In this document: positions 1 to 64,000 of the stretch, in pieces | Numbering within the stretch: the first letter of the stretch is position 1 | How the letters are laid out: each line of letters starts with the position of its first letter | From: a virus | Lineage: Duplodnaviria; Heunggongvirae; Uroviricota; Caudoviricetes | DNA length: 64,000 bases | Direction: 5' to 3' (one strand) | IMG/VR virus record: IMGVR_UViG_3300031555_003397 | Notes under the pieces: model-generated | Databases searched by the model: none | The model's input: the letters and a program-made list of their open reading frames with translations, nothing else | What the model was told of the DNA's origin: nothing | Program-made: the position numbers and the translations under genes

Positions 1-335
1 GTTGTAGTCCCATTATCTCACCTTCTTGGATTTTTTGATTTCTTTTAGGATTTGATTGATTTCTCCTCTGCGCTTCTTGCTCAAGGTCAAATACTTATCC
101 ATCATAGCTTCCAAGATTTCATCAGCAGGAATCATAACTTCAGCCATGACTTTTTGCTTTTCTTCATCACCAGCGCTTTCATCAATCAGCTTCTTATCAA
201 TTTCTACAAGTTCACCTTCGTGCGAAGTAGGAACGCATAGCACCTTTGCCAATCCCAAAAATTCCACCGGCTCCAGCGCAGGCAAGCTTTTTACAAAAAA
301 CTCGAAATCAGATTCGATTCTCTTTTCAAAAATTT

Positions 336-1670
336 TCATTTGTTCACCTTCTTTTTCTAGCGGTCATTTCTATCACAGATTTTACAACGAGTTGAGAAGC
401 CATCTTTTGAACGGGATTTTCGGACAAATTTGTCCGGATCAATCAACAAGACCTTTCCGCATCCTGTGCATTTTTTGAAATTCTCTGGAAAACTTAGATT
501 CTCTATAATCTTCGCATGGAACTCAGCTGTTTCATTGATGCGCGGAATTATCTTTTGACGGAAGATGGTGCTAATATAATTAGCCGTGTAGGACTTGTCG
601 TATTTCTTGTTTATAATGTCCGCTATGTCTTGATTTTTTGTTTTGTTGATTTTCAAGTCGAGGATTTCACGCTAGGCTTCAGTTAAGTCGGTCATCTCGA
701 TATAATATTTTAGAGTGTCCAAAAGTTTGCTAAGATTTGAGTTAACGGGCAGGGCGCTGATTGATTCTTCGAGTTCATTGAGTTGGCCGAATAGTTCATA
801 TATGTGCTCAAGATTTCCAAAGTCGAAGAAAATTGCAGGGCGCGATTCGGACTTTTTGGACCAATAGAACTATAAAACTTTTTGTAGGTCTGACTCATTA
901 TAAGTAGAAGGGTTTAAATCTCGTTCTGCTTTGAACAACAGGGCGCCAATTGAGCCAGTTTTAAGTCCCAAGGGAAATACCGGAATTTCTGCATCAAAGT
1001 CGGGGTCGACTGGGTCAATCTCTGGTTCAATAGGAGTATGACGGATATGTTTCTCTATGTAGGTGTCGCGCAATGTGAATTGCTCTCGGCGCAATTCGAC
1101 GATGAGATGGCGCTATTTGAGATATTTGAATTGGTTCCATTTGGAAGCAGTTGTTTCAGCATTGGTGAGTTCCTCTTGTGAAAAACGTTTTAAAAGGGCA
1201 GCACGAGGTGGCTCTTTACGGCGCCCGTGCGAAAATTCGTAGTAGTTGAGCATGAGTTCGATTGTGTCGATTCGTTTGAAGAGGTCTTCGAATACGGGGA
1301 CTAAGTGTGCAGGACATTCACTCAAGGTCTTTTTGCGGTCGAAGACTTCGCGGGCAACACGTGTGCGCGCTTCGGTGGGGCGACGTAAACTGGCCTCAGA
1401 AAATGTGGGAGACTCCATCAGGGCATCAAGGGATTCCGTATCATCTCGTTGCCATGTTTTGTTACGGGTTTCAATCTAAATTTCACCACGCTAGGTCACA
1501 TTTAGACCATCCGGGTCCTTGCCCCATAAAATGTAGTTAGCGATGGTTTCTAATTCGTCACTTGTAAGAGGAGTACGCTAAAACTAAGGTTGCTGTACAT
1601 ATTCATTTACAAAGTCACTGCGCCCATCGGTAGATTGGATTGAAAAATCCAAGTGTAATCGGTTTGCCAT
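336..1670 (-). CDS. Hypothetical protein (~444 aa) with C-terminal CxxC..CxxC zinc ribbon; 8 in-frame TAG read through
   Basis: One frame open from ATG 1670 to TGA 336-338. Track ORFs 1113-1418, 870-1094 and 357-656 share this frame, split only by TAG. Consensus promoter 1741-1773. Confidence 0.5.
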
Positions 1671-1740
1671 TTGTAAGCTTAAAACTCCTTTTTAGTGATT
1701 GATTGCGCGATAACTCGCAAGCTATCCGCTTTTTATACTT

Positions 1741-1773
1741 ATATTATATCATATTTGTTAATTGGTTGTCAAA
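1741..1773 (-). promoter_or_regulatory. Minus-strand sigma70 promoter (TTGACA-18-TATAAT)
   Basis: Read on the minus strand. Upstream of gene 336-1670. Confidence 0.5.
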
Positions 1774-1904
1774 TTTGAAAATACTGAAAGGATACCCCGG
1801 GGTGGTAGACGATTTTGAAAAATTCGTTTCGTAGATGTTTCCAAAATTATATAGTTTTTCGTATATGTTTCCACTTACATTTAGAACAAGCAAGGAGGAA
1901 TAAA

Positions 1905-2402
1905 ATGGAAATTTGGAGAGATATAGAACAATATCCAGGATATTAGGTTTCAAACCAAGGTTAGATAAAAAGTTTTAAGCAATCAAAAGAAGGACGCATT
2001 TTAAAACCCAAGATTAGTGCTGGATATGCTGGAATTGATTTTCGCAAAGATGGAAAAAGCTACTATGGTTTAGTGCATCGTATTGTATTGTCTACTTTCG
2101 CGCCCGTAGAAGGATGGGAAACTTTAACCGTTAATCATATAGATGGTAATTGTTTGAATAATAATTTAGAAAATTTGGAATGGATGACTCAATCTGAAAA
2201 TACTAAATATTCTAGAGAAATTTTAAAAACGGGTAATGCTGCTTAGAAAGTACATATAATTAAATTAAACGGAGAAGAATTATTCTATGATACAGTAACT
2301 GCTGCGGCAAAGGAAATGGGAGTGGCGAAAGGAACGATATCTAGATGGGCCAACAAACAAAGAAGTTATGAAGGCAAATATAAGCTGGTGGAATACGTGT
2401 AA
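1905..2402 (+). CDS. HNH homing endonuclease (HNH_3/AP2-like); 3 in-frame TAG
   Basis: RBS ggagg before ATG 1905. Motifs IEQYPGY*VSNQG*IKS and VNHIDGN..NN..NLEW.T..EN. Stop TAA. Confidence 0.55.
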
Positions 2403-2772
2403 TGCGTTTCCACCAGTTTTTTATTTCTGTGTTTTTTGTTTCCAGGGCCGGGAGATTTGGATTGTGCGATTTGTCAAAATTCCCAAAACCCCACCCCCAT
2501 CTTTGTGCATTTTGACGAACGAAAAAATGCAAGTTTTTCTTGACTTCCGTGCTATGCTGTGATAGTATATAGACACAGGGGAACACAAGACACCAACGCA
2601 AGTTTCCCTCGGTCGATAGCAAAACTAAATAAATGGTTTCAACCCTTGTGGGGTCGTGCGGTATCCGTTGTGCGTGTATGTGTCGGATAGTTGCGGATGG
2701 TAGCAAGGCAGTTTCACCGATAAAAAGCTAGAGTTTAGACGCATAAAAGCATACACAAAAAACAATTTAATT

Positions 2773-3348
2773 TTGAAAGGATTTGATTTTATGACTATTA
2801 AAGAAAGACGCATTTCCGCTATTCAGTATGAGCTGAGCAATACCACTAATCAAGGCGCAAGGGGTCGAGCTTTCGAGCTGATGTGCGCCCGTGAAAAGAG
2901 CCGCAAAGTCGCTGTTGCTAAGCAAGGCAAGACCGATGTGTCTGTCCGTGTGGTTGTCAATGGCAAAGCCAAGTACCTGCCCGCTGAGTGCAAGACCAAT
3001 GGCGGACGAGTCAATGACCTGCTTGACGGCTCTAACAAGTCCCGCTTCGTGATTTACAAGTTGGACTTCGTTCAGAAGCACAAGGCAACCAAGAAAGCGG
3101 AAGCATGGGAAGAGATCCGCTCCACCCCTGCCCTGTTGATTCCTACTAACCTGTTCACCGCTATGCTGATTGATTGCAACGCAATCAAGGAAGTCCGCCA
3201 CAATGGCGAGGTAGACGGCATTGCAATCCAGCCCAGCTCCAAGCGGATGTTTGAGCGACTGATTGCCTATGCTGAGAACTTCCCCGATATGGAATTCTCT
3301 CCCGAAGCTGATTACGAGGACTGGATGTTCGAGGGTCTGGAGCTGTAA
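2773..3348 (+). CDS. Hypothetical early protein (191 aa)
   Basis: Intact ORF with RBS aaagga. Long leader from promoter near 2530-2565. Confidence 0.5.
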   Translation: MKGFDFMTIKERRISAIQYELSNTTNQGARGRAFELMCAREKSRKVAVAKQGKTDVSVRVVVNGKAKYLPAECKTNGGRVNDLLDGSNKSRFVIYKLDFVQKHKATKKAEAWEEIRSTPALLIPTNLFTAMLIDCNAIKEVRHNGEVDGIAIQPSSKRMFERLIAYAENFPDMEFSPEADYEDWMFEGLEL

Positions 3349-3382
3349 GCTCCAGACTTTCCACTTTGAAAGGAGTTTTATT

Positions 3383-3682
3383 ATGCTGAAATGGTATGAA
3401 GAAAATGGAAAGCACCTGGGCTTTGACGATGACACCTATGTGTATCGTGTGGCTGAAGACGAGAACGGCTGGTATTACGAGCACATCATGACCCAGGATG
3501 GCTTTGATGGCTACGAAACTGCTGAAGAAGCTATGGCCGCAGCTGAAGTTGACTACGCAGAGTATGAAGCTGATATGCGCCACCTGCTTGAGCTGGATGA
3601 CGAGCCGCTGAGCTACGAGGAAGCAATGGAAGTCCTCGGTGATATGCTGTATGATGAAAGAAAGGAAGAGGGGCTGTTTTAA
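3383..3682 (+). CDS. Hypothetical acidic protein (~99 aa)
   Basis: RBS aaaggag before ATG 3383, stop TAA. Acidic, Y/E/D-rich. Confidence 0.45.
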   Translation: MLKWYEENGKHLGFDDDTYVYRVAEDENGWYYEHIMTQDGFDGYETAEEAMAAAEVDYAEYEADMRHLLELDDEPLSYEEAMEVLGDMLYDERKEEGLF

Positions 3683-3707
3683 CAGCCCCATTGAAAGGAG
3701 TATAACA

Positions 3708-3956
3708 ATGGAGTACAACAACGAGAAGACTATCAAGCGCATCCATGACCTACTGTTCCTGCTGGAGAGCGATGCTGCCATGCTGAAGAGTGACCGCCTG
3801 GGCGAGGGCGTGAGACTGGAAGCAAGCACCGAAGAACTGGAAGTGTGCTACCGCACCTGCGAGCTGATGGAAGACTACGTTGAGCGCGCCAAGACCCTTA
3901 TCGGCAAGATGCTGGATGAGCGCGAAGACATGGAAGCTGAGGACGAGGGCGAGTAA
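3708..3956 (+). CDS. Hypothetical protein (82 aa)
   Basis: RBS gaaaggag, then ATG 3708. Confidence 0.45.
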   Translation: MEYNNEKTIKRIHDLLFLLESDAAMLKSDRLGEGVRLEASTEELEVCYRTCELMEDYVERAKTLIGKMLDEREDMEAEDEGE

Positions 3957-3985
3957 TCGCCCTCACATTTTGAAAGGAGAATAAT

Positions 3986-4318
3986 ATGTATAAAGTTTAT
4001 AGTTACAGAGAAAACATGAAAAGTGGTGAGGTTATTTGCCACTGTCAGCGCAATGCTCCCACTATTGAGGAAGCAAGAGAACACAAAAGACGTTTATCCA
4101 ATCGTGGTAATGGTACTGTAAAATATATTATCATTCATGAAAGTTCTGTTTCCATGCTTATGGAAAGAGTTGCCCGCAGACAGGAAGAAATCTATCCTCA
4201 TAGTGAGGTGGTCAAAGTACAGGAAAGACTTAGACTTTTGAGAGAAAAGACAAGTTCTGGAAAAAGATGCGTACAAGATGCCGCAATTTTTGCAAAAACT
4301 GGCAAATGGGTGAGATAA
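3986..4318 (+). CDS. Hypothetical protein (110 aa)
   Basis: RBS gaaaggag, ATG 3986, stop TAA. Confidence 0.45.
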   Translation: MYKVYSYRENMKSGEVICHCQRNAPTIEEAREHKRRLSNRGNGTVKYIIIHESSVSMLMERVARRQEEIYPHSEVVKVQERLRLLREKTSSGKRCVQDAAIFAKTGKWVR

Positions 4319-4344
4319 TCACCCATTTGTTTTCTCAATTTTTA

Positions 4345-4411
4345 TTTAGATGTGTTACGTCTAAATGAAGCGAAAAAACTTCTTGCAATTTCCTAATTCA
4401 TGTGATATACT
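4345..4411 (+). promoter_or_regulatory. Palindrome + sigma70 promoter unit (TTTAGATGTGTTACGTCTAAA; -35 TTGCAA, -10 TATACT)
   Basis: Member of a 10-copy family. The palindrome is centred about 62 bp upstream of the predicted transcription start. Confidence 0.5.
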
Positions 4412-4458
4412 AATTTTAGAAAGGGAAAGGAAAATCCCAAAAACCAGAAAGGAAAAAT

Positions 4459-4662
4459 ATGAAAATTTTTGTCTACAAGGATCAAATCGTCTCTTTGGAA
4501 AATTTTGCAAAAATTTCTCCAATATCTAGCACTGTTTTGGAAGTTCGTTATCACAACAGTGAGAGACAAACAATTTATTTTGATAAAGCGAAAGACCTTA
4601 CCGAGGGAGTAGCAAAAATTGTAGAAATACTGCGCGAACCCATTCAGGAAAAGTCTATCTAA
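4459..4662 (+). CDS. Hypothetical small protein (67 aa)
   Basis: Palindrome+promoter unit 4345-4411 upstream, RBS aaagga. Confidence 0.4.
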   Translation: MKIFVYKDQIVSLENFAKISPISSTVLEVRYHNSERQTIYFDKAKDLTEGVAKIVEILREPIQEKSI

Positions 4663-4712
4663 TATTTGACAGATTCGGCGCAGAAATGCGCCGTTTCCTT
4701 TCTAGAATTTTA

Positions 4713-4778
4713 TTTAGACGTGTTCCGTCTAAATCATGGGAAATTAGTTATTGACTTTTTGGAATTTATTGTGTATAA
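4713..4778 (+). promoter_or_regulatory. Palindrome + promoter unit (-35 TTGACT, extended -10 TGTGTATAAT)
   Basis: TTTAGACGTGTTCCGTCTAAA, TTGACT at 4750-4755, TATAAT at 4773-4778. Confidence 0.55.
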
Positions 4779-4942
4779 TACAGGTACAAGGTCGGTTGAG
4801 AGTAACGGACACGGGCATGGCAACTCTCCCCTTGCTGCCGTGGGTGATAGGGAGGCAGTCGGAAGCAGGCACTCCGCCCAAACCTGGCACCAATTGCCAC
4901 CATAATTTTAACTAAGGTGGAGCGTTTTCTGGTAACGAATAA

Positions 4943-5010
4943 CCAGGTTCTATTTAGACGTATCACGTCTAAATTTTCTGAAAAATATTCTTGACTTTTC
5001 CGCACGTCCA
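4943..5010 (+). promoter_or_regulatory. Palindrome + promoter unit
   Basis: TTTAGACGTATCACGTCTAAA, TTGACT-17-TACAAT. Confidence 0.55.
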
Positions 5011-5051
5011 TGGTACAATGTACTTACAGAAAACGAAAGGGGAATACCAAT

Positions 5052-5378
5052 ATGAAAAAGAATACTATCCATTTAATCAGTGTCATCCTCGCCCTCATCT
5101 TCGTTGCCTTTGGCGCCTATACTTTTGGTTGGACTCAAGGCGAATCTTTCGACCCAACCAGCACATACACCTCACCTGCACGGGTGATAGAAGTTGATAA
5201 ATCTACTGGCTGGGTCACATTCGTTGACTGGGCTGGTGAAGCATGGTGTATCCGTGGTGAAGGTTATGTGGTTGACCAGTTGGTCATTATTACATTCAAT
5301 GACAACAATACTGAATCCATTTATGATGATTTGATTGTTGACGTTGATTGTCTGGTGGATATTGAGGAAGTCGAATGA
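5052..5378 (+). CDS. Hypothetical membrane-anchored protein (108 aa)
   Basis: RBS aaagggga. Has an N-terminal hydrophobic helix. Confidence 0.45.
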   Translation: MKKNTIHLISVILALIFVAFGAYTFGWTQGESFDPTSTYTSPARVIEVDKSTGWVTFVDWAGEAWCIRGEGYVVDQLVIITFNDNNTESIYDDLIVDVDCLVDIEEVE

Positions 5379-5395
5379 CTTCCTCTTTTTATTTG

Positions 5396-5462
5396 TTTAG
5401 ACGTATTACGTCTAAACAAGGATGATTTTGTTCTTGACTTTCGATTAGGTCTATGGTATTAT
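5396..5462 (+). promoter_or_regulatory. Palindrome + promoter unit
   Basis: TTTAGACGTATTACGTCTAAA, TTGACT-17-TATTAT. Confidence 0.55.
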
Positions 5463-5508
5463 ATAGGTGTCAAGGGGAGATACCCAAAGACAGAAAGGAA
5501 GTAAAATT

Positions 5509-5907
5509 ATGAGAGTGTCCAAAAGAATTGCAGAGTTTGTGCGCCAGGAAGTAGAAAAGGCAATCCCTTACGGTGCGCCCACCGAGGAATACAATACCGC
5601 TAGAGCGGCTATGATTCAGACTACAGAGGAACTGAATGAAAAGATAAATGAATATGCGGCTCAGCTGATTGCTGGTGTCACCCACCTGCCCGAAGGTTTC
5701 AAGATTTACCACAATTCCAACTGCTACCTGTCCCACTCGGACTGGAACAGCTCCTTGTCCGTGGCTCGTAATGAGCATGAAAAGAAAGTGCGTGACCAGC
5801 GCAAGAAAGCGGTTGACTCCATTCTCATCAGTCTGGAACTCGGCGCAACCAAAGCAGAACTCGCAACCATTATGAAAGAAGTTATCGCAGAAGTTACTGC
5901 GGAATAA
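5509..5907 (+). CDS. Hypothetical protein (132 aa)
   Basis: RBS gaaaggaag. Leader starts GGUGUCAAGGGGAG. Confidence 0.45.
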   Translation: MRVSKRIAEFVRQEVEKAIPYGAPTEEYNTARAAMIQTTEELNEKINEYAAQLIAGVTHLPEGFKIYHNSNCYLSHSDWNSSLSVARNEHEKKVRDQRKKAVDSILISLELGATKAELATIMKEVIAEVTAE

Positions 5908-5951
5908 TATAGGAGGGGAGGAAACTCCCCTTCCTTTCTTTTTGTAGAATA

Positions 5952-6018
5952 TTTAGACGTATTGCGTCTAAACATTTTCAAAATAAAACTTGATTTTTTA
6001 GAAAATATATGATATTAT
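5952..6018 (+). promoter_or_regulatory. Palindrome + promoter unit
   Basis: TTTAGACGTATTGCGTCTAAA, TTGATT-17-TATTAT. Confidence 0.55.
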
Positions 6019-6039
6019 ATTGTTACAGAAAAGAAAGGA

Positions 6040-6498
6040 ATGATTCAAATGAAAAACGTTTATATCAATTTTGACATGGATGGAACGATTGCAGATTTCT
6101 ACAATGTTCCGCACTGGCTCGAAGCAATTCGCGCATTTGATACACATCCTTATGAGGTGGCGCGCCCTATGTTCCATCGCACATGGATGACCCGACAGCT
6201 AAACCGCTTACAGGGTTGTGGTTATAAGCTGAGAATCATCACCTGGACTTCTAAAGAGTCTACACCGGAATTTGATGAAGCAACCAAGACTGCAAAGCTG
6301 AATTGGCTGGCAACTAATCTCCCGGCTGTACATTGGGATGAAATTCATGTTGTTCCCTACGGCACTCCCAAACATCTGGTTGGTGACGAACCTGGCGGAA
6401 TCCTGTTTGATGATAATGAAGCTGTCCGCCACGACTGGGGCGATGGCGCATACGATGAGCAGGAGCTGTTCACAATTCTGAAAAGACTTGGCCTTTAA
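6040..6498 (+). CDS. HAD-superfamily phosphatase (5-prime-nucleotidase-like)
   Basis: DMDGT motif I (NFDMDGTIADF). The start could instead be ATG 6049. Confidence 0.55.
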   Translation: MIQMKNVYINFDMDGTIADFYNVPHWLEAIRAFDTHPYEVARPMFHRTWMTRQLNRLQGCGYKLRIITWTSKESTPEFDEATKTAKLNWLATNLPAVHWDEIHVVPYGTPKHLVGDEPGGILFDDNEAVRHDWGDGAYDEQELFTILKRLGL

Positions 6499-6514
6499 GG
6501 TCAAGTTCTTTTCA

Positions 6515-6581
6515 TTTAGACGTATTACGTCTAAATCATCCGAAAATAGTTCTTGCATTTTTGGAAAATCTATGATATTAT
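6515..6581 (+). promoter_or_regulatory. Palindrome + promoter unit
   Basis: TTTAGACGTATTACGTCTAAA, TTGCAT-17-TATTAT. A second promoter sits at 6730-6765 (TTGACA..TATAAT). Confidence 0.55.
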
Positions 6582-6837
6582 ATTGGTGTCAAGGGGAGGG
6601 GAACCAACCCAAGTAGGCTCTGCGGTGCGTGATGTTGTCCACGATGGTCGAACCTTTTTGTCAGATGCTGTAACTGTCCTACCTTTTCGGCAGACAAAAT
6701 TTTTCAAAAATTATTTTTGAAAAACCCCTTGACAACCAGTACAATATGTGCTATAATGATAAAGCAGTGAGGGACAGGAACCCTCTGCTAAATAAAATGG
6801 GTGGCGAACCTACCGCCGAATATGAAAGGAGTCTATT

Positions 6838-7230
6838 ATGACTAACCGTGAGTTTTTTGTGAATGTGTCCAAGAATATCGTTGGCGAAGCCGAAGTTGCA
6901 CACGCCCTGGAGCAGATTGCGAAGCTGGATGCAACCAACGCCAAGCGTGCTGAACAGCAGTCCGCCAAGTCCAAGGCGAACGAACCCCTCAAGATTTCCA
7001 TTCTGAACCTGCTGACCGAAAAGGGTGGCATGACCTCTCCCGACATTGCCGAAGCTCTCAACAAGCAGGGCGTGACCACCGCTGATGGCGATGAAGTTTC
7101 CACCTCCAAGGCTTCCTCCATGTGTCGCCAGATGGTCGAAGATGGTCGCCTGACCGTGACCGAAATCAAGATTCCCAAGAAGGGCAAGATGAAGCAGTAC
7201 GCCGTGGCAACCACGGCTGATGCCGAATGA
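6838..7230 (+). CDS. Hypothetical early protein, paralog A (130 aa)
   Basis: Paralogous to 9850-10230: MT(N/K)REFFV(N/K)VS at the start, KASS(M/L)CR..V..EIKIPKKG..K.Y at the C-terminus. Confidence 0.5.
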   Translation: MTNREFFVNVSKNIVGEAEVAHALEQIAKLDATNAKRAEQQSAKSKANEPLKISILNLLTEKGGMTSPDIAEALNKQGVTTADGDEVSTSKASSMCRQMVEDGRLTVTEIKIPKKGKMKQYAVATTADAE

Positions 7231-7276
7231 TAAAATGGGGCGAGAGAAATCTCGCCCTTTTTCTCAAAAATTTTTA

Positions 7277-7343
7277 TTTAGACGTCTTGCGTCTAAACAA
7301 TAAACAAAAATAATTTGACAAAAATAAAATTTTATGATATAAT
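7277..7343 (+). promoter_or_regulatory. Palindrome + promoter unit
   Basis: TTTAGACGTCTTGCGTCTAAA, TTGACA-17-TATAAT. Confidence 0.6.
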
Positions 7344-7376
7344 TTTTATAGAAAATAAAAGAAAGGAAAAATAAAA

Positions 7377-7808
7377 ATGAAAATTTATCTTGCTTCTCCC
7401 TTCTTTAATATCAATGAAATCCTCATGTACGAAGGGGCAATTGAAGGTCTGCGCGCCAAGGGTTATGATGTTTATGTTCCTCGTGAGCATACAATCGAAG
7501 GTGCCTGGCAGATGCCGAATAAAACCTGGGCTGGCTATGTATTCGATGAAGATGTGCGCGCCATCAATGACTGTGATGTAGTTCTCGTTATGAACCATGG
7601 TATGTACTCCGACAGCGGCACAGCTTGGGAAGCTGGCTATGCTATGGCCGCTGGGAAAAGAGTTGTACAAATTCTTTGCGGCGAACCCAACACTACATAT
7701 TCTATGATGATGATTTCCAGCGCAGATAAAGTTGTAGAATATTACAACGTCGAAAACTGGGAAGAAGTCAGCGCAGAAACTTCTCTCGATAAGGTCATTC
7801 AGAAATGA
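7377..7808 (+). CDS. Nucleoside 2-deoxyribosyltransferase family protein
   Basis: YLASPFF..., DSGTAWEAGYA, RVVQI. This is the PF05014-like pattern. Confidence 0.6.
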   Translation: MKIYLASPFFNINEILMYEGAIEGLRAKGYDVYVPREHTIEGAWQMPNKTWAGYVFDEDVRAINDCDVVLVMNHGMYSDSGTAWEAGYAMAAGKRVVQILCGEPNTTYSMMMISSADKVVEYYNVENWEEVSAETSLDKVIQK

Positions 7809-7818
7809 ATGACTTTTA

Positions 7819-7885
7819 CTTAGACGTAACACGTCTAAATTTTCTGGAATTTTCTATTGACAAATAAAAAATTATATGTTAAAAT
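7819..7885 (+). promoter_or_regulatory. Palindrome + promoter unit
   Basis: TTAGACGTAACACGTCTAAA, TTGACA-17-TAAAAT. Confidence 0.55.
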
Positions 7886-7920
7886 ATCCATGTAAATCAG
7901 AAAGGAAAGGATGATTACAG

Positions 7921-8259
7921 ATGGCAAAGTTGACTAGGAAGCAACTTGACGAAGAAATCAAGTTGCGCTTTTTGGAGGGTGTTTCCGAGCATCTCGAAAA
8001 TTGCGGTGAGGAAGTTCTGCGCGTAAAGTCCAACGAAATCGCCCTGCCTGTCGTTGACAGTGACGGTGAGGAACGCTGGCTTGTGCTGACCTTCAAAGTC
8101 CCTACTGGCGAGCGTGGCGGCGACCCCTATGACGGCTACTCCATGGCCGAGGACTACAAAATGAGCCTTGAGAAAAAGGCGGCAAAGGCGGCTGAAAAGG
8201 AAGCCGAAGCCGCAAAGAAAAAAGCAAAGCAGGAAGCAAAAAAGGAGGCGGGGCAGTAA
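7921..8259 (+). CDS. Hypothetical protein with K/A/E-rich C-terminal tail
   Basis: Intact ORF, no closer identification. Confidence 0.4.
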   Translation: MAKLTRKQLDEEIKLRFLEGVSEHLENCGEEVLRVKSNEIALPVVDSDGEERWLVLTFKVPTGERGGDPYDGYSMAEDYKMSLEKKAAKAAEKEAEAAKKKAKQEAKKEAGQ

Positions 8260-8277
8260 TGCTCCGCTTTTCCTATA

Positions 8278-8354
8278 TTTAGACGTATTACGCCTAAATA
8301 AGTTCTGGAATTTTTGGAAAATGTATTGACTTTTGTTTTCATATATGGTATTAT
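8278..8354 (+). promoter_or_regulatory. Palindrome + promoter unit
   Basis: TTTAGACGTATTACGCCTAAA, TTGACT-17-TATTAT. Confidence 0.55.
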
Positions 8355-8416
8355 ATCCATGTCAGGTGAGGGAAACGAAGGTACACCCCACCAATAAAGA
8401 AAGGATTTGATTTATT

Positions 8417-9325
8417 ATGAAAGCAAGCGTTAGTGTGAAGTTTGACCGTCGGCGCAAGTATTATCTTGTGTTGGATTGCGAATCCGCAACCCTGCCCTGC
8501 GCGGGCAACCTGCCGGCAGAAGCAAAGAAAAATGTGGCGATTGCAAAACCGCTCATTTATGACCTGGGCTGGAAAATTATCGACAAAAAGGGTAGAGTCT
8601 ACAGCCGGAAAAATTTTCTGATTTCTGAGATCTTCTCCGTCCCTTCCATTTTCGATACCGCCTATTATGCTTCCAAACGTCCTTTATATATCGAGAAGCT
8701 GAACCGGGGCGAAATCACTTTGACCGACTGGAAAACCGCTTCCGCTGAACTGGTGGCGGACATGGAGCACGTCGAAGCTGTCGGCGCCTATAACTCCATG
8801 TTTGACTTCAAGAAAGCAATCCCCTTTACTGAGTTGTATATCAATCAGCTTTACTCCCCCGACTTCCATGACTGGCTGAGAAATCAGAATCAGATTTGCG
8901 AAAAAATCGCAAACGGTTTTGGCTCCTCCAATTCCAAAGAGTTTGACCCCGATGTTTTCCGCTTCCGTGGCAAAGTTTATCCCCTGTTTGACCTCTGGGG
9001 CCTGTCCTGTAAGTACATCATGGATAATGATGAATATAAGGCGACTTGCCTGCGCAACGGATGGCAGACCGAAAGCGGAAAATATTTCAAGACCTCTGCC
9101 GAAACCGCTTACAGATTCGCCTCTGGTAAACTGGACTTTGATGAAGCCCACACCGCCATTGACGATGCCGACATCGAAAGTGAGATTTTCGCCTTGATTG
9201 TCAAGAAAGCCAAGAATCAGGTTGAAATGGGAATTGAGTATTTCCCCTTCCGTATCCTCGGCACTGTTAAAAAGTTTGTATATCAGCATCCCGAATTTGC
9301 TGATTACATCGACTGTGATTTCTAA
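8417..9325 (+). CDS. DEDDh 3-prime-5-prime exonuclease (DnaQ-like)
   Basis: Exo I LVLDCESAT, Exo II YNSMFDF, Exo III HTAIDDADIESEIF. Confidence 0.6.
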   Translation: MKASVSVKFDRRRKYYLVLDCESATLPCAGNLPAEAKKNVAIAKPLIYDLGWKIIDKKGRVYSRKNFLISEIFSVPSIFDTAYYASKRPLYIEKLNRGEITLTDWKTASAELVADMEHVEAVGAYNSMFDFKKAIPFTELYINQLYSPDFHDWLRNQNQICEKIANGFGSSNSKEFDPDVFRFRGKVYPLFDLWGLSCKYIMDNDEYKATCLRNGWQTESGKYFKTSAETAYRFASGKLDFDEAHTAIDDADIESEIFALIVKKAKNQVEMGIEYFPFRILGTVKKFVYQHPEFADYIDCDF

Positions 9326-9367
9326 GAGAAGTGTCCGCCACTGGCGGACATTTTTCATGGGCAGTTA

Positions 9368-9388
9368 TTTAGACGTGTTGCGTCTAAA
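9368..9388 (+). promoter_or_regulatory. Palindrome TTTAGACGTGTTGCGTCTAAA, followed by a cluster of TTGACA boxes
   Basis: Tenth copy. TTGACA(T/A) repeats at 9445-9600. Confidence 0.45.
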
Positions 9389-9639
9389 TTTAATTTTTTC
9401 AAATTTTCTTTGTGCAATTTACACAATTTTCCTTTAGGTTGACATAACAAGTTGACAAATAATTATGGAATTTTATGCGGGCCAAAATTTGACATCACTT
9501 AAAATTTGACTTGTCCGGCACGGCACCACTGTCGGTGTCAAGTTTCCACCCCTGTCAAATTTCCAAAGCAGCTACAAACCAGCTACATCAGCTGCGCCAG
9601 CTGCGTTTTGTCAAATTTTCATAGCAGCTGCTAAACTTT

Positions 9640-9790
9640 GAAAAAGCTGGAAATTTAAGGTATAATATATGTGTAAGGTTGAGAGAGATATAACAGAAAA
9701 AGCTGTAAAATCTTTTGGGAAATCTTACTTGCCGAAATTTGAAAAAGCTACAAATTTCTGGTATAATATATATAGAAAGTAAGAGAGATG
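9640..9790 (+). promoter_or_regulatory. Tandem duplicated promoters (two copies of ..AAATTT..GGTATAATATAT..AGAGAGAT..)
   Basis: Two 55-bp near-repeats upstream of 9850-10230. Confidence 0.45.
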
Positions 9791-9849
9791 TAACTCTTAA
9801 CTTATAAACATTTTATGGGTCGCGACCAACGCGAGAAGGAGAAACGCAA

Positions 9850-10230
9850 ATGACTAAGCGTGAATTTTTTGTTAAGGTATCCGAAGGCGAAATGACCGAG
9901 GAAATGAAGGACTTTGCTGTAGAGCAGCTGATCAAGATGGATGCTCAGCTGGCAGCTCGTAAGGGCAAGGTATCCGAGAAGGAACAGGCTAAGCGTGATG
10001 CAAATGAAGCACTGGCACGTCGTGTCGCTGCTGAAATTCTGGGCGCTGAAGCCAAGACTGCAACTGATGTTGCCGCTGAGCTGACCGAGATGCTGGGCGA
10101 GGAAATCAAGGTTCAGAAGGCAAGCTCCCTGTGCCGTAAGGCTGTTGAGCTGGGCCTGGCTGTCCAGACTGAGGTTAAGATTCCCAAGAAGGGAACTCAG
10201 AAAGCTTACACCGCTGTTGCGGCTGAGTGA
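9850..10230 (+). CDS. Hypothetical early protein, paralog B (126 aa)
   Basis: Paralog of 6838-7230. Tandem promoters at 9640-9790. Confidence 0.5.
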   Translation: MTKREFFVKVSEGEMTEEMKDFAVEQLIKMDAQLAARKGKVSEKEQAKRDANEALARRVAAEILGAEAKTATDVAAELTEMLGEEIKVQKASSLCRKAVELGLAVQTEVKIPKKGTQKAYTAVAAE

Positions 10231-10249
10231 GTTGTCTCAAGTGAATTGT

Positions 10250-11090
10250 CCCCTAGACCTACGGGTCTAGGGGATTTTTCTTTGTGTATAAACTTATGCG
10301 GCGCCCGTCACGTCAAATTTTCATTGGTGTCAAGTTTTCACAATTTTTCGTATAAGAAAGACCGCCACTCGTTCGGCCTTGAGTGACGGTCATGGTAAGT
10401 AAAGGAATTGCCAATGATGGGTAAGGGAGGTAAGAAAAAAGCAATTCCAATACATATAAATAAATTTGTAAGGGAGCTGTGATTTAAGTGTTATTTATGC
10501 TCCCTTCTAATTATAAGTATACTTATAATTTGATGTATATAAAAATTTGCGCCAGGAACAAATTAAAACAAATTCAAATAACTCACTATCTAACAAGCCG
10601 CCATCGTGCACGACGAGGTCTCCTCTGACTTTTACGAGGCCACATTACGAGCTGGACTTGCGGGCCCATGCCCAATAAATATACGTATAATTATAAGTGG
10701 AGGTGTCCTCCTGCTGTACCAGCTGCGGTACGGACGGGCCGGATTGAGGTCCTTTAAATGTACGTATATATGTACATTTATATGTACAAGAAGATGTACG
10801 TACGGGCCGAGTACGTGGCTACGCCAGCTGCAACTAGCCCTTTAAATATAAGATAAATTATACATATACTTATAAGTAGAAGTACAAGTTGCGGAGTACC
10901 TTGCGGTACCCTTTTAATTATAAGTATATTTATAAGTTTACTTACATTTTAAATGTGTAAATTGTCCATCAGTTGCTACAGAATTTTCAGAAAATTTTTA
11001 TATGCCAAAATTCAGTCCTCAAATAAATTGCCTTATTTTACGATAATTTGACTTAAATTATAGAAAATTCTAGAAAATATTTGGAGGTCT
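10250..11090. repeat. Strand-switch intergenic region with AATTATAAGTA repeats and GTACGTAC-type palindromes (candidate origin or regulatory hub)
   Basis: No ORF. AATTATAAGTA at about 10509, 10688, 10857 and 10915. Palindromic tgtacgtatatatgtaca at 10759-10776. Confidence 0.4.
10509..10530. repeat. Perfect 22-bp palindrome AATTATAAGTATACTTATAATT
   Basis: Directly read. Part of the AATTATAAGTA repeat family. Confidence 0.8.
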
Positions 11091-11095
11091 AATCA

Positions 11096-11251
11096 ATGAC
11101 TAATAAAAAATATCAAGTTCAAACCTATGTAGACTGCGCAACCAAAGAAAAAATTGACCAACTTTGCGCCAAATATCAAGAAAGTGTTAGTTCAATTATG
11201 CGGCGCGCAATCATCAAATTCTTAGAACAGGAGGACAAAAATAATGCTTGA
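11096..11251 (+). CDS. Ribbon-helix-helix (CopG/Arc-like) DNA-binding protein (51 aa)
   Basis: RBS ggagg. RHH-like motif SVSSIMRRAIIKFL. Confidence 0.45.
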   Translation: MTNKKYQVQTYVDCATKEKIDQLCAKYQESVSSIMRRAIIKFLEQEDKNNA

Positions 11252-11671
11252 TTTTAATAATCATGGAATTAAAAGTGGCATTTACTCCATAAGTATTGAT
11301 GGCAGAGTGGTATATATAGGGTAGAGCGCTGACCTATATGGTCGTGCTCTTTCTCATCGTTATAATATTTTAAATAGCCAAGAATTGTGGTATCCTCTTA
11401 TGAAAAACTTTCTTGAAAGAGGTCACGAAATATCTTTTAATATCATAGAAAGTGTAAATCCTAAAAATCTAAAACAAAAAGAAAGAGATTATATATTTCT
11501 ATACTAGCCTTTATTCAATCAACAACTTTCAACCAATAATCAAAGAATTCCTTGTAATTACCTTGAAGCTATTCAGACTCTAAAATTAAAACAACAACCA
11601 TATTTAGGAATTGAGACAATTCAAAAAGAAGAATTAGCTAAAGCAAAAGGCTGGTTTGGTGAAATTAATTG
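11244..11671 (+). CDS. GIY-YIG homing endonuclease; 2 in-frame TAG
   Basis: GIYSISIDGRVVYIG*SADLYGRALSH. TAG sits where the YIGQS consensus has Gln. Confidence 0.5.
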
Positions 11672-11854
11672 ATTCGGCGCGAACAGCATCAACCGACAGG
11701 ATTTTTGGAAAAATTTTCGGGTTCGCGCCAATTGATACAAAAACTAAATGAAGTCATCATTAGTGACAAGATAACGCTATATCCTTCATCTTTTTCCAGA
11801 AAATCTTTTACTTTATAAGCTGCGCCGCAGTAAACTTTTCCATACAACTCCTCC

Positions 11855-12124
11855 TTAACGACCTTCCCATACCATAGCTGTACCATCTGGATTAAGCATC
11901 ACAGTAAAACCAGAGCCACTGTAGGCGTATAATACATTGTTGCCTTTGTGACGATAAACATTACAATCGTCATAAGTAGTCACTCGTTCAAACAAAGTTC
12001 CACCATAGGAATCATATCCAGGACCTGGTCGTCCACAAGAACTCAGAAACACACTTAGACACGTACACAGCGCCAAAGCAATAAAAATAACCAAAATTTT
12101 ATAGCCAACTTCTCTCCAAGTCAT
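11855..12124 (-). CDS. Putative lipoprotein (89 aa)
   Basis: Signal peptide plus lipobox LSSC. Confidence 0.4.
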   Translation of the reverse strand: MTWREVGYKILVIFIALALCTCLSVFLSSCGRPGPGYDSYGGTLFERVTTYDDCNVYRHKGNNVLYAYSGSGFTVMLNPDGTAMVWEGR

Positions 12125-12427
12125 TTACCACAGCTCCCTCCAAATTATCTTCCAAACAAAAGCACTTCTACTATCAACAACATGATAACCATCATCAATA
12201 AGTCGCTGCTTAACAATTTCCTTTACACCATCTGAAAAGGAACTATGGCGCCAAAGAATTTCAGAACCACCATGACTAGCAACTTCTCGAATCCCCTTGT
12301 ACATTTCCTGCAACACATTCTCAACTAGAGAATCCTCAATAGGAATCGCGCGAGCCTGTGCCGCAGTTAAACGTTCGGGTTTGCGCTCAGATTTTTTGGA
12401 AAAACTTTTCATAAATCTCCTCACCAC
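12125..12427 (-). CDS. Hypothetical protein
   Basis: ORF, translationally coupled to its neighbours. Confidence 0.35.
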   Translation of the reverse strand: MVRRFMKSFSKKSERKPERLTAAQARAIPIEDSLVENVLQEMYKGIREVASHGGSEILWRHSSFSDGVKEIVKQRLIDDGYHVVDSRSAFVWKIIWRELW

Positions 12428-12675
12428 TTAAAAATAAGGCCACACCACTCACGCTTTACTTCAAAGCCTTTGAGTTCAAAATGTTCTATCACCTTGTTCC
12501 AAACATATTGTTCTTTTGACCAAAGGTCAACACGTGCTTCACGATAACCATACTTAGCATAGGTACGAATTTGTTCATTACACTGCTTGATTTTGCTATC
12601 AACAAAATCATCCCAGTTTACGCCTGCTACAATTCCTCTCGCTTCTACTGCACTAATATCTTTACGATCAAACAC
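12421..12675 (-). CDS. Hypothetical protein
   Basis: ORF. Confidence 0.35.
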   Translation of the reverse strand: MFDRKDISAVEARGIVAGVNWDDFVDSKIKQCNEQIRTYAKYGYREARVDLWSKEQYVWNKVIEHFELKGFEVKREWCGLIFKW

Positions 12676-12676
12676 T

Positions 12677-12937
12677 TTACCACCTCACTATAATTCGGTC
12701 TGCGCTGTAATCATATTCAGCGGAATAACCATCTTCTTTAAGAGTGTTAAGAACATTGACAATACTGTTGCCTAAAAAAGAAGAAGTGTTAATATAAACA
12801 AAATTTTTATTAGCTACTGCTGCACCTTTAATATTTCGATAAGTATAATTTAACAATATTTCATATCCAGAAAATGTTTTCTTTGAAGGCATCATAGCTC
12901 TTGCTTGTTCTGCAGTAAAACGCTTTATTTCAGCCAT
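12677..12937 (-). CDS. Hypothetical protein
   Basis: ORF. Confidence 0.35.
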   Translation of the reverse strand: MAEIKRFTAEQARAMMPSKKTFSGYEILLNYTYRNIKGAAVANKNFVYINTSSFLGNSIVNVLNTLKEDGYSAEYDYSADRIIVRW

Positions 12938-13132
12938 TTATCCATGCTCCTTTCCACAATAAGGACAGAATCGAGGACTTACTACAAAACCATCAATCTG
13001 CGCGCCACAGTCTCTACACTTAAAGCCATAGTCAACTCTGATGGGACGAGGCTTGACCTCTTCCCAACCTTTGCCTTTTGCTTTAGCAGCACTAAAACCT
13101 AATTCATGATTTTCACTCAACATCATTTTCAC
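12938..13132 (-). CDS. Small zinc-ribbon protein
   Basis: CRDCG...CPYCG. Confidence 0.4.
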   Translation of the reverse strand: MKMMLSENHELGFSAAKAKGKGWEEVKPRPIRVDYGFKCRDCGAQIDGFVVSPRFCPYCGKEHG

Positions 13133-13325
13133 TTACCGCCAATCTCCGAATAGGCTCAAACCATTCAACCTGAGAGCGCCAATATACATCTTCGTCACCA
13201 ATTAACATGAATCCAATATCACCGCTCTTCTCAACTTGATAAATCCAGACTACTCGGTTCATTAATCTATCACCAGGAAACATTTGGATTTTTGCTATCC
13301 AATGTTCATCACGTTTTACTTTCAA
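13113..13325 (-). CDS. Hypothetical protein
   Basis: ORF. Confidence 0.35.
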   Translation of the reverse strand: MKVKRDEHWIAKIQMFPGDRLMNRVVWIYQVEKSGDIGFMLIGDEDVYWRSQVEWFEPIRRLAVSENDVE

Positions 13326-13647
13326 GATTACCCTCCATTTTCATACGACGGCCACAATAAGGGCAATGTTTTGAAGGAAAAGATTTGCCGAAACTTTCAA
13401 GCGCAGACATTCTGCACCAGGAGCAACGCCAAATTGAGCCATCTAAAATCCATACGGCATTAAGTTCATCTTGTAAAGGCAAATCAAAAAGAATCTCCAT
13501 AAATTCACCTAAAGTTAAAGATGAATTCAAAGTTGCACCATTGCTTTTTTCATTCATTCTATTAACCATAAGCCTATAAAGTTCTCGTCTATCTACGAGA
13601 TCTTTCTTTTCTTCTTTAATCATCGTATTACCCACAAGAGAGTACAC
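13309..13647 (-). CDS. Zinc-ribbon protein
   Basis: CSWC...CPYCG. Confidence 0.4.
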   Translation of the reverse strand: MYSLVGNTMIKEEKKDLVDRRELYRLMVNRMNEKSNGATLNSSLTLGEFMEILFDLPLQDELNAVWILDGSIWRCSWCRMSALESFGKSFPSKHCPYCGRRMKMEGNLESKT

Positions 13648-13746
13648 AGGGCGCCAACTGCTACGAGAAAACCAAGACTTGTCAGTACGACAAAAGCCAA
13701 GCCACCCACACTTTCTTTCTTTCTATATTCATTTACATACTGAACT

Positions 13747-13992
13747 TCAATTCGCTCCATCTTTGTTCTCCTTTACGAACAATGGCTCACCGCACCAAGG
13801 GCAATGACGATAACACTTCAGTTCTTCAAGACTGTTGGGAATCTCATACCATTCTGCGCAAATAGGACAAATGATAAGCATCCTGGAATTATTGTAGGTG
13901 TTATTAACAATCCAATAATTCTTTTTACTCATAATCCTTTGCACACTCCTTACCATAGTCGGTAATCCAATAAATCTTCTGACCACGTTCAT
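13747..13992 (-). CDS. Zinc-ribbon protein
   Basis: CPIC...CPWCG. Confidence 0.4.
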   Translation of the reverse strand: MNVVRRFIGLPTMVRSVQRIMSKKNYWIVNNTYNNSRMLIICPICAEWYEIPNSLEELKCYRHCPWCGEPLFVKENKDGAN

Positions 13993-14179
13993 TTAAAGAG
14001 GAAGCGGCCACACCTTTCTGCGCCATCTTGCGCAGACTGGCTCCGATAGAGCCAGTAGAGTAGGAATCATCATAAAGACGGTTCATACAAGTGCGAACCT
14101 GCTGAGAGGACTGACAACCATACTGCGCGAGCACCTTATAGGTGAGCTTGTCGCAGGGAGAATAATGAACCTTTGCCAT
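13925..14179 (-). CDS. Hypothetical protein
   Basis: ORF. Confidence 0.35.
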   Translation of the reverse strand: MAKVHYSPCDKLTYKVLAQYGCQSSQQVRTCMNRLYDDSYSTGSIGASLRKMAQKGVAASSLNERGQKIYWITDYGKECAKDYE

Positions 14180-14462
14180 GATGTTACTCCTTTCTTAAAA
14201 AGTCCAAGGATGCATTTCAACGTAAAGCGGAATAAATCCAAAAAGAAACCAGCCCATACGATCACTATGCCGGCTATTTTTATATTTACGCCAATACTTT
14301 TTGACAATCATTCAATTACCTCCCAATCCACTTCATCATACTCGCCATCTTGAAATACCTCTTCTGCGGCAAGTATCTCTACCAACTCACGAATTTGTTC
14401 TTTGGTGATGTAGTCATCAACATCAACCATTAGGGATTTGGTATACTTAATTCGCAACTGTT

Positions 14463-14828
14463 TCATCGACATACCTCATAATAATAATCGCCATTTAACA
14501 AGCTCTTTAGCTTGTTCTCAGCACTAGCAATCTCATAATCATAATCACAGCTAGGGTCAGGGTCTTCGGCTCTTTCCACTTCCAGGTCTTTGATTATCTG
14601 CTTATAATGGCGATATCGCTTATAAACCCAACAGCCTTGGAATACACCTGCGCCAATAATGGTTAAAGCAATAAGCACAATTATCGCTGCTATTTCGCCA
14701 TAGGCTTTCATCAGTCCTTCACTGATTATTGCCAGTAACCAAATGGCTCCAACTAAAGCTCCAATGCACACAAACATTAGAAAGGCAGACACGAATCCTC
14801 TCCAAAAACCAGACCAAAAACCTTTCAT
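14463..14828 (-). CDS. Small membrane protein (2 TM)
   Basis: The likely start is ATG 14828 with RBS gaaggtgaagg. The track ORF starts further upstream. Confidence 0.4.
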   Translation of the reverse strand: MKGFWSGFWRGFVSAFLMFVCIGALVGAIWLLAIISEGLMKAYGEIAAIIVLIALTIIGAGVFQGCWVYKRYRHYKQIIKDLEVERAEDPDPSCDYDYEIASAENKLKSLLNGDYYYEVCR

Positions 14829-15115
14829 ACCTTCACCTTCCAAATCCAAGGCTTCTTCTGCCACTTCATCCAGATGATTGCGCCCCAACCATCGTTGAAA
14901 ATCTTACCGAAACACGCGACGTGCGCGCCATGAGACCAACTGATTTTCATATTAGTCCTCCATAAATTCAAAATCGCTCACTCACAGCAAGCTATTACAA
15001 ACCAAAACAACAACCAGCCAGATGAAACATCACACCAGCCTAACCAGTTACCTAGCAGGCAAAGTCCTAAAATCAACTCGCACATTTATTTTCCTCCCTC
15101 ATCTTTATAGATATA

Positions 15116-15150
15116 TTATACCACAAAATTTCAAAAATTTCAAATAAAAA
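15116..15150 (-). promoter_or_regulatory. Conserved promoter copy
   Basis: Plus strand tatattataccacaaaatttcaaaaatttcaaa. Confidence 0.45.
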
Positions 15151-15175
15151 GACCTCGAAGCCATACTTCGAGGTC
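15146..15175 (-). terminator. Rho-independent terminator hairpin
   Basis: GACCTCGAAG-loop-CTTCGAGGTC, then a T-run on the minus strand. Confidence 0.5.
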
Positions 15176-15180
15176 ATTGA

Positions 15181-15660
15181 TTATTTAGTTACTCCAACTA
15201 TCCAAACGTAAGTAACTCCAGCTTTATACTTACCAGATGATGCGCCCATACTAAATTGAGTAGAAGTTAAATAGGATGTACTATACAAACCTTTCGCGGC
15301 AGTAGTACCGTGAATATACATAACCTAACCAGTGGTTCCAGTTTTAATTCCCAAAGCGGAAACTAAATAGCCAGTGCCAACTGTCTAACCAGGTTTTGCA
15401 TAAATACAATAGAAATCTGGCTCTACTCCTAAATCATGGGTAATCTTAGTAGTTAAACCAGAAGCATCTGCAGTAGGAGTATATTCTCCAGTCTTGTAAA
15501 CAGAAAAAATTTCAGGGCCATCTCCACCCGTGGGTAGATTTAATATAAGATCCGCTGCCTCACCTGATTTTATTAAATCAGTCTAACCATTTTTTGCACG
15601 AATAGCGTCACAAATGTTTTGATAGTCTACGCCAGGCATCATAACCATTTCAGTCAAAGC
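15181..15660 (-). CDS. Structural (virion) protein candidate; 4 in-frame TAG
   Basis: Frame MALTEMVMMPGVDYQN... is open through four TAG codons to TAA 15181. Terminator hairpin 15146-15175. Confidence 0.45.
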
Positions 15661-16316
15661 CATTATGCGCCCACCTCCGCTACATTAGTAAACTAAGCAA
15701 GTTTAGCATCAATTAAACTGTTAATATGAGCATCAGTAGGAATCTCATCAGTCTTAGCATAACCTTCTGGAACAGTAGTTAAATAATTACCTTTTGGCTG
15801 GTAATTTGTTTGCACCCATTGTTCAGTAGCATAACCAGTTAAATCAACACTACCTCCACCACCAGATTCTGGTATATCAACTAATTCAGCAGCCATCTCC
15901 GCAATTTCTGCTTTGTCTGCATCAGTTAAAACATAGTCCTTACCATCGGTTCCATTAGTTCCATCAGTTCCATCTTTACCATCAAATTCGCCGCTTGCCT
16001 TAGCTTGCGCCAAAGCAGTATTTATAGCAGAATCAAGTTCAGTGGTGTCAAGCTTTTCCCCCAAGGCATCACCAACAGCTTTTGCATCTGCGGCTTTGCC
16101 CTATACTGATAAGGTTGTATCCAATTCTATTTGAACGGTGGGAGTTGTATCTATTTTAGATATCTATTCATCTGTATATCTATTAGCTGTAGTTATGGCA
16201 GCATCAATTTCAGTCTAAGTTATAAGAGTGGGCTTATTAGCCAAAGCATTATAATCATATTGCTCTACTCCAGTATCAGTCTAAAAACCTTGGATTGGAT
16301 TTTCAGCCATTATATC
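15650..16316 (-). CDS. Tail-fibre-like protein with collagen-like G-x-x repeat; in-frame TAGs
   Basis: Starts MAENPIQGF*TDTG. Contains DGKDGTDGTNGTDGKD. The track shows only the 15693-16064 fragment. The 3-prime end is approximate. Confidence 0.4.
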
Positions 16317-16390
16317 CCTCCTTTTATTTACTAAATAAAAGTGGTATTTCAATCATAATAATAAAGAAAAGAGGGATTGTAAAATCCCTC

Positions 16391-16918
16391 TTAGATATGG
16401 TCTGTCATTTCAGTGAAATACCAGATAAGTTCTTCGGCATATAGATTCATTGCTTCACGAACAGTTTCTTCGCTATCAAAAACTACGTCACCCAGCGCGA
16501 ACCAGTTACCGGTAACACCGTATTCAAGACACTGGTCAACATAATTATAAGTAATTGTGTATCCGCCTTCAAGCCGATTGATTGGCTCTTTGCGCTTTTC
16601 GACAGCAAAACGACGTAGATTTCTAATCAGAGCATCTCCACGTGCCATTTCATTGGCAACATATTCGCTTGAATAACAATTCGCCTTTTCATAAAGCAGA
16701 TCAAGCTGAGCCTTGCCAAGCTCATCAACCGTAAATTTCTGAACTCGTCCAAGAGCATCTTCGTAATAACAAGGCTCTCCATCCTGTGGCTTCTCCCAAC
16801 CAGTTCGTGGCTTATCAGAAATCATAGCCGCTGAAAGTTCAGCAATCTGTTCTTGAGTAAGAGTAATGGGAATTTTAATTTCCTGTCCTCCCACAATAAT
16901 TTGTAAATTAGTAACCAT
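16391..16918 (-). CDS. Hypothetical protein (175 aa)
   Basis: ORF with a consensus promoter upstream. Confidence 0.45.
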   Translation of the reverse strand: MVTNLQIIVGGQEIKIPITLTQEQIAELSAAMISDKPRTGWEKPQDGEPCYYEDALGRVQKFTVDELGKAQLDLLYEKANCYSSEYVANEMARGDALIRNLRRFAVEKRKEPINRLEGGYTITYNYVDQCLEYGVTGNWFALGDVVFDSEETVREAMNLYAEELIWYFTEMTDHI

Positions 16919-16978
16919 TTGAAATCTCCTTTTAGTTTATATGTATATTATACCATAAATTTGACGGGTTTTCAAATT

Positions 16979-17446
16979 TTAATTAGCCGCTTCTGCTTGA
17001 GAAATCATAAAGTCGATGATTGGCATTGCGATGTCCATGTCCACATATTTGGCGCGAAGTGCGGGCATTAGAGCCTTCATCATTCGACCCTTGTTCTTGC
17101 GACTAATGCCGATATTGTCCATATAAAGAATTTTAGTAATCAGATTCTCAATCTGAACTTCATCTTCAAGGACGGGAGGACAAAACTCACTTAGAATTTC
17201 CATCTGAGTTTCATACATGATACGAACTGCATGGCCTTCAGGCATCTGCTTAATGCCATCCTTAAGCATCTTACGATACTCAACAAGAGTATCATTTACA
17301 AGCTGCTCAGTCAACTCAATCTTCTTTTTGCCAGCAGTTTCCTTTGCGCGAGCCTTTGCAATAATGTCATTCAAAACCAGAAGGCGCTCGCTATTACCAT
17401 TCTTACGAGCAAGATTACGCTCTTGCTCTAGCATTTCAATTGTCAT
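16979..17446 (-). CDS. GatB/YqeY-domain protein
   Basis: Matches the YqeY pattern (LTEQLVNDTLVEYRKMLKD ... KNKGRMMKALMP). Confidence 0.55.
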   Translation of the reverse strand: MTIEMLEQERNLARKNGNSERLLVLNDIIAKARAKETAGKKKIELTEQLVNDTLVEYRKMLKDGIKQMPEGHAVRIMYETQMEILSEFCPPVLEDEVQIENLITKILYMDNIGISRKNKGRMMKALMPALRAKYVDMDIAMPIIDFMISQAEAAN

Positions 17447-17459
17447 AAATCATTCTCCT

Positions 17460-18212
17460 TTAATTCATAGCTTCGTCGATAATACCGGGAATCTCTCTAC
17501 GCAGGCCACGCTTAGGAGTATTCTCATTCTCATTCTTATTCAGCTTAGTCCAGTTCATCCAACCATAAATGCAGTTAGCAGTCCATGCGATATACATAGC
17601 AACCATAGACCAGTTACCAGCAACGAACCACATCTTGATGCACAGAAGGTCAATCAGAATCCACCATACCCACTGCTCACGATAACGCTTAACCATCATA
17701 ATCTGTGCGAACAGAGCCATAACATTGGTGGCGGCATCAGTATAAGCCTGCTCTGCACCCATATAAATCAGAACACGGCCAAACAGATAAGTGCCAATAG
17801 CAGTAGTGATAATAGATAGAATCCATTCAAACAAACCAAACTTCCGGGTCTTAACATCCTGGGTGCCGTCTTCATTTACGGTCATATTCTTGGCCCAAGC
17901 GTACATACCCCACAGCATGGTCACGATGTAGAACATCTGTTCAAATACTTCACCATAGAACTTATTCTGGAAAGCAAGCACAGTGTAAGTAAAGTTCTGG
18001 ATAAAACCAATAGGATACATCATCCATCGACCCTTAGCAGTCAAAACCACAGAAATACAACCGGCAATACCAGCAACCACACCATACCAAGAATCCGGCG
18101 CGACCACATAAACTAGAATCTGGAGCAGAACCATGCCCCACATAAACAGCTTTTCATACAGGGAGAAACCATCCCACATCTCACGCTTCAAATAATTAAA
18201 AGTTTTAGTCAT
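17460..18212 (-). CDS. pnuC: Nicotinamide riboside transporter PnuC
   Basis: 7-8 TM helices. PnuC-like motifs MYAWAKN, WVWWILID, WMNW. Adjacent to the NadR-like gene. Confidence 0.6.
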   Translation of the reverse strand: MTKTFNYLKREMWDGFSLYEKLFMWGMVLLQILVYVVAPDSWYGVVAGIAGCISVVLTAKGRWMMYPIGFIQNFTYTVLAFQNKFYGEVFEQMFYIVTMLWGMYAWAKNMTVNEDGTQDVKTRKFGLFEWILSIITTAIGTYLFGRVLIYMGAEQAYTDAATNVMALFAQIMMVKRYREQWVWWILIDLLCIKMWFVAGNWSMVAMYIAWTANCIYGWMNWTKLNKNENENTPKRGLRREIPGIIDEAMN

Positions 18213-18223
18213 ATTTTACTCCT

Positions 18224-18496
18224 TCACCAACTTATATAAACTTTCAAAACTTCTTTGTCATTCTCATAATGTTTGCCATGAGCCTGAACATAATAACCGA
18301 GGTCTTTTAAGATTTTTGCACAGTACGCACCATAAAGAGGCGGAATTCCAACGGTAATACAACTAAAACCATTCTGAGTGGACTGACGTATTTTCTCGTC
18401 TAAATTATCTTCCATCCAAGCTTCCGCCGCGACTTTGATATTGATTTCCTCTATACACTTACTATACATGGCGCGAGCTTCCTTTGCACCAATCAT
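18224..18496 (-). CDS. Hypothetical protein (90 aa)
   Basis: ORF. Confidence 0.4.
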   Translation of the reverse strand: MIGAKEARAMYSKCIEEINIKVAAEAWMEDNLDEKIRQSTQNGFSCITVGIPPLYGAYCAKILKDLGYYVQAHGKHYENDKEVLKVYISW

Positions 18497-19635
18497 CGTG
18501 CCATCACCTCTCGCACATACTTAACAACAGTCATAAAGTTCTCATAGTAGTCACCATTCAGAATAACTACTTTATCCCAGTTGCCAGACTCCTTGAGGTT
18601 CTTCACCAAAATCTCATACAGTTCCATGCGCTCTTTCATACCGGAATGAGCCATATAACGCTCATGGTCATCCACAAATACACCATGCGGCGCGATTAGG
18701 AAAATTTTATCCCAACGGCACTTTGCGGTGATTGCATCTGCCATGTTAGCAACCTGCTTGAACTCTTCCTCGGTCAGTGCGCAGATGGGGTCCTTTGCAT
18801 AATATTCAGCATACATACGAGTTACCATGGAGTCACTGTCTGCGAAGAAGATACCGTGATTACCAGGGGAATTGATGAGTTTTCGATTCAGATTGTACTG
18901 ACCTTCAAGGAAAGCCATATAATCTGCGCCGTCCAGCTCCCAGTCAATAACACAACTGTCCTTCATGTATTCACGAGCATACTCATAGCTGTAGGGAGCA
19001 TTAAAATACTTGCCGAGGTCAGTGGTCAGAGTAGACTTGCCTTCGGAAGCAGTACCGCAAATTAGAATGTTATGGCTGAATAAACGGCGGAAGGGAAAAG
19101 TAATCTTGTCCCAGTTTTTGATGGGATTCTGACGAATCATAGTAGCGCAGATGGGATTGTCAGCAACTCGATCAAGCAGAGTTGCTTCTTCGCCGCGCTC
19201 AATGAGGTCAGATACATAGTTGGGATCGCCTGCATACCAGTGACGCTTAGGATAATTCTTCCCCAAATAACGACTATAATCGTCATTGTAGGTCTCAACT
19301 ACTGCCTTTTTCCAAATCTTGTGGAACTCGCCTAACCACTGTTCCCAACCATCGGGATAAGGCTTCGCGCCAATCTCTCCATCATCGATGGCATAAACAG
19401 CAACCAGGTCATCGTCAGCGAAGAACTCACGCACATAACGGTATCTACGCTTCAGAGGCATCATCTCGCCGCCCTTGTCACCAGGGAAACCACATACAAT
19501 AACAATACAGCCGCCATCGTTTTCCTTCTTAGCGCGCATAATGCAGTCCAGGTGACCCTGGTGCAGAGGAGCAAAGGAACCAAAAACAACTCCAACTTTT
19601 TCGCCGCTCAGCGGCTTCTGATAACCGTGTAACAT
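18493..19635 (-). CDS. nadR: NadR-like bifunctional NMN adenylyltransferase / ribosylnicotinamide kinase
   Basis: HxGH nucleotidyltransferase motif GSFAPLHQGHL at the N-terminus. Walker A GTASEGKST in the C-terminal kinase domain. Confidence 0.65.
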   Translation of the reverse strand: MLHGYQKPLSGEKVGVVFGSFAPLHQGHLDCIMRAKKENDGGCIVIVCGFPGDKGGEMMPLKRRYRYVREFFADDDLVAVYAIDDGEIGAKPYPDGWEQWLGEFHKIWKKAVVETYNDDYSRYLGKNYPKRHWYAGDPNYVSDLIERGEEATLLDRVADNPICATMIRQNPIKNWDKITFPFRRLFSHNILICGTASEGKSTLTTDLGKYFNAPYSYEYAREYMKDSCVIDWELDGADYMAFLEGQYNLNRKLINSPGNHGIFFADSDSMVTRMYAEYYAKDPICALTEEEFKQVANMADAITAKCRWDKIFLIAPHGVFVDDHERYMAHSGMKERMELYEILVKNLKESGNWDKVVILNGDYYENFMTVVKYVREVMAR

Positions 19636-19647
19636 TTACTTTCCTCC

Positions 19648-19946
19648 TTAATGTCTTTCAACTACCAGATTATACTGATAAAGCTCGCCGTCAATCACAA
19701 AGGCAACACATACAACCCAAATATCAATACCAGGATTTTCAAAAGCTTCAACGATTTCTACACTGTGAAGAACGTTGAGGCCGGAGAGTAGAAAATCAAT
19801 TTCATCTTCAATAAAGAAATGAATTTCTTCGGGACCTACTTCATCATTTTCCTGTATCACTTCATGATAAGTTCTACGAATATAGTCTCCATCCTCAAAA
19901 CGTTCTACAACTTTAGAGATAGCTTCATTAACAAAATCAGCGGTAA
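19648..19946 (-). CDS. Hypothetical acidic protein (~99 aa)
   Basis: Start set at MITADF, just after the consensus promoter at 19976-20010. Confidence 0.4.
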
Positions 19947-19975
19947 TCATTTTCTTTTCTCCTCTCATCTTTATA

Positions 19976-20010
19976 GATATATTATACCACAAAATTTCAA
20001 AAATTTCAAA
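19976..20010 (-). promoter_or_regulatory. Conserved promoter copy
   Basis: Identical to the 15116 copy. Confidence 0.45.
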
Positions 20011-20040
20011 TAAAAAGAGTGTGTTTCTTAAAAACACACC
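20011..20040 (-). terminator. Rho-independent terminator hairpin
   Basis: GGGTGTGTTTTTAAGAAACACACTC plus a T-run on the minus strand. Confidence 0.5.
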
Positions 20041-20041
20041 C

Positions 20042-20395
20042 TTAAAATTCAAATTCTTTGTAATTCTCACAAGCACCAAACTGGCGCAGACAGCGAACTT
20101 TTTCATCATCACAAGTCTTACAACAGATACACTTATCCAAACAGCATAACTTAATACGCTCTGGATTGGGAGATTCTTTAATCTGTTCCATATATCCATT
20201 AGGAGTCTGCTGACGAATATGTTGCATTACAAACTGAGGAATAGGCGCAGGATTGGTGCTAAAATCACATTTAAGACTATGCTCGCACATTGCACAAGTG
20301 CCAAATAGTTCTGCGCACTCACTGCAAAAGAACTTTCCATTACTCACCACTCTCGCGCCATTGCGCCCACATCGGACACATTTATGCGTTATCAT
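20042..20395 (-). CDS. Cys-rich zinc-finger protein
   Basis: Multiple CxxC pairs. Confidence 0.45.
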   Translation of the reverse strand: MITHKCVRCGRNGARVVSNGKFFCSECAELFGTCAMCEHSLKCDFSTNPAPIPQFVMQHIRQQTPNGYMEQIKESPNPERIKLCCLDKCICCKTCDDEKVRCLRQFGACENYKEFEF

Positions 20396-20727
20396 TCTTC
20401 ATCCTCCAGAAAGTAAGTCATATCTTGGCCGCTAGGGAAAAGACCATATTTATCAAAACCCTCAAGCAGCAAGCGCTTTAGGATATTTGCTTCTTCATCG
20501 GTAATCACTTCACAGCTAAAAGCTTCTTTGAAGTCTTTGCCAGATTCCCAATCAATCCATTCATTAGTACCAATGTACCATTCAAAGGAACGACCCTCGT
20601 CAATCTTCTTGGCTACTTCTTCAACAGTCTTAGCCCATTGAGTAAACTGGCCAGTAGACATAATAGAAAACCCTTCAATGTCCATCTCATCTGCCCAGTT
20701 ATCGGCAAGTTTAACAAGCCACTTCAT
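20392..20727 (-). CDS. Hypothetical protein
   Basis: ORF. Confidence 0.4.
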   Translation of the reverse strand: MKWLVKLADNWADEMDIEGFSIMSTGQFTQWAKTVEEVAKKIDEGRSFEWYIGTNEWIDWESGKDFKEAFSCEVITDEEANILKRLLLEGFDKYGLFPSGQDMTYFLEDEE

Positions 20728-21140
20728 ATTTCTTCAACGCTCCAATCCTTAATATCCATTCCATCCATGGTAACGACCCAATCTTCAACTTCTTCTTTGG
20801 TTTCTGCTACGACCGTTATATTAATACGATAAGCATGCTTTGTGGCACCTTGTGAGTACCAGACCTCATGACCAACCTCACCAGGCTCATTCCAAACAAC
20901 AGAAATAAGTTCGTCACAATCGGCACCAGCGGGAGCCGGCAGTTTCATGTATTGATGCTGAATATTGTTGAAAGCAAGAAAGGTCAAAACATCGTCTAAC
21001 GCCTTGCTTCCGTAGATTGGTGTATAATTTTCTGCGCCACCAAAGCCAGAAACAATATGCTCACCTAAAATCTCTAAAACTGCATCCTGAATACGAGGAT
21101 ATAAATCTTTGCTAAAATGCTTAATTACGCTTATATCCAA
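20724..21140 (-). CDS. Hypothetical protein
   Basis: ORF. Confidence 0.4.
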   Translation of the reverse strand: MDISVIKHFSKDLYPRIQDAVLEILGEHIVSGFGGAENYTPIYGSKALDDVLTFLAFNNIQHQYMKLPAPAGADCDELISVVWNEPGEVGHEVWYSQGATKHAYRINITVVAETKEEVEDWVVTMDGMDIKDWSVEEI

Positions 21141-21418
21141 TCTCCCTCTCTTTCATAATCTTCAAATGCTTCTTCCATGTATACATCATAGTCAATCTCT
21201 TGGAATCTTGCGCCGCAACCTTCATAAAATTCCTCACGAGCTTCTTCGTCAGTTATATCATCTATATGGTCTTGGATATGTTCTTCCGCATTTTCTGCAA
21301 TAAGAAGGTCGGCGAACTCATGGAGTCTGCTTTCATCGCCTTCTTTGATTCCACAGTAGCCAGTAAATTCTTCACCACAAAAAGGCGTATAAGCAATAAT
21401 ACGATAATACTTCTCCAT
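21131..21418 (-). CDS. Hypothetical acidic protein
   Basis: ORF. Confidence 0.4.
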   Translation of the reverse strand: MEKYYRIIAYTPFCGEEFTGYCGIKEGDESRLHEFADLLIAENAEEHIQDHIDDITDEEAREEFYEGCGARFQEIDYDVYMEEAFEDYEREGDWI

Positions 21419-21430
21419 GAGTTCCTCCTA

Positions 21431-21997
21431 TTAAGTAATTACGTCAATGTGACAGCTCTTCATAACTTCAAGTGCGGCCAGATGCTTATCAAGAGTGGTG
21501 CCGGCGCAACAGCTTGCATCAACAATGATACGAGTGTTGGGCATATAAGCCTTTACCAGTAACACATTAGAAATAACGCAAATATCAGTGCAGAAACCCA
21601 TAAAGGTAATATCTGTAATGTCTTCTTCATACTTCTTCAAAACTTCAGCCAACTTAACAGAACCAAAAGTCTCTTTGAGGATACGACTGTGAATAACTTC
21701 TTTATCAGAGTAAAGCAAGAAGTTACAGTAACCATCAGCCAGAGAAGAAATCTCCTTTACAAGACTCCATCCCTTGGTGCCACGAACACAATGAGAAACG
21801 GGAAGATGCTCACCTTCGATGGTTTTATCGTAATTTTCATCATGAGTGTCTTTAGTAAACAGAATCAGAGTATCACCAGCATCAGCGTAATTTTTGATAC
21901 GGCTTTTCATATGAGGAATAATAGACTGGGCAGTAACACTACCCAAAGAGCCACTCACAAAATCATTCTGCACATCAACAACAACTAGAACTCTCAT
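21431..21997 (-). CDS. pncA: Nicotinamidase / isochorismatase-family hydrolase (PncA-like)
   Basis: VVDVQNDF motif, catalytic K, and C in FMGFCTDICV. Confidence 0.6.
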   Translation of the reverse strand: MRVLVVVDVQNDFVSGSLGSVTAQSIIPHMKSRIKNYADAGDTLILFTKDTHDENYDKTIEGEHLPVSHCVRGTKGWSLVKEISSLADGYCNFLLYSDKEVIHSRILKETFGSVKLAEVLKKYEEDITDITFMGFCTDICVISNVLLVKAYMPNTRIIVDASCCAGTTLDKHLAALEVMKSCHIDVIT

Positions 21998-22254
21998 TCT
22001 TCGTCCTCCCCATAATGAGTCTTTAGATAAGATTTCTTAAATGCTTCGGCAACTTCTTTGTTTTCAGTGGAGATTAAACCACAAGTATCACCAATGCAGG
22101 TAATTTTTACAGAAATCAAATCAGCCCTAAAATAATCAGCAACTAAAAACATTGCCTTGTTAAAATCTTCCGCTACAAGGAATCCATGTTGCTCACGCTC
22201 TTCATATTTTTCATCCTCACAAATATAGCGGGCGCTGAAATAGAAAATATCCAT
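21994..22254 (-). CDS. Hypothetical protein
   Basis: ORF. Confidence 0.4.
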   Translation of the reverse strand: MDIFYFSARYICEDEKYEEREQHGFLVAEDFNKAMFLVADYFRADLISVKITCIGDTCGLISTENKEVAEAFKKSYLKTHYGEDEE

Positions 22255-22269
22255 TTAATATTTCCTCCT

Positions 22270-22310
22270 CTCATTTATAGATATATTATATCATAAATTT
22301 TAAGAAAAAT
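22270..22310 (-). promoter_or_regulatory. Conserved promoter copy
   Basis: Same motif. Confidence 0.45.
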
Positions 22311-22325
22311 CAAAAAAGAAGAGTC

Positions 22326-22547
22326 TTATTCAGACTCTTCTAAAAGCTTTTTAATTTCTTTCCAGTCTTTAATTGCAAAGAACAAGTCACCACAAAAACA
22401 TATCACATCGCAAACAAATAGGCCCCAAAAGCCTTCACCTTGAATGACAATAGGTAAATAAGTTAAACCCAAGGAAAACATTGCAGTTGCCATACCTACG
22501 TTTGTGGCAAAATTTTGAATACGCTTTTTTAACTTCGTTTTATCCAT
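22326..22547 (-). CDS. Small membrane protein
   Basis: Two hydrophobic helices. Confidence 0.4.
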   Translation of the reverse strand: MDKTKLKKRIQNFATNVGMATAMFSLGLTYLPIVIQGEGFWGLFVCDVICFCGDLFFAIKDWKEIKKLLEESE

Positions 22548-22557
22548 TAGTTTCTCC

Positions 22558-23049
22558 TTACAGTTCTACATAAACTGTATTTTTATTTTTATCAGAACAA
22601 ATCTGACAAACCCTATCCCATTCGGCGCAGTCACCAGCTTCAAGCGGATTCTCCCATTTATACATCTTTTCGCGCATTGTCACTTCGGGAATAGTACGTC
22701 TGCGCTTGCTGACGCGATCCATACAAACGTTGAAATCTTCCTCAATAAACAACAGAAGATGTACATCAAAGTTAGGGAACCATTCAATCCACTGATTTCT
22801 CTGAGCATAAGTGAGATTATCACTATCAATCAGAACATCGCGCCCATTCATTTCGGCAATATGAATATCTCTAAACATCGCCATCCAAATCTCAAAAGGA
22901 TGACTTCTGTCACGGTCATCACCATTAATGCGCTCATAATACACATCTGGACTGATATATAAAAAGTCTGGATTCATCGCCATAAACTCCAGCGCCCATG
23001 TCGTTTTTCCACTTCCAGGCATACCAGCCAAACAAATCATCTGACTCAT
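22558..23049 (-). CDS. Polynucleotide 5-prime-kinase (T4 Pnk kinase-domain-like)
   Basis: MICLAGMPGSGKTTWALEFMAMNPDF aligns with the T4 Pnk N-terminus [26 protein letters not shown]. Confidence 0.65.
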   Translation of the reverse strand: MSQMICLAGMPGSGKTTWALEFMAMNPDFLYISPDVYYERINGDDRDRSHPFEIWMAMFRDIHIAEMNGRDVLIDSDNLTYAQRNQWIEWFPNFDVHLLLFIEEDFNVCMDRVSKRRRTIPEVTMREKMYKWENPLEAGDCAEWDRVCQICSDKNKNTVYVEL

Positions 23050-23441
23050 TTTACTTTCCTCACATTCTTATTATATTCACGCCAAGCATCATAATTACGA
23101 GTTTTTGCTAAAGGCTCGTTCCAAACATCTAAATGATTCACAATAAACCAATTCATTCTATCCCAAATACGCCAACCATTACCAAAACTTCCTCGCCAAT
23201 GATTGACTGTTTCTGCCTGTACCCAATAGCGCCCAGTACATTTATCAATAAATTTAAGATGAACAAAGTATTCTGCGCCACTCTTATCTTCATATACGTA
23301 CCACTGAGGTGATTCAACCTGTTTGACACAAAAACGACCAAGCCAAAGGTCATCTTTCTCAATTGATTTATTTGTTTCACGCACAAGCCGATTTATTTCG
23401 CGCTGATGGCGTTTTTTATTCATAGATGTAAGCCATCTCAT
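23046..23441 (-). CDS. Hypothetical protein
   Basis: ORF. Confidence 0.4.
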   Translation of the reverse strand: MRWLTSMNKKRHQREINRLVRETNKSIEKDDLWLGRFCVKQVESPQWYVYEDKSGAEYFVHLKFIDKCTGRYWVQAETVNHWRGSFGNGWRIWDRMNWFIVNHLDVWNEPLAKTRNYDAWREYNKNVRKVK

Positions 23442-23647
23442 TCCACATCCTCCTCAGTATAAGGGAAAATAAAAGCAATTGGCATCTTATACATTTGCAT
23501 TTTATCACAAAGCATTTCTTGTGCTTCTGCAAAGCTATCTGCGCCAACTCTTACTTTACAAAAAATTTCTTCTATTTTCTTTCGCTTAAAGAAAATACCA
23601 CTTTCATCTTCCTTTAAGCGAATAGCAAAACCCATATAATGTTTCAT
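23438..23647 (-). CDS. Hypothetical protein
   Basis: ORF. Confidence 0.35.
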   Translation of the reverse strand: MKHYMGFAIRLKEDESGIFFKRKKIEEIFCKVRVGADSFAEAQEMLCDKMQMYKMPIAFIFPYTEEDVE

Positions 23648-23732
23648 CAGAAAATCACCATTTCCTTCCTCTTCTGATTTATAAATATATTATAACACAA
23701 AATTTCATAAAAAGCAAAATTGAGGAGTATAT

Positions 23733-24506
23733 TTACTCCTCAATTCCCATATAAAAGTTTTGACTTGTAAATAACCACCAATCTAATTCACCAGTTTTAT
23801 CATACTTGTCCCACCGAGCAATAATAGCTTCTACATCTTCATATTCTTGATAAAATTGTTCTACATAAGGCCGCTCAATCCGGTCTGCATGATAATGACC
23901 AAATAAATAATATTTCCAATTGACTTTATCTTTTAATTCATCAAGCCATATTTCCATAGATTTATCTACGGTAGACTGGTCAATACCATTGAGAAACAAG
24001 TCAGTAGGTTCCCAAGAGAGTGGGCAAGTGTGAGAAAGAATAAAATCAACGGATTCGCCCTGGACTTCTTTCATAATAGCGTTCATTTCTGCGACAGTTA
24101 GACATTCATCCTTAAACCAACCACATTTCTTTGGGTCTGCAGTATCTGCTTCATCCTGAGAATAACCAGCCCGCGCAAGCCGATACCACTTGTCGATAGA
24201 ATAAGCGCCACCAACCACCAAGGTAGAGTAACCACATAAGTTATAAATTTTGCCATCAATAAAATACCGAATATTGGGGAAAACCTCTTCCATCCACACA
24301 GCATTATCAACATTTATATCTTCAATTTGAATCATATTTTTAACAAGTTCTGGCCGCTGTTCATGGTTGCCCCGGACACAATAAATATGATAACCCATAG
24401 AATTAAGAAGTTTTTTATATTTTTTATCAGTATTATTCAACCAAAAATTCAAACCACTATCACCAAGAATTACAACCATGGTTTCCTCTGGTTTATATTC
24501 AGGCAT
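23733..24506 (-). CDS. Calcineurin-like metallophosphoesterase
   Basis: GDSG...GNHE...GHYH motifs. Confidence 0.55.
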   Translation of the reverse strand: MPEYKPEETMVVILGDSGLNFWLNNTDKKYKKLLNSMGYHIYCVRGNHEQRPELVKNMIQIEDINVDNAVWMEEVFPNIRYFIDGKIYNLCGYSTLVVGGAYSIDKWYRLARAGYSQDEADTADPKKCGWFKDECLTVAEMNAIMKEVQGESVDFILSHTCPLSWEPTDLFLNGIDQSTVDKSMEIWLDELKDKVNWKYYLFGHYHADRIERPYVEQFYQEYEDVEAIIARWDKYDKTGELDWWLFTSQNFYMGIEE

Positions 24507-24597
24507 ATTCCGCTGAATATTACCAATCCGGCTAATAGTTGCTACACCGCCATGAGTATCACTAACCTGTGATTAAACAATTCTTAATCACACTCAA

Positions 24598-25377
24598 TCA
24601 CCTTACCCTTTCCAGAAGATACTTATCACCCATAATATCTTCCAATGTAATTTTATTTAATTTTGTATAAGGTATACGAACAAGCGGATAACCCTTGTCT
24701 GCACAAAAATCATTCTTTATTTTATCTCTTTCTTGAATAGCTTCTAACGAATCACTATTACTCCACCAAGCTTCTGGTCCAACAAAATGTTGACGTCCAT
24801 CGAATTCAATAAATCTAACTGGATTTTCAAATTTATCATCGTAGATAATAAAATCAAAACGAAGTCTTTTGCCAGTTTCTTTAACCAGTTCTGGCAATGG
24901 GCTATCATAGTAATAATTTATATTATTACTATCTAATATTTGCTATATTTGATATTCGCCAAGTGATGATATGCATTTTCCACAAGACTAGGTCTATCCT
25001 TGTTTCAAAGAATTACCCATTACTTCTTTTGTTTCACCACAATCACATTGACATTTATACCAACGACGATTGTGCCCAGGTATCTACTATTTAAATCCAA
25101 TGTCTTCAACTACAACAAGTTTACCAAAGCGGGTCCCCGGCTAAATTTTGTTATTTTCTGACTACTCATAATTAAAATTAATTAAGCCTATACTTTTTCT
25201 ACAACCACAAGATTTGGTATTACCACTTGTTAAAGAACCAATTGGAATCTTTACGATATTACCACAGCTACACTTACATTCCCATAAATACTAACTACCT
25301 TTTTTCTCTTCTAGACGTCTTAAAGCAGTAAGCCATCCAAAAACTTGATTACTTATATCTTTCGGTTTACCGGCCAT
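24598..25377 (-). CDS. Vsr/DUF559-like PD-(D/E)XK endonuclease with N-terminal Cys clusters; several in-frame TAG (including tandem TAG TAG)
   Basis: C-terminus RFDFIIYDD..RFIEFDGRQHF. Upstream frame MAGKPKDISNQ... is broken only by TAG. The frame join is uncertain. Confidence 0.35.
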
Positions 25378-25478
25378 TTTATTTACCTCCATTTTAATCT
25401 GAATATAAGTAAATAAAATCATAACAGACTTTATATTTTTAAGTCACCAGTTATATTTTTATAATCAAAAATGCTTAA

Positions 25479-26264
25479 TCATCTTTTACTCCTATACTCC
25501 ATGATTTCATAATCAAGACTTGCTGCCATAAAATCCTTTGAAATCTTATCAATTAGTACGCCAGTTTTTTCATTAATTACGTCTTCTGTCTTGGCTAAAT
25601 ACCTATCAACTAAAAGATTAATAGCCTCAATGCTATCGCGCATCATACGCATACCAGTTTCTTTATCTTCTGGCGCAACAAACTCACCATATTTAACTCT
25701 CTTTAAGAAGTCAGCTTCGTCTGATACAAGAATATCTTCGTAGAACTTGCAAAGTAAATAATCCTGCGCCATTTTAGTAAGGCGGAAGATTAAAGCAAGA
25801 CTTTTTGTATTGAAGCCTTTCTTTTCGACATTGTAATATTCCTTATTTGCCATATGGCGCATTGTATCGATTGCTCTATGCGGACGATAATGCGCCACAT
25901 CCTCTCGATGGCTCCACAGATAATACCAAATTCCGGCATAGGTGTTATTTCGCACACAATACTTGGTAAAAAGAATCTCAAGGTCATTAGGATTCTGCTT
26001 CTTAACAAGTCTTAAAAACTCTCGAATATCAATCACTTTCAAATGTTCACCATTATCAAAGTGATATTCAAAATTAACAGCTTTCTTATTCAGCGCGACC
26101 TCTTCAAAAGAAGGAATCACCAGACATTTTGTGTCAACATCAGAGCTGGGGCTATCCATACCATAGTTCTGGCTACCATAAAGAAAAACGCCAACAATGC
26201 GGTCTTCTGGCACAAGTGTCTTGGCAACTTCATAATGTTCGCGCACTCTAGTCATGACGTCCAT
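25479..26264 (-). CDS. Pol-beta-type nucleotidyltransferase
   Basis: GS...DVD motif (LYGSQNYGMDSPSSDVD). Confidence 0.5.
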   Translation of the reverse strand: MDVMTRVREHYEVAKTLVPEDRIVGVFLYGSQNYGMDSPSSDVDTKCLVIPSFEEVALNKKAVNFEYHFDNGEHLKVIDIREFLRLVKKQNPNDLEILFTKYCVRNNTYAGIWYYLWSHREDVAHYRPHRAIDTMRHMANKEYYNVEKKGFNTKSLALIFRLTKMAQDYLLCKFYEDILVSDEADFLKRVKYGEFVAPEDKETGMRMMRDSIEAINLLVDRYLAKTEDVINEKTGVLIDKISKDFMAASLDYEIMEYRSKR

Positions 26265-26467
26265 GTTATAGATTCTCCTTTCGTATTTCTAGCTTTTATA
26301 CCGAAACAAACTTTAAACATCCAAATTTGGAATCTATTAAGAGGTTTGTTTCGGTAATAGTTAATTGAAAAATTAGTATGATCTTCAGTGCCGAAATCTA
26401 ATGTTACATTAGGTGTCGGCGGCTAATAAATATAAGCATATCCATTTTCTAAAAACATTCGTTCTCC

Positions 26468-27202
26468 TCAACCAGCCTGCCAATAGTTAGTGTCATTACC
26501 CTTTTCCCAGGTATCACGTAGGGTAATCTGCTTAGTAGACCAGTTCATATAAATATATTCAATTCCTACGGGTCGATAACCACTATGCCAAGTTTCAAGT
26601 TCCTTCATGGCAATATCATAAAGATTGGTTAGAATAGGATTATCGTCGCTATATCCTACCCACTGAGAAGGCTGCTGACAAACTTCCTTAACTGAGCCTG
26701 GATAACCAACGCTGTCAACACGATTCAAAGCACACCATATTGCTGTACGTTGGTCTCGCTCAGAATTATTTCGAGCGGTGCCATATAACATTTTGGCAAG
26801 ATACTCTGCTTCTTGCCGAAGCAGTTCTTCGGGAGTAAGATTCTCGTATTCGGCGCGAAGTGCTTGAATTTCTTCTCTATGAGTATCACTCATTTGCAGG
26901 ATGGTAGCTTCATATTCGCCAGATACTTCAGCAATCTCCGCTTCCAGTCTGATATCATAATTATTCTTATCCACCACGAACTGATGAATACGACCACAAC
27001 CAAAACATAACAGACAAATCAAAATACCTAGAGCAATCTGATAATAGCGATTCTTCTTCACTGCGCGCCGGAAGCGGGTGATTCTACGGCGGAAGGGAAT
27101 TTTCTTGGGTTTCTTGGGTTTCTTAACCTCGGTCAATTGTGCAGGTGCGGGAGTTTTAGTAAATTTGCCTTCATAATTGCTGCTCATAAAATCTCCTTCC
27201 AA
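26468..27202 (-). CDS. Membrane-anchored cell-wall hydrolase (SleB/Hydrolase_2-like)
   Basis: N-terminal TM helix, then ..AIWCALNRVDSVGYPGSVKEVCQQPSQWVGY. Confidence 0.5.
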   Translation of the reverse strand: MEGDFMSSNYEGKFTKTPAPAQLTEVKKPKKPKKIPFRRRITRFRRAVKKNRYYQIALGILICLLCFGCGRIHQFVVDKNNYDIRLEAEIAEVSGEYEATILQMSDTHREEIQALRAEYENLTPEELLRQEAEYLAKMLYGTARNNSERDQRTAIWCALNRVDSVGYPGSVKEVCQQPSQWVGYSDDNPILTNLYDIAMKELETWHSGYRPVGIEYIYMNWSTKQITLRDTWEKGNDTNYWQAG

Positions 27203-27510
27203 CCATTGCGCTGAATTATAGCGCGCATTCTCTCTCTTGCTACAGGGTTTGATGTATGAATATGAATACCAAAAGGAATGGGAATCTGCAAGCTCTCAAG
27301 CCAATCAAGAACTTCATAGCCTTCCATGCGTCCTTCACCAAGGTCATTATCAAGGCTAATATATTCAATCTCTTCTAAGGAGAAAAGATTAATAAAACGC
27401 CGTAAAATACTAATTACATCTTCAGCAGTATCATACCAAATGCAATCAGGAGTTTTCATCCATTCGGGAATAGGTCGAATATCATCCAACCAAATTCTAT
27501 ATTTCTTCAT
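27184..27510 (-). CDS. Hypothetical protein
   Basis: ORF. Confidence 0.4.
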   Translation of the reverse strand: MKKYRIWLDDIRPIPEWMKTPDCIWYDTAEDVISILRRFINLFSLEEIEYISLDNDLGEGRMEGYEVLDWLESLQIPIPFGIHIHTSNPVARERMRAIIQRNGWKEIL

Positions 27511-27525
27511 CTTTTCCCACCTTTC

Positions 27526-27813
27526 TTAATACCATTCACCATCAAAACACATATCTTCATCATTATCCTTGATATAACATCCAGGAAAATCTGCCTTAAT
27601 CATAGCCCAAAAGCCATAAGCATCATTCCAATCTCGTGCGGGATAAGTATTGTACTTTTCCTCTTTATCATCAAAGAAGTAAGCACCAAAATAAACAACC
27701 TCATATCTGCTCATAGCTTTCCATTCCTTTCTTGTATCTTTTAAAAATACACTTCTCGCCATCAATACGACCATATCGATAGCCTTTGGTGGATAGATAC
27801 TTATAATAAGCAT
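27526..27813 (-). CDS. Hypothetical protein
   Basis: ORF. Overlaps the next gene by about 110 nt, so one of the two starts may be wrong. Confidence 0.3.
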   Translation of the reverse strand: MLIISIYPPKAIDMVVLMARSVFLKDTRKEWKAMSRYEVVYFGAYFFDDKEEKYNTYPARDWNDAYGFWAMIKADFPGCYIKDNDEDMCFDGEWY

Positions 27814-28147
27814 CGCGCCGTCTATTGTCTAGCCAAGTGCAATAAATAATTAAATCATACTTCCAATTATATTCATCCAACACTTTCCATACTAGATACT
27901 TAAAAGCCTTACGAACTACAAAGAAAGTCTGTAATGGATTTTCTCCAGTCATCTTGACTTCTGCTTCATTGCTATTAATTTGATTACGCTTGTTGTATAA
28001 GGTGAGATAAACATTGAAGAAGATTGTATCCTCATTCCAATCATACATCTGGAAGACCAGTTTAACAGTTTGATTGCCAATACGTTCTTTAATAAAATAT
28101 TCATCATTTTCACTATCATACTGAACTACCATTTTCTCACCTCTCAT
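27701..28147 (-). CDS. Hypothetical protein
   Basis: Consensus promoter plus RBS gagaggtgag, then ATG 28147. Confidence 0.45.
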   Translation of the reverse strand: MRGEKMVVQYDSENDEYFIKERIGNQTVKLVFQMYDWNEDTIFFNVYLTLYNKRNQINSNEAEVKMTGENPLQTFFVVRKAFKYLVWKVLDEYNWKYDLIIYCTWLDNRRRDAYYKYLSTKGYRYGRIDGEKCIFKRYKKGMESYEQI

Positions 28148-28197
28148 TTATAGATATATTATATCATAAATTTTCAAAAAAATCAAAAAAGAGGAGC
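28148..28197 (-). promoter_or_regulatory. Conserved middle/late promoter (minus strand TTGATTTTTTTGAAAATTTATGATATAATATA)
   Basis: Type example of an approximately 20-copy family (plus-strand signature TATATTATATCATAAATTTTCAAAAA). The -35 is TTGATT, then a 17-bp spacer, then TATAAT. Confidence 0.55.
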
Positions 28198-28210
28198 TTA
28201 ATGCTCCTCC
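28184..28210 (-). terminator. Rho-independent terminator hairpin
   Basis: GGAGGAGCATTAAGCTCCTC plus TTTTTT on the minus strand. Confidence 0.5.
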
Positions 28211-28479
28211 TTTGTTGTATTATTTTCTGTTCTGATTTGCATTTCTTTTATAACCGTGTTTCTAATTTCATTATAGGGCATATTAGAACTATCAATTAAA
28301 ATCGGCATATTGATATGATATAAATTTACTGTGCCACCGACTTCTTTTGCTCCAGTTGAAAAAGCTTCAAATAATTCACCACTTGCTACGCGGTCATTTA
28401 TTACGAAATATGGACACTCTGTTTTTTCTTTACAAAACATAGCTTGTCCTAAAAATTGGTGACTAATTTTATCAACCAA
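28198..28479 (-). CDS. Hypothetical protein
   Basis: ORF. Terminator hairpin at 28184-28210. Confidence 0.4.
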   Translation of the reverse strand: MVDKISHQFLGQAMFCKEKTECPYFVINDRVASGELFEAFSTGAKEVGGTVNLYHINMPILIDSSNMPYNEIRNTVIKEMQIRTENNTTKEEH

Positions 28480-28495
28480 ATCAACAACCTAGAAG

Positions 28496-28834
28496 TTACG
28501 TTCCATTTTCTTCCTCCTTTACTTTATAGCAATGAAAATCTTTACAATAATGCAAGCCTCGTGCCAAAGATTGATGATGTTCATCTGAATGTAATTTACA
28601 TCCCTCTACAACAACTTTTATTCGTTCTTTGTTTTGCTCTAAGTAATAATACTTAGAATGAATACAAAAATCACAATGTGGGTAACAATCTTTACAACAT
28701 GTCACCATAGGGATTATCCTCCTTGGCAAGAATGTCAATTGCCATCTTGACTGCGCCAAGTTTGATGCCATCGTTGAAAGAGGTCTGAACCATATGACCT
28801 TCGTGCAATTCCCAAATGTCATACATTTCATCAT
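28496..28834 (-). CDS. Cys/His-rich protein
   Basis: ORF. Confidence 0.4.
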   Translation of the reverse strand: MMKCMTFGNCTKVIWFRPLSTMASNLAQSRWQLTFLPRRIIPMVTCCKDCYPHCDFCIHSKYYYLEQNKERIKVVVEGCKLHSDEHHQSLARGLHYCKDFHCYKVKEEENGT

Positions 28835-29177
28835 CGATTATAACGTAAGAACTTACGTCATAGCCGGTACTTTCAAGCCACTCTTTGATTTCTTCACCAC
28901 GATGAGAATCGCGCCGACTGGGTGTATAGTCAAGGAAATACAAATCTTGCTTTGCAAACTCTTCACGTAAATAATCCCAGTCTTTACCGTTGAGCAAGTT
29001 GAAGGCCCAATCTTTTCGCCAAGTAGAAGAAAGCACAATCTTCGCGCCGGTGGCATCAACAATTTCTTTGATACGAGCAATCAAGCGCTGCTCAACACCA
29101 ATAACTTTACTAGGTGCGCGCTCTTTGGTGCCCCAGCAATTTACAACACCATCAATATCCAAAAAAATAACTTTCAT
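28692..29177 (-). CDS. HAD-superfamily phosphatase
   Basis: FLDIDGVVN motif I. Confidence 0.5.
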   Translation of the reverse strand: MKVIFLDIDGVVNCWGTKERAPSKVIGVEQRLIARIKEIVDATGAKIVLSSTWRKDWAFNLLNGKDWDYLREEFAKQDLYFLDYTPSRRDSHRGEEIKEWLESTGYDVSSYVIIDDEMYDIWELHEGHMVQTSFNDGIKLGAVKMAIDILAKEDNPYGDML

Positions 29178-29240
29178 TGTTAATCAGTCCTTTTAAGTTT
29201 ATATAAATATTATATCATGAGTTTTTTGATTTTTCAAATT

Positions 29241-30554
29241 TTAACCAGCCGTTATTTTCCAATCTGATGATGTTTTCATATATGGAATAACCAGTTTCCA
29301 GGGTTTTGTATCTGTGGAACTAGAAGGATAATACATCCATACCATTGCTATTTTATATTTATCAGTGTTATTAATAAATAAACGTACTGAACCATCTGCT
29401 TTCCAAATAGCAATGTAAGTTATATTAGAAGAAATTTCCTGCTCTGTTCCTGCTGCCAACAGACCAGAGGTTTGAGTTTCGGAAGTTCCCCATCCAAGAA
29501 ATTTATAACCTACGCGAGTAGGAGTAGGTAGAGTTATTTTACCTTTAACATCATTGTGAGTCCAATATGCATATACAGTTGTTGCCGATTCATAATACGC
29601 TGCAGCATTTGCACTTGAAGCAGAGGCAGAGGTAGCCCAACCACCAAAAGTCCATTTTCTTGTAGTTTTTACAACTTCAGAAGAAGTAGATACTATTCCT
29701 CCGTTAGCATTAAACTAAACAGTATACTATAATGATGCTGGATAAGTAGGGTCTTTAATTGGCTTTGTTAAATTAGAAATATAATTATTAGTATAAGTAT
29801 AGGAATTTTTAGATGTATATATAGGATACAAGGCTATATCATAACTAGGCATTATATAACTTCCACCAGGATTATAAGTAGTACCATTACCATTAGCGCT
29901 TGTATTCCAAGAGCTAAAAGTATAATTAGTTTGTCCACTTTTTATAGCAGTAATCGAAGTAGTAGTTGTATTTTTATTACCAAAATAACCGCCATTACCA
30001 TTACCAGTAATAATAAAATTAGAATCTGCTAAAAGAGTACTACTTTTAGAAGGGCCAGAAGATAAAACAGTAAAAGAACTTCCTGCAGTATATTGATAAT
30101 AAGCATAATAACTTCCATCTGGCTTATAGTAATCAACCCAGTACAATGGATTATATGGCGTTAAACCAGAAGCCGAAGTAAAGGTGACTCTAATACTTCT
30201 AGCACCAGCGCTAGCAGAAGAACCTCCAACATCAATATAATAGCTAGTTCCTAAGGTTGCAGTACCAGAGGTATTTGTACTTACAGTTACTTCAAAAGTA
30301 CAAAAAATTCTCTCAGTACCATCTAAGGTATTACTAATGCCGCTACTAAAATTATCAAGATAAGAACTACCTCTACAATAAGGTGAATTTAGACCATAGT
30401 TAGAATCAATACGTCTTCCCTTTACTGTAACAGATAAAGTTCTTGAAGAACCATAGCTTCCAGTTTCAGAAACAGTTACAGAGGTAATACCAATAACGTT
30501 TTTACCTTTTCCCGCAGCGTCGGTAGATGCTATGCTATAATTTAAAGAGGCCAT
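29241..30554 (-). CDS. Tail-fibre / receptor-binding-like protein (S/T/G/N/Y-rich); in-frame TAGs
   Basis: Track fragments 29727-30554 and 29241-29459 join through TAG codons. Stop TAA at 29241. Confidence 0.45.
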
Positions 30555-31029
30555 TCAATCACCCCGTAACAACAAAATAAAGCTAGCCAACTGTACCAGT
30601 AATTCCAGCATCATTAGGGTTAGTATTGCCATAACTACTATCATCAACTACAATTGCACCATTAGCAGTTAATAATCCAGAAATTGTGACTGCTTTACTA
30701 AAAGTAGTTGCTCCGCTTACTGTTCCGCCAGAAGAAGCAAAAGCGCCAATATCACTACGAATTTGAGCTGGGGTTCTTGAATAAACTACATTATTATCAT
30801 CAGCCACTAAAATTTTGGATTGTTTAGCTGTGGCCGCTGGTATCGTAGGAATAACTAAATAATTAGAAGAATTTACTAAACCACTTGCTGCCAATCCAGT
30901 TAATTGCTAAATAATTCCATCATTATTTATATAGAGCGCGCCATCTTTAACATAACCAAGTTCAAAAGGAGCTAAATTTGAAGTTGTCGGTACGCTACTA
31001 CCATGTTTAATCTAAATTGTATTTGCCAT
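30551..31029 (-). CDS. Tail-fibre-associated protein; 3 in-frame TAG
   Basis: RBS ggaggtaaaaa, then ATG. Frame MANTI*IKHG... is open to TGA at about 30551. Confidence 0.4.
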
Positions 31030-31086
31030 TTTTACCTCCATATATCAGAATATGGTGAGCCTCAAAATTGAAGCTCACCTTATCTG

Positions 31087-31515
31087 TTAGGGCATAAGGC
31101 CCTTTAACATTTCAAGATATTTAATTTCCGGAACGATAAGCCATTTGAGCAAATCACCGACTTCCATAGGAAGTGTACCCAAGGAAGCAACTCCAAAGAT
31201 ACCTGCGGTAATAACCAAAACCGTACCTGCACCAGACATCCAATTAGAGGAATATCCACTATACCACCAAAAGTTATCCTGTTTAGTAGCTCTTATCTTG
31301 GCGCTAGCCTTGAAACACTTCACGAGAACAACTAAAGCATATACAATAGATGCAACTTGAATGACAATCCACAAACAACTGGAAACAATTTCCAATAGTC
31401 TATATCGTCCGAGAATATCCATTACTTGAGGCCAAACATTCTCAGAAGACCAGTCAATAGCAATGCCAAGCTGTTCTCCGAGATAATTCAGCACATTAAT
31501 AATTTCTTGACTCAT
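31087..31515 (-). CDS. Membrane protein (142 aa)
   Basis: Three to four TM helices. Confidence 0.45.
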   Translation of the reverse strand: MSQEIINVLNYLGEQLGIAIDWSSENVWPQVMDILGRYRLLEIVSSCLWIVIQVASIVYALVVLVKCFKASAKIRATKQDNFWWYSGYSSNWMSGAGTVLVITAGIFGVASLGTLPMEVGDLLKWLIVPEIKYLEMLKGLMP

Positions 31516-31526
31516 AATTACTCCTT

Positions 31527-32468
31527 TTAAGGAACGTTAATAATGGGAGTGCTGTCGCCATAAATATAAGGCAGCTCACCATTCCACTTTTCATAGTACA
31601 TCTTTTCCAGCAGAGCGGGAGTCATAGACTGAGAAAGCAGGTCATTAGCTTTAGCTTCAGCCTCAGCAAGCATAATCATAGCCTGCGCCTCTGCTTCTGC
31701 CTTGGCAATATTTGCATCATTCTTATTCTGCTGAATTACCAGCTCCTGCTCAGATGCAAACTTAGCATCAATTGCCTTCTGAATTTCATTGTTTTCATAA
31801 GAAACGCCTTCCTTCATGCCAAGAACGGTAATGGTAATACCATACTCCTCGAAGTAAGGAATAACATATTCTTTAACAGCTTCCATAATTTCGCCCTTCT
31901 TGGCGCCCAGCTCTGTAGAAGTATACTTCGCAGTTTCAATATTGAATCGGTCTTCAACCAGCTTCTTGATGTCGGTATCAATAACAGTTTCCAGGGGAGT
32001 GTTATTATAACGATACAGGAACTTTGCAGCGTCCTTTTCCTCAATCATTGCAGTACAGTTCATGCCGACATAAATACCAATCTGATCAGCAGTTTCACCA
32101 AAGATGGCCTTATTAGCAGAGGCTGCAGTGGAATCACCAGATTCCCAAGAGCGAGAAACAGGCTTACGCTCAACAACAATCAGAGTTGCGGAAGGCTTCC
32201 AATCGCCCATCCAATGCTTACGACCAGTCTGAACCCAGCGGTGAGGAATCTGAATTTCCTTGGTTGCTACTTTGGCTTCAGTCAACAGCTCTTCGGATTC
32301 AAACGCGGACTGAGTTGTAGAATCGCCCACCAGAGGAATAAGGAAAGCGGTCTGAGAAGCTTCAATGGTTACAAATTCAGGTGTGTCATAGGGCTTGCGA
32401 CAGCCCGTGAACAGGGTACAGGCCATAACAATGACCAGCAGCAGGGTAATTAGCTTTTTGATTTTCAT
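31527..32468 (-). CDS. SPFH/band-7 domain lipoprotein
   Basis: Signal peptide plus lipobox FTGC. Ala/Glu-rich SPFH C-terminus. Confidence 0.5.
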   Translation of the reverse strand: MKIKKLITLLLVIVMACTLFTGCRKPYDTPEFVTIEASQTAFLIPLVGDSTTQSAFESEELLTEAKVATKEIQIPHRWVQTGRKHWMGDWKPSATLIVVERKPVSRSWESGDSTAASANKAIFGETADQIGIYVGMNCTAMIEEKDAAKFLYRYNNTPLETVIDTDIKKLVEDRFNIETAKYTSTELGAKKGEIMEAVKEYVIPYFEEYGITITVLGMKEGVSYENNEIQKAIDAKFASEQELVIQQNKNDANIAKAEAEAQAMIMLAEAEAKANDLLSQSMTPALLEKMYYEKWNGELPYIYGDSTPIINVP

Positions 32469-32471
32469 GTT

Positions 32472-32765
32472 TTAATTTTCTCCTTTGTTGATTTTAATAA
32501 ATTCTGCTATATCATAAATGACCGTACCTGCAAAGAAGCAAATAATCAAGTCATAGTATGAATTAAATAAATTCCGGAAATGGATAAAACCATCCCAAGC
32601 GGCAAAGGCATAATTATCATTTTCAAATTGCGCCATTGCCATTTCATTTGTGAATCCAGGGAAATTTATTACATAGGAAGCAATTCCTAAGATAATCGCA
32701 AAGGTGAAAATCTTAAATATAAGATGCTTTACAAGCCGTTTTATTCGTTGCTTTTTTGTAGTCAT
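32472..32765 (-). CDS. Small membrane protein
   Basis: Two TM helices. Confidence 0.4.
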   Translation of the reverse strand: MTTKKQRIKRLVKHLIFKIFTFAIILGIASYVINFPGFTNEMAMAQFENDNYAFAAWDGFIHFRNLFNSYYDLIICFFAGTVIYDIAEFIKINKGEN

Positions 32766-33241
32766 AATTCTACCTCGTCTAACATTTTTGCTGTGTTAAT
32801 AAAAATTTGTTTTAACTGGTCATCATAACCAAACCGCTGAGCATTTAGTTCAATACTTTTCAGCAGATTACCGTCGCGCTGACGTTCACCAGCAGCTTTC
32901 CAGTCGCAAAGCATTTCAATAATATCTACCAAATTCATATCATTGATTCCTTTACTGAAATGCTCTGGGTGATGACGAGAATTTGCATAGTGGTGTTCAA
33001 GAGCGGGTTTTAATCCAGCTAAACTCTCTTTGTATTCTTCTGAACCATATTTCAACTCAGCAAGCCGAGGAGTGAACTCAGTAAACAATTCTACCTCAGG
33101 ACTCTCCAGTTTACTTTTGTCATGAGTAACTCCTCTAGTGGTTAACTTATCAGTAATAATGCGTAAGTAGTATCGAACTCTTTCAATATGTTTGATAGTT
33201 TCGACTTTACATTCAGCTTCTGTCATTTTAATCTCCTTCAA
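32762..33241 (-). CDS. Hypothetical His-rich protein
   Basis: HHYANSRHHPEHF. Confidence 0.4.
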   Translation of the reverse strand: MKEIKMTEAECKVETIKHIERVRYYLRIITDKLTTRGVTHDKSKLESPEVELFTEFTPRLAELKYGSEEYKESLAGLKPALEHHYANSRHHPEHFSKGINDMNLVDIIEMLCDWKAAGERQRDGNLLKSIELNAQRFGYDDQLKQIFINTAKMLDEVEL

Positions 33242-33555
33242 ACTTCAAAAGGAACGCCACCTTGCTCTTTCATAGCTTCTACATGGTCTTCATTGGATTC
33301 ATCGTAAGACTCAACAACCCAGTCAATATCACTCATCATGTCCATGTATTCGCTTTCGTCAATTTCTTCTTCGGTCATTCCTTCTTCTTCATAATAAATA
33401 TATTCCTCATCGCTAGGATAGTTACAATCATAAGAATAGTAGCAATCCCGGGCGGCGCTCTCAGCATAATCTTCAGCCCTTTCAGCGGTTTCGGCTTCAA
33501 TAATCAACTGCTCATGAGTAACAGAACAGCCATATTTAATATAGAATAGGGACAT
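33238..33555 (-). CDS. Hypothetical acidic protein
   Basis: ORF. Confidence 0.4.
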   Translation of the reverse strand: MSLFYIKYGCSVTHEQLIIEAETAERAEDYAESAARDCYYSYDCNYPSDEEYIYYEEEGMTEEEIDESEYMDMMSDIDWVVESYDESNEDHVEAMKEQGGVPFEV

Positions 33556-33611
33556 TATTTCCTCCTTAACTTTGTATATATATTATACTATAAATTTCTA
33601 AAAAAGTCAAA

Positions 33612-35184
33612 ATTAGTAAGCATAATTACCAATATTTAACCCCTTCATTGTTGTTTTAATAGTGATACCATTACCAATTAAGTGATTAAAAACGCTTGTA
33701 TTTTTCGCAGTCGGCGCCCAAGCATGGCCCAACCATTTCCAAAATTCATTTGGTCCTCTAGATGGACCTTCATCCCAATGAATTCCAGAATTGCATATAA
33801 TTTTAGTTTCAATATTTTCAATGCATCCTTGATAGAAGGCTAATATTCTTGAACCTGGAACAAAATATTGCTAACTAATATTATAAAAACAAACTGTATC
33901 ACTAATATCGGCTATAGCAGTTCTAAGTAGCTCTGCTGTATATTCTTTTTCTAATACATCTTCTAGGTCGTAAATAGTACCAAAGTAATGTTTGTTGATA
34001 TCAGCATTGAAGAAGAAGTTAGCAAGAAATCCAGTAAAAGATTGTGAATCACCAAAATACTGCGCGACTTCGTTGGGATGCTGTTTTACTTCAATATTAC
34101 TTCGTGTGAAAGCACCATTGGGGCCTGCGTTGACAGAATAGTTTTTAACCTATATACCAAAAGCATCAAATATCTAAACGTCTTGTTTGCCCAGATTCTG
34201 ACCAACAACTTCCGCTATTGATTCATCTAGACGCCCGCCGGTTTTCAAGTAAAGATAATTAATTAATAAAGCCGTACCAAATTCACCAAATGCACCTAAT
34301 AAACCATTTCTAACATTACTACCTATAAAAAACAGATTATATCCAGAGGATAAAACCGAATCCAAAGTTGTGTCTAAGGCCTAATTAAATTCAGCGCTAC
34401 CAGAGCCACCAAAATATTGCTTTAATTCTGTGCGTATATCTCTAATTGCTTGGTCTAATTCTGCTTTAGTCTAAGTTGGATTTTCAGCCATACCCTTTTT
34501 AATATCGGCCATTGTATAGCCCCAAGGATAGGGACGGTATTTAATTATCTAAGATAATTCACTAGTTGTAACTCGATTACCTCCAAGCTCTATAGTAATC
34601 ATTTTATCTAGCTCTGTATCAGAATATAGAAAAGAAGCAAGTGCTTCAGTATTAAAAGAAGATAAATGATAATTTTTTTTCATTAGCCTATTTACCATTC
34701 TTTTAAGACTATTAACATTTCCTTTTACAGTTATGCCTAAGTCTACCGGCTATCTAAAAGCGGCGCTTAAAGCTTTTGAAATCTTGTCCATTTCGCTTTG
34801 CGCTTGATTGGTATTGATTTTAATATTTAAATCAAACTCATTCATATCTCGAGTTCCAGTCTTACCACCTATTAGCTTACTAATAAACTTAGATACATTT
34901 TCATTTGACGCTCGTCTTAAAAGTTTTCCATCATCAGAATTCATCATCATCCGTAATAAATCCATAAACTCTTCATATGAGTTACATCCAAATTTTTTAT
35001 AAAAAGCCAGCTCTTTTGCTTCCAAAGCATCTATTCCACCAGAAATAGAGTTTAATTCTTTCATTGCATCTTTGGCGTTTTTAAGAAAAGCATTAAAGCG
35101 GAAATAATGGTAATTGGTATGTAAAGTAGTATTTCCATAAGAAGCTTGATATAATTCACCCATGGTTCTATATTCATTACTCAT
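33612..35184 (-). CDS. Large structural protein candidate (~520 aa); about 9 in-frame TAG
   Basis: The 34750-35184 ORF runs through a TAG at 34750 into one frame interrupted only by TAG. The 3-prime end is approximate. Confidence 0.4.
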
Positions 35185-35320
35185 TAAATCACCTCTAATT
35201 CTAAGTAAAACAAACCAAAAAAAAGTAGAGGAAAATCATGCGATTTTCCCCTACGGTATATAAAAACTGCCTGTAATCTCATGGAGGTGGCGATGAGATT
35301 CTTAAGGCAGAATTTTCTGG

Positions 35321-35392
35321 TACAGGATAAGGGAGTCGAACCCCTATCTAACGGTTCGTAGCCGCTTACTCTCTCCATTGAGCTAATCCTGT
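35321..35392 (-). tRNA. tRNA-Arg(ACG)
   Basis: Acceptor ACAGGAT/ATCCTGT, T-loop TTCGACT, anticodon loop CTACGAA, CCA encoded. Confidence 0.7.
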
Positions 35393-35541
35393 ATATATGC
35401 AGTTTTCTCGCCATTCAAGCGGTATTCCAGGCATACGGTAACCCTCTCATTCACCACGATTACGTAGCTTACTTTGACTCCTGCAAACCGTGGTAGTGGC
35501 TCCATATGAACTGCCTGGACAACGCATATTTCATCGCCTGG

Positions 35542-35616
35542 TATACCCGAGTGGATTCGAACCACTGACCGACTGCTTAGAAGGCAGTTGCTGCTGTCCT
35601 ACTGAGCTACGGGTAC
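35542..35616 (-). tRNA. tRNA-Arg(TCT)
   Basis: Anticodon stem ACTGC/GCAGT, loop CTTCTAA, T-loop TTCGAAT. Confidence 0.65.
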
Positions 35617-35785
35617 ATATACCAGTTTAACCCTCGCGAAACCATACACGTTTTGACCTCAACCGTCGCACTCAAAATCGCATCCAACTGGCAAGTCTTG
35701 TGGAATGGTATCCCGCAAACCATTCCTGCGGCGCTCTAGCTCTCAGTGGCGCCGTCATTTTGAGAGCAGAAGCGGGATTTTTTGG

Positions 35786-35858
35786 TGCATCGTGAGGGAT
35801 TTGAACCCCCAACCTTGACATTAAGAGTGTCCTACTCTACCAATTAAGTTAACGATGC
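35786..35858 (-). tRNA. tRNA-Lys(CTT)
   Basis: Acceptor GCATCGT/ACGATGC, loop CTCTTAA. Confidence 0.6.
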
Positions 35859-36350
35859 AAATTGTTTATCAAAAGAATAATCTTCCATTAACCGAATACC
35901 AACTTTTTGATTATTTTTAGGAGGTATAGTCCTTATAAATAAAGTAATGGGAATATCTTCGTTATCTGGAATAAATAAACCACACCAATCATTTTCTAAA
36001 CAATAAAGGAAAAATATGTCTACTTCATTTTTAGAATAATGATTACTAGACCAAGTACCTTTCGTATAATTAGTAGTCTTTGTGGCAAATTCCATTTTAC
36101 CATCTTTAATATTTGCAGTACTTTTAACTTGTACTCGATATAACTTATTATCTTTTTCAATAATTAAATCATAACGAACATTATTAGTTAAAGGTTTAGA
36201 AACTGGAATTTGTTTCTTTGTGAATAATGCAATAGCTTGTGCCTCTCCTATATCTCCAATAGTAACTGTATTTAGCATTTTATCATCTCCTTGTATTATT
36301 AAGTAAAAGTAATAAATATTAAATACAGAAACTTCGGAAAACTTTGTCAA
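35844..36350 (-). CDS. PD-(D/E)XK-family putative homing endonuclease (paralog 1)
   Basis: YDLIIEKDNKLYRVQVKST. Paralogous to 45589-46002 and 46602-47009. Confidence 0.45.
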   Translation of the reverse strand: MTKFSEVSVFNIYYFYLIIQGDDKMLNTVTIGDIGEAQAIALFTKKQIPVSKPLTNNVRYDLIIEKDNKLYRVQVKSTANIKDGKMEFATKTTNYTKGTWSSNHYSKNEVDIFFLYCLENDWCGLFIPDNEDIPITLFIRTIPPKNNQKVGIRLMEDYSFDKQFASLT

Positions 36351-36365
36351 GTGGTCTCAGTTTGG

Positions 36366-36437
36366 AGGCTTAGGCGGAATTCGAATCCACGACCTCTCGC
36401 TTACCAAGCGAGTGCACTACCACTGTGCTACTAAGCC
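36366..36437 (-). tRNA. tRNA-Thr(GGT)
   Basis: Acceptor GGCTTAG/CTAAGCC, loop TTGGTAA. Confidence 0.7.
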
Positions 36438-36487
36438 ATTTAGAAAAATTGCTCCGAAACCTTTCGGCGCCGGAGCCGGAGCCTTGG

Positions 36488-36560
36488 TGAAGACGGTGGG
36501 ATTCGAACCCACACTGGATAGGGCCTAAACCTATTGCCTCTTCCGTTGGGCTACGTCTCC
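36488..36560 (-). tRNA. Type-I tRNA with Leu anticodon UAG (short variable arm)
   Basis: Anticodon stem ATAGG/CCTAT, loop TTTAGGC, variable arm CCAGT, discriminator A. Confidence 0.55.
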
Positions 36561-36697
36561 ATTTATAATTCAAGGTAAAGCCGTTTTCTAAACCCTTGAC
36601 CTGCTATCCGCCAAAATAACAGGTTTTAGCGTGTGATTCTTTTTCTGTTGGCGCAGTCACACGTCATTTGTCCTATCACTCGGACTCGGCGTACTGG

Positions 36698-36770
36698 TGA
36701 TTCCATGGAGGTTCGAACTCCAATTTCAGCCTTGAGAGGGCCGTTTCCTAACCGATTAGAAGATGGAACC
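36698..36770 (-). tRNA. tRNA-Glu(CTC)
   Basis: D-stem TTCT/GGAA, loop CTCTCAA, T-arm TGGAG-TTCGAAC-CTCCA. Confidence 0.55.
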
Positions 36771-36772
36771 AT

Positions 36773-37078
36773 TTACATTATACAATCCCTAATAATTCGT
36801 TGTTTAACAAGAGTGTCATATTTATCAAATTCATCCCAGTAAACTGCATAGGTGCCACCAGGAAGAACTAATTCACCAGAATGGTCATAGCACTTACCTT
36901 TATATTCTACAAAGAAATGTCCATAAATCGCATCGTAAACAATCCGACTTTCTGGAAATCTATCTTTAAGAATCAAGGCAAAGTAATAACAATTGCCATC
37001 GCGCCAATTACAATCTTTTGAAAATCTTCGGTTAATGAACTCAATCACTTCATCTTGCATTTTAACTCTCCGCAACAA
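36773..37078 (-). CDS. Hypothetical protein
   Basis: ORF. Confidence 0.4.
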   Translation of the reverse strand: MLRRVKMQDEVIEFINRRFSKDCNWRDGNCYYFALILKDRFPESRIVYDAIYGHFFVEYKGKCYDHSGELVLPGGTYAVYWDEFDKYDTLVKQRIIRDCIM

Positions 37079-37286
37079 TACCAGTTCTTCGATAAATCAT
37101 CTTTGCAAGCATATCAGAATGTTTTAACTCTTCGGCAATGATTTTACGAACTTCTTGCTTTTCGCGTTCACTAAGTTCATTTTCAAAACAATGAAGAATC
37201 TTATAATAACCTTGACGAGCTTCTGCTTCATCAGCAATATTTTCTTCAAGTAATTGACACAATGAAAAATCAACCTAAGGCATTAA
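37062..37286 (-). CDS. Small hypothetical protein; TAG as third codon
   Basis: RBS ggagtg plus ATG 37286, then CCT TAG GTT, then the track ORF. Confidence 0.35.
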
Positions 37287-37299
37287 ATCACTCCTATAA

Positions 37300-37330
37300 A
37301 TAAAAAGCGGTAGCGGAATTCTATTGGCCG
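37300..37330 (-). terminator. GC hairpin plus T-run (minus strand) before the RBS of 37062-37286
   Basis: GCGGCCAATAGAATTCCGCTACCGC TTTTTATTT. Confidence 0.35.
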
Positions 37331-37607
37331 CAATTTGTTTGCTTAGTCCGCGGAGAGGTACCGGTGTCATTAACCTCAATTTGTTGTTTACCATCCGGCT
37401 CGCTTTCGCTCAACTTATTTATAAGTCATAGGAGTTGTCAACCTATTAGTAAGTTTACTTCGCTTCCTTATACCGCGTTTTCCGCTAAGCCACATACACC
37501 GCGCGAGGTAACCAACGATAACTCCTCTGGCGGGAAGTGGTAGTTTAACTTACAAATCCGTGTTAACGCGCTTAGGGCCACATCCTAAGAATTTGAAACG
37601 TGGTTGG

Positions 37608-37677
37608 GTGCACGGCTGGGGTCGAACCCAGATTACTAGGTAATGAGTCTAGCGTCCTACCTTTAGACGACCCTGCA
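37608..37677 (-). tRNA. tRNA-Met/Ile2(CAT) copy 1
   Basis: Anticodon stem CTAGA/CCTAG, loop CTCATTA (T at position 37), T-arm CTGGG-TTCGACC-CCCAG. Confidence 0.5.
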
Positions 37678-37683
37678 ATATGG

Positions 37684-37754
37684 TTGCGAGCGAACGATTC
37701 GAACGTTGTCTTCTGGTAATGAGCCAGATGAGCTACCTTTGCTCCACCCTCGCA
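37684..37754 (-). tRNA. tRNA-Met/Ile2(CAT) copy 2
   Basis: D-stem GAGC/GCTC, anticodon stem TCTGG/CCAGA, loop CTCATTA. Confidence 0.55.
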
Positions 37755-37890
37755 ATATTCAACTGAATCCTCTCCTAACAGCGTACAATGCCTTACGCAC
37801 TTGGGTGTTGCCCTCTTTCGAGGTCGCAGGGTTTCTGGTTTGAGAGGACTTACTACAAACCCTTTTTCAGCTTCGCCTTCAAGGAAAACT

Positions 37891-38020
37891 AGATGCATTT
37901 GGTGTTATTTACGCGCGTCTACCAATTCCGCCACACTCTTCATTTGGGAAGAGTGATGGGATTCGAACCCACAATGTACGTGCTCCTCAAGCATTAACTA
38001 AATAATTGCTGTATGCACCT
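37891..38020 (-). ncRNA. Circularly permuted tRNA-like RNA 2 (YrlA / Y-RNA-like architecture)
   Basis: T-arm GTGGG-TTCGAAT-CCCAT, then CACTCTT-C-CCA-AATG-AAGAGTG as a closed acceptor with CCA, then D-arm TG-GCGG-AATTGGTAGA-CGCG. About 10-bp stem between the ends (AGGTGCAT/ATGCATCT). Confidence 0.5.
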
Positions 38021-38063
38021 AAATGGAATACAAAAACAGTTTTGTCTGTTTCTTAGGAAAGGA

Positions 38064-38198
38064 GCTAGATGCGTTTTGTGTTTTAAAACTCTACCACTTG
38101 AGCTACTCAGCGGAGGTGTCTCCGTCAAGATGGGACTCGAACCCATAACCCTCTGATTTTAAGTCAGTTAACAGTATAGTTGCTGCACGCATCTAAAA
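38064..38198 (-). ncRNA. Circularly permuted tRNA-like RNA 1 (YrlA / Y-RNA-like architecture)
   Basis: Order on the minus strand: 8-bp terminal stem, T-arm ATGGG-TTCGAGT-CCCAT, 10-bp closed acceptor-like hairpin with ACAC loop, D-arm TAGCTCAAGTGGTAGAG, stem return. Own consensus promoter at 38225-38262. Confidence 0.5.
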
Positions 38199-38224
38199 TA
38201 ATTGACAGTTTTTCTTCATTCATT

Positions 38225-38262
38225 TTGTAAATATATTATACATTAAATTTACATAAATTTCA
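38225..38262 (-). promoter_or_regulatory. Conserved promoter copy driving permuted tRNA-like RNA 1
   Basis: Minus strand TTGAAA-17-TATAAT. Confidence 0.5.
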
Positions 38263-38279
38263 AATTTTGGTACCCGAAA

Positions 38280-38897
38280 TTAATAACTCCATCTATATCC
38301 ATAAGCGGTTTTCCGTTTACCTAAACAAACTTCTTGAATATGACTACTTTTTCGTTTACCTAAAAAAGAATAGGCATCAATGATTTTAGGGAAAACTTTA
38401 ATAATTTCTCCCGTATTTTTATCAAGCATTTTTACAATTTTATTTTGCCATTGACCACAATTAGCTTGACGTTGTTGCTTAGTTATTCCACTGTTAGAAA
38501 GAATTAAAGCTATACTTTTATCAGAATATCCAGTAATCTTTTCAATTTCTGAACAATTATATCCTTCAGAATAAAGTTGATTTACTAAATCATAATCCAG
38601 AAAAGGTCTACCATCTCCTCCAATTGTTGCATTATAACCAAATTTAAACGAACCAAAAAATTCAATCCAATATCTTTCTCGCTCATTTAAATTTTCAGTA
38701 GAACATTCCTCAATTTTCTCAATAGAAAAATGTTCAATACCATATTTTATCATTGCATCATATAAAGGGCGTTTTTCATTTCTACTTTTGTTGTAGTCTG
38801 ATAAATGTTCTTTCCATCTACTTTCAATGGTCTTAATGGTCTTTCCAATGTAAATCTTTCCATTTACATCATTAGTAATTTTATAAATGTATGGCAT
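38280..38897 (-). CDS. GIY-YIG homing endonuclease (SegB-like)
   Basis: YIYKITNDVNGKIYIGKT..RWKEH. Confidence 0.65.
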   Translation of the reverse strand: MPYIYKITNDVNGKIYIGKTIKTIESRWKEHLSDYNKSRNEKRPLYDAMIKYGIEHFSIEKIEECSTENLNERERYWIEFFGSFKFGYNATIGGDGRPFLDYDLVNQLYSEGYNCSEIEKITGYSDKSIALILSNSGITKQQRQANCGQWQNKIVKMLDKNTGEIIKVFPKIIDAYSFLGKRKSSHIQEVCLGKRKTAYGYRWSY

Positions 38898-38920
38898 AAT
38901 TAAATACCTCCATATTATTG

Positions 38921-39000
38921 GTAGGGGATATCGGACTTGAACCGATACGAATAACAGTGGTTTTTGAGACCACCCCGTCTACCTATTCCAGCAATCCCCC
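38921..39000 (-). tRNA. tRNA-Leu(CAA) (type II)
   Basis: Anticodon stem GTGGT/ACCAC, loop CTCAAAA, long variable arm. Confidence 0.6.
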
Positions 39001-39345
39001 ATAAGCGTGGGATATTTCTATGTCCGGACTACCCTCCCACCGGGCACCTCTTTCATCCCCGAGGCGGGCTCGTTCTCGTCGAACTAATTTGGACACTAAA
39101 CACCAGCGGTTATGACTCCTATGTACCGCTTTTACTGCTGTGCACGCAGTTGAGGACTAACTTTTCCGGCTACATTTCCTCCCATAGTGTAAGCATCTCG
39201 TCGGATTCGCACCTCTCGGCCAATCCGCAAGTTGAGGAGCAGTAGTTTCCTCTGTAATTTTGTTATCCCAGGGAGAAACATACTAATTACCTGGACCGGA
39301 TTGATTACCGGAACATCGATGTTAAGCCGTGCTAACCACGGTGGT

Positions 39346-39425
39346 GGGCAGGGTGGGTGTCGAGCCCACTACCTTAAAAAGAACGGATTTACAGTCCGCC
39401 GCGTTTGCCGATTCGCTACCTACCC
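39346..39425 (-). tRNA. tRNA-Tyr(GTA) (type II)
   Basis: Acceptor GGGTAGG/CCTGCCC, loop CTGTAAA, long variable arm. Confidence 0.55.
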
Positions 39426-39663
39426 AAATCAATGCGGTTAGGTGGAAGCAACCGCAAACTCCTCTTCGTCTGTCTTTAATTACGCTGTTTTGCCTCAGCA
39501 TCCTTGAAGAACCGGATATCGCCCCTATTCTGTGGCGCGACCGTCGTCATCGTAGATTTTTCCTATTATGGTTTTTAAACCGGTGTTCTAGTCTACGCTC
39601 TCATTCACATTTGGTAGTTTATGCTTTAATGGGCGCCCTCAATACCAAGGAGGACCTCTATGG

Positions 39664-39736
39664 TGGAACCGATGGGACTTGAACCCACAACCTTTTCCTT
39701 GCAAGGGAATTGCGCTCCCAATTGCGCCACGGCCCC
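39664..39736 (-). tRNA. tRNA-Ala(TGC)
   Basis: G3-U70 wobble pair present. Loop CTTGCAA. Confidence 0.65.
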
Positions 39737-40094
39737 ATATATAGTAACCGATTCCGAAGATCCACATCGACTAGCCTTACTCAAAGGTAAAGAGGTTACT
39801 AAATATTGGTAAGAAAAATATAGGTTGAGAATATACCTAGAATTGCTACGGCTTAACACTTTTATGTTTTGAGTGCTTTTCCACTACCTTTTGGGTAGTA
39901 CCGCTCATGCCCGCAATTTGTAGTCACACCACAATGACCACAGGCTTGCTTACGCCTTTAAAGGAACGCTTACTCGATTATCACTCCACTATCAACCTTG
40001 CGGGCTGTTCACGACTGCGACCTCGTTCTAGTTTCGCTTCAATCAAATACAAGATGCTTGTGACACCTTGCATCCCTTATTGCTTACCACTAAG

Positions 40095-40330
40095 GGATTA
40101 GGACACTTTTCATCGTTCCCAATAAGAGATTTTTACTTATAACATCTGTTTTCAACACAGATTGCTCTTCCTATTGAGCTACGGACGCATATAAGAGGCA
40201 AATGTAGCTTTGCCCCGAAGTTTAAGTTTGGGGCGTCCGGTAGGACTCGAACCTACACTAAGTTATGTGACAGCAGACAGACTCTTATCGTAGTTTTCAC
40301 ACCTTTTGAGTGCAAAAATGCTACCCGCCT
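40095..40330 (-). ncRNA. Circularly permuted tRNA-like RNA 3
   Basis: T-arm GTAGG-TTCGAGT-CCTAC, then CGGACGC-C-CCA, a 43-nt loop and GCGTCCG. Then D-arm TAGCTCAATAGGAAGAGC and an anticodon-like hairpin ATCTGT-GTTGAAA-ACAGAT. Confidence 0.4.
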
Positions 40331-40702
40331 GCGTGTGCTTTCCTTTGCTTTCGTACTCACACGGATTCATCCACCATAGCAGATGAACTGGAAGTCGCCC
40401 TTGTTAGCTAAACTCGAACTAACCTTCCTACGGTTTACTGTACCTCAAACCATCCTTTTGCATTGATGCCAGTCGCTTGCGGCAACGAACTTTCTCTGCC
40501 AGTTGGCCCTCGAAAGCTCACTTCACATCATCAAGTTTGAGTTAGGACACGGGGGACGTATCCGAAAAGGTCTTTTCAACCTCAGCCAGTCCCGGCACGT
40601 TTTGCTTGGTTTACCGCTCGTCACGGCGGGGCTTTGTCAGTTTCCCCTTTCCTCTCCCTTACGGGAGTCTATCAGCCAAGCCTGGATAGACAAGCTATCT
40701 GG

Positions 40703-40777
40703 TGATACCACCGGGAATCGAACCCGGACTCTTCAGCTTGAAAGGCTGATGTGTTTACCAGTTTACACCATGGTACC
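40703..40777 (-). tRNA. tRNA-Glu(TTC)
   Basis: Anticodon stem TCAGC/GCTGA, loop CTTTCAA. Confidence 0.65.
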
Positions 40778-41288
40778 ATATAGCAGGATTCTACCTTACC
40801 TGCGCGGTAGCTGTGATTTCAACCGACACAGCCGGCCGCAAGGATTCTCACTAAGGATATTCCTTGTCCCTCCTAAGGTGAGCCAAGATCTTTCGATCAG
40901 CCCAAATCAAAATTCTTTTCTAATCTTTCTACGGCTCCCAAATAAACTTATAGCCGGAATTCTAGCGCTTTTTGGTACTGTTGTATTCGTAATTGGCATT
41001 GACCCATGTCGACGGTTTACCAATCCGAGCCAGGTTCTTCTGGCAGAAAAGAAAAGTTTTTGATGGGATTGCAGATGATATTCGCGACTATCACTTTAAC
41101 GGAACTGCTTATTATTTTTTCGCTTCCGGAGTATTTTATCGTTTGTTACTCAACAAGCACAACACCAACTTTGACCATGCTTCCGTTGCCGAAGCCGACT
41201 GATTTTGCCGTGGATTTTCCTACTGTCGCACGCTCAGTTACGTTTGGTATAGTTTTTAGGGAATTTACTACTACCTTAAACCCAATGG

Positions 41289-41363
<75 letters not shown>

Positions 41364-41640
41364 TTTACATGGGCCTTACGTCAGCCAACGACTTCCTCTT
41401 CAAGTTCCAATCAGAATTACTGATGCTCAGTCCGTCTTTAAATCTCCCGCGGGCTTTGGATAAGGAAACTTTCATTCCATAAGGCTTGATGAAATTGACC
41501 AAATAGGGCAACGCCTCACAATTCCCCTAAGAAACCAAAGACATCCAAATAAGAACCTAACCTGCCATTCCGCCAACTTCTATGTATGAGGTTCAAGAGT
41601 GGTCTATGACTCAGCGTTTCTTATTCTTTTCTAACCTTAT
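41364..41640 (-). ncRNA. Roughly 270-nt noncoding leader between a consensus promoter and tRNA-Asp
   Basis: Promoter at 41640-41690. No ORF. Confidence 0.3.
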
Positions 41641-41690
41641 GTATATATTATAACTCAAAACTTCAAAATTTTCAAACTTTTTCATTTTGA
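41640..41690 (-). promoter_or_regulatory. Conserved promoter copy (leader + tRNA-Asp)
   Basis: Minus strand TTGAAA-17-TATAAT. Confidence 0.5.
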
Positions 41691-41858
41691 AATTTCGGAA
41701 CTGGTTGGCTGACTTGTGCCTCTATTGGTCTCGACCAGTTAGCTGAAACCAGGGAGTTTACCTATAACGTCGCTCCTCCCCTTTAACCACGGAGATTTCT
41801 CGTTCATCTCAAACGCTTCCAATTGCCAGTCAAGCAGGGCGAAGAACCATTCCCATGG

Positions 41859-41943
41859 CGGACCGACCGAGAATCGAACTCAGACTACCCTCTCGAGTAG
41901 GAAGGATTAGCAATCCTTTGGGATACCATTACCCCACCGGTCC
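41859..41943 (-). tRNA. tRNA-Ser(GCT) (type II)
   Basis: Anticodon stem AAGGA/TCCTT, loop TTGCTAA, long variable arm, G73. Confidence 0.65.
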
Positions 41944-41949
41944 AAATGA

Positions 41950-42170
41950 TGTGGGTTTTTCCTTGAAGAGTCTACCAAGCCCACCGTGGCCCATATTCAT
42001 TTATATACCGCTCCTCATGTGCAACTCACATGGCGCCGTCGCGCTGGACTCATGGCCATCCGAGCGGATTCTGGCGGATGGTGAGGGACTCGAACCCCCA
42101 TGTCGGTTCGTTAGCCGACACACAAGTTTTCAAGACTAGGCCGTTATAACCATTTCGGTAACCATCCATC
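41950..42170 (-). ncRNA. Circularly permuted tRNA-like RNA 4 (divergent)
   Basis: T-arm GGGGG-TTCGAGT-CCCTC, then ACCATCCG-CCAGAATCCGCT-CGGATGG as a closed acceptor hairpin with CCA in the loop. Confidence 0.35.
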
Positions 42171-42200
42171 TGGTGGAGCCTTGCGGCCCCACATGAAAAA

Positions 42201-42554
42201 TCAGATTGCTTCGTCTCTACCGCAAATCCAGGCCAGAGTGGCTTCCAGCTCAAACTGGGCACCATTCAGATTTGCTTCAGCATCAGCCTGATACTTCATC
42301 ATCTCAGACAAATGAGCGATTGCTGCATCAACAATAGCCTTAGCTTCATCGACCTTGGAATAGGCTCGCTTTACTCGCTTCTCAGCAATCTTTACACCGC
42401 ATCGAGCAGCAGCCAGAGCGGCGCCCTTCTCGGGGTCAAACTCATCTGCAGGATTGCACTTAGCGACACCGCGTACAGTCTGACCTGCGAAGCTAGAAAC
42501 AGCAATAACCTTGTTGGGGGTTTCATAAATGCGATAGCTAGGATTCTTAATCAT
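42201..42554 (-). CDS. Hypothetical protein
   Basis: Consensus promoter at 42590-42640. Confidence 0.45.
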   Translation of the reverse strand: MIKNPSYRIYETPNKVIAVSSFAGQTVRGVAKCNPADEFDPEKGAALAAARCGVKIAEKRVKRAYSKVDEAKAIVDAAIAHLSEMMKYQADAEANLNGAQFELEATLAWICGRDEAI

Positions 42555-42732
42555 AATTTTCTCCTTTGTTTTGAATGTTTTCCTTAATTGGATATATATA
42601 TTATAAATCGAAATTTATAATTTTTCAAATTTCTAGACGCTTTTTGTTTCTTGCACTACCACTTGTGCTATATTTCAAATTTGATGGCTGAAATAAAAAG
42701 ACTCGAACTTTTAACATAGAAATCTTGAAAAG

Positions 42733-42806
42733 TTGCTGTAAGCGTCTATGGTCCTCCTGGGTAGGATTGAACTACCAACCTCGCGATTATAAGTCGCGGG
42801 CTCTAA
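42733..42806 (-). tRNA. tRNA-Ile(TAT)
   Basis: Anticodon stem CGCGA/TCGCG, loop CTTATAA. Confidence 0.6.
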
Positions 42807-42901
42807 CCTATTGAGCTACAAGAGGATAAAAGGGAGGTTCCGTACTCCCACCTATGCTAATGATAGGACGTCAAGAGCTATATTAAACCTCTTGACACTG
42901 G

Positions 42902-42975
42902 AGGCACTGGCAGGATTTGAACCTGCGTATCGCGATTTTGCAGACCGCTGCCTTACCGGACTTGACGACAGTGCC
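42902..42975 (-). tRNA. tRNA-Cys(GCA)
   Basis: Acceptor GGCACTG/CAGTGCC, loop CTGCAAA. Confidence 0.65.
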
Positions 42976-43160
42976 ATAATCAAGTCTAGACCCATAAGAA
43001 CTGTAACAATAATGGAAGGCTCCAGTGAACGTTGTTTGTTCTCCTTATCGAACACCTTCAACACCAAATAGGCATACAAGTAAAAGTTGTATCAATTTTC
43101 CTCTATCAGAAAAATTTGCTGTAAACGGGTCTATGTTAAGAAAGGAGGGCTTTCGCCCTG

Positions 43161-43233
43161 GTTGCCAGACTTGGACTCGAACCAAGAAAGCCGACTTCAG
43201 AGGACGGTGTTTTAACCAATTAGACTATCCGGC
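43161..43233 (-). tRNA. tRNA-Gln(CTG) candidate
   Basis: Loop CTCTGAA. The anticodon stem has one mismatch. T-arm CTTGG-TTCGAGT-CCAAG. Confidence 0.45.
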
Positions 43234-43303
43234 AATATAAAGAAGGCCGTTTCATATAACAGTAGCGGCTAAACCTACTGCGACAAACGGCCTTGGGCCG
43301 TGG

Positions 43304-43375
43304 CTGGGGATTAGAGATTTGAACTCCAACTTTAGGCTTCAAAGGCCCGATTGCTACCATTACAACAATCCCCAA
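43304..43375 (-). tRNA. tRNA-Gln(TTG)
   Basis: U1-A72, G73, loop CTTTGAA. Confidence 0.55.
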
Positions 43376-43383
43376 TATTGAGG

Positions 43384-43626
43384 TCACAGAACCTCAGGAT
43401 GTTCATGAAAGAACTTGAAGAAATAACCTTCTTCTGCAGGAATAGAACAAAATAGCTCTAAATCATCGCCATTTTCCGCTAACATTGCATCAAGTGCCAT
43501 ATGCTGAGAAAACAAAGACTTTAGATTATACTTATCACCATAAATGGATTCAAGCCATACGTCTCCCTGGCACTTATTGATTGCTTCACGAAAAGCATCA
43601 ATCTCAGTAGTTTTAGTCAGTTTCAT
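43384..43626 (-). CDS. Hypothetical protein
   Basis: ORF. Confidence 0.4.
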   Translation of the reverse strand: MKLTKTTEIDAFREAINKCQGDVWLESIYGDKYNLKSLFSQHMALDAMLAENGDDLELFCSIPAEEGYFFKFFHEHPEVL

Positions 43627-43663
43627 AGAAAACTCCTTTTAAGACATTCTAGGCGCCTTTTCG

Positions 43664-43734
43664 TTCTAAAAAACGGATTCGAACCGTCAATGACAAATTA
43701 CAAGTTTGTTGTTTAACCTTTAAACTATTTCAGA
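43664..43734 (-). tRNA. tRNA-Thr(TGT)
   Basis: D-stem GTTT/AAAC, anticodon stem ACAAA/TTTGT, loop CTTGTAA. CCA not encoded. Confidence 0.55.
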
Positions 43735-43765
43735 AAGAAGTAGAATTGCTGCAAGCGCCTTATGG

Positions 43766-43840
43766 TGCCCCGCCCGAGGATCGAACTCGGAACCCCCACC
43801 TTAAAAGGGTGGTGCTGACTACCAATTGAGCTAGCGGAGC
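43766..43840 (-). tRNA. tRNA-Lys(TTT)
   Basis: Anticodon stem CCACC/GGTGG, loop CTTTTAA. Confidence 0.65.
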
Positions 43841-44160
43841 AAATATTAAGTGGTCTAGATTAGTATAGACCAAACTTATAGTTTTACTAAGCAGGGATTA
43901 CACCCTCTAGAGGTTTTGATTCCGTTCTTCCCCACCTCATCTAAAGACTTATGGAGGCACCTAATCCTCTAACGTAACCAGTAGGTATAAAGGCAACTGG
44001 GGACCTTTAACTAGGATATATGTACACTTACCTAGAGCTTCTTTCCACGCCAGGGCCTTAGTTACGTATAAGGTACGTACGTCTTGATTTCCACATATCG
44101 TCACAAGATTTGGTTATACCCTCAGAATTAACAAAGGAGTCTCAGGTCGTGCTCCTGTGG

Positions 44161-44233
44161 TAGAAGGACCGGGACTTGAACCCAGGTCTGACGATTATCA
44201 GTCGCCTGTACTAACCAGCTGTACTATCCCTCC
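44161..44233 (-). tRNA. tRNA-Ile(GAT)
   Basis: Loop CTGATAA, T-loop TTCAAGT. Confidence 0.6.
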
Positions 44234-45247
44234 ATAAAAGAGTTTAACCTTTATCCACTCTAAAGGTACTCGCATTAAGACTCATCGAGCTTACCTGTTC
44301 TATTTATATACCGCTCCCAGCGTAAACGGTTGTTGCTCCATCCTTTAACTATTCAGACTTCATAGCAACTATTTAACTCAATAAAATCGTACGGACCTTC
44401 GCCCTACCAACTGTTTAACCTTCGCTCATATTCGACCAGTGAGGAGACACGGTCTGAGCCATAGGTAGCGACCCTATGACTTCCGGCCCCAGAAGCCTTC
44501 CAGCTTCCCTGGCACCTCCACGTAGTGACCCACTCAATGTGGGATAAGCGCTTGATGCTTCTAAATCTCACGTAGGAATGATTACCTACAACTTTCACCC
44601 GCCATTCAGAAATATCTTTTGCAATTTGATTCTATTACAAAACTATAATCATCCAAGCATTATTGTTATTTGCGATTGGGCTACTCGTACCACAACCTTG
44701 TCTTATATCCGGATTACTCCGTCATCAACGCAAACTTCCTTATTGGTGTACCTTGGTCTGGAACAGTCACCAACTAATCCCTAACAAGGCTTATTCCCCC
44801 ACAGGGGCGTCTATTGCGGAAGCGACAAGACAGTGTCTTTGAACGCGATTATGTCAGCACACCCCTCCATCCAAGACCTCAGTTCTGAGGCGGAACTCAT
44901 ATCTCACGATACAAGCCCTCTACCTAGTGTTGGCTATCGTCAACACGCTTGCATTTCGGACTCCTGGCGCCCACGGGCAGGATTGGGTTCTCGGCACGAT
45001 GGTATTCGCTCTGCACCGAGTTGTACAAATTTTATCAAGTTGCATGATGATTCAGTCGAAAGCGTCCTCGCCATTCCTATTCGGATGCGGGCATCATCAT
45101 GAGGACTTATAAAACAAAGGCTTAGGTTTCGCTAGGAGAACTATTCCGCACGGAACTCGCTCCTTCCCTATCCGGGAACCACCCTTGAAGCAGCATCTCT
45201 AGGCTTCTTCCTTTGTTATGTTTTAATTACAAGACGCGAAATTTGTG

Positions 45248-45321
45248 TCCTAAAACCGGACTCGAACCGGTGATTGCTCTCTTGGAAGGAAAGTGTTTAA
45301 ACCATCTAAACTATTCAGGAA
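45248..45321 (-). tRNA. tRNA-Gly(TCC) copy 1
   Basis: Loop CTTCCAA, D-stem GTTT/AAAC. Confidence 0.55.
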
Positions 45322-45378
45322 GTTATAATTGCTGTATGCGTCTTTATACCGGATTTCTCCCGGCGAGAAAAAGGCTGG

Positions 45379-45451
45379 AGTGGCTGACGGGATTTGAACC
45401 CGCGACCTTCTGAATGGCAATCAGATGCTCTACCAACTGAGCCACAGCCAC
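45379..45451 (-). tRNA. tRNA-Gly(GCC)
   Basis: Acceptor GTGGCTG/CAGCCAC, loop TTGCCAT. Confidence 0.7.
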
Positions 45452-45588
45452 ATATTGACCCGATGGTCAGTCGGGTCATTGACCTACTTGATTTGCATAT
45501 GCCTAAGCGGGATTCACAAGTTTACCCCTTGGAGGCGATATTCAGAATCGAACTGAAGACGAAAGGTTACAAAGCTCTCGTTTTACCA

Positions 45589-46002
45589 TTAAACTATATC
45601 GCCATTAAAACAAAACAAAATCTTTATACCACTTTTGATTTGATTTTGGAGTTTCGCCATAATAAATTATCATGCTACCCTTCGCCGCCTTATCAATTGG
45701 AACAAAAATAATATGTTCAAATTCTGGATTAACGACAGCAAAATAATCAATTAAACCAATATAATTATGGTTAGTTATTTCATTGTAATTTTTAGAAGTG
45801 CTTCTAGTATTAAATACCCAAGTATCTTGAGAAGTACCCCTATAAGCAGTTTTTACCTAAATTCTAAGCAAATTACCATTGTAATCAACAACAAAATCAT
45901 ATGGTAAATTATTACCTATTGGTTTACAAACTGGTATATCTTTTACCAGACAATGAATAATAAATTTCTATTCAGAAATATCCCCAATTTGAGTTTTATT
46001 CA
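45589..46002 (-). CDS. PD-(D/E)XK-family putative homing endonuclease (paralog 3); 2 in-frame TAG
   Basis: RBS ggagg, then ATG 46002. LLRI*VKT aligns with LLRIQVKT and LYRVQVKS in its paralogs. Stop TAA. Confidence 0.5.
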
Positions 46003-46100
46003 TTATAATAGCCTCCTATGCTATTTATTATAAATGCTCGCTTGGATAGGAGCCATTACTCAATAAGGAGCTACCTCATTGCTACCGAGCAAATATCTGG

Positions 46101-46171
46101 ACCAGTATAAGGGGTTCGAACCCTCACCGACAGAGTGGAAATCTGTAATGCTACCATTACACCAATACTGG
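46101..46171 (-). tRNA. tRNA-Gly(TCC) copy 2
   Basis: Anticodon stem ACAGA/TCTGT, loop TTTCCAC. Confidence 0.5.
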
Positions 46172-46194
46172 ATATTCGGTTGATTTCTCAACCG

Positions 46195-46240
46195 ATTGTA
46201 TAAATATTATATCACGAATTTTCAGAAAAGTCAAAATTCT
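46195..46240 (-). promoter_or_regulatory. Conserved promoter copy (tRNA-Gly copy 2)
   Basis: Same motif. Confidence 0.45.
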
Positions 46241-46541
46241 GAAAATCTTCCTCACTAAACTCAAGTCGCTGAATCTTTTTCAAGTCAGAAATCTTGTAGT
46301 TAATAGAAGGACTGAATCCATGAGCATTCTGTCTGCGCTTACCCTTATTGCGTGTTTTTGCACTACAGAAAGGGCAGGAACAGTGAATTTTATTCTTGGA
46401 GAACTGATGAAGGTTGGGATAATAGTCCCACCCAGGAGATTCGGGATAGACCTCACGAGCGATACGTCTTTTACGAATTGCATGGCGCCAAGCCATTTCA
46501 CGATAATAAGCACTGGTTCTCTTCATCAAATCACTCTCCAA
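46212..46541 (-). CDS. Small basic protein
   Basis: ORF. Confidence 0.4.
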   Translation of the reverse strand: MESDLMKRTSAYYREMAWRHAIRKRRIAREVYPESPGWDYYPNLHQFSKNKIHCSCPFCSAKTRNKGKRRQNAHGFSPSINYKISDLKKIQRLEFSEEDFQNFDFSENS

Positions 46542-46600
46542 TTAAAATGGTACCTCCGGGTGGAATCGAACCACCGACCTGCTGGTTCGTATCAAATTCA
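46541..46600 (-). other. tRNA-like 3-prime fragment (T-arm GGTGG-TTCGATT-CCACC plus CGGAGGT-A-CCA) without a matching 5-prime half
   Basis: Lies between the stop of 46602-47009 and the start of 46212-46541. Confidence 0.3.
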
Positions 46601-46601
46601 C

Positions 46602-47009
46602 TTATTTGCTAAGAACCTCCTTAGCAATATAATCTTTGGCAAAACAAATGTTTTTAATTTGCCCATTTTTTGTTGGGACTAATCTCAAAGATTTTTCTCT
46701 GGACCCACATTCTGCTATAGGAATTAAATAACATTCATCATTAAACCAAGTACAAAAATAATCAATTTCTGACTGATAAGAACGACGATTTGCGCCATCT
46801 CTTGTAATGTGCGAAGAGCAAGTTTCAAAAGAAATTTTTTCTCCATCGCTCTTTGAAGTTTTTACTTGAATTCTTAATAATTTACCCTCATAATCAAGGA
46901 TAAAATCATACCGTGCAGGACTTTCTGGAGTAGAAACCATGTATCCCAACTCTAAAAAATAAGTCTTGCATTTTAACTCTGTTATTGTTCCTCTTAAATT
47001 ACTATCCAT
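46602..47009 (-). CDS. PD-(D/E)XK-family putative homing endonuclease (paralog 2)
   Basis: YDFILDYEGKLLRIQVKTS. Confidence 0.45.
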   Translation of the reverse strand: MDSNLRGTITELKCKTYFLELGYMVSTPESPARYDFILDYEGKLLRIQVKTSKSDGEKISFETCSSHITRDGANRRSYQSEIDYFCTWFNDECYLIPIAECGSREKSLRLVPTKNGQIKNICFAKDYIAKEVLSK

Positions 47010-47043
47010 TAAAATATCTTAACAAATATGTCTCATTCGATAC

Positions 47044-47117
47044 GAACCAAATAGGTCTAATGGTGCCTAAGGTAAGATTTGAACTTACGACCCCTACCTT
47101 ATGAGGGTAGTGCTCTA
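47044..47117 (-). tRNA. tRNA-Met/Ile2(CAT) copy 3
   Basis: Anticodon stem CTACC/GGTAG, loop CTCATAA. Confidence 0.6.
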
Positions 47118-47196
47118 ACCATCTGAGCTACGTAGGCATTTAGAGAGGGTCTTGTGGAATACGCCCCACTCGCTGCGGTGACCCTCAGTACCGTGG

Positions 47197-47269
47197 TCCA
47201 AGTGACAGGTCTCGAACCTGCGGCCTCGTGATCCCAAATCACGCGCTCTACCAGCTGAGCTACACCTGG
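47197..47269 (-). tRNA. tRNA-Pro(TGG)
   Basis: Anticodon stem CGTGA/TCACG, loop TTTGGGA. Confidence 0.65.
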
Positions 47270-47272
47270 ATA

Positions 47273-47425
47273 TCACTCAACTTCCTTGCGCGCCTTATCT
47301 TTCTCGCGTCCGCGATTGTAGACAGCGCCCTTACCTTTTTTGGCTTCAACCTTAGAGCCACGACGTCTAAACTGAAGATACTGCTGAAGCTCTTCGCCGG
47401 TTTTCTTCATATATTCCTTGCCCAT
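47273..47425 (-). CDS. Small basic protein (50 aa)
   Basis: ATG 47425 to TGA 47273. Not in the ORF track. Weak call. Confidence 0.25.
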   Translation of the reverse strand: MGKEYMKKTGEELQQYLQFRRRGSKVEAKKGKGAVYNRGREKDKARKEVE

Positions 47426-47797
47426 TAGAGTTACTCCTTTCAAGGTTTTTATTAACTAGACGGATAAAAAGATACGTTTATAAACCCCAATTATATGTTG
47501 TCTTTAAAGATATAGTTGCTGTGTCCGTCTAAATAAGCCTTACGCTTCATTGTATAAATATTATACTTTAAAATTGAGCAAAAATCAAATTTTTTAACTC
47601 AATGATGTATCAATCTCTACATCTACGCATAAGCGTGACCGCATCATTTGAGTGAAGGAACGACAGAATCCATTAACTGTTGACCACTTTGAAATGATTG
47701 ATACATCATTCAATTAAAAATGGGGTCTTGGTGTGGGTGGGTAGCACCACACATTTCCCAGCCAGCAGGCGTTTTCTTCTTAAACTACAAGACCTGG

Positions 47798-47883
47798 CAC
47801 GGGTGGTTGGGATTCGAACCCACGTGGTGCTTACGCACACGAGTTTTGGAGACTCGCGCCATCGACCGCTAGGCGACACCCGC
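47798..47883 (-). tRNA. Unusual tRNA with Trp anticodon CCA but type-II body (long variable arm, G73)
   Basis: Anticodon stem CGAGT/ACTCG is perfect, loop CTCCAAA. Variable-arm hairpin GTGCGTAAGCAC. Length 86 nt. Confidence 0.5.
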
Positions 47884-47886
47884 ATA

Positions 47887-48630
47887 TTAAATTTTATTCC
47901 ATTCTTCATCAGAATAAAGTTTGATTTCTTTGATTTTTGAGGGCAATTTTTCTGCTATGCACCATTTACGAATTGCATTATCAGATACCCCAAACTTTTT
48001 ACCAATTGTGGTAAAAGGAGTGCTTCTGATAAGATTTTTTAATTCCTCTCGTGAAGGTCTTCTGCTTCGATTTGTTTTATTTACACATTCTACAGAACAA
48101 TATTTATCTTGAGAAGGCTTTAATTTTTTACCACAGCAAAAACAAAACCGTTCTTTTTTACGAAGCGGATAAGTATAATCTTCTTGTATACGTGTTTTTC
48201 CAGTATTTATTTCACTAATTGTATCAATACCAACATTATACCTTTCAGCAATTTTACCTAAAGATATATCAGTATTTATAAGCAAATCATAAATTTCAAC
48301 CAATGATTCTGTAGAAATTTTTACGCAACAATTTGAAGTACCCGCCCCACCAATTGTTTGATTATATCCATTATTGTAACTATCATATAACGCAATATAA
48401 TACTTTTCTAAACTATTTAGTTCGGTATGAGAACATTCCACAAGAACTTCAAAGTCAAAATTATCTATTCCATATTCTCTAATTGCAATATATAATGGAG
48501 CATTATAACTTTGCTCTTTAGCCATTTGACGATGAGCGCGCCATCTGCGAGAAATATCAATAGACTGCCCTATATAACATTGCCCTGTAATTTTATTTGT
48601 AATTTTATAAATTCCAACCATTCTTATCAC
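47887..48630 (-). CDS. GIY-YIG homing endonuclease with C-terminal zinc finger / NUMOD-like region
   Basis: GIYKITNKITGQCYIGQS. Confidence 0.6.
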   Translation of the reverse strand: MIRMVGIYKITNKITGQCYIGQSIDISRRWRAHRQMAKEQSYNAPLYIAIREYGIDNFDFEVLVECSHTELNSLEKYYIALYDSYNNGYNQTIGGAGTSNCCVKISTESLVEIYDLLINTDISLGKIAERYNVGIDTISEINTGKTRIQEDYTYPLRKKERFCFCCGKKLKPSQDKYCSVECVNKTNRSRRPSREELKNLIRSTPFTTIGKKFGVSDNAIRKWCIAEKLPSKIKEIKLYSDEEWNKI

Positions 48631-48706
48631 CTTCTAATTATAAGTAGGGTTTCAATTTATAAAATACATAAAATTGAACCAAGAGTAAAATTTTTGGAAT
48701 ACTATG

Positions 48707-48792
48707 GAGGAAGAAGTGGGATTCGAACCCACGGAACCTTTCAGTTCGCCACCTTTCCAAGATGGTGCCATCGGCCACTCGGCCATTCTTCC
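48707..48792 (-). tRNA. tRNA-Ser(GGA) (type II)
   Basis: Acceptor GGAAGAA/TTCTTCC, loop TTGGAAA, long variable arm. Confidence 0.6.
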
Positions 48793-48797
48793 ATTGG

Positions 48798-48871
48798 GGT
48801 GAAGGACGAGAATCGAACTCGCAACTACTGGAACCACAATCCAGGGTTCTACCTATTGAACTACCGACACC
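48798..48871 (-). tRNA. tRNA-His(GTG)
   Basis: G-1 and C73 present. Loop TTGTGGT. Two mismatches in the acceptor stem. Confidence 0.5.
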
Positions 48872-48919
48872 AGGTGCCCCGCCATTTTTAAGGTCTAACG
48901 GGCTGACCTAAGAAGTAAA

Positions 48920-49231
48920 TCACTTCATTTTGTAATAGTGATACCAAGTACGGTACTCTTCTTTGGGGTCTGGAGGAGCATCATGATGCCAACGTCTATA
49001 ATGGTCACAGTAAAACCAATCATATTGACGTTGCCAATACTCTTCCCAATCACAAAGCCAACCATAATCGCAAATTTCCCAACTTTCAAACAGATGTTTG
49101 AATTGAGAAGGTTTAAGAGTTATTTTGGGATTTCTCTTGAGATACTGACGCACTCTATGGTTAGCCAATCTCTTGAGTTCCTTATCTTTCTTATCTCCGC
49201 AATATGCGTGCTTCTTGTAACTTCTGCTCAT
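48920..49231 (-). CDS. Small basic Trp/Tyr-rich protein
   Basis: ORF. GC-rich terminator hairpin 49261-49365 downstream. Confidence 0.4.
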   Translation of the reverse strand: MSRSYKKHAYCGDKKDKELKRLANHRVRQYLKRNPKITLKPSQFKHLFESWEICDYGWLCDWEEYWQRQYDWFYCDHYRRWHHDAPPDPKEEYRTWYHYYKMK

Positions 49232-49368
49232 TTGTTCTAAACCTCCTATGAGAGAATTTAGAACAGAACCATCCTAAATGCCATTGGAATCACTCTCCCT
49301 TGATTTGGTGTTTACCCCAGGGCCGCTGGCGCTCCTGCCAGCCATGGGAGCTGACCCTGGGATGCTGG

Positions 49369-49442
49369 TGCACAATACAGGATTCGAACCTGTGACCCCT
49401 TGCTTGTAAGGCAAATGCTCTAACCAGCTGAGCTAATCGTGC
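49369..49442 (-). tRNA. tRNA-Val(TAC)
   Basis: Loop CTTACAA, D-stem GCTC/GAGC. Confidence 0.65.
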
Positions 49443-49449
49443 ATAAAAA

Positions 49450-50170
49450 CATAGATTCCATTTTGCGTTCGTTTTTCAATACCCTCAACGCCTAGACGCT
49501 CTATGATAGATTTTCACTATCCATTGTCATGTGCTTAGTTCTATCGAGTTGGTCTGCGTTGCCACTCCTTGCCAACCACGCCAAGGCCGTTTTACTGCCA
49601 AAAACTTCATCTATGTGTTTACCCTTCACCAGACCGCATTTCAACCGAGCAAGGCAGTAAGACCATTGTGCGGCAGTGGCTCCAGAAACTTTAAAAACTC
49701 TTATCGGTGTCCTATTATATAAATTCCACTCTTACTAGCGCCAGCTCTTTCACTACTGGGCGCGGGTCGCCTTATTACTTTCGGCGCCGTCTTGACCAGC
49801 AAGCTCTTCTCGTCTTGCAGGACTGCTTTCTCTGATTTTCGGGTGGAGGATATTCGAAGCTACCCTCAAGCTCACTCATTTCACCCTAGGCACTTTCAAG
49901 GTATGCCTTACGTCGCGGCTTGGGCATCTTGCCGCAGTTCAATTTTCTTTCAGCGGAATTATCAAACCATTCCGCCTAATTGGTCTGTGGATATGAACCA
50001 ATAACCCTAAATAGACTCCACAAACGCACTCAAACCAATCGAATACGTTGCTTCACGGTCGCCTCGGTCTATCTTGTAGCCGACGCACCCAAGTATTTCT
50101 CACTTGGTAAGAGCCGTGCTTTATCATCCACGGCGATGGTTGGTTTAAATTACGAACCTTTTAAAGCCAA
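49450..50170 (-). ncRNA. Large structured noncoding RNA (~700 nt) with RNase-P-RNA-like sequence blocks
   Basis: No ORF. The minus strand has CCTTGAAAGTGCC, AGGGTGAAATGAGTG and CTCCACCCG in the same order as the J11/12-P12 region of bacterial RNase P RNA. The P4 helix was not identified. Confidence 0.25.
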
Positions 50171-50180
50171 CTGGTCCTGG

Positions 50181-50254
50181 TGGGACAGGCCGGAATTGAA
50201 CCAGCGACACTTAGATTTTCAGTCTAATGCTACTACCTGCTGAGCTACTGCCCC
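50181..50254 (-). tRNA. tRNA-Phe(GAA)
   Basis: Anticodon stem TTAGA/TCTAA, loop CTGAAAA. Confidence 0.65.
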
Positions 50255-50699
50255 GAATATAATCTTCATAAGTTACTTGCTCATGTAAATTTAGATAGTG
50301 AAATTCTCTATGACAATTAGCACATAGAACATCGCATTTTTCAAGTTCAGCTTGAATTGTCTTTAAAGAAGCAGATTTTAACATATGATTAATAGTGTCT
50401 ACTTTTTGGCTATTATCTCGATGGTGAAAGTCTAAAACATAACTTCTTTTTTCACCACATTTTAAACAACCACACTTCTTAGCTTCTTCAACTACCGCTA
50501 TATTGGAACTTTTTTGAGTGGCCGCGGTTGCTTTGACACTTTCACGTCGCATCAAACTTTCTTGATAATGCTATCTCTCTTGTGCTCTTTGACATTCTTT
50601 ACATTGAGCGTGTTTTCTGCCCTCAGCTTTATTCTTCCAACGAAAATTATCCAAAGGCAATTCTCTTTGACATTTGGTACACTTTTTTAATTCAGACAT
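50211..50699 (-). CDS. HNH homing endonuclease with N-terminal CxxC zinc finger; 1 in-frame TAG
   Basis: RBS gaggagg, then ATG 50699. CANCHREFH motif. The 3-prime end overlaps tRNA-Phe by about 45 nt. Confidence 0.5.
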
Positions 50700-50858
50700 T
50701 AAAAATTCCTCCTCTTTGTTTCTAAATATAAGTAGAATTACAAAGAAAATAGTACAATTTTCCAGTCCAAATTTCAGTCTAAAAATTTAACTAGACGCAA
50801 TATAAGTTTGACAATTTAGCAGATTGTTCCTTGAAAAGTTTGCTGTGTGCGTCTGTGG

Positions 50859-50930
50859 CGGGGGCGGTGAGAATCGAACTCACATCTGCGGTTTTAGAGA
50901 CCGCGGTCCTGGCCTTTGAACGACACCCCA
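50859..50930 (-). tRNA. Amber suppressor tRNA, anticodon CUA, Gln-like identity (tRNA-Sup/Gln(CTA))
   Basis: Perfect anticodon stem GCGGT/ACCGC, loop CTCTAAA (plus-strand TTTAGAG at 50893-50899). U1/C72 unpaired, G2-C71, G3-C70, G10, G73, CCA encoded. Confidence 0.65.
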
Positions 50931-50994
50931 ATATGGGGTGCTACCTATATAACCCTTGGTTCTCGGGTGAACTCGTGTAGCGGTTACTTTATGG

Positions 50995-51066
50995 AGGCCC
51001 CGGAGAATTACGATATCTCGACCTACAGATTAACAGTCTGTTGCTCTGCCTCTGAGCTACGAAGCC
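50995..51066 (-). tRNA. tRNA-Asn(GTT)
   Basis: Anticodon stem ACAGA/TCTGT, loop CTGTTAA. Atypical T-loop. Confidence 0.55.
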
Positions 51067-51153
51067 ATATCAAACAATTCTAGACACATAATACTTATCA
51101 GATTTACAGTCTAATTTTTCCAGTATGTTACATTTGCTGTGAGTGTCTTATGG

Positions 51154-51226
51154 TAGCCCCGATGGGATTCGAACCCATACTGGAAGGATTTTAAGTCCTC
51201 TGTCTCTGCCGTTGGACTACGAGGCC
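51154..51226 (-). tRNA. Type-I tRNA with Leu anticodon UAA (short variable arm); paralog of 36488-36560
   Basis: Loop CTTAAAA. Shares the AACGG D-loop, CCAGT variable arm and T-arm with the UAG tRNA. Discriminator A. Confidence 0.55.
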
Positions 51227-51239
51227 ATTTTGGCGTTTT

Positions 51240-51650
51240 TGAACAGGGCGCCACTCCTGACTATTTGGCCAAGTCACCATTCAAGCATAGTTGCTCATAC
51301 ACCAATCTCGCCGGTTATTCGCCTAGTATTTCAACTAGGGATATTCCTTAACAATAGCCATTGCACTTCTCTTCTCGCCAGCTCCCGCAGATTTATGATA
51401 TTGTTCCCCGGGTCATGACTCCCAGGCTGACGTTTGTTGTATCGGCGCTTAGACCGACCACGTACCTTGTGGCGTATGGACTTAGACAAGTATATGCATC
51501 TACTCATCTACGATTGTTAAAGCTGGTCTCATACTTTATCCCGACTTGACCTACGGACTAGCCACTTAGAGAAATGGCCAGGTGTATTTACCGCTTCGAT
51601 CGGGAGAGGCACTAAGAATTGAAAGGAAGAAAGTTTCTTAGCTCTCCCGA
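51240..51650 (-). ncRNA. Roughly 400-nt promoter-driven noncoding leader / structured RNA upstream of the tRNA(UAA)-Asn-Sup cluster
   Basis: Consensus promoter at 51655-51700. No ORF. A strong terminal hairpin GGGAGAG...CTCTCCC and multiple internal helices. Confidence 0.3.
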
Positions 51651-51654
51651 CCTT

Positions 51655-51700
51655 GTATAAATATTATATCAAAAATTTAAGAATTTTTCAAATTTTCAAG
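51655..51700 (-). promoter_or_regulatory. Conserved promoter copy
   Basis: Same motif. Confidence 0.45.
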
Positions 51701-51964
51701 GGTGAAAGGCTCTCACATCTGCATTACCAGACTTATCCCAGGCTTGCGGGCCCAGCAAGGTGTTCCTGCGGACGCTGGGGTTAATGTTACTATTTAAAGG
51801 GGCGAGCTGTACCCTTACCATTCACTAGAGCCAAAAGGTTGGCCACCACATTCGGCCGACCGTTCCTCTCCGCTCACCTTGTATATATATTATATATTAA
51901 ATTTTTAAAAAAGTCAAAAAATAAAGGAGCAATTCTTTGCGAACTGCTCCTATAACATTTACAC

Positions 51965-52430
51965 TTAGACATTGGGAATTTTCAGAATCATACCGGCGCG
52001 CAGAATATCAGACTTTAACTTGTTAAACTCTTTGATTTCTACGTACCGATTACCATTACCTACTCCGTAATAGTGTTCTGCTATATCCCACAGAGATTCC
52101 CTCTTCTTTACTTTGTGCAAAGTAATGTCACTTGTAGATGTAGTAATTACAGAAGAAACTTCTGGCTGTTCTTCACCAACAATACTCATACCTGTCACAA
52201 AAATTTCTGGTATCTCCGTAGTTTCCTTGTGTTCATGCGGAACAGTAAACTTTAAGTTAATCCAAGAACCATTTTCCAATTGGCCCCAACCATTTTGCTC
52301 AGCAACAACATTATGAACTTCATCCATCTTAATTGTGCCTAGAATTTGGGCAGACATAGATGGCTATAAGCGACAATTCAATAATTTAGCTGTCACTTTA
52401 ACTTGATTAGCAAATCCCATTGTAAATCCT
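51965..52430 (-). CDS. LysM-domain protein; in-frame TAG near the N-terminus
   Basis: C-terminal LysM (HKVKKRESLWDIAEHYYG...ILKIPNV). Upstream region is in frame through a TAG. Confidence 0.4.
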
Positions 52431-52494
52431 CCTTGGGTTAATTTCTTCTGATTCTAAGTAGAAAGTAAAAAATTTTGATATATTTTTTTGTGCC

Positions 52495-53172
52495 TTAAAG
52501 TAAATCAAAATTTAAGGTCATTTTATAAAGTAAATCTGCGTCATAACCAGGTACTGTTTGTACCCATCTCCAGAATTTATCTGGAAGTTGCAGATAATGC
52601 TTATTGAAATAAGAGAATGGACTTGGTAGACTAGGAATAAGCATAGATTCCGGCCAGGGCTCCCTCATATAATCTAAATTCAACCCACCCATGATGCGCT
52701 GATATTGTTTTAAAACAACCTCAAAACGTTCTTTGTCTACGGGTTTGTTAAAAATATAATATTCTTTACCATTTAACTCATGACAAAACAAACAATTCTT
52801 TAAGCTCTTGCTATCAACACAAAAGTTTGAAGCAGTAATATCTTCACAGAATCGAAGTTCTCCACTTGCAATAACATTAGTACAAGCATAAATATTGCAA
52901 GAGTTATAGACGCCCTTACTGATAAGAACATTGTGACTATCTTCTACACTTGTAGAACCAAAAATCTTTTCGCTAGAATATACAAATTGACTCTCAAAAA
53001 TTTGCAAAGAATTAGTTACGTCATCAGATTTAAATACATCTGTACTATGGGAAATTCCAGTGCTATCATGGACAAAACTGGAAAAATCAACATCATTGCT
53101 ATTTACGATGTACTGACTGTCTTGAATGTTTTGACAATTATAATAATTGCTACATCCAACAAAATCATTCAT
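52495..53172 (-). CDS. Hypothetical protein (225 aa)
   Basis: ORF. Confidence 0.45.
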   Translation of the reverse strand: MNDFVGCSNYYNCQNIQDSQYIVNSNDVDFSSFVHDSTGISHSTDVFKSDDVTNSLQIFESQFVYSSEKIFGSTSVEDSHNVLISKGVYNSCNIYACTNVIASGELRFCEDITASNFCVDSKSLKNCLFCHELNGKEYYIFNKPVDKERFEVVLKQYQRIMGGLNLDYMREPWPESMLIPSLPSPFSYFNKHYLQLPDKFWRWVQTVPGYDADLLYKMTLNFDLL

Positions 53173-53608
53173 TACCAGTCACCGCCTTGTAATAATTAGG
53201 ACTATTTTCTTTTACATACTCAGCGTGTCCTTCAAAATCTGGATGCTCACGTTCCCATAGAACTAAACTTGCTTGAACATTCAAAAATTCTATCAGCGCA
53301 TCTAGCTCTGTAGAACGCTTAAAATATGCAACAGGATACATTGAACCCTTACCAATAATTTCCGCGCCAAAACAGTCTCGACACATTCTTAAATATTGAG
53401 CATAAGTTAACCCCAAAAGGCGCGCACAGATAACATTGTAACTGCCGGTGGTTTCGCCCAAATGAAAATTATCGTGGACAGGGACAATTCTCCACTTACC
53501 AGGATGAGCAGCAGACTCATCGCGCATAAAACATTTTACTTTTATCATACTGCCAGCTCCTTCCATAGTTCTTTTATTTCTTCTTTTTCTTGTTCTGAAA
53601 GAACACAT
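53165..53608 (-). CDS. Hypothetical protein
   Basis: ORF. Confidence 0.45.
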   Translation of the reverse strand: MCSFRTRKRRNKRTMEGAGSMIKVKCFMRDESAAHPGKWRIVPVHDNFHLGETTGSYNVICARLLGLTYAQYLRMCRDCFGAEIIGKGSMYPVAYFKRSTELDALIEFLNVQASLVLWEREHPDFEGHAEYVKENSPNYYKAVTGNE

Positions 53609-53844
53609 AAATCTCCGTAATTATCTACTCCTCGGAAACACTTTACTGCTTCCTTAAAGTCGGGAATATCCTTCATATTAAAGGTAATAATCTCTTCAGA
53701 TACCACAGGAGTCCATTTTGTATCAACATATTTACGCACAGTAGAAGCAGAAAAACCTGTCTGGCGCGCGACCTCTGCAAATACTCGAGTCTTATAGTAA
53801 ATTTCATTCATACGAAGAATATCTTCACTTGTTACTCTAGCCAT
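53545..53844 (-). CDS. Helix-turn-helix DNA-binding protein
   Basis: ARQTGFSASTVRKYV. Confidence 0.4.
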   Translation of the reverse strand: MARVTSEDILRMNEIYYKTRVFAEVARQTGFSASTVRKYVDTKWTPVVSEEIITFNMKDIPDFKEAVKCFRGVDNYGDLCVLSEQEKEEIKELWKELAV

Positions 53845-54386
53845 TTTATTCCCTCCGCCGCTTTAATAGTTTCTTTGACAACTTCAAACCACACAGGAGT
53901 ATAATTAATTCGCTCTGCGCTTACGCAAAAGCTACGGCAACTAAAATCTTTATAAGTGGGGTCATTATGAACGTGTGCAAAAATATTTGCAAAAGGAGAG
54001 TTTTCAGAAATACCCACCAATGGTGCATGAGACACAATAAAAAAATCATCAAGCACAATATGATGATTATACACAAACTCAAAACCAGCAGCCCTATAAG
54101 TTTCAATAGAAGCCTGGTCATGATTTCCCAAAACAAGACGCTTACGTCCATTCAGGCGCTGACCAATCTCAATAATTTTTTGTTTACCGCACAGCGCAAA
54201 GTCACCAACTACATAAACAATATCATTCTTGCCAACGACAGAATTCCAATTTTTAATAAGTTGCTTATTCATATCTTCTACGCTATTAAAGGGGCGACTA
54301 CAATATTTGATAATGTTTCGATGATTGAAGTGCAAGTCGCCAATAAGAAAAATCTTAGGTTCTTTCATTAAATCATTCCTTTTCAT
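53832..54386 (-). CDS. Metallophosphoesterase
   Basis: GDLHFNH...GDF...GNHD. Confidence 0.55.
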   Translation of the reverse strand: MKRNDLMKEPKIFLIGDLHFNHRNIIKYCSRPFNSVEDMNKQLIKNWNSVVGKNDIVYVVGDFALCGKQKIIEIGQRLNGRKRLVLGNHDQASIETYRAAGFEFVYNHHIVLDDFFIVSHAPLVGISENSPFANIFAHVHNDPTYKDFSCRSFCVSAERINYTPVWFEVVKETIKAAEGIKWLE

Positions 54387-54437
54387 TTTCTTATATTATA
54401 TCACAAATTTTCATAAAAATCAAAAATTGGGAGAGAA

Positions 54438-55262
54438 TTACTCCTCTCCCTTGTATTTCCATTTGTAACCATATGCTGTCTTTCTTTCGCCCCTAGCGCA
54501 TCTATTTATTGGAGTACCACTGCTTACTCCTAACTCTCTCGCGGCAGCCTCGCAACTTGGAAATTCTGCCAAAAAATTATTATTTAAATCAAACTACGTA
54601 ACTTTTTTGCCAGTAGTTTTCCTCTCTTTAGTTAATAGATAATCTTCTATTGGCGTTTCATCTTCTACATATTTCCAAATATAACCACTGCTACTTTTTA
54701 ATTTACCGTTACAACAGGCAATAATATTAGAGCCATTTGTCTGCCCTGTAGCCCTACCTGCTTCCGAAGCAGATTCAAAAATTTGTATAAAATCGCCTTC
54801 TTTTGAAAACTAAATCACTGGTTTGGCGTGTATTCTATTATGAATTTCTTTGTGACTAACAGAATTTGCGCGTAATATATTTTGAATTGTTCCATCGCTA
54901 GCGCCAGTAATTTTACTCAACTCCTATGGAGTTTTCCCATCAAGCCACAACTAATACACTTCATCGTAGTTATACTTGGTCGCACCTTCTCCGCCTAATG
55001 TAGAATTATATCCATTGTGGTAAGAATCATAATAAGCAATCCAAAATTTTTCTCTTTCAAAACGATTAGCAAAATCACATTCTTCAATTTGTTTAATCTG
55101 AAAATGTTCTATCCCGTACTTTCGCATTGCTAATTGTAATTTAAAATTTCTTTTATAAAGATCTTGAATATGTTTAATCCAGCGATGTTCTATCCCGATT
55201 GCCGTTTCACCAACATAAACTTTGTCATTTATATCATTTATAATTTTATATATAAAAGCCAT
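54438..55262 (-). CDS. GIY-YIG homing endonuclease with NUMOD-like C-terminal repeats; about 4 in-frame TAG
   Basis: FIYKIINDINDKVYVGET..RWIKH. Reads through the TAG at 54951 to TAA at 54438. Confidence 0.5.
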
Positions 55263-55270
55263 TAAAATGC

Positions 55271-55314
55271 CTCCGGTCTTTCTTTCTACTTATAAGTAGA
55301 AAGAAAGACCGGAG
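55271..55314. repeat. Perfect 44-bp palindrome between the Ro60 gene and a GIY-YIG gene
   Basis: ctccggtctttctttctacttataagtagaaagaaagaccggag. Contains ACTTATAAGTAG. Confidence 0.8.
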
Positions 55315-55337
55315 AGTATATTATTTAAGTAAAATTT

Positions 55338-56906
55338 TTAAATACGAATTTTCTCGTACGCCTTTCCATTCAAAATGGAAACCATATAATCATATGCAGT
55401 CATACCATTTAAGGCCCTCACAAGATTCTTAAATGTAGAGGCAGACTGACCAGATACCAAAATAACATCTTCTCTATTAGAGAGAAAGGTGTCATTCCGC
55501 GCATTAATATTCCAAAGAATTAACTTGGGACATTCGTATCCAGCCGCACGGAACTTAGTTTCTAGAGTATCCATAAAATCAAATCGAGCGTTGGGTCTAA
55601 AATAAGAGTCAATCTCCATATCGCTCAGTACCAACAAAGCCTTAGGCATTTCATTCTTAGGAACTCGATTTGCAATGGCAACACGCAAAATTTCCTGCAT
55701 ACCCTTCATTAGATTAGTGCTATATCCAACTCCTGCGCTTGCAGTTTTTTGCACTGCCTCAAGAAGAGAGCAGCCTTCGCGCAGATTAATAAAATGAGGA
55801 TTATCAGTAAAAGTCATGTATTGATTGCGATAAGCTCCGACATTATGCTGTGCAAGATAGATGGCCAAGGCAATAGAAGAGGCCATAGGCCGCCCTCTCA
55901 TAGAGCCACTCACATCAGCCATAGCGACAATATTCAGTCCTTCATTAATATAGTTAGGCAGAGCCTTCCACTGAGCTTCAACAACCTCGTCCAGCTTATC
56001 GTTGATGATGCAGTCACCATAGCAACGACCGCTGTAACCTCTACCCATATACTTCTCGACCAGGTCGTAAGGATACAGAGTAGCGGCGTTAATCTTGACC
56101 TCACCCTTAGATACGCTCTTCAGGTAAGCGTCAAAACGCTCATGGTCATGCTTAGCAAATGCAGAACCGTAGTTGTGCATTGCGTAAGAAGGAACCTTAG
56201 CGTAATCAATCAGACCCCACTCGCCAGCGGACATCTGACGCTCAACAACATTGATGTGCTTACGCAGCGCGGACAGCATCTTACGATACTTACGAGGCTC
56301 TAGGTGCAGGGCACGCATAGCCTTAGTAGCCATCTGACGAGTCTTCACAGAGGAAGTGTTCTCAGAAGGCATCCACTTTGCCAGCAGGGAAACAGGAACA
56401 ACCTTGGTAGCAGTAGAGGCGTTGTAAGCCTTCATATCAGCAGCCAGAGTCTTAGCGACATTTTCCCACATCAGCTTTTCGCACTTGGTGCCGCACAGAA
56501 CGAACCAAGAGTCGAAACGGTTGAAGTAAGGAATCAGCTCAATGTTCTTGTTTACGATTCCGGGATAGTTTTCTGCCAGCCAGCGCAGGCAGACGCGGAA
56601 GGTACGACGCTCACCCAGGCCACCCTGGCGAATATCGCCGGAGTAGAACAGCATCTTGGTTGCCAGCAGCTTATCCTCTCGGAAAGCAGCAGCAAACTTC
56701 TGCTCGATTTCACGATCAGTACGAGGACGCAGTGCGCCAATCTGAGAGAACAGATCCAGCAGAGCACCCTGTGCAGTGGAATCATAGGCAGCAGCGCCAT
56801 TTTCAGTCAGCTTATGGGTACCTTCACGATACATAGCAGTTGCAAAATTCATTTTACATTTCTCCTTTTCACTCACAAAGTTTTTGTTTTGAAAAGCTAG
56901 GCGCAA
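55338..56906 (-). CDS. rsr: Ro60-like (TROVE domain + vWA/MIDAS) RNA-binding protein
   Basis: N-terminal T.NGA.A..ST....L..LF pattern of TROVE. MIDAS motif ADVSGSM, then vWA. Length 522 aa. Confidence 0.6.
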   Translation of the reverse strand: MRLAFQNKNFVSEKEKCKMNFATAMYREGTHKLTENGAAAYDSTAQGALLDLFSQIGALRPRTDREIEQKFAAAFREDKLLATKMLFYSGDIRQGGLGERRTFRVCLRWLAENYPGIVNKNIELIPYFNRFDSWFVLCGTKCEKLMWENVAKTLAADMKAYNASTATKVVPVSLLAKWMPSENTSSVKTRQMATKAMRALHLEPRKYRKMLSALRKHINVVERQMSAGEWGLIDYAKVPSYAMHNYGSAFAKHDHERFDAYLKSVSKGEVKINAATLYPYDLVEKYMGRGYSGRCYGDCIINDKLDEVVEAQWKALPNYINEGLNIVAMADVSGSMRGRPMASSIALAIYLAQHNVGAYRNQYMTFTDNPHFINLREGCSLLEAVQKTASAGVGYSTNLMKGMQEILRVAIANRVPKNEMPKALLVLSDMEIDSYFRPNARFDFMDTLETKFRAAGYECPKLILWNINARNDTFLSNREDVILVSGQSASTFKNLVRALNGMTAYDYMVSILNGKAYEKIRI

Positions 56907-56964
56907 TTGAGTTAATCAACCTCAGTTATTGTCGATTATTTTAGTTTCGCTGTTCGCGCCTCAA

Positions 56965-57010
56965 CTTTGTAATTATATTATATCTGAATTTTGCAGATTT
57001 TTCAAATTTT
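56965..57010 (-). promoter_or_regulatory. Conserved promoter copy upstream of the Ro60 gene
   Basis: Plus strand gtaattatattatatctgaattttgcagatttttcaaatttt. Confidence 0.45.
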
Positions 57011-57047
57011 CTCAATCATAAAATTTCTGGCTAGAATTTTGAACTTG

Positions 57048-57359
57048 CTATTGATAAAGCTCTTCTTCAGTAGATGGTGGCCTTAAAGCGGTTTCATATT
57101 TAATACCGCCTTTAGTGTTTTCTTTCATAGACTTACCATAATAGCAGGCTTGGCTAACGCCATATGCGGTCCAAGGGAAGCCAACCAAAGCTACAATCCA
57201 AGGAAGCTCTCCAAAATATTGGTTTTTAATACAATAGAAGGCCAAGTAGAATGCACCCAAAGTCACAATCCAAATTAAAGCAGACTCTTGGATTAGTAAA
57301 ATTTTGGAAAACTCTTGCTTCTTTACGTATTTACCTTTCTTGATTTTTTTCTTTTCCAC
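57048..57359 (-). CDS. Small membrane protein
   Basis: GTG start at 57359 with RBS aggagg. Confidence 0.4.
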   Translation of the reverse strand: MEKKKIKKGKYVKKQEFSKILLIQESALIWIVTLGAFYLAFYCIKNQYFGELPWIVALVGFPWTAYGVSQACYYGKSMKENTKGGIKYETALRPPSTEEELYQ

Positions 57360-57429
57360 TCAAAATTCCTCCTATACATTAAAATACACGCGCGTGACGC
57401 GCATGATTATAATTCAAATTTTTAATATT

Positions 57430-58125
57430 TCAAATTTTATAAGCCCACAAATAACCACCAGAAGTTTTTTGTTTACCAAGACAGCAATTATATATTCCAG
57501 TTTTACTAATTCCTACACTATCTGCGGCAGTTTTTACATTATCATATTCAGCAATTAAATTACCTTTCATATCATACTAGAATACCTTCTTATTATTTTT
57601 TCTAGCAATCTCTATTGTTTTTTCTTCTTTTTTAAGACCTTGTTGCCATTCCCATTTAAAGCCGCCACTACTTTTTGTATTTCCATTACAGCATTTGCGT
57701 ATATTAGATGGATGAATTCTCACTTCATCTGCGGCTTCCTATACAGTGTTAAAAATCTTTAAAAACTATCCTTCTAAAGTATATTGTATTACTGCAGCTC
57801 CATGATTTATTTTTTCTTTAATTTTTTCTTGACCGCCAATAGTGGAATTATACCCATTATTGTAACTATCATAATAGTTTATCCAATATTTTTCCTTAAT
57901 ATCCAATTCTGAATTTTGACATTCTTCTAAAATTTCCGGAGTAAAATTATTTTCACCATATTTAATTATCATTCTATGAAATAAAGGAAAGCTTTGTCTA
58001 ATACCATCAAGAGCTTCTCTAGCTTCTTTTTTATGCTACTCCCATCTTTGGTTTAAAGTTTTGGAAGTCTATCCAATATAAACTTGATTAGTTACTTTAT
58101 TTGTTATTTTATATATAATACCCAT
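57430..58125 (-). CDS. GIY-YIG homing endonuclease; several in-frame TAG
   Basis: MGIIYKITNKVTNQVYIG*TSKTLNQRWE*H. Stop TGA at 57430. Confidence 0.45.
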
Positions 58126-58239
58126 ATTATCTCCTCCATATTTTACTAATATTAAGTAAAATAAATACGCGCAGAATATATAAAAAGCGTAAAAAGAATG
58201 GGAAGTTTCCTTCCCATTCGCATCAAAATTTCTCAAAAA

Positions 58240-58527
58240 TCAAATTTTAGCTCTTAGTTTATCAACAACTTCAGAGACTAGCGCGCTACCGCCCATCATG
58301 GTTAAAGCAGTGATAATCTGGCCTAGTGGACTAACTTGTGGGACTAAGCCCAATGCATTTAGCAGATCAAGGCTATAACCAAAGGATAAAGCAAAGGAAC
58401 CAATAGCAGAAGCGCCAATAGTAATATAATTGCTATAAGCTAAACCGCCCCAGATGTTGTCCTTTAGATTGTCAATTACATACCACATAACAGTACATAA
58501 AACCATAATTAAAGTTAAAGAATCCAT
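58240..58527 (-). CDS. Small membrane protein (holin-like)
   Basis: Three hydrophobic helices. Confidence 0.35.
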   Translation of the reverse strand: MDSLTLIMVLCTVMWYVIDNLKDNIWGGLAYSNYITIGASAIGSFALSFGYSLDLLNALGLVPQVSPLGQIITALTMMGGSALVSEVVDKLRAKI

Positions 58528-58660
58528 TAGATTTCCTCCTTAAATTTTTACTATATATAAGTTGTTGTTAAAATCAAGTCCTCTGCTATTTTATTGAAAT
58601 TTGAAAAATTAAAAGTTTTATGTTAAAATATTTATGAATAATGAGAAAGGAGTAAAGTAA

Positions 58661-59071
58661 ATGGAAGAAATTAAAATGATAAACGCTCAAGAGCTGCTTG
58701 ATAATTATGATGAAATTATCAACATTACTATGGTTAATCTTTATACATTAACAAAAGAAAAAGAAACTATTGTTATTTCTGATTTTGATAGAAAGAATAG
58801 AGACCATCTATTCGTAATCAGAGTGGCTTTAATGGCTAAAGATATTTATGGTTTCCCATTAAAAATGCGTTGTGGCTTTTGGGACTGGGTTATTCTGAAT
58901 TGGAAAATGCGTAAGCTATCTCGTTTTATTCCAAGAGATAATGCTTCTCTACCTGTAGTAAACGTTCCGAAGTTGCTTGAATTTATGTATCCTCCTATTA
59001 AAGAATATATGGGAGAAAGCTTTAAGTTTGAGCATATTTACAATCAATTTTACGAAGGAGATTTAGGTTGA
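58661..59071 (+). CDS. Hypothetical protein
   Basis: RBS aaaggag. Confidence 0.45.
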   Translation: MEEIKMINAQELLDNYDEIINITMVNLYTLTKEKETIVISDFDRKNRDHLFVIRVALMAKDIYGFPLKMRCGFWDWVILNWKMRKLSRFIPRDNASLPVVNVPKLLEFMYPPIKEYMGESFKFEHIYNQFYEGDLG

Positions 59072-59532
59072 TTTACGAGATTTATACTGACGGAGCTGTC
59101 TCCGGAAATGGTAAAAGTAATGCCCCTGGCGGCTGGGCTTATGTTATTCTTAGAGATGGAGCAATGATTGCTCAAGATTCTGGTGGAGAAGTAGGAACTA
59201 CCAATCAGAGAATGGAACTTACTGCGGCGTTAAAGGCTTGTCGAGAAGTTGATAAGATGGATGCTTTTGCAAGAGTAAAAGTTTATAGCGACAGTGCTTA
59301 TCTTGTAAATTGTTGGAAGCAGCATTGGTGGCGCGCATGGCAAGCAAATGGATGGAAGAACTCTAAGAAAGAGCCTGTTGCAAATCCAGATTTGTGGATG
59401 GGATTGATTCCCTTCTTTGAAAAAGTTCCTAATGGATATGACTTCATTAAAGTTAAAGGTCATGCAGGAAATGAGTGGAACGAGATCGTTGATAAAATGG
59501 CAGTTCGCGCGAAGGAGAGTGTTATGAAGTGA
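59068..59532 (+). CDS. rnhA: Ribonuclease H (RNase HI)
   Basis: TDGA..GNG, TNQRMEL, SDS.Y, KVKGHAGNEWNE.D. Confidence 0.65.
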   Translation: MIYEIYTDGAVSGNGKSNAPGGWAYVILRDGAMIAQDSGGEVGTTNQRMELTAALKACREVDKMDAFARVKVYSDSAYLVNCWKQHWWRAWQANGWKNSKKEPVANPDLWMGLIPFFEKVPNGYDFIKVKGHAGNEWNEIVDKMAVRAKESVMK

Positions 59533-60107
59533 TTAAAGTTGTTGTAGTTAATGGCCGTCCAGAAAGCGGCAAAACTACTTTTGAAATGAAGTGTAGAGAA
59601 CTGGTTGATGCTAGTAGCACTTTCTGGTTTGATGAAAATAAAAGAATGGTAGTTGATACCATTTCTACTATTGATTTCATCAAACAAATTGCTACTGAAT
59701 GTGGATGGGATGGAGTTAAGACACCCCGTAACCGCAAGTTCCTGAGTGATTTAAAGGATTTACTAACTGAATGGAACGATGTTCCTTATCAGAAAATTCT
59801 TGACCATATCGAATATATGCAAGAATTTGGTAAACTGTATGATTGGATTTTATTCGTTGATTGCAGAGAACCAAAGGAAATTCAGAAGCTCAAGGAACGA
59901 CTTAATGCAACTACTGTACTTGTACGGCGCCTTGGCGATGAAGTAAATAAAACTTCTAATCATGCTGATGCAAATGTTTTTGAATATGAATATGATTATA
60001 CAATCAAGAACTATGGTGATTTAAGTGACCTAGTTGTTGAATGTACAGGGTTTTTGGATTTTATGAAGGAGAGGGATTGTTTTGAGAATCGGAAATATGA
60101 TTTTTGA
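59529..60107 (+). CDS. P-loop kinase (T4 dNMP-kinase-like)
   Basis: VVVNGRPESGKTT. Confidence 0.45.
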   Translation: MIKVVVVNGRPESGKTTFEMKCRELVDASSTFWFDENKRMVVDTISTIDFIKQIATECGWDGVKTPRNRKFLSDLKDLLTEWNDVPYQKILDHIEYMQEFGKLYDWILFVDCREPKEIQKLKERLNATTVLVRRLGDEVNKTSNHADANVFEYEYDYTIKNYGDLSDLVVECTGFLDFMKERDCFENRKYDF

Positions 60108-61185
60108 GGAACTGGATGCTGAGAAGTATTGGAGCTGGCCTTCTAGTTTTAAGGGGGATCCTAAAGAGGAAACTCGCAATATGATTTTTTCTGGTAACTA
60201 TCTGGGCGCGCGAAAGATGGATGGTGCCTATTATAGATTCATTAAAGATTTTGAAGGAAATATGCGCTTACAGGGTCGTTCTCGTTCTGTTAATGGTCAT
60301 TATCTGGATAAGCTAGACCATGTTCCTCATCTGATGGATTTCTTTAATGAGCTACCTAATGGTACCTGTTTGCTGGGCGAGATTTACTTTCCCACTCATG
60401 AAGGTTCTAGTGAAGTAACAAAGATTATGGGTTGTTTAACTCCCAAGGCTATTGAGCGTCAGTCTAAAGGTGATAAGCTTCATTATTACATTTTTGACAT
60501 TTGGGCTTGGGAAGGCGAGTCTTATATGGACAAAGTTTGTGAAGATAGATTTGATGAACTAAACGCTTGCTCTCGCGCGTATGCAAGTGAATATGTAGAG
60601 TGGGCAGAATATTTCCAGGGTAAAGAGCTTTGGACTCATCTTCAGACTATTCTTGCAAATGGCGGCGAAGGTATTGTTATGACTAAGAAAGGAACTGTGC
60701 CTCAGCCTGGTAAGCGTCCTGCTCGTAAAACTCTTAAAGTAAAGAAGGAACTGGCCGAAAATATTGACTGTTTCTTTACTGGTCGCGCCACTTCTCCTAC
60801 TCGTTTGTATAATGGCAAGGAGTTGGAGACTTGGAAGTATTGGGTAAGAATTCGTGATAATCAGAAGCTCGAAGGCGCCTTCTATGAAAATTATAAGAAT
60901 GGTGAAGCCATTGAGCCTGTTACTAAGCCTTATTTTTATGGCTGGGCTGGTAGCCTTGAAATTGCTGTGCTGAAAGATGGCGTCGAAACTCCTATTGGTT
61001 TCTTGAGTGGCCTTAGTGATGAAATCAAGGCTAATCCTAAGGATATGCGTCATAGATGTATCGAGGTTGCAGCAATGGAAGTCTATCCAGATACTAGAGG
61101 CTTGCGTCATGGAAAGTTTAAATGTTTTCGTCCCGATTTAACTCCTGCAGATTGTATCTGGGATAAAATTTTCTCCGATAACTGA
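60082..61185 (+). CDS. ATP-dependent RNA/DNA ligase
   Basis: Motif I KMDG, III LLGEIYF, IV GGEGIVMTKK, V LKVKKE. Confidence 0.6.
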   Translation: MRIGNMIFEELDAEKYWSWPSSFKGDPKEETRNMIFSGNYLGARKMDGAYYRFIKDFEGNMRLQGRSRSVNGHYLDKLDHVPHLMDFFNELPNGTCLLGEIYFPTHEGSSEVTKIMGCLTPKAIERQSKGDKLHYYIFDIWAWEGESYMDKVCEDRFDELNACSRAYASEYVEWAEYFQGKELWTHLQTILANGGEGIVMTKKGTVPQPGKRPARKTLKVKKELAENIDCFFTGRATSPTRLYNGKELETWKYWVRIRDNQKLEGAFYENYKNGEAIEPVTKPYFYGWAGSLEIAVLKDGVETPIGFLSGLSDEIKANPKDMRHRCIEVAAMEVYPDTRGLRHGKFKCFRPDLTPADCIWDKIFSDN

Positions 61186-61237
61186 GATTTCTATACATAT
61201 CGCCCACTATTATCACTTATTTTTAGAGGTGATAATA

Positions 61238-62071
61238 GTGGGTTTTATTTATAAAATAACAAACAAAATAAATAACAAGATTTATATTGGATAGACCTGC
61301 CGAGATTTATAGACTAGATGGTGTGAACATAAAAGCAGGGCAAATTGTGAATATAATAATTATTTATATAATGCAATAGCAAAATATGGCGCAGAAAATT
61401 TTACTATAGAACAAATAGAAGAAATTAAGACTGATCTTCTTGATGAAAGAGAAATTTATTGGATTGCTTTTTACGATTCAAATAATCCCAAAATAGGATA
61501 TAATTTAACAATTGGAGGACAAGGTAAAAAGAATTATCGTACTGATAAAATTAGAGAATTGTGGGATTCTGGAAAAAGTATTGGAGAAATAACTGAAATT
61601 TTATAGTGTGATAAGGGCACAGTGCGCGAATCTTTACTAAGCCATGAAACTTATTCAATTCATGAAAGTCTTTCGCGCAGAAAAACCCAGCGAAAAGGAG
61701 TAAATAAATATTCATTAGATGGTATATTTATACAACATTATAATTCAATTTTAGAAGCAGCTAATTATGATAAAAATATAGCTAGCGGGATAGGTGGATG
61801 CTGTAACAAAAGACACGCTTAGGCTTACGGTTTTCAATGGCGCTTTGAAGATGATGAACCGCCTCAAGCATTAAATAATATTAAATTTGGTAAAAGAACA
61901 ATATAGTAGATAAGCCTTGATAATATAGAGCTATAGATATTTCAATCTGCTGCCGAAGCTGCACGTCAAGTTGCTCCCGGACGCAATGTAAATTCAGCGA
62001 GTAGTCAAATCATTCAAGTATGTAAGGGGAAGAGACAAACTGCTTATGGATATAAATGGCAATATAAATAA
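61238..62071 (+). CDS. GIY-YIG homing endonuclease; about 7 in-frame TAG (including tandem TAG TAG)
   Basis: GTG start. GFIYKITNKINNKIYIG*T.RDL*TRW.EH. Confidence 0.45.
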
Positions 62072-62475
62072 AAATGCTCCGGTGATTTATTCACCGGAGT
62101 TTTCTTTTAGATAGGCTATAATTGCATCTATCTTATCATCTTGAATTTGTAAATGATTATCAATTCTATCTTGAACTTTTTGTAGTTCGCGCTGTATATC
62201 ATTTATATCAAATAATTTGTCTTGATTCTGTAACTATAGCATAAATGAGAGAATTGTTATAACATCTAAAAAACTATAATTTTGCTAATACATTAAATCT
62301 ACCTCCTTACCCTAATTAAAAGTAGATTTATAAGGCACAAGCTGCATGAAATTTGATTTTTAGAATAAATTATTGTATAATATATATAATAAAATAATTA
62401 TAATTATGGAGGATTATAATGAAAATTAACGATAAACAATTAGAGGAGCTTCGCAGTTGCGAGCTTTATTAGAGT

Positions 62476-62919
62476 ATGTTACCTCGATATCAAAAAAATA
62501 TTGAATGGATAATTAGAGAATATATAAAACTAACCGAAGAAGAAAATATCAAAGTAAAAATTCATTTTGTAACTCCAATGGAAGATGGCTCAATTAAAAT
62601 GCATAGCCCCATAGAAGAGCAAGTTAATCAGCGTCGTCTATTAAATTTGAACTCACTAGATTTTGATTTTGGCCTATATTTTACTAGCGATGCATTTATG
62701 CCATTTTTTGGAGAAAGAGAAATTGGTTTGGTTGAAGCAACAAATTATATGGATGAAATAGAAGATGGAGATATTTGTTTACTTGCTGATAAAATAGAAG
62801 ATAAATATTGGTTAGCGACAAAGGAAAAAACTGGATTCTTTACATTGGACTGTGAATATTTAGATAATGGAGAAGCAGTAGTTCTACTTGGAAAGATTGT
62901 GAATATTGAAACTCGATAA
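62476..62919 (+). CDS. Hypothetical protein
   Basis: ORF, with a terminator hairpin after it. Confidence 0.45.
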   Translation: MLPRYQKNIEWIIREYIKLTEEENIKVKIHFVTPMEDGSIKMHSPIEEQVNQRRLLNLNSLDFDFGLYFTSDAFMPFFGEREIGLVEATNYMDEIEDGDICLLADKIEDKYWLATKEKTGFFTLDCEYLDNGEAVVLLGKIVNIETR

Positions 62920-62955
62920 AAAGACCCCTCTCGTGATGAGAGGGGTTTTCTTTTG

Positions 62956-63357
62956 TTACTCGATTAATTGCCATCCAAAAGGATAATCGACTGGAGAGTG
63001 TGTATTGTAAGCAACAAGACACTCATACACTTTTCCCTCATAAATAACTTTGTCGCCTTTCATATAAGGATTTGTGCTATCAGGCTGCTCCCATTCTAAA
63101 ATAGTACCATCTTCAGCTACAAGCACTTTAGCAAATAAACTAGAAGCATTTAAAGGAGTCCAATCAACCAAAGAAGTGTGATTTTGTAAAACTTTGTACA
63201 AAACACCTTCATATAAGATACGTTCGCCAGCAACATAGCCCTTACCTTCTTTCCAAGTAGGATAAAGGCTAGGCACTTGCAAAGACATATCATCAGTTGC
63301 GATTTCTCTTAGCTTTTTAAAAGCTTCAATAAATTTTTCAGCTTCAATTCTAGTCAT
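62956..63357 (-). CDS. Protein with two CBM5/12-like carbohydrate-binding repeats
   Basis: Y.G..V.Y.G..Y.C...H.S..W.P motif twice. Confidence 0.4.
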   Translation of the reverse strand: MTRIEAEKFIEAFKKLREIATDDMSLQVPSLYPTWKEGKGYVAGERILYEGVLYKVLQNHTSLVDWTPLNASSLFAKVLVAEDGTILEWEQPDSTNPYMKGDKVIYEGKVYECLVAYNTHSPVDYPFGWQLIE

Positions 63358-63674
63358 TACAGCACTTCCTCCAACATAGTCAAAATTTCTTTTGCCTTTA
63401 AAGCCTCGTAATATTCCATAGCAATTTGAGCTTTTTCAAAAGTGCATTTTTCTTCGGTACCATTCATCGTACCTTCGCTAATGGTATAGACAGTGTCTTC
63501 ACAAGTAGAAAGAATTGCCCCATCTTCAGTTTCAATTTCTTTAGGTACCTTTACGCAAATGCCTTCGGCTTCTTCCTAGGTGCATAGCACATAGCTGCCA
63601 TTTTCTTTATGAAGCTTTACATATTTAATATCATCAACAATAAAACTAGAGTTATTTATAGTTATTTGGTACAT
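63357..63674 (-). CDS. Hypothetical protein; in-frame TAG
   Basis: ATG 63674. Approximate. Confidence 0.25.
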
Positions 63675-64000
63675 TTTCAGTTCCCCCTTATTAAATTCCA
63701 AATATAGGCCAAATCACCAATACTAGCATTGTAAAAATCATGATTCCAAAGCCAGTGATCGGGATGCTCTTTTCTTTTATATTTTTGACAGAGCTCATCA
63801 TCCCATACTTTATCCCATCGTTCTTGATATTGCTCATCTTTTTTTTGTAAAAGAGAGACTATATCTCGGACAAATTTGCCACGGATTAAACCCTATCCAT
63901 CTTCATTAATAGCAAAAAAAGTATGAGCATTTTCACTTGTAACCGCACAAAGGGGGCGATTATTGTGATATATAATTTGGTCTTTTTCTTCGCATTCAGA

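Follow-up and report, generated by a model that had tools for sequence, protein, structure and literature searches.

Evidence for partial recoding of TAG to glutamine in a large uncultured tailed phage with its own amber-suppressor tRNA

Recoding of TAG to glutamine (genetic code 15) was reportedly described in phages by Ivanova in 2014. A pattern and a model matching those presented here are already in print (bioRxiv 10.1101/2021.08.26.457843; PMC9523058; PMC10607447). Among the phages concerned, phAss-1 of the proposed Phassvirus (Babkin et al. 2023, PMC10607447) has a genome of ~136 kb, comes from the human gut, and carries TAG inside 41 ORFs as well as suppressor tRNA genes. Here, we analysed a stretch of 64,000 nt (the window) from a large uncultured tailed phage that very probably uses partial code 15 (TAG = Gln) with an amber-suppressor tRNA of its own. 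This is partial code 15 as set out by Ivanova 2014, Borges 2021/22 and Peters 2022, and a further example of recoding already reported from gut phages. The phenomenon itself is not new and its understanding stays as before; what is added is an independent, SPbeta-like lineage of phages in which part of the genes read TAG as Gln.

TAG is a sense codon in a subset of genes

Read with TAG as a sense codon, the window contains 68 in-frame TAG, and no in-frame TAA or TGA, across ~20 (19–20) genes (Table 1). In the spans supported by family models or full-length homologs, 48 TAG are found, with 0 TAA and 0 TGA. Thus, TAG is the sole stop triplet that interrupts homology-supported genes, and these genes are conserved over their full length in many relatives, which bears out the proposal of an earlier sequence-only reading that TAG is a sense codon in these genes. 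That reading had listed 15 entries as single open frames: in-frame TAG was found in all of them and each gene ends at TAA or TGA, but the entries 15181–16316 and 29241–31029 each comprise two genes. Indeed, 15663–16310 and 15181–15663 lie in different frames with a TAATG stop/start overlap, and 30559–31029 lies directly upstream of 29241–30554 in another frame. Several coordinates, off by 1–16 nt, now read 33613, 11672, 45605–46003, 51965–52420 and 37062–37283, and further TAG genes were found outside the list at 57012–57359, 62419–62919, 63357–63701 and, doubtfully, 62087–62347.

Table 1. Recoded genes, tRNA genes and promoter in the window
Position	Strand	Feature	In-frame TAG	Remarks
336..1670	-	444-aa gene	8	first gene of the SPbeta-like packaging/structural operon in relatives
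1743..1772	-	sigma-70/sigmaA-type promoter, perfect		TTGACA-N18-TG-TATAAT; precedes 336-1670; conserved in relatives
1905..2402	+	HNH/NUMOD4 homing endonuclease	3	
11244..11672	+	GIY-YIG-like gene	2	one TAG at YIGQ position
15181..15663	-	160-aa gene	3	
15663..16310	-	215-aa gene	5	collagen-like G-x-x stretch
24598..25377	-	homing-endonuclease-like gene	8	PHROG 374/559, DUF2726
29241..30554	-	437-aa S/T/G/N-rich protein	2	Listeria-Bacteroides repeat (Flg_new)
30559..31029	-	156-aa gene	3	ends TGA
33613..35184	-	523-aa conserved gene	7	
37062..37283	-	73-aa gene		third codon TAG, after AGGAG ribosome-binding site
43159..43374	-	two ordinary tRNA-Gln genes		CUG 43159-43234, UUG 43301-43374; ARAGORN, sequence
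45605..46003	-	PD-(D/E)XK (PDDEXK_5) gene	2	one TAG in QVK motif
50211..50699	-	HNH endonuclease	1	
50856..50930	-	amber-suppressor tRNA		anticodon CUA, encoded CCA; ARAGORN; Rfam tRNA 49.1 bits; sequence and fold
51965..52420	-	SH3_3 + LysM protein	1	cell-wall binding, lysis-associated
54438..55262	-	GIY-YIG/NUMOD1 homing endonuclease	4	
57012..57359	-	small two-TM membrane protein	1	TAG 11 codons before TGA (stop or sense)
57430..58125	-	GIY-YIG/NUMOD1 homing endonuclease	5	
61238..62071	+	GIY-YIG homing endonuclease	7	
62419..62919	+	166-aa gene	1	
63357..63701	-	~105-aa gene	1	

The 90 curated genes terminate at TAA (50) or TGA (40). Unambiguous TAG stops number 0/90, whereas trinucleotide frequencies predict ~21 (P(<=3) = 3e-7). 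The assertion that no gene in the window stops at TAG therefore stands for all unambiguous cases, but three genes (15663–16310, 30559–31029 and 57012–57359) have an ambiguous TAG located 7–11 codons ahead of TAA or TGA. A fourth near-end TAG, codon 438 of 336–1670, is a sense codon, since it lies opposite CAA in relatives and the tail of the protein is conserved.

A comparison of table 11 with a TAG-sense table had been proposed as a check. ORF totals were not discriminating, because reading TGA or TAA as sense lengthens ORFs even more; at the level of genes, ~20 of them split into ~88 fragments under table 11, and annotation of this lineage with that table will go wrong. A codon-usage test of flanks by stop type was set aside, being confounded by adjoining same-frame genes. 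No clear bias was observed in the TAG +4 context or in the position of TAG along genes.

As for the products, the 444-aa protein hits PHROG 5767 (annotation: 'sigma factor') with its C-terminal part, and neither Pfam nor a PDB sequence search gave a match for it; its gene has ~1900 database homolog clusters. The 523-aa gene contains 15 and 13 TAG in relatives, and the 437-aa protein is likely surface- or receptor-binding.

The residue encoded by TAG and the suppressor tRNA

In codon-level alignments of the window with close metagenomic relatives, TAG exchanges with Gln codons: CAA or CAG stands opposite TAG at 23 of the 28 variable sites. The remaining five encode Arg (3), Glu (1) and Pro (1), which is compatible with ordinary substitution. 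CAA/CAG was found at 7/7 TAG-variable sites of the 444-aa gene (relatives 92–97% identical), at 9/12 of the 523-aa gene and at 7/9 of the HNH-like gene when compared with relative L001. Moreover, BLOSUM62 scores summed over 23 TAG columns were 29.3 for Q, 10.6 for E and 7.1 for K. We relied on DNA comparison and set aside protein-level Q counts from a big protein database, which are partly circular because many of the homologs had been called with TAG = Q; distant homologs (<45% identity) gave no information on the TAG columns.

TAG also occupies conserved Gln positions (YIGQ, QVK, EQQSE) as well as the invariant Q of GRQH in homologs from other phages. The motif evidence put forward previously was recovered, namely the readings LLRIQVKT, LYRVQVKS and LLRI-TAG-VKT in three PD-(D/E)XK paralogs and TAG at the YIGQ position in three GIY-YIG genes. 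In the YIGQ column, the window paralog 47887–48630 has a true Gln codon, and Gln is found in 34 of the 72 TAG-free sequences counted (70 external and the two in-window paralogs); another count gave 28 Gln. The tabulation of residues opposite TAG, which had been suggested as a check, yields mostly Gln at the codon level in close relatives, and the assignment TAG = Gln is the best-supported one.

The suppressor tRNA is present and conserved, with copies in metagenome contigs L221, L260 and L262 that are identical or 95% identical and show a compensatory T-stem change. It has U1 opposite C72 (unpaired), G2:C71, G3:C70, G73 and G10; U1 and G73 also occur in other 75-nt phage tRNA(CUA) genes. By E. 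coli rules, GlnRS-type identity comprises U1 with a weak or absent 1:72 pair, G2:C71, G3:C70, G73, G10, U35, A37 and U38, of which U1, G2:C71, G3:C70, G73 and G10 form the acceptor features that GlnRS recognizes. The window tRNA has the whole set, U35 and A37 included, except U38, here A38, a point against Gln identity; the Gln features attributed to it earlier are borne out in the acceptor. It resembles the E. coli supE-type amber suppressor (tRNA-Gln, CUA) in its anticodon and in all these acceptor features; unlike the latter, it is phage-encoded, carries A38 and is only predicted to be charged with Gln. The phage's own tRNA-Gln(UUG), 65% identical to the suppressor, is of the same acceptor type (UGGGG.../...CCCCA-G-CCA). 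ROOL, GOLLD and drum RNAs are located inside the tRNA array.

We infer that the suppressor tRNA is charged with Gln and that the host is a standard-code, Bacillota-type bacterium. GlnRS is absent from many Bacillota; if the host were without it, Gln charging of a tRNA with a CUA anticodon would lack an obvious route, which counts against this assignment. Relatives occur in MAG bins of conflicting taxonomy (Muribaculaceae, Bacteroidales, Clostridium and Clostridia).

It is very improbable that TAG is a sense codon for another residue, e.g., Glu, Lys or pyrrolysine. In favour of this, ARAGORN assigns the tRNA(CUA) to 'Pyl', on the basis of the anticodon only, and in distant homologs several TAG columns hold mostly E, K, N or P. 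Close relatives, however, show GAG once and never GAA or AAA/AAG besides the predominant CAA/CAG; TAG falls on conserved Q motif positions, Q is far ahead in the BLOSUM sum, and the tRNA has a regular cloverleaf fold and acceptor features of the Gln type. Decoding of pyrrolysine needs a pylT-type tRNA together with pylS and pylBCD. It was rejected given the ordinary cloverleaf, the lack of any pyrrolysine-pathway family in Pfam/PHROG scans of the window and the alignment of TAG with Gln.

Recoded and TAG-free genes

TAG is found in 20 of the 90 genes, leaving 70 TAG-free genes against ~46 expected by random placement among Gln codons (0/20000 permutations). This over-dispersion supports the earlier claim that a defined gene subset uses TAG. 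The subset is kept across relatives: genes rich in TAG, or free of it, in the window are so too in L167, L169, L171 and L173. TAG-free genes include metabolic or early-type classes (NAD and nucleotide metabolism, RNA repair, ligase, RNase H), and TAG genes mostly encode homing endonucleases or proteins of late or structural type. These classes match recoding of late, structural and lysis genes, yet homing endonucleases account for many of the recoded genes, and the capsid-like YonB gene of relatives has 0 TAG; the homing endonucleases 38280–38897 and 47887–48630 are TAG-free. A 14-nt element (consensus TACTTATAnnTAGA) was observed upstream of 10 genes, with the motif end 8–26 nt from the start codon; 9 of these 10 genes contain TAG, and most are homing endonucleases.

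TAG genes are also compositionally distinct, with a GC content of 0.346 vs 0.404, a GC3 of 0.245 vs 0.374, a preference for CAA over CAG, and weaker codon-usage scores. Such a composition would suit genes of another origin or mutational history, as would be the case if the host itself used code 15, without any code switch, and the uneven distribution of TAG reflected gene origin or composition. We know of no bacterium with TAG = Gln. Moreover, 70 genes are entirely without TAG in a phage that keeps a suppressor tRNA of its own, and a published survey places such phages on standard-code hosts, which leaves a code-15 host slightly less credible still than another meaning of TAG. As for the view that the interrupted genes, especially homing endonucleases, are decaying pseudogenes in which TAG is an ordinary stop, decay is common in such genes and the low GC content and weaker codon-usage scores would agree with it, but it is effectively refuted and practically without probability in view of interruptions by TAG only, the absence of frameshifts, full-length conservation across database homolog clusters that number from hundreds to thousands, the specific swaps with CAA/CAG, TAG in core structural-operon genes of relatives and a dedicated tRNA(CUA).

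In the preferred reading, partial recoding of TAG to Gln, the phage tRNA(CUA), part of a 36-gene tRNA array that lies among TAG-free genes, would take glutamine and decode TAG. Since ~70 genes have TAG neither as a sense codon nor as a stop, an unmodified standard-code host should be able to translate them. The ~20 genes with 1–8 in-frame TAG each would give a full-length product only after the suppressor tRNA appears; these include the gene that opens the structural operon, genes of fibre or surface-binding type, the SH3/LysM protein, the 523-aa protein and most homing endonucleases.

Late and selfish genes may therefore be translated with a delay; against such a timing role speak the position of the recoded 444-aa gene behind a perfect housekeeping-type promoter and the absence of TAG from some homing endonucleases. 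The TACTTATAnnTAGA element and the perfect promoter together suggest that translation, and not transcription, could be the main timer of virion genes. A model in which the recoded genes form a co-regulated class and are more than simply late genes, the suppressor tRNA mainly times virion genes through translation and the endonucleases are silent until late nevertheless seems unlikely. If it were true, the code switch would keep many selfish endonucleases silent until late. With a recoded operon leader behind a consensus sigmaA-type promoter and a capsid gene avoiding TAG, this lineage offers a test case for the 'code switch as timer'.

Comparison with described recoded phages

The relatives of the window are 135–163 kb in size and have an SPbeta-like structural operon. 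The lineage had no match in INPHARED/GenBank phage records, and neither the suppressor tRNA nor the 523-aa gene had one in IMG/VR; a look-up of exact proteins did not retrieve the source contig either. A similar genome size, in-frame TAG and a suppressor tRNA are shared with phAss-1/Phassvirus; as the window genes gave no nucleotide or protein match to GenBank phage records, which should include phAss relatives, the lineage is other than phAss. It was not placed in any named recoded-phage clade, and the size of its relatives is in the range of the Firmicutes-infecting Agate clade (154 ± 27 kb).

Compared with code-15 recoded phages, the window differs in that nearly half of its TAG (32/68) lie in free-standing homing-endonuclease-type genes and in that Pfam/PHROG scans of its 64,000 nt returned neither RF2 nor an aaRS nor any further code-switch gene, a point against recoding. 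It is like them in having in-frame TAG opposite Gln and a phage suppressor tRNA(CUA), and in that recoding is confined to some of the genes. In the described phages these are of late, structural and lysis type, joined in one clade by a homing endonuclease, and the early genes stay within the standard code; the gene classes of the window are compatible with such a division.

Reading of TAG as a sense codon

Ninety genes were curated in this 64 kb of phage DNA, with TAG read as sense. In-frame TAG occurs 68 times in 20 of them, one of which (62087-62347) is a doubtful gene, and the spans that match a Pfam or PHROG model or have full-length homologs hold 48 TAG, no TAA and no TGA. The genes end at TAA (50) or TGA (40). 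In line with the sequence-only reading, TAG appears not to serve as a stop: unambiguous TAG ends number 0 of 90, against ~21 expected from trinucleotide frequencies (TAG makes up 23% of stop triplets); P(<=3) = 3e-7. Three TAGs lie 7–11 codons ahead of TAA or TGA, where stop and sense are both possible. Codon 438 of gene 336-1670, a TAG near its end, is sense, since relatives have CAA there and a conserved KKKVN(K) tail follows it.

The same reading had treated 15181-16316 and 29241-31029 as single open frames. Each is in fact two genes, overlapping stop/start as TAATG in the first pair and separated by TGA, 4 nt and a frame change in the second, although all four of these genes do contain TAG.

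The gene at 57012-57359, for a small two-TM membrane protein, has its sole TAG ~11 codons ahead of TGA, and a homolog in another recoded phage (L027) has TAG near the C-terminus too. This codon may truly end the gene, may be read as sense or may allow two isoforms to be made.

Probable glutamine at TAG and the suppressor tRNA

Many metagenome-derived proteins among our database matches (P0001-P0263) were predicted with TAG=Q: they fail to translate under table 11, and their DNA has TAG where the protein has Q. Protein-level Q counts are therefore partly circular, and residues counted opposite TAG from such databases stay so unless verified in DNA; we therefore worked at the DNA level.

In three genes compared codon by codon with relatives, TAG swaps with Gln codons at 23 of 28 variable sites, which supports the proposed Gln meaning. 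The 444-aa gene 336-1670, against relatives 92–97% identical, has CAA or CAG at 7/7 such sites; the 523-aa gene, against an 84%-identical relative, has 12 (nine CAA/CAG, one GAG, one AGA, one CGT); and the HNH-like gene, against a 72%-identical relative, shows Gln codons at 7/9. Moreover, the GRQH motif of the latter's endonuclease family has an invariant Q, and other recoded phages have TAG at this position. The earlier paralog and motif observations (QVK in PD-(D/E)XK proteins, YIGQ in GIY-YIG proteins) were also correct. The YIGQ column of the GIY-YIG alignment holds Q 34 times and K 20 times among 72 TAG-free sequences (28 and 16 in a smaller count). BLOSUM62 scores summed over 23 TAG columns, taking in residues from ordinary codons only, were 29.3 for Q, 10.6 for E and 7.1 for K, and negative for every other residue.

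The tRNA(CUA) has a normal cloverleaf fold with CCA encoded. It carries an unpaired U1 opposite C72, together with G2:C71, G3:C70, G73 and G10, which we take to be the acceptor-end features read by GlnRS. At position 38 it has A and not the U38 of the E. coli identity set. Metagenome contigs contain one identical copy as well as 95% copies, the latter with a compensatory T-stem change (G-C to C-G), and other 75-nt phage tRNA(CUA) genes begin with U or C and likewise have G73. We infer charging with Gln, by a route that is not evident if the host lacks GlnRS. Neither a release factor nor an aaRS gene was found within the 64-kb window. Overall, decoding of TAG as Gln via the phage tRNA is very probable.

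In other metagenomic phages, tRNA(CUA) genes of 86–94 nt have an insertion or a long extra arm; these tRNAs may be charged differently (Ser, Leu or Tyr type), or their genes may have introns.

Genes of NAD and nucleotide metabolism surround the tRNA array, along with RNA-repair, ligase and RNase H genes. ROOL, GOLLD and drum RNAs (Rfam gathering threshold) occur together in this single phage's array, and its tRNA-Trp and tRNA-Ser(UGA) are unusually long, yet still matched as tRNA by Rfam.

Positions of the elements discussed
Feature	Position	Strand	Remark
tRNA array	35318-51226	-	36 tRNA genes, all on this strand
tRNA(CUA)	50856-50930	-	anticodon CTA (ARAGORN); Rfam tRNA model, 49 bits
tRNA-Ser(UGA)	42072-42167	-	96 nt
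tRNA-Trp	47795-47883	-	89 nt
GOLLD RNA	39822-40333	-	153 bits
ROOL RNA	44373-45044	-	296 bits
drum RNA	49935-50061	-	46 bits
14-nt motif	1872, 16330, 25398, 35194, 48633, 50721, 52447, 55285, 58145, 61214; also 10506, 10867		
Promoter TTGACA-N18-TG-TATAAT	1743-1772	-	12/12 match; upstream of 336-1670 (8 TAG)
5'-UTR hairpin	1690-1740	-	GATAGCT-TGCG-AGTTATC
523-aa gene	33613-35184	-	7 TAG
HNH-like gene	24598-25377	-	8 TAG
Two-TM protein gene	57012-57359	-	
Its homolog	L027 about 15194-15570		another phage
Capsid-like YonB gene	L171 18016-19068; L173 15538-16590		relatives, outside window
86-94-nt tRNA(CUA)	L090 2764-2853; L105 1683-1776; L182 10648-10737; L247 10696-10784; L194 2048-2133		other phages

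Distribution of TAG and upstream elements

TAG is far from randomly distributed among Gln codons: 70 genes are TAG-free against 46 +/- 3 expected, a number reached in 0 of 20000 permutations with random placement among Gln codons. Homing endonuclease genes are many and scattered through the window, and eight homing-endonuclease or nuclease genes hold 32 of the 68 TAGs. The set also includes the operon leader 336-1670, an SH3/LysM protein, the two-TM protein, genes of fibre or surface-binding type (one with a Flg_new repeat, one with a collagen-like stretch) and several unknowns; two GIY-YIG and two PD-(D/E)XK genes are without TAG.

The genes form two codon-usage classes split by TAG presence, with a GC3 of 0.245 in TAG genes versus 0.374 in TAG-free ones. 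Gln is encoded by CAA 115, CAG 16 and TAG 68 in the former, and by CAA 104 and CAG 176 in the latter. This difference is partly a general preference for A-ending codons and partly looks like TAG in place of CAG.

Close relatives were found in metagenome assemblies (contigs of 135–163 kb). In these sequences the partition is conserved: window genes without TAG lack it there too, and TAG remains abundant in the 523-aa gene and in the HNH-like one. The homolog of 336-1670 is there the first gene of an operon whose products match Pfam YonG_N, YonD_N, YonB and YomW, which identifies them by similarity as SPbeta-type virion genes. Most genes of this structural operon have 1–8 TAGs. The 350-aa capsid-like YonB gene has 0 TAG and 13 CAG, and the 188–192-aa gene upstream of it 0 TAG and 6 CAG; the most highly expressed late gene appears to avoid the recoded codon.

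A 14-nt motif, YACTTWNNNNYAGW (consensus TACTTATAnnTAGA), has 17 matches in the window against 3.0 expected. It ends 8–26 nt ahead of the start codon in 10 genes, mostly homing endonucleases, nine of which have in-frame TAG (Fisher p = 2e-6), and in relatives L167 and L169, too, it stands ahead of endonuclease genes. It may serve the recoded or mobile class of genes as a promoter or operator. The promoter before 336-1670 is kept in relatives down to 46–49% identity (among the loci listed, L171-L174, L295, L297 and L298). Downstream of it lies a 5'-UTR hairpin with pairing-preserving base changes in the closer relatives L171-L174. The upstream motif, the promoter, the TAG-avoiding capsid gene and the large structured RNAs of the tRNA array most deserve closer study.

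The published code-switch model is the best reading of the window. Standard-code-compatible genes, the tRNA array among them, would be expressed first; the suppressor tRNA would then accumulate and allow full-length products from TAG-containing genes. We hold this timing role with less confidence than the Gln assignment. Given its conserved 12/12 promoter, 336-1670 is plausibly transcribed by the host holoenzyme from the start of infection, in which case translation would be the gate. Strong Shine-Dalgarno sites and the promoter type suggest a Bacillota-like host, whose genetic code we likewise only infer; the MAG bins containing relatives have conflicting taxonomy.

Comparison with known recoded phages

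Phage TAG-to-Gln recoding was reportedly predicted from metagenomes by Ivanova in 2014. A later survey (bioRxiv 10.1101/2021.08.26.457843) found recoding in eight clades, with suppressor tRNAs and occasionally RF2; it was enriched in genes for structure and lysis, as well as in a homing endonuclease of an intron. Metaproteomics confirmed TAG-to-Gln in crAss-like phages (PMC9523058), and it was described for phAss-1 (PMC10607447). The phenomenon is thus already established, and the window bears all of its sequence-level hallmarks. GenBank phages gave no nucleotide match to the window, and neither they nor IMG/VR yielded a match to its lineage-specific proteins. The window's lineage, absent from those records, is an additional member of the TAG-to-Gln phages.

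Follow-up and report, generated by a model that had tools for sequence, protein, structure and literature searches.

The early region of this phage raises the question of what a 21-bp palindrome, repeated in front of one promoter after another, is for and which protein, if any, reads it. The phage falls among Clostridia-associated gut/rumen phages that distantly resemble Enterococcus myoviruses of about 140 kb, and it looks large and virulent, with 36 tRNA genes. A motif scan of the window (the whole 64 kb stretch of DNA that was analysed) for TTTAGACGT-N3-ACGTCTAAA, allowing at most 3 mismatches, returned exactly the ten copies that an earlier note on this DNA had counted, all inside 4345-9388; the note had proposed such a search for copies at random positions, and none were found elsewhere in the window. 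The chance expectation is 0.06 copies, and 10 was never reached in shuffles. Arms in the window are perfect over 9-10 bp around a 3-nt centre, and the conserved core is TTAGACG-N5-CGTCTAA, with positions 1/21 and 9/13 softer. Judged from sequence, the palindrome is probably a protein operator with two half-sites that is coupled to RNA polymerase.

Promoters and transcription start sites are consensus predictions, with the -10 hexamer set at -12..-7 (Table 1). The end of the palindrome lies exactly 17 bp from the predicted -35 in 8 of the 10 copies, 27 bp in the copy at 8278 and 50 bp in one more, rather than at the roughly 15-25 bp described previously. Relative to the predicted start sites this puts the centres at -63 (eight copies), -73 and -95. 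All nine clear palindrome-linked promoters have a predicted extended -10 (TGn). The palindrome had also been assigned to every early cassette, but the plus-strand promoters at 2540, 6729, 9638 and 9739 have none.

Table 1. Palindrome copies with the terminator hairpins before them and the predicted promoters after them, and two early genes considered as readers.
Feature	Position	Strand	Terminator hairpin before it	Predicted -35	Predicted -10	Palindrome to -35 (bp)	Downstream feature or remark
Palindrome copy 1, TTTAGATGTGTTACGTCTAAA	4345-4365		4303-4337 (+; GC-rich hairpin and T run)	TTGCAA 4383-4388	TATACT 4406-4411	17	
Palindrome copy 2	4713-4733		4676-4703	TTGACT 4751-4756	TATAAT 4774-4779	17	Cassette without obvious ORF, about 4786-4950
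Palindrome copy 3	4953-4973		4928-4952	TTGACT 4991-4996	TACAAT 5014-5019	17	ORF 5052-5378
Palindrome copy 4	5396-5416		5364-5395	TTGACT 5434-5439	TATTAT 5457-5462	17	ORF 5509-5907
Palindrome copy 5	5952-5972		5911-5945	TTGATT 5990-5995	TATTAT 6013-6018	17	5'-3' deoxyribonucleotidase-like gene 6040-6498
Palindrome copy 6	6515-6535		6485-6514	TTGCAT 6553-6558	TATTAT 6576-6581	17	Non-coding leader
Palindrome copy 7	7277-7297		7237-7266	TTGACA 7315-7320	TATAAT 7338-7343	17	Nucleoside 2-deoxyribosyltransferase gene 7377-7808
Palindrome copy 8	7819-7839		7791-7816	TTGACA 7857-7862	TAAAAT 7880-7885	17	Candidate reader gene 7921-8259
Palindrome copy 9, one internal A.C mismatch	8278-8298		8244-8277	TTGACT 8326-8331	TATTAT 8349-8354	27	Spacing one helical turn more; exonuclease-like gene 8417-9325
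Palindrome copy 10	9368-9388		9332-9360	TTGACA 9439-9444	AATTAT 9461-9466	50	Sole nearby promoter, weak
Candidate reader gene	7921-8259	+					112-aa early protein of an uncharacterised family, chosen by co-occurrence only
Winged-helix (wHTH) protein gene	6838-7230	+					PadR/MarR-like C-terminal domain; paralogue at 9850-10230

The earlier note gave an order of stop codon and then palindrome; an intrinsic terminator lies between the two. These terminator hairpins are GC-rich (-9 to -24.5 kcal/mol) and are mostly followed by a T run. Folded as RNA, the palindrome itself gives a weak hairpin of -4 to -10.7 kcal/mol, and most copies have no T tail; in 5 of the 10 the next 8 nt contain at most 2 T. 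This check of hairpin energy and T tracts, also proposed in the earlier note, supports its preference for a dimeric DNA-binding protein site over a terminator, given that a separate and stronger terminator lies just upstream of each copy. Because a canonical terminator precedes every copy, the palindrome would lie mostly outside transcripts. This already weakens the idea that it acts as a nucleic-acid structure, whether as a cruciform in DNA, as a hairpin in RNA (second terminator, RNase III site or stabiliser) or as an N4-like hairpin promoter that serves a phage RNA polymerase, even though the perfect arms fold well for their composition (z of about -6 to -7.5 as DNA) and, of the 7 deviations in the window, 4 would still allow G.U pairing on the plus strand.

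Comparison with related phages was confined to about 10 kb on either side of a marker gene in each. Across 467 copies, each core position (2-8 and 14-20) keeps its base in at least 99%, and a single compensatory pair was seen overall (neither within nor between related phages are the copies behind these and the following counts independent). The arms are invariant inside one phage, while between lineages both switch together, to TTAGACT, TTAGATG, TTAGGTG, TTGGATG, TGGGACG, TTATCTG, CTAACCT or TAATACG, and all of these types keep the 7+5+7 geometry and the placement relative to the promoter. Some genomes mix types (L097, L120 and L122). A joint switch of both arms is also what a folded structure would show, but compensatory changes within the stem are essentially absent, and a within-phage permutation of 1250 copies found no excess complementarity at variable positions 0/22, 1/21, 9/13 and 10/12; positions 1/21 and 10/12 pair less often than chance. 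The hairpins used by the N4 virion RNA polymerase are themselves the promoter and need extrusion. The palindromes described here are similar in being short inverted repeats with a 3-nt centre that are linked to early transcription, but they are followed by a complete sigma-70-type promoter at variable, phased distances and have no pairing selection.

For 1020 unique promoter-linked copies of nine palindrome types from relatives, the distance to -35 falls into discrete classes at about 8, 17.5, 27.5, 39 and 50 bp, with gaps of 5-9 bp (693 copies), 16-20 bp (162), 26-32 bp (73), 36-42 bp (42) and 49-60 bp (about 28). When 499 oriented TTAGACG-type copies were placed relative to inferred start sites, their centres clustered at -54, -63, -73.5, -85 and -96 (Rayleigh R = 0.79 at a period of 10.5-11 bp), and different spacing classes are mixed inside single phages. 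Seen from the promoter, the operator is thus always on the same face of the DNA helix, and the class I position geometry pointed out in the earlier note emerges more strongly than the window alone allowed. Such phasing, at 8 to 50 bp from a sigma-70-type promoter, would be meaningless for an RNA element or a self-contained hairpin promoter, and a structural role is very unlikely. Helical-turn spacing, sequence-conserved arms that switch jointly and the lack of pairing selection argue instead for an operator, and they also back the dimeric site.

A different explanation would dispense with a regulatory reader altogether and make the palindrome the conserved core of a mobile regulatory cassette that is selfish or recombinogenic and is kept uniform by gene conversion and cassette shuffling in a hyperplastic early region. 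Cassettes of this kind, the PeSLs (promoter-early stem-loops), are documented in T4-like phages (PMC2839356, PMC4122927). As with PeSLs, repeated units of terminator and sigma-70 early promoter lie between small early genes in hyperplastic regions, and the units mark the ends of indels or replacements that separate relatives. Units of ~90-110 bp (palindrome, spacer and promoter) are 75-80% identical to each other in several places, blocks of homology with relatives begin or end exactly at palindromes, and two relatives (L065 and L087, the latter the same contig as L055) have an extra cassette of ~570-600 bp inserted at copy 10 (9368) and flanked by two copies. Early gene content also differs strongly between relatives. 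However, gene conversion would homogenise flanks and centre as well, and here invariance is confined to the 7-bp arms, with nearly every copy having its own spacer and its own 3-5 central bases. Recombination also leaves the symmetry of the arms and the helical-turn spacing to -35 unexplained. In addition, the conserved stem-loop of a PeSL is the GC-rich terminator itself (GN-loop-CN) (PMC2839356, PMC4122927), whereas in these phages, which are unrelated to the T4-like ones, a separate AT-rich and sequence-invariant palindrome sits between terminator and promoter and is phased to the promoter. A palindrome without a reader is therefore quite improbable. Shuffling is compatible with the operator as a side effect, not as a replacement: the repeated cassettes would also serve as recombination points for the gain and loss of early genes, likely as a by-product of the operator layout.

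If the palindrome is an operator, its dimeric reader is most likely encoded by the phage. The earlier note had named two candidates, the RHH protein at 11096-11251 and a host factor. Among more than 100 palindrome-bearing loci, homologues of the former are limited to a single related contig (L055, the same contig as L087), and it is not supported as the binder. A site that belongs to a nucleoid protein or transcription factor of the host and is exploited by the phages, with types that reflect different hosts, would agree with the differences between phage lineages that may infect different Clostridia and with the lack of a recognisable DNA-binding fold in the candidate phage protein described below. 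However, a scan of 185,579 species genomes (one per species) for the exact site found no host regulon, since multi-copy matches were only on small phage-like MAG contigs and single matches were at about the chance number (about 9). At least nine specificities among close phages, with some genomes mixing types, would also be unexpected from conserved host regulators, and co-occurrence of the palindromes with a phage gene family is perfect, with joint loss of the two. A host factor is accordingly improbable.

That phage gene family is the one of the 7921-8259 protein, which is present in 48/48 loci with 21-bp palindromes and in 0/16 loci without any shared promoter-upstream palindrome; family and palindromes were lost together in at least three clades nested within the tree. 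On this co-occurrence only, the family is the best candidate for the reader, a tentative assignment, and with about +/-10 kb covered per relative the actual reader gene may lie outside the compared regions. The protein combines an alpha/beta domain at the N-terminus with a C-terminal helix rich in Lys/Glu/Ala. It belongs to no Pfam or PHROG family, and no known DNA-binding fold matches its predicted structure (pLDDT 83). Between the ACG and ACT lineages, no residue of the family changes in step with operator type, and its phylogeny simply follows that of the phages. Among 68 loci retrieved via this protein, only 15 have the 7+5+7 palindrome; in most of the rest the palindromes are short, loosely spaced and of another sequence (CCCGGG and similar), so the family would have to read very different sites. 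The wHTH family was also considered as reader and was set aside, as its promoters systematically lack the palindrome (operator-free in 34/40 cases) and its proteins do not track the palindromes.

The proposed model is that a symmetric dimer reads the double-stranded operator through two identical half-sites (TTAGACG, with about 12 bp between their centres). Each cassette would run from intrinsic terminator to operator, A-tract spacer and near-consensus sigma-A/sigma-70 promoter with extended -10, and the operator centre would be at about -63 in this phage and at -54, -63, -74, -85 or -96 in relatives. Since the operator keeps to one helix face, we infer that the bound protein must communicate with the adjacent RNA polymerase. 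Contact could plausibly be made by alpha C-terminal domains docked on the intervening A-tracts; an A-tract is found at about -44..-40 in the spacers, and spacers of 27/28 bp have two A-tracts 10 bp apart. About 70% of early promoters would in this way form one co-regulated set.

The sign of regulation is less clear, and we lean slightly towards a reader that turns the early promoters down, either as feedback or as early shut-off, with polymerase held in place. This is suggested by core promoters that are near consensus and by the candidate reader gene, which is usually behind an operator-bearing promoter (31/42 cases). The phi29 protein p4 is a small early phage protein that binds inverted repeats upstream of the sigma-A promoters A3 and A2c; through contact with the alpha C-terminal domain it over-stabilises polymerase at strong early promoters and so represses them, and it activates a weak promoter. 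It is a Firmicutes-phage precedent for phase-dependent upstream repression at consensus promoters. However, p4 has few sites in one control region, as opposed to one site for each of nearly all early cassettes here, the site sequence differs, and the candidate protein comes from an unrelated, unannotated family without a fold match.

Activation would use the same operator and differ only in sign: a dimer at -54 + 10n would use the alpha C-terminal domain to recruit host RNA polymerase, as at class I sites, which would favour early phage promoters over host promoters or define a delayed-early class. This is possible but less probable. CRP/FNR class I sites are found at -61.5, -71.5, -82.5 and -92.5. 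Like them, the operator is a dyad-symmetric dimer site that lies upstream of the core promoter without overlap, on one helix face, at positions one turn apart (quantised here over five helical turns) and with room for the alpha C-terminal domain before -35, where the A-tracts would suit docking. Operator-less promoters have twice as many upstream A/T tracts as operator-bearing ones, as if the operator replaced an UP element, and the operator-free promoters of the regulator-like wHTH genes would fit an immediate-early class. However, the series here is -54, -63, -74, -85 and -96 (from inferred start sites), there are 10-30 sites per phage with specificity that differs between lineages, and the reader is probably phage-encoded. 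The core promoters are not defective as at class I sites but near consensus (TTGACA/TTGACT, 17 bp, TGnTATAAT), and their quality is equal with and without the operator, so activation is not needed for promoter recognition. The candidate reader gene is also usually behind an operator-bearing promoter itself, and by the phi29 p4 precedent added upstream contacts at strong promoters repress.

Upstream, non-overlapping and phase-locked sites are the classic anatomy of an activator, and this observation counts against the leaning towards repression.

Other phages also place many operators under one protein. Examples are the conserved inverted repeats of phiC31, the C1 operators of P1 and the stoperators of mycobacteriophages L5/Bxb1, systems that maintain lysogeny; stoperators are asymmetric, orientation-dependent and inside transcription units. 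The likeness is that one phage protein would serve 10-30 near-identical sites across an early region, but the sites in this study are symmetric, upstream of promoters, helically phased and in an apparently virulent phage. Related phages share this layout of palindrome and promoter, with different palindrome sequences.

A search of the 64 kb window with the pattern TTTAGACGT-N3-ACGTCTAAA, allowing three or fewer mismatches, returned exactly 10 copies of the 21-bp palindrome (core TTAGACG-N5-CGTCTAA), all of them in 4345-9388, compared with 0.06 expected from shuffles. This agrees with the ten copies that an earlier note had read in the same interval from the sequence alone. The note had also placed each copy upstream of a -35/-10 unit at a loose spacing; the placement holds, but in 8 of the 10 copies the gap from the palindrome end to the -35 hexamer (TTGACA, TTGACT, TTGCAA, TTGATT or TTGCAT) is exactly 17 bp, and behind the hexamer come a 17-bp spacer and a TGnTATAAT-like extended -10. 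Copy 8278 has a gap of 27 bp, and the sole promoter near copy 9368 is weak and 50 bp off. All promoters and starts are predictions, with the -10 hexamer put at -12 to -7, and relative to starts inferred in this way from consensus the palindrome centres lie at -63 (eight copies), -73 and -95. The repeated unit has the order gene, terminator, palindrome, A-rich spacer, promoter. It is not universal in the early region, as the note had supposed in giving every early cassette a palindrome, since four plus-strand promoters there have none. Some spacers between palindrome and -35 look similar to AATTTTCWGAAAATT, the CodY box of Firmicutes (an example is AATTTTCTGAAAAAT behind copy 4953), although they may simply be UP-element-like A/T tracts.

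Features of the window, by position, and spacing classes of the palindrome among relatives
Feature	Position or gap to -35	Strand	Remark
HNH/NUMOD-like endonuclease ORF	1905-2402	+	three in-frame TAG codons
Promoters without palindrome (operator-less)	2540, 6729, 9638, 9739	+	early region
Leader of first early operon	2575-2790		about 215 nt
Palindrome copies (starts)	4345, 4713, 4953, 5396, 5952, 6515, 7277, 7819, 8278, 9368		21 bp each
Cassettes with no convincing ORF	~4786-4950, ~6585-6695		palindrome-driven
CodY-box-like spacers	4973-4990, 7839-7856
AT-rich perfect palindrome	6700-6724		25 bp
Leader hairpins of winged-helix genes	6799-6817, 9817-9834		just before ribosome-binding site
Winged-helix genes	6838-7230, 9850-10230		paralogues
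Candidate reader gene	7921-8259		112 aa
Exonuclease-like gene	8417-9325
Repeat block	9400-9660		TTGTGCAATTTACACAA at 9410-9426
RHH protein	11096-11251
tRNA genes	35318-51226	-	36 genes
Amber suppressor tRNA	50856-50930		anticodon CTA
GOLLD RNA	39822-40333	-
ROOL RNA	44373-45044	-
drum RNA	49935-50061	-
Spacing class	gap 6-9 bp		majority of copies; centre about -54
Spacing class	gap 16-19 bp		second-largest share; centre about -63
Spacing class	gap 27-28 bp		fewer copies; centre about -73.5
Spacing class	gap 38-41 bp		few copies; centre about -85
Spacing class	gap 49-51 bp		few copies; centre about -96

The exact palindrome is present in 62 stretches of IMG/VR viral contigs, often with 5-13 copies per stretch. 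When one genome per bacterial and archaeal species was scanned, the only multi-copy matches came from small MAG contigs of ruminant and other guts, with bin assignments to Clostridia, Eubacteriales, Acutalibacteraceae and Ruminococcus, while single matches were about as frequent as expected by chance. This indicates that the motif is phage-borne. The same scan gave no sign of a host regulon, and the host factor offered by the earlier note as a possible binder therefore finds no footing. No DNA match to the window was detected among 50,697 deposited phage genomes. Related loci (79 of them) were fetched independently of the motif, via homologues of the exonuclease-like gene, and relatives were viewed in windows of up to about 20 kb. 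Eight further 7+5+7 palindromes occur in multiple copies in related phages, with the arms TTAGACT, TTAGATG (up to 33 copies in 20 kb), TTAGGTG, TTGGATG, TGGGACG, TTATCTG, CTAACCT and TAATACG; detection needed perfect arms of 6 or 7 bp, so other geometries are under-counted in this set. Within a lineage the arms do not vary, and from one lineage to the next both change in concert.

Two readings that dispense with a DNA-binding protein were weighed. One is that the palindrome is an intrinsic terminator. A separate and stronger hairpin (-9 to -24.5 kcal/mol as RNA) lies about 5-15 nt upstream of every copy, in all cases within 50 nt; these upstream hairpins are GC-rich in most cases, mostly with a T run next, and each is the canonical intrinsic terminator of the preceding gene. 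The palindrome stems hold 3-4 GC pairs per 9-10, fold as RNA with only -4 to -10.7 kcal/mol, and have two or fewer T among the next 8 nt in 5 of 10 copies. Folding energies and T-tail scoring thus uphold the view of the earlier note that this is not a terminator, and that reading was rejected because each copy has a stronger terminator upstream, a weak stem and mostly no T tail. The other reading is a structured RNA or DNA hairpin. Since co-change of both arms between lineages is predicted by a hairpin and by a dimeric reader (the protein proposed to bind the palindrome) alike, the two were separated by within-phage permutation of partner bases at variable positions over 131 groups totalling 1250 copies. 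Invariance reaches at least 99% at positions 2-8 and 14-20 across 467 copies; variation is limited to positions 1/21, 9/13 and the centre, with one compensatory pair overall. Complementarity was at or below expectation at 1/21, 9/13 and 10/12 (p=0.06 at 0/22). Because complementarity is not enriched within phages, the two halves vary independently, as expected of two half-sites that are each read separately and not of a stem under selection. The hairpin reading was rejected on these grounds, the stems being invariant and pairing being without selection within phages. Inverted identical half-sites, fixed spacing, invariant arms and a variable centre, as would mark a dimeric-protein operator, were all found on sequence grounds.

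One group of TTAGACG phages (L008, L009, L030, L032, L038 and L061) has a second small inverted repeat between palindrome and promoter, about 20 bp upstream of the -35, with co-varying arms (GTCAC..GTGAC, GTCAT..ATGAC, GTCGT..ACGAC). In its behaviour this repeat is unlike the main palindrome and more like a structure, or like a second operator that is looser. In L023 each full palindrome is followed, before the promoter, by an extra TTAGACGTCAAA, a near-palindromic 12-mer centred on GACGTC.

The distance between palindrome and promoter was examined by orienting each copy by its best downstream sigma-70-type promoter. The gaps to the -35 are sharply quantised in a set of 499 unique TTAGACG-type copies: taking gaps of 14-60 bp and a period of 10.5-11 bp, the Rayleigh R (resultant length) is 0.79, although the copies share descent and these counts overstate independence. 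Several single phages (for example L041, L035, L067, L068 and L043) mix spacing classes, so the pattern is not merely one ancestral spacing copied many times, and among gaps of 29 bp or more a second palindrome lies in between in only a few cases. The eight further palindrome types are likewise upstream of plus-strand promoters at the same quantised gaps, and pooling all types (1020 unique promoter-linked copies) gives the same phasing. Such a face-of-helix rule can be understood only if a factor sits on the duplex DNA and communicates with RNA polymerase. Where the spacer between palindrome and -35 is 17 bp, an A-tract occupies spacer positions 9-13, or about -44 to -40; spacers of 27/28 bp have two A-tracts 10 bp apart. 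The A-tract at this position gives an indirect hint of possible activation through contact with the alpha C-terminal domain. Quantised spacing over five turns is an unusually clean natural demonstration of face-of-helix coupling to RNA polymerase.

Class I activator sites of the CRP/FNR kind have their centre upstream of the -35, on one helix face, at positions one turn apart. The phage centres at -54, -63, -73.5, -85 and -96, on inferred starts, resemble such sites, and the class I position proposed in the earlier note is borne out as geometry, in that the distance distribution describes one helix face in steps of one turn. However, the phage core promoters are near consensus and not suboptimal as at typical class I targets. 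In its mode of working the palindrome resembles a class I or p4-type upstream operator, and in its large copy number it resembles the repressor operators of phiC31, P1 or L5.

PeSL cassettes, known from T4-like phages, conserve a stem-loop that is itself the GC-rich terminator (GN-loop-CN and variants) (PMC4122927). The early region described here shares with PeSL the repeated units of terminator and sigma-70 early promoter in a hyperplastic early region, and the coincidence of indel or replacement boundaries between relatives with the cassettes (PMC2839356, PMC4122927). The difference is that here the terminators vary from copy to copy and the conserved part is a separate AT-rich palindrome downstream of them, before the promoter. 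Units of palindrome, spacer and promoter (~90-110 bp) have 75-80% mutual identity, and terminator plus promoter units occupy 9-10 positions in about 5 kb. A few comparisons with the closest relatives gave BLASTN blocks whose edges fall at palindromes, the left edges at 4711, 5950-5952, 6515 and 9367/9368 and a right edge at 9389. Early gene content differs between relatives, and at the 9368 position two of them, L065 and L087, have one more cassette, ~570-600 bp long and flanked by two palindrome copies.

Two other phage elements were compared and rejected. In an N4-type hairpin promoter the hairpin itself is the promoter, with the start at a fixed short distance and no host-type -35/-10; here a near-consensus -35/-10 follows at 8-50 bp in steps, and pairing is without selection. 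The mycobacteriophage stoperator is asymmetric, has one orientation to transcription and lies inside transcription units, whereas the palindrome is symmetric and is placed after one terminator and before the promoter that follows. Among Firmicutes myoviruses the best-mapped early promoters are those of Kayvirus, whose description includes no such element, and a literature search on the motif string and on comparable early-promoter palindromes returned only primer matches and the PeSL papers, none of which describes this palindrome. The sequences suggest a phase-locked operator regulon of lineage-specific sequence in a large group of uncultivated gut/rumen phages, with a candidate reader that is possibly novel.

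The RHH protein, proposed in the earlier note as binder, was rejected as reader because its sole homologue is in one related contig. The winged-helix family has more in its favour, with a PadR/MarR-like C-terminal domain (model pLDDT 79, Foldseek E about 2e-3), and it is common in TTAGACG phages and conserved in many loci. It was nevertheless set aside because its presence does not track palindromes: the family is missing within +/-10 kb at the TTAGGTG, TTGGATG and TTATCTG loci and at L147, and is present in 15 of 16 palindrome-free loci as well as in MT835855, which is without the palindrome. Promoters in the palindrome-free loci (for example L101, L163 and L086) have TTTGTGCAA-like motifs nearby instead. 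The promoters of the winged-helix genes themselves, a point that at first spoke for the family, are without a palindrome in 34 of 40 cases, compared with a palindrome at the promoter in 78 of 92 cases for three other conserved early genes.

Both winged-helix genes of the window have 5' leaders of about 80-125 nt with a hairpin, GGGT-NNNN-(G)ACCWAC-NNNN, that has counterparts in about 25 loci and whose 4-bp stem co-varies between phages (GGCG/CGCC, CGCG/CGCG, TGCG/CGCA, CGTG/CACG, GACG/CGTC). It has no Rfam match and may be an autoregulatory RNA element. The gene at 6838-7230 is driven by promoter 6729, a 12/12 consensus match, and the AT-rich palindrome TTTTTCAAAAATTATTTTTGAAAAA ends 4 bp before this promoter; similar A/T-rich repeats lie upstream of the promoter of homologues in relatives. 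Downstream of the last 21-bp palindrome, a block with TTGTGCAATTTACACAA and several TTGACA/TGTCAAA and CAGCTGC/AGCTGC repeats is followed by two tandem TTGAAA-N17-TATAAT promoters (9638 and 9739) with near-identical initial transcribed sequences. A similar block is upstream of the homologous gene in L049. The block may serve the winged-helix proteins as an operator array or, alternatively, be a replication origin.

When all plus-strand ORFs were clustered, the 7921-8259 gene and its homologues (the 7921 family) alone were singled out. By HMM the family is in 48 of 48 loci with 21-bp palindromes, in 0 of 16 loci where no palindrome is shared upstream of promoters, and in ~15 further loci with a longer imperfect palindrome (for example TGTAAATTAGA-N12-TCTAATTTACA) at 11 or 22 bp from the -35. 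In the tree of the exonuclease-like protein, clades lacking both family and palindromes are nested at least three times within clades having both. By co-occurrence only, the 7921 family would be the best candidate reader. The protein is modelled as a helix, three strands and a long Lys/Glu/Ala-rich helix (pLDDT 83) and has a conserved PxGxRxGxxYDGY loop; a fold search against PDB and BFVD gave no match beyond one unnamed homologue, and it belongs to no Pfam or PHROG family. Other observations fit the assignment less closely. The family tree follows phage phylogeny, no residues separating the TTAGACG from the TTAGACT lineages were found in the family, and among loci fetched through the protein only 15 of 68 have 7+5+7 palindromes. 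Speaking for it, however, a palindromic hexamer upstream of at least 30% of promoters was seen in 43 of 60 such loci, compared with about 2 of 16 controls; it is often CCCGGG and loosely spaced. Alternatively, the reader could be encoded outside the examined windows. It is conceivable, though on balance doubtful, that the small 7921 protein, without a recognisable fold, is a novel master regulator that runs the early genes of a large uncultivated gut/rumen phage clade by binding the one-face palindrome up to five turns upstream of host-type promoters. The specificity of this regulator-operator pair would have been switched at least nine times by single-base steps (TTAGACG, ACT, ATG, GGTG, TTGGATG, TGGGACG and others), each rewriting 10-30 operators per genome, probably via recombinational spread of terminator-operator-promoter cassettes. 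If true, nature would have supplied a library of orthogonal regulator/operator pairs here, and cis and trans elements would clearly have co-evolved across a whole regulon.

Several carriers of the 7921 family (L166, L167, L170, L171, L187 and others) have GCCCGGGC or GGCCGGCC between the terminator and an A-tract-rich promoter upstream region, at 40-60% of promoters compared with 1-2% in 21-bp-palindrome phages and 7921-negative phages. L187 has GTTAGTC-N2-GACTAAC palindromes at the same place too. Two palindrome types coexist in each of the loci L097, L120 and L122 (TTAGACT plus a few TTAGACG, TTAGATG plus TTGGATG, and TTAGATG plus TTAGGTG), and these loci have 2-3 paralogues of the family; they could be intermediates of a specificity switch or two-reader phages. 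In L092 and L095, phages without 21-bp palindromes and without the family, GGAACAA-N1-TTGTTCC occurs in eight copies per locus and is not promoter-associated.

The direction of regulation was judged from promoter anatomy, which is that of class I activation: the site lies upstream without overlap and keeps its phase over several turns, and an A-tract separates it from the -35. However, the suboptimal core expected of activator-dependent promoters was not found. Operator-bearing promoters have a mean match of 5.5/6 at the -35 and 5.6/6 at the -10, with an extended -10 in 68%. These near-consensus promoters are not weaker than the operator-less ones in the same phages (-35 match 5.48 vs 5.52; -10 match 5.60 vs 5.77), which have twice as many A/T tracts upstream. 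The candidate reader gene is itself behind an operator-bearing promoter in 31 of 42 cases, which suits feedback. At phi29, an extra upstream contact made by p4 at a strong promoter hinders escape and represses. Near-consensus cores, the p4 precedent and the reader gene's own operator together lean towards down-regulation, and coordinated down-regulation or shut-off of early genes would have slightly better than an even chance of being the correct reading.

The early plus-strand genes include a deoxyribonucleotidase, a nucleoside deoxyribosyltransferase, the two paralogous winged-helix proteins and the exonuclease-like protein, for which the closest named relatives come from ~140 kb Enterococcus myoviruses. 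The tRNA genes of the minus strand include an amber suppressor, and the HNH/NUMOD-like ORF has in-frame TAG codons (GY*VSNQG*IKS, NAA*KVH), which suggests that TAG may be read as an amino acid in part of the phage's genes; in-frame TAG is absent from the early cassette genes that were translated. The palindromes give large uncultivated gut/rumen phages with tRNA arrays, apparent TAG recoding and ROOL/GOLLD an early regulon in concrete terms: the operator is defined, its phasing obeys a strict rule, candidate readers are few, and there are at least nine natural specificity variants. Its lineage-specific operators show a whole set of sites changing specificity together. The operator/promoter cassettes could mark early regions in metagenomic phage contigs and, if the reader is identified, could be orthogonal parts for Gram-positive synthetic biology.

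Two palindrome-driven cassettes without a convincing ORF are GC-rich and structured, with 86% (first) and 92% (second) identity in L060. At a cut-off as loose as E<=1, Rfam gave no match for these cassettes or for the first early operon's leader; all are candidate phage small RNAs or leaders. Three structured RNAs lie inside the tRNA array, namely ROOL (296 bits), GOLLD (153 bits, just above the gathering score) and drum.

Follow-up and report, generated by a model that had tools for sequence, protein, structure and literature searches.

A long-armed phage tRNA(CCA) with a putative tryptophan-type acceptor end on a class-II-type core

Structure of the tRNA(CCA) gene

In textbook accounts, a long variable arm is reserved for the tRNAs of leucine, serine, bacterial tyrosine and selenocysteine. 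The phage gene studied here joins such an arm to CCA, the anticodon of tryptophan, which raises the question of what amino acid, if any, its product brings to UGG codons. Throughout, the window is the whole 64,000-nucleotide stretch of Caudoviricetes DNA that was analysed. ARAGORN assigns a tRNA-Trp (cca) to positions 47795-47883 on its minus strand, and the Rfam model RF00005 matches 47798-47883 at 45.9 bits against a gathering score of 29 (E = 1.3e-06 over the whole window and 3.7e-09 locally), the second lowest score among the window's 35 Rfam tRNA matches. The gene as placed by ARAGORN is 89 nt long and consists of an 86-nt body and an encoded 3' CCA, read directly from the sequence at 47795-47797 (minus strand). 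A first-pass annotation, made from the sequence alone, had given a length of 86 nt, which is right for the body and leaves out the CCA.

Read in its own orientation, the full tRNA is GCGGGUG-UC-GCCU-AGCGGUCGA-UGGC-G-CGAGU-CUCCAAA-ACUCG-U-GUGC-GUAA-GCAC-CAC-GUGGG-UUCGAAU-CCCA(A)C-CACCCGU-G-CCA (all parts on the minus strand). The 5' strand of the acceptor stem, GCGGGUG (47877-47883), pairs with CACCCGU (47799-47805) to form G1.U72, C2-G71, G3-C70, G4-C69, G5-C68, U6-A67 and G7-C66, and direct reading places the discriminator G73 at 47798. In the Rfam alignment, the D-arm (47858-47874) has a 3-bp stem, GCC/GGC, a U13.U22 mismatch and the loop AGCGGUCGA with A14, G18 and G19; the D-loop measures 9-11 nt, a C11-G24 pair is present, and positions 8-26 comprise 20 nt, a class-II-type length. 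The anticodon arm CGAGU-CUCCAAA-ACUCG (47840-47856) bears the anticodon at 47847-47849 and closes with U31-A39; the perfect stem, the loop and the CCA anticodon of the first-pass annotation are all borne out by direct reading and by ARAGORN. Equally, direct reading agrees with its account of G73 and of a 16-nt variable region with a hairpin. This region (47824-47839) consists of a U, the hairpin GUGC-GUAA-GCAC and CAC, and the hairpin itself spans 12 nt (47827-47838), with 4 bp, a GNRA tetraloop at 47831-47834 and a folding energy of -4.4 kcal/mol. The T-arm GUGGG-UUCGAAU-CCCA(A)C (47806-47823) has 5 bp in the Rfam alignment, with a bulged A (47807) in the 3' strand. Four features had escaped the first reading, namely the encoded CCA, the G.U pair at 1:72, the U.U pair at 13:22 and the extra A 47807 in the T-stem. 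The minimum free energy structure of the single sequence is not a cloverleaf (-32.0 kcal/mol, z = -1.0; cloverleaf -29.3 kcal/mol), and as single-sequence folding is uninformative for a tRNA, covariation was used in its place.

The first-pass annotation had also likened the gene to allo-tRNAs and tRNA-Sec, a likeness that does not extend to the fold. Allo-tRNAs are defined by an 8/4 or 9/3 split of the 12-bp acceptor/T branch and by a tRNA-Sec-like long D-stem with a tetraloop (PMC5389517). Like the 8/4 tRNA-Ser and tRNA-His of alpha-proteobacterial phages, they have odd bodies, a long arm and non-Ser anticodons and lie in phage tRNA clusters (PMC5389517), but the window tRNA has neither split, and its D-stem of 3 bp plus U.U carries a large loop. 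Specifically, its acceptor/T branch is 7/5 with one bulged nucleotide in the Rfam alignment, and RNAalifold pairs columns 63-80 and skips column 79. The 8/4 and 9/3 folds were both rejected, since U8 cannot pair with C78 or A77 and the two programs agree on 7/5 with a bulge; the T-stem, which the first pass had proposed to check for 5 bp or 4 bp, has 5 bp. Bacterial tRNA-Sec, with a UCA anticodon, an 8/5 branch and a 6-bp D-stem, differs from the window tRNA in all three respects (CCA, 7/5 and 3 bp). When the tRNA stretch was searched with cmscan at E values up to 10, RF00005 was the only member of the tRNA clan listed, with two lower-scoring overlaps of the same clan suppressed. The nearest published precedent for an odd body with cognate identity is the 8/4 tRNA-His of alpha-proteobacterial phages, which retains identity features of the His type (PMC5389517); a text search of the allo-tRNA paper found no occurrence of Trp (PMC5389517).

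Conservation and distribution of long-arm tRNA(CCA) genes

A metagenome scan yielded a single relative, the human-gut metagenome contig L364. Its tRNA array is 81-100% identical to that of the window, and 81-91% identical outside the tRNA(CCA) gene. The tRNA(CCA) gene itself (L364:7164-7252) is identical at 87 of 89 nt; both changes lie in the arm loop, where GUAA becomes GCGA, both of them GNRA sequences, and alignment of the flanks is lost within 3-4 nt on either side of the gene. The locus at 47795-47883 is a genuine phage tRNA gene, far beyond a chance match, because the gut relative retains it almost unchanged while its surroundings diverge completely. As judged from the aligned sequences, this comparison is the strongest single evidence for selection on the tRNA structure, and the tRNA(CCA) gene is under purifying selection.

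Further long-arm genes were collected with a pattern that places the T-loop GGTTCGAATCC 18-32 nt after a CUCCAAA loop; a scan of viral contigs returned at least 119 loci. ARAGORN called at least 112 tRNA(CCA) genes in these loci, at least 105 of them 81-92 nt long (at least 78 distinct sequences), and at least 90 distinct long-arm tRNA(CCA) with a clean acceptor parse were obtained from more than 100 viral contigs and a few genome assemblies. The sample is biased in that the pattern itself fixes the CUCCAAA loop and the GGTTCGAATCC T-loop, and the family counts are lower bounds. Applied to 596 Gb of bacterial and archaeal assemblies, the same pattern gave about 16 long-arm genes among the 120 matches listed, the remainder being mostly chance matches; these cellular-assembly genes lie for the most part inside arrays of 11-18 tRNAs that resemble phage contigs. 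The tRNA type is phage-enriched. It is also rare, on the order of 1% of the tRNA-Trp genes of viral contigs, because 1 of the 109 tRNA(CCA) listed by a scan that ignores arm length (CGGTCTCCAAAACCG) is long-armed.

Members of the family share the CCA anticodon, G73, U72, a D-arm region of 20-21 nt, a variable region of 11-22 nt and a place in a phage tRNA array, and the window gene has all of these traits. The extra-arm hairpin is 3-5 bp long in the family and often GNRA-capped. The nearest neighbours of the window tRNA are the loci L023, L026, L109 and L081, and one member occurs in a cultured phage, Caulobacter phage CcrColossus (NC_019406, 59240-59325, 86 nt), where GenBank labels it plainly as 'tRNA-Trp'; the CcrColossus genome paper is silent on the shape of the tRNA (PMC3556154). 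A megablast search of 47000-49000 against 50,697 phage records found no phage relatives, an exact 27-mer scan of viral contigs gave zero matches, and a large family subgroup beginning GUAGGUG had no BLAST match among cultured phages. Full-text literature searches in a limited library turned up no published description of a long-arm tRNA-Trp. Family members are already in GenBank as plain tRNA-Trp, and for their long-arm shape no published description was found.

Covariation was assessed in a 30-sequence family alignment. The cloverleaf together with the extra arm is paired in 91.3% of cells, compared with 64.2% in shuffles and 33-45% when partners are slid, and the covariation score is 0.754 compared with 0.223 in shuffles. 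All 7 acceptor pairs covary, with 98.1% of acceptor cells paired. The stems recovered by RNAalifold measure 7 bp (acceptor), 3 bp (D), 5 bp (anticodon) and 5 bp (T), the last leaving the extra column unpaired. The extra arm was missed by RNAalifold, as arms of unequal length are misaligned by MAFFT; a named-structure count and an alignment-free energy test were used instead. By the first, each of the three outer pairs of the arm stem has both sides changed in 9-14 sequences; by the second, 86 distinct variable regions have a mean z of -4.5 relative to shuffles, and 81% of them form a hairpin of at least 3 bp, with 54 different stem strands. These sequence comparisons show that the extra arm is itself under selection. 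The GNRA cap is generic, and not specific to Trp, because it occurs in 19 of 51 Ser and 23 of 54 Leu arms as well as in 32 of 91 long-arm Trp arms. As for the other irregularities, 13:22 is non-standard in 22 of the 30 family members, and the T-stem bulge recurs in three lineages with different closing pairs (G-C in the window, A-U in L021 and L074, and C-G in L072, in which the bulged base is a U), so the closing pair covaries. U31-A39 is invariant in all 30.

Amino-acid identity and the genetic code

In E. coli and B. subtilis, G73 is the major determinant of tryptophan identity; the rice mitochondrial (bacterial-type) tRNA-Trp has G1-U72 as an identity element, U31-A39 is a predicted Trp determinant, and the TrpRS of B. 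subtilis prefers G2-C71 (PMC9976931). For serine, conservation of G1-C72 and G2-C71 is described as absolute in most bacterial tRNA-Ser, and the antideterminants listed against E. coli SerRS include C2-G71 (PMC9976931). With these positions in view, distinct sequences from the same kinds of contigs were compared, comprising 90 long-arm tRNA(CCA), 117 class-I phage tRNA-Trp and 120 phage tRNA-Ser. G73 is present in 82 of the long-arm tRNAs (91%), in 99 of the class-I tRNA-Trp (85%) and in 99 of the 120 tRNA-Ser. The first-pass annotation had counted G73 as a feature foreign to tRNA-Trp, a view that is overturned both by its role as the major bacterial Trp determinant and by its frequency among the class-I phage tRNA-Trp. 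The pair 1:72 is A-U or G.U in 76% of the long-arm and 66% of the class-I Trp tRNAs (G.U in 26/90 and 18/117, respectively), as compared to G-C in 90% of tRNA-Ser. At 2:71 both Trp groups have the same mixture of G-C, C-G and U-A (C-G 32, G-C 27 and U-A 23 of 117 in the class-I set), as compared to G-C in 94% of tRNA-Ser, and 3:70 is mostly G-C in both Trp groups and A-U in 86% of tRNA-Ser. Scored by acceptor, 65 of the 90 long-arm tRNAs have class-I Trp as their nearest group.

The window tRNA has the Trp anticodon C34 C35 A36, G73 and a weak first pair with U72, and from the B. subtilis Trp set it has G3-C70 and G4-C69, plus G5-C68, with 2:71 inverted to C-G. All three of the Ser pairs G1-C72, G2-C71 and A3-U70 are absent. 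Its acceptor scores nearest to the long-arm and class-I tRNA-Trp, and far lower against tRNA-Ser. The class-I tRNA-Trp of E. coli, B. subtilis and Microbacterium phage Pumpernickel share with it the CUCCAAA loop, U31-A39, G73, the weak U72 pair and G3-C70, G4-C69 and G5-C68, and the acceptor and positions 8-9 of the Pumpernickel tRNA are nearly identical to its own. It departs from them in its longer D-arm, the non-Watson-Crick 13:22, C2-G71, the bulged T-stem A and its architecture, as the 4-5 nt variable loop of class I is replaced by 16 nt with a 4-bp hairpin.

The core points elsewhere. Among the 90 long-arm Trp tRNAs, the D-arm is nearest to Ser in 33, to Tyr in 30 and to class-I Trp in only 5, and the D-arm region measures 20-21 nt rather than the 18-19 nt of class-I Trp. 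Class-II tRNA-Ser shares with the window tRNA a GNRA-capped arm, a 3-bp D-stem, a GAGYGG-type loop and G73, and the tRNA-Ser of Streptomyces phage BillNye is about 80% identical to it over positions 5-75. However, the window tRNA differs from tRNA-Ser in its 1:72, 2:71 and 3:70 pairs, its CCA anticodon, its shorter arm stem (4 bp, against a phage Ser mean of 5.4 bp) and the 3-nt 3' spacer of its arm, a length found in 3 of 51 Ser, 26 of 91 long-arm Trp and 8 of 29 Tyr arms (1-2 nt is usual in Ser). The class-II, Ser-like body described in the first pass is thus upheld for the core, where the extra arm, the 20-nt D-arm region, the non-Watson-Crick 13:22 and a D-arm nearer to Ser and Tyr all agree with it, and not for the acceptor end, which is of Trp type. 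By sequence comparison, the window tRNA is chimeric in form: its acceptor end and anticodon arm are of Trp type, and its core is of class-II type.

The eukaryotic nev- and nov-tRNAs of Hamashima et al. reportedly also combine a class-II shape and V-arm with anticodons for class-I amino acids, and the body of nov-tRNAs is said to dictate charging with Leu or Ser, mismatched to the anticodon. The window tRNA differs from these in that its acceptor identity matches its anticodon, and in that it comes from a phage and not from a eukaryote.

Long-arm tRNAs of other class-I isotypes were found on the same contigs (98 distinct sequences), and their discriminators can be compared with those of their short-armed counterparts. 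U73 is present in 5 of 6 long-arm and 63 of 63 short tRNA-Cys, A73 in 12 of 16 and 86 of 92 tRNA-Lys, C or A in 11 of 12 and 59 of 60 tRNA-His, G73 in 14 of 15 and 64 of 74 tRNA-Asn, and A73 in 10 of 11 and 106 of 119 tRNA-Met, respectively. Because these isotypes retain their own discriminators, the arm is best seen as an add-on and not as a switch to serine; were long-arm tRNAs charged by SerRS, the match between anticodon and discriminator would have no reason to persist.

The gene lies in an array of 36 tRNA genes called by ARAGORN on the minus strand between 35.3 and 51.2 kb, which covers all 20 amino acids. Two tRNA-Leu genes in the array lack a long arm, and the large RNAs ROOL and GOLLD lie inside it. 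The tRNA(CCA) gene alone fills the Trp slot, as its anticodon is the sole CCA among the 36 ARAGORN and 35 Rfam calls, in line with the first-pass statement that no class-I tRNA-Trp was present. The depletion of UGG that had been suggested as a check is not seen: UGG accounts for 1.99% of codons across 77 crudely defined ORFs, compared with 0.67% expected from positional base composition, and depletion or reassignment of UGG was rejected on this count and on the conserved Trp in PnuC. When the phage PnuC is aligned with that of Neisseria (4QTN, E = 3.8e-36), at least 7 of its UGG-encoded Trp fall on Trp residues of the latter. Because UGG encodes these conserved positions, it means Trp in this genome, and a decoder inserting serine would be harmful. 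The codon that is recoded in this phage is TAG, with Gln as the probable meaning; the amber suppressor may derive from Trp or from Gln, and the reference set for its origin is enriched for the same anticodon arm.

None of the 81 ORFs of the 64-kb window encodes an aminoacyl-tRNA synthetase, and no TrpRS-like sequence was found within the window or in any fetched family locus. TrpRS-like matches occur in 39 of 50,697 phage records, none of them a Caulobacter phage, though CcrColossus carries a family member. Because window, loci and Caulobacter phages all lack such a sequence, the charging enzyme is most likely the TrpRS of the host. Leads to the host are the human-gut relative and proteins whose best matches, at about 43% identity, are in faecal phage fragments and Bacillus phages.

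The gene probably encodes a functional, Trp-accepting decoder of UGG built on a class-II-type core, the 'structurally odd tRNA-Trp' that the first-pass annotation had named as a fallback and that acceptor identity, family and codon evidence now favour. The host TrpRS would recognize the anticodon, G73 and the weak 1:72 pair and charge the tRNA with tryptophan, the charged tRNA would read UGG on the ribosome, and the extra arm would stay in the mature tRNA and leave the amino acid unchanged. C2-G71, the T-stem bulge, G.U at 1:72, U.U at 13:22 and the low Rfam score count against a Trp reading.

Alternative readings and the role of the extra arm

The RNA might instead do little or no decoding and act as a tRNA-like decoy or sponge for a host toxin that targets tRNAs, or as a handle for a phage RNA or protein factor. 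The arm and the T-stem bulge might impair its use by EF-Tu or the ribosome, RNA-repair genes are present in the window, and ROOL and GOLLD lie within the tRNA array. Precedents can also be cited, in that a phage tRNA-Tyr has been proposed to serve as a decoy or supplement (PMC13096335) and some irregular tRNAs are charged yet unused in translation (PMC5389517). However, a decoy would have no need for U72 and G73, whereas the anticodon loop, U33, the T-loop, the encoded CCA and the identity positions are all conserved and the gene fills the Trp slot of an otherwise complete 20-amino-acid set. We consider a wholly or largely non-translational role highly improbable.

Insertion of serine at UGG was the other outcome raised in the first pass; it, or insertion of a mixture of Ser and Trp, would follow if the long arm and G73 recruited SerRS and so gave a missense or ambiguous decoder. 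In favour of this are the D-arm, which is Ser-like, and the pair C11-G24, and the top full-length BLAST match among cultured phages is a tRNA-Ser. Moreover, serine identity rests mainly on the arm and ignores the anticodon, and anticodon mutants of tRNA-Ser mistranslate (PMC9976931). The acceptor end argues for the opposite, as the window tRNA is without the G1-C72, G2-C71 and A3-U70 pairs kept in 86-94% of the 120 phage tRNA-Ser and has in C2-G71 a listed anti-SerRS element, and the family keeps U72 and G73 as class-I tRNA-Trp does. The arm is itself atypical for serine, with a stem of 4 bp and three unpaired 3' nucleotides, the latter seen in so few Ser arms, and a Ser decoder of the allo-tRNA type is at odds with the 7/5 fold. 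UGG is frequent and encodes conserved Trp, and long-arm tRNAs of other isotypes keep cognate discriminators other than G73. Serine at UGG is, on this evidence, highly improbable.

Least credible of the three is a decaying pseudogene, a copy of a tRNA-Trp or tRNA-Ser with an insertion and point mutations. The lowish Rfam score of 45.9, G.U at 1:72, U.U at 13:22, the T-stem bulge and the non-cloverleaf minimum (z = -1.0) are what decay might leave, but the cloverleaf lies at -29.3 against that minimum of -32.0 kcal/mol, the bulge is found in three lineages, where its closing pair covaries, the extra arm is family-wide and covarying, and L364 keeps 87 of 89 nt in an array otherwise 81-91% identical, between unrelated flanks; decay is thus very unlikely. 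Excision of the hairpin by the phage RNA-repair and ligase enzymes was likewise set aside, as there is no bulge-helix-bulge motif and a co-adapted class-II D-arm would presumably be pointless without the arm.

If the gene encodes a Trp-accepting decoder, as we favour, the extra arm itself calls for an explanation. It is possible, though on balance doubtful, that the arm is a device for defence evasion or discrimination, by analogy with other phage tRNAs. In such a scheme, the arm might be kept since the phage tRNA-Trp then differs in structure from the class-I tRNA-Trp of the host, and this difference could shield it from host nucleases that target tRNAs. Because the bases of the Trp anticodon loop are TrpRS determinants, the loop is not freely mutable, which would make a change of overall shape the obvious alternative. 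The window encodes an HAD domain of 'Swiss Army Knife' RNA-repair proteins, a cyclic-phosphate-processing receiver domain and RlaP, together with a kinase-like AAA_33 domain, a ligase, phosphoesterases and a Ro-like DUF2828 'RNA-binding protein', and this RNA-repair set is that of a phage contending with RNA-targeting host defences. Several GIY-YIG homing endonucleases are also encoded in the window.

Phage tRNAs have been proposed to evade host tRNases by changes in the anticodon loop (PMC10264068), and the tRNA-Tyr of phage T5 is reported to resist cleavage by retron-Eco7 through its distinct variable loop (PMC13096335). In both the T5 case and the anticodon-loop variants that face VapC and PrrC, the phage tRNA differs from the host isoacceptor where a nuclease could read it. 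The window tRNA would differ from T5 tRNA-Tyr in gaining a whole arm and not a changed loop, and the likeness is by analogy only. A broader proposal, which we hold just as tentatively, is that phages have repeatedly turned class-I tRNAs (Trp here; elsewhere Lys, His, Cys, Asn, Met and Ile) into class-II-shaped molecules that are still charged by the cognate synthetase of the host, the arm either escaping an immune nuclease or serving a phage factor. Neutral tolerance of the extra arm, or a role in processing or stability, is also possible. Searches of the literature for contacts between TrpRS and the variable-loop side of the tRNA gave no usable statement.

The window tRNA most likely leaves the genetic code unchanged. 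Its apparent significance lies in the tRNA itself, since a conserved phage tRNA-Trp with a class-II core would mean that the boundary between tRNA classes has been crossed in nature with the amino acid apparently unchanged, and the long-arm Lys, His, Cys, Asn and Met tRNAs with their own discriminators point the same way. For annotation, such genes may be flagged as isotype mismatches, taken for recoding devices or, as in CcrColossus, labelled plainly. They provide a natural experiment on the tolerance of TrpRS, EF-Tu and the ribosome for extra structure, which may be useful for the engineering of orthogonal or tagged tRNAs, and a testable candidate route by which phage tRNAs could escape tRNA-cleaving defences with the anticodon loop held fixed. 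If the arm is merely a tolerated structural variant, the finding would be a modest curiosity; if it is a disguise or a handle, the tRNA class boundary would be an evolvable battleground of phage-host conflict, with the armless tRNA-Leu of the same array as the reverse case.

Long-arm and short-arm forms across tRNA isotypes

The long extra arm extends well beyond tRNA-Trp, as phage arrays hold long-arm forms of many class-I isotypes (viral loci L004-L122; Caulobacter phage CcrColossus, NC_019406 62021-62108; L243:3220-3309), each of which retains its cognate discriminator. Among the matches listed, distinct long-arm sequences were found for Lys (16), Asn (15), Ile (12), His (12), Met (11) and Cys (6). 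One long-arm Trp subfamily has ~81% identity over 72 nt with the long-arm tRNA-Lys found in Caulobacter jumbo phages, a similarity that hints at a class-II-type scaffold common to both.

A distinct long-arm tRNA(CCA) type of 90-92 nt was located on a few cellular chromosomes among the matches listed, specifically those of a Pelagibius sp. (L213:1918-2007, minus strand), a Saccharibacteria (L228:3421-3512, minus strand) and an Agrobacterium sp. (chromosome 2; L233:2592-2681, minus strand). These genes have a Ser-like acceptor stem (G1-C72, G2-C71, U3-A70), G73 and an encoded CCA end. They are better candidates than the window tRNA-Trp for a Ser body bearing a Trp anticodon.

The opposite of the tRNA-Trp situation is seen in the window's leucine tRNAs. 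tRNA-Leu(UAG) (36485-36560, minus strand) and tRNA-Leu(UAA) (51151-51226, minus strand) are class-I-shaped: each measures only 76 nt, has A73, and carries a variable loop of just 5 nt (CCAGU). Only tRNA-Leu(CAA) (38919-39000) among the window's leucine tRNAs carries an extra arm, and it is short. Of the 81 tRNA-Leu among the matches listed for the first viral loci collected, 23 are shorter than 80 nt. The extra arm is reportedly dispensable for E. coli LeuRS (PMC9976931).

Insertion and exchange within the tRNA array

A GIY-YIG homing-endonuclease gene (47887-48630, minus strand) ends 3 nt ahead of the start of tRNA-Trp, and is accompanied by a tRNA-Ser(GGA) (48705-48792, minus strand) with an unusual U73. 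Both genes of this segment (47887-48792, minus strand) are missing at the corresponding site of L364, a related human-gut metagenome contig (L364:7252-7256), where tRNA-His is immediately followed by tRNA-Trp. The ~905-bp window segment is an inserted homing endonuclease with a tRNA passenger.

The slot of the window's 77-nt tRNA-Ile(UAU) (42749-42825, minus strand) is occupied in L364 by a non-homologous, 95-nt long-arm tRNA(UAU) (L364:3260-3354, minus strand), whose extra arm is a 4-bp hairpin (GCGC-CAGAUUA-GCGC). Class-I and long-arm genes are therefore swapped between closely related arrays with the anticodon unchanged. The AT-rich tRNA-Thr(UGU) (43663-43734, minus strand) and tRNA-Gly(UCC) (45247-45320, minus strand) both have UC as their first two nucleotides and no encoded CCA end, which sets them apart from the other 34 tRNAs of the array, and they may have a different origin.

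The same array holds matches to the ROOL, GOLLD and drum RNAs (44373-45044, 39822-40333 and 49935-50061, respectively; minus strand). The ROOL match scores 296 bits, and none was found in L364 across the corresponding stretch. At 152.8 bits, the GOLLD match barely exceeds the gathering score of 150, and it contains an insert of ~90 nt that resembles part of a tRNA (GCGUCCGUAGCUCAAUAGG...).

RNA-repair genes and apparent TAG recoding

RNA-repair and NAD-salvage genes lie at 17460-19635, 23733-26264, 55338-56906, 60082-61185 and neighbouring positions. They include PnuC, a NadR-like NMN adenylyltransferase/kinase, a metallophosphoesterase, RlaP, HAD_SAK_2, cREC_REC, AAA_33, an ATP-dependent ligase, RNase H and an SPFH protein. 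The set also includes a Ro-like 'RNA-binding protein' with DUF2828/DUF7788 (phrog_850, E = 1.9e-117).

In some of the window's genes, TAG appears to have been recoded to sense. Long frames free of TAA and TGA contain 4-8 in-frame TAGs (33613-35235, 336-1691, 24598-25443, 57430-58239, 54438-55289 and 15663-16352 on the minus strand; 61142-62071 on the plus strand). When TAG is read as Q, three of them have the full domain architecture of a GIY-YIG (+ NUMOD1) homing endonuclease; two of the three have a TAG codon at the Q position of their conserved YIGQT motif. Other genes lack in-frame TAGs, and TAG is the terminal codon of some crude ORFs. A tRNA(CUA) labelled 'Pyl' by ARAGORN (50856-50930, minus strand) has U1.C72, G73 and a Gln-like UGGGG start, while its anticodon arm is that of the commonest phage tRNA-Trp, differing solely by C35U; this tRNA is presumably the decoder of TAG in the window.
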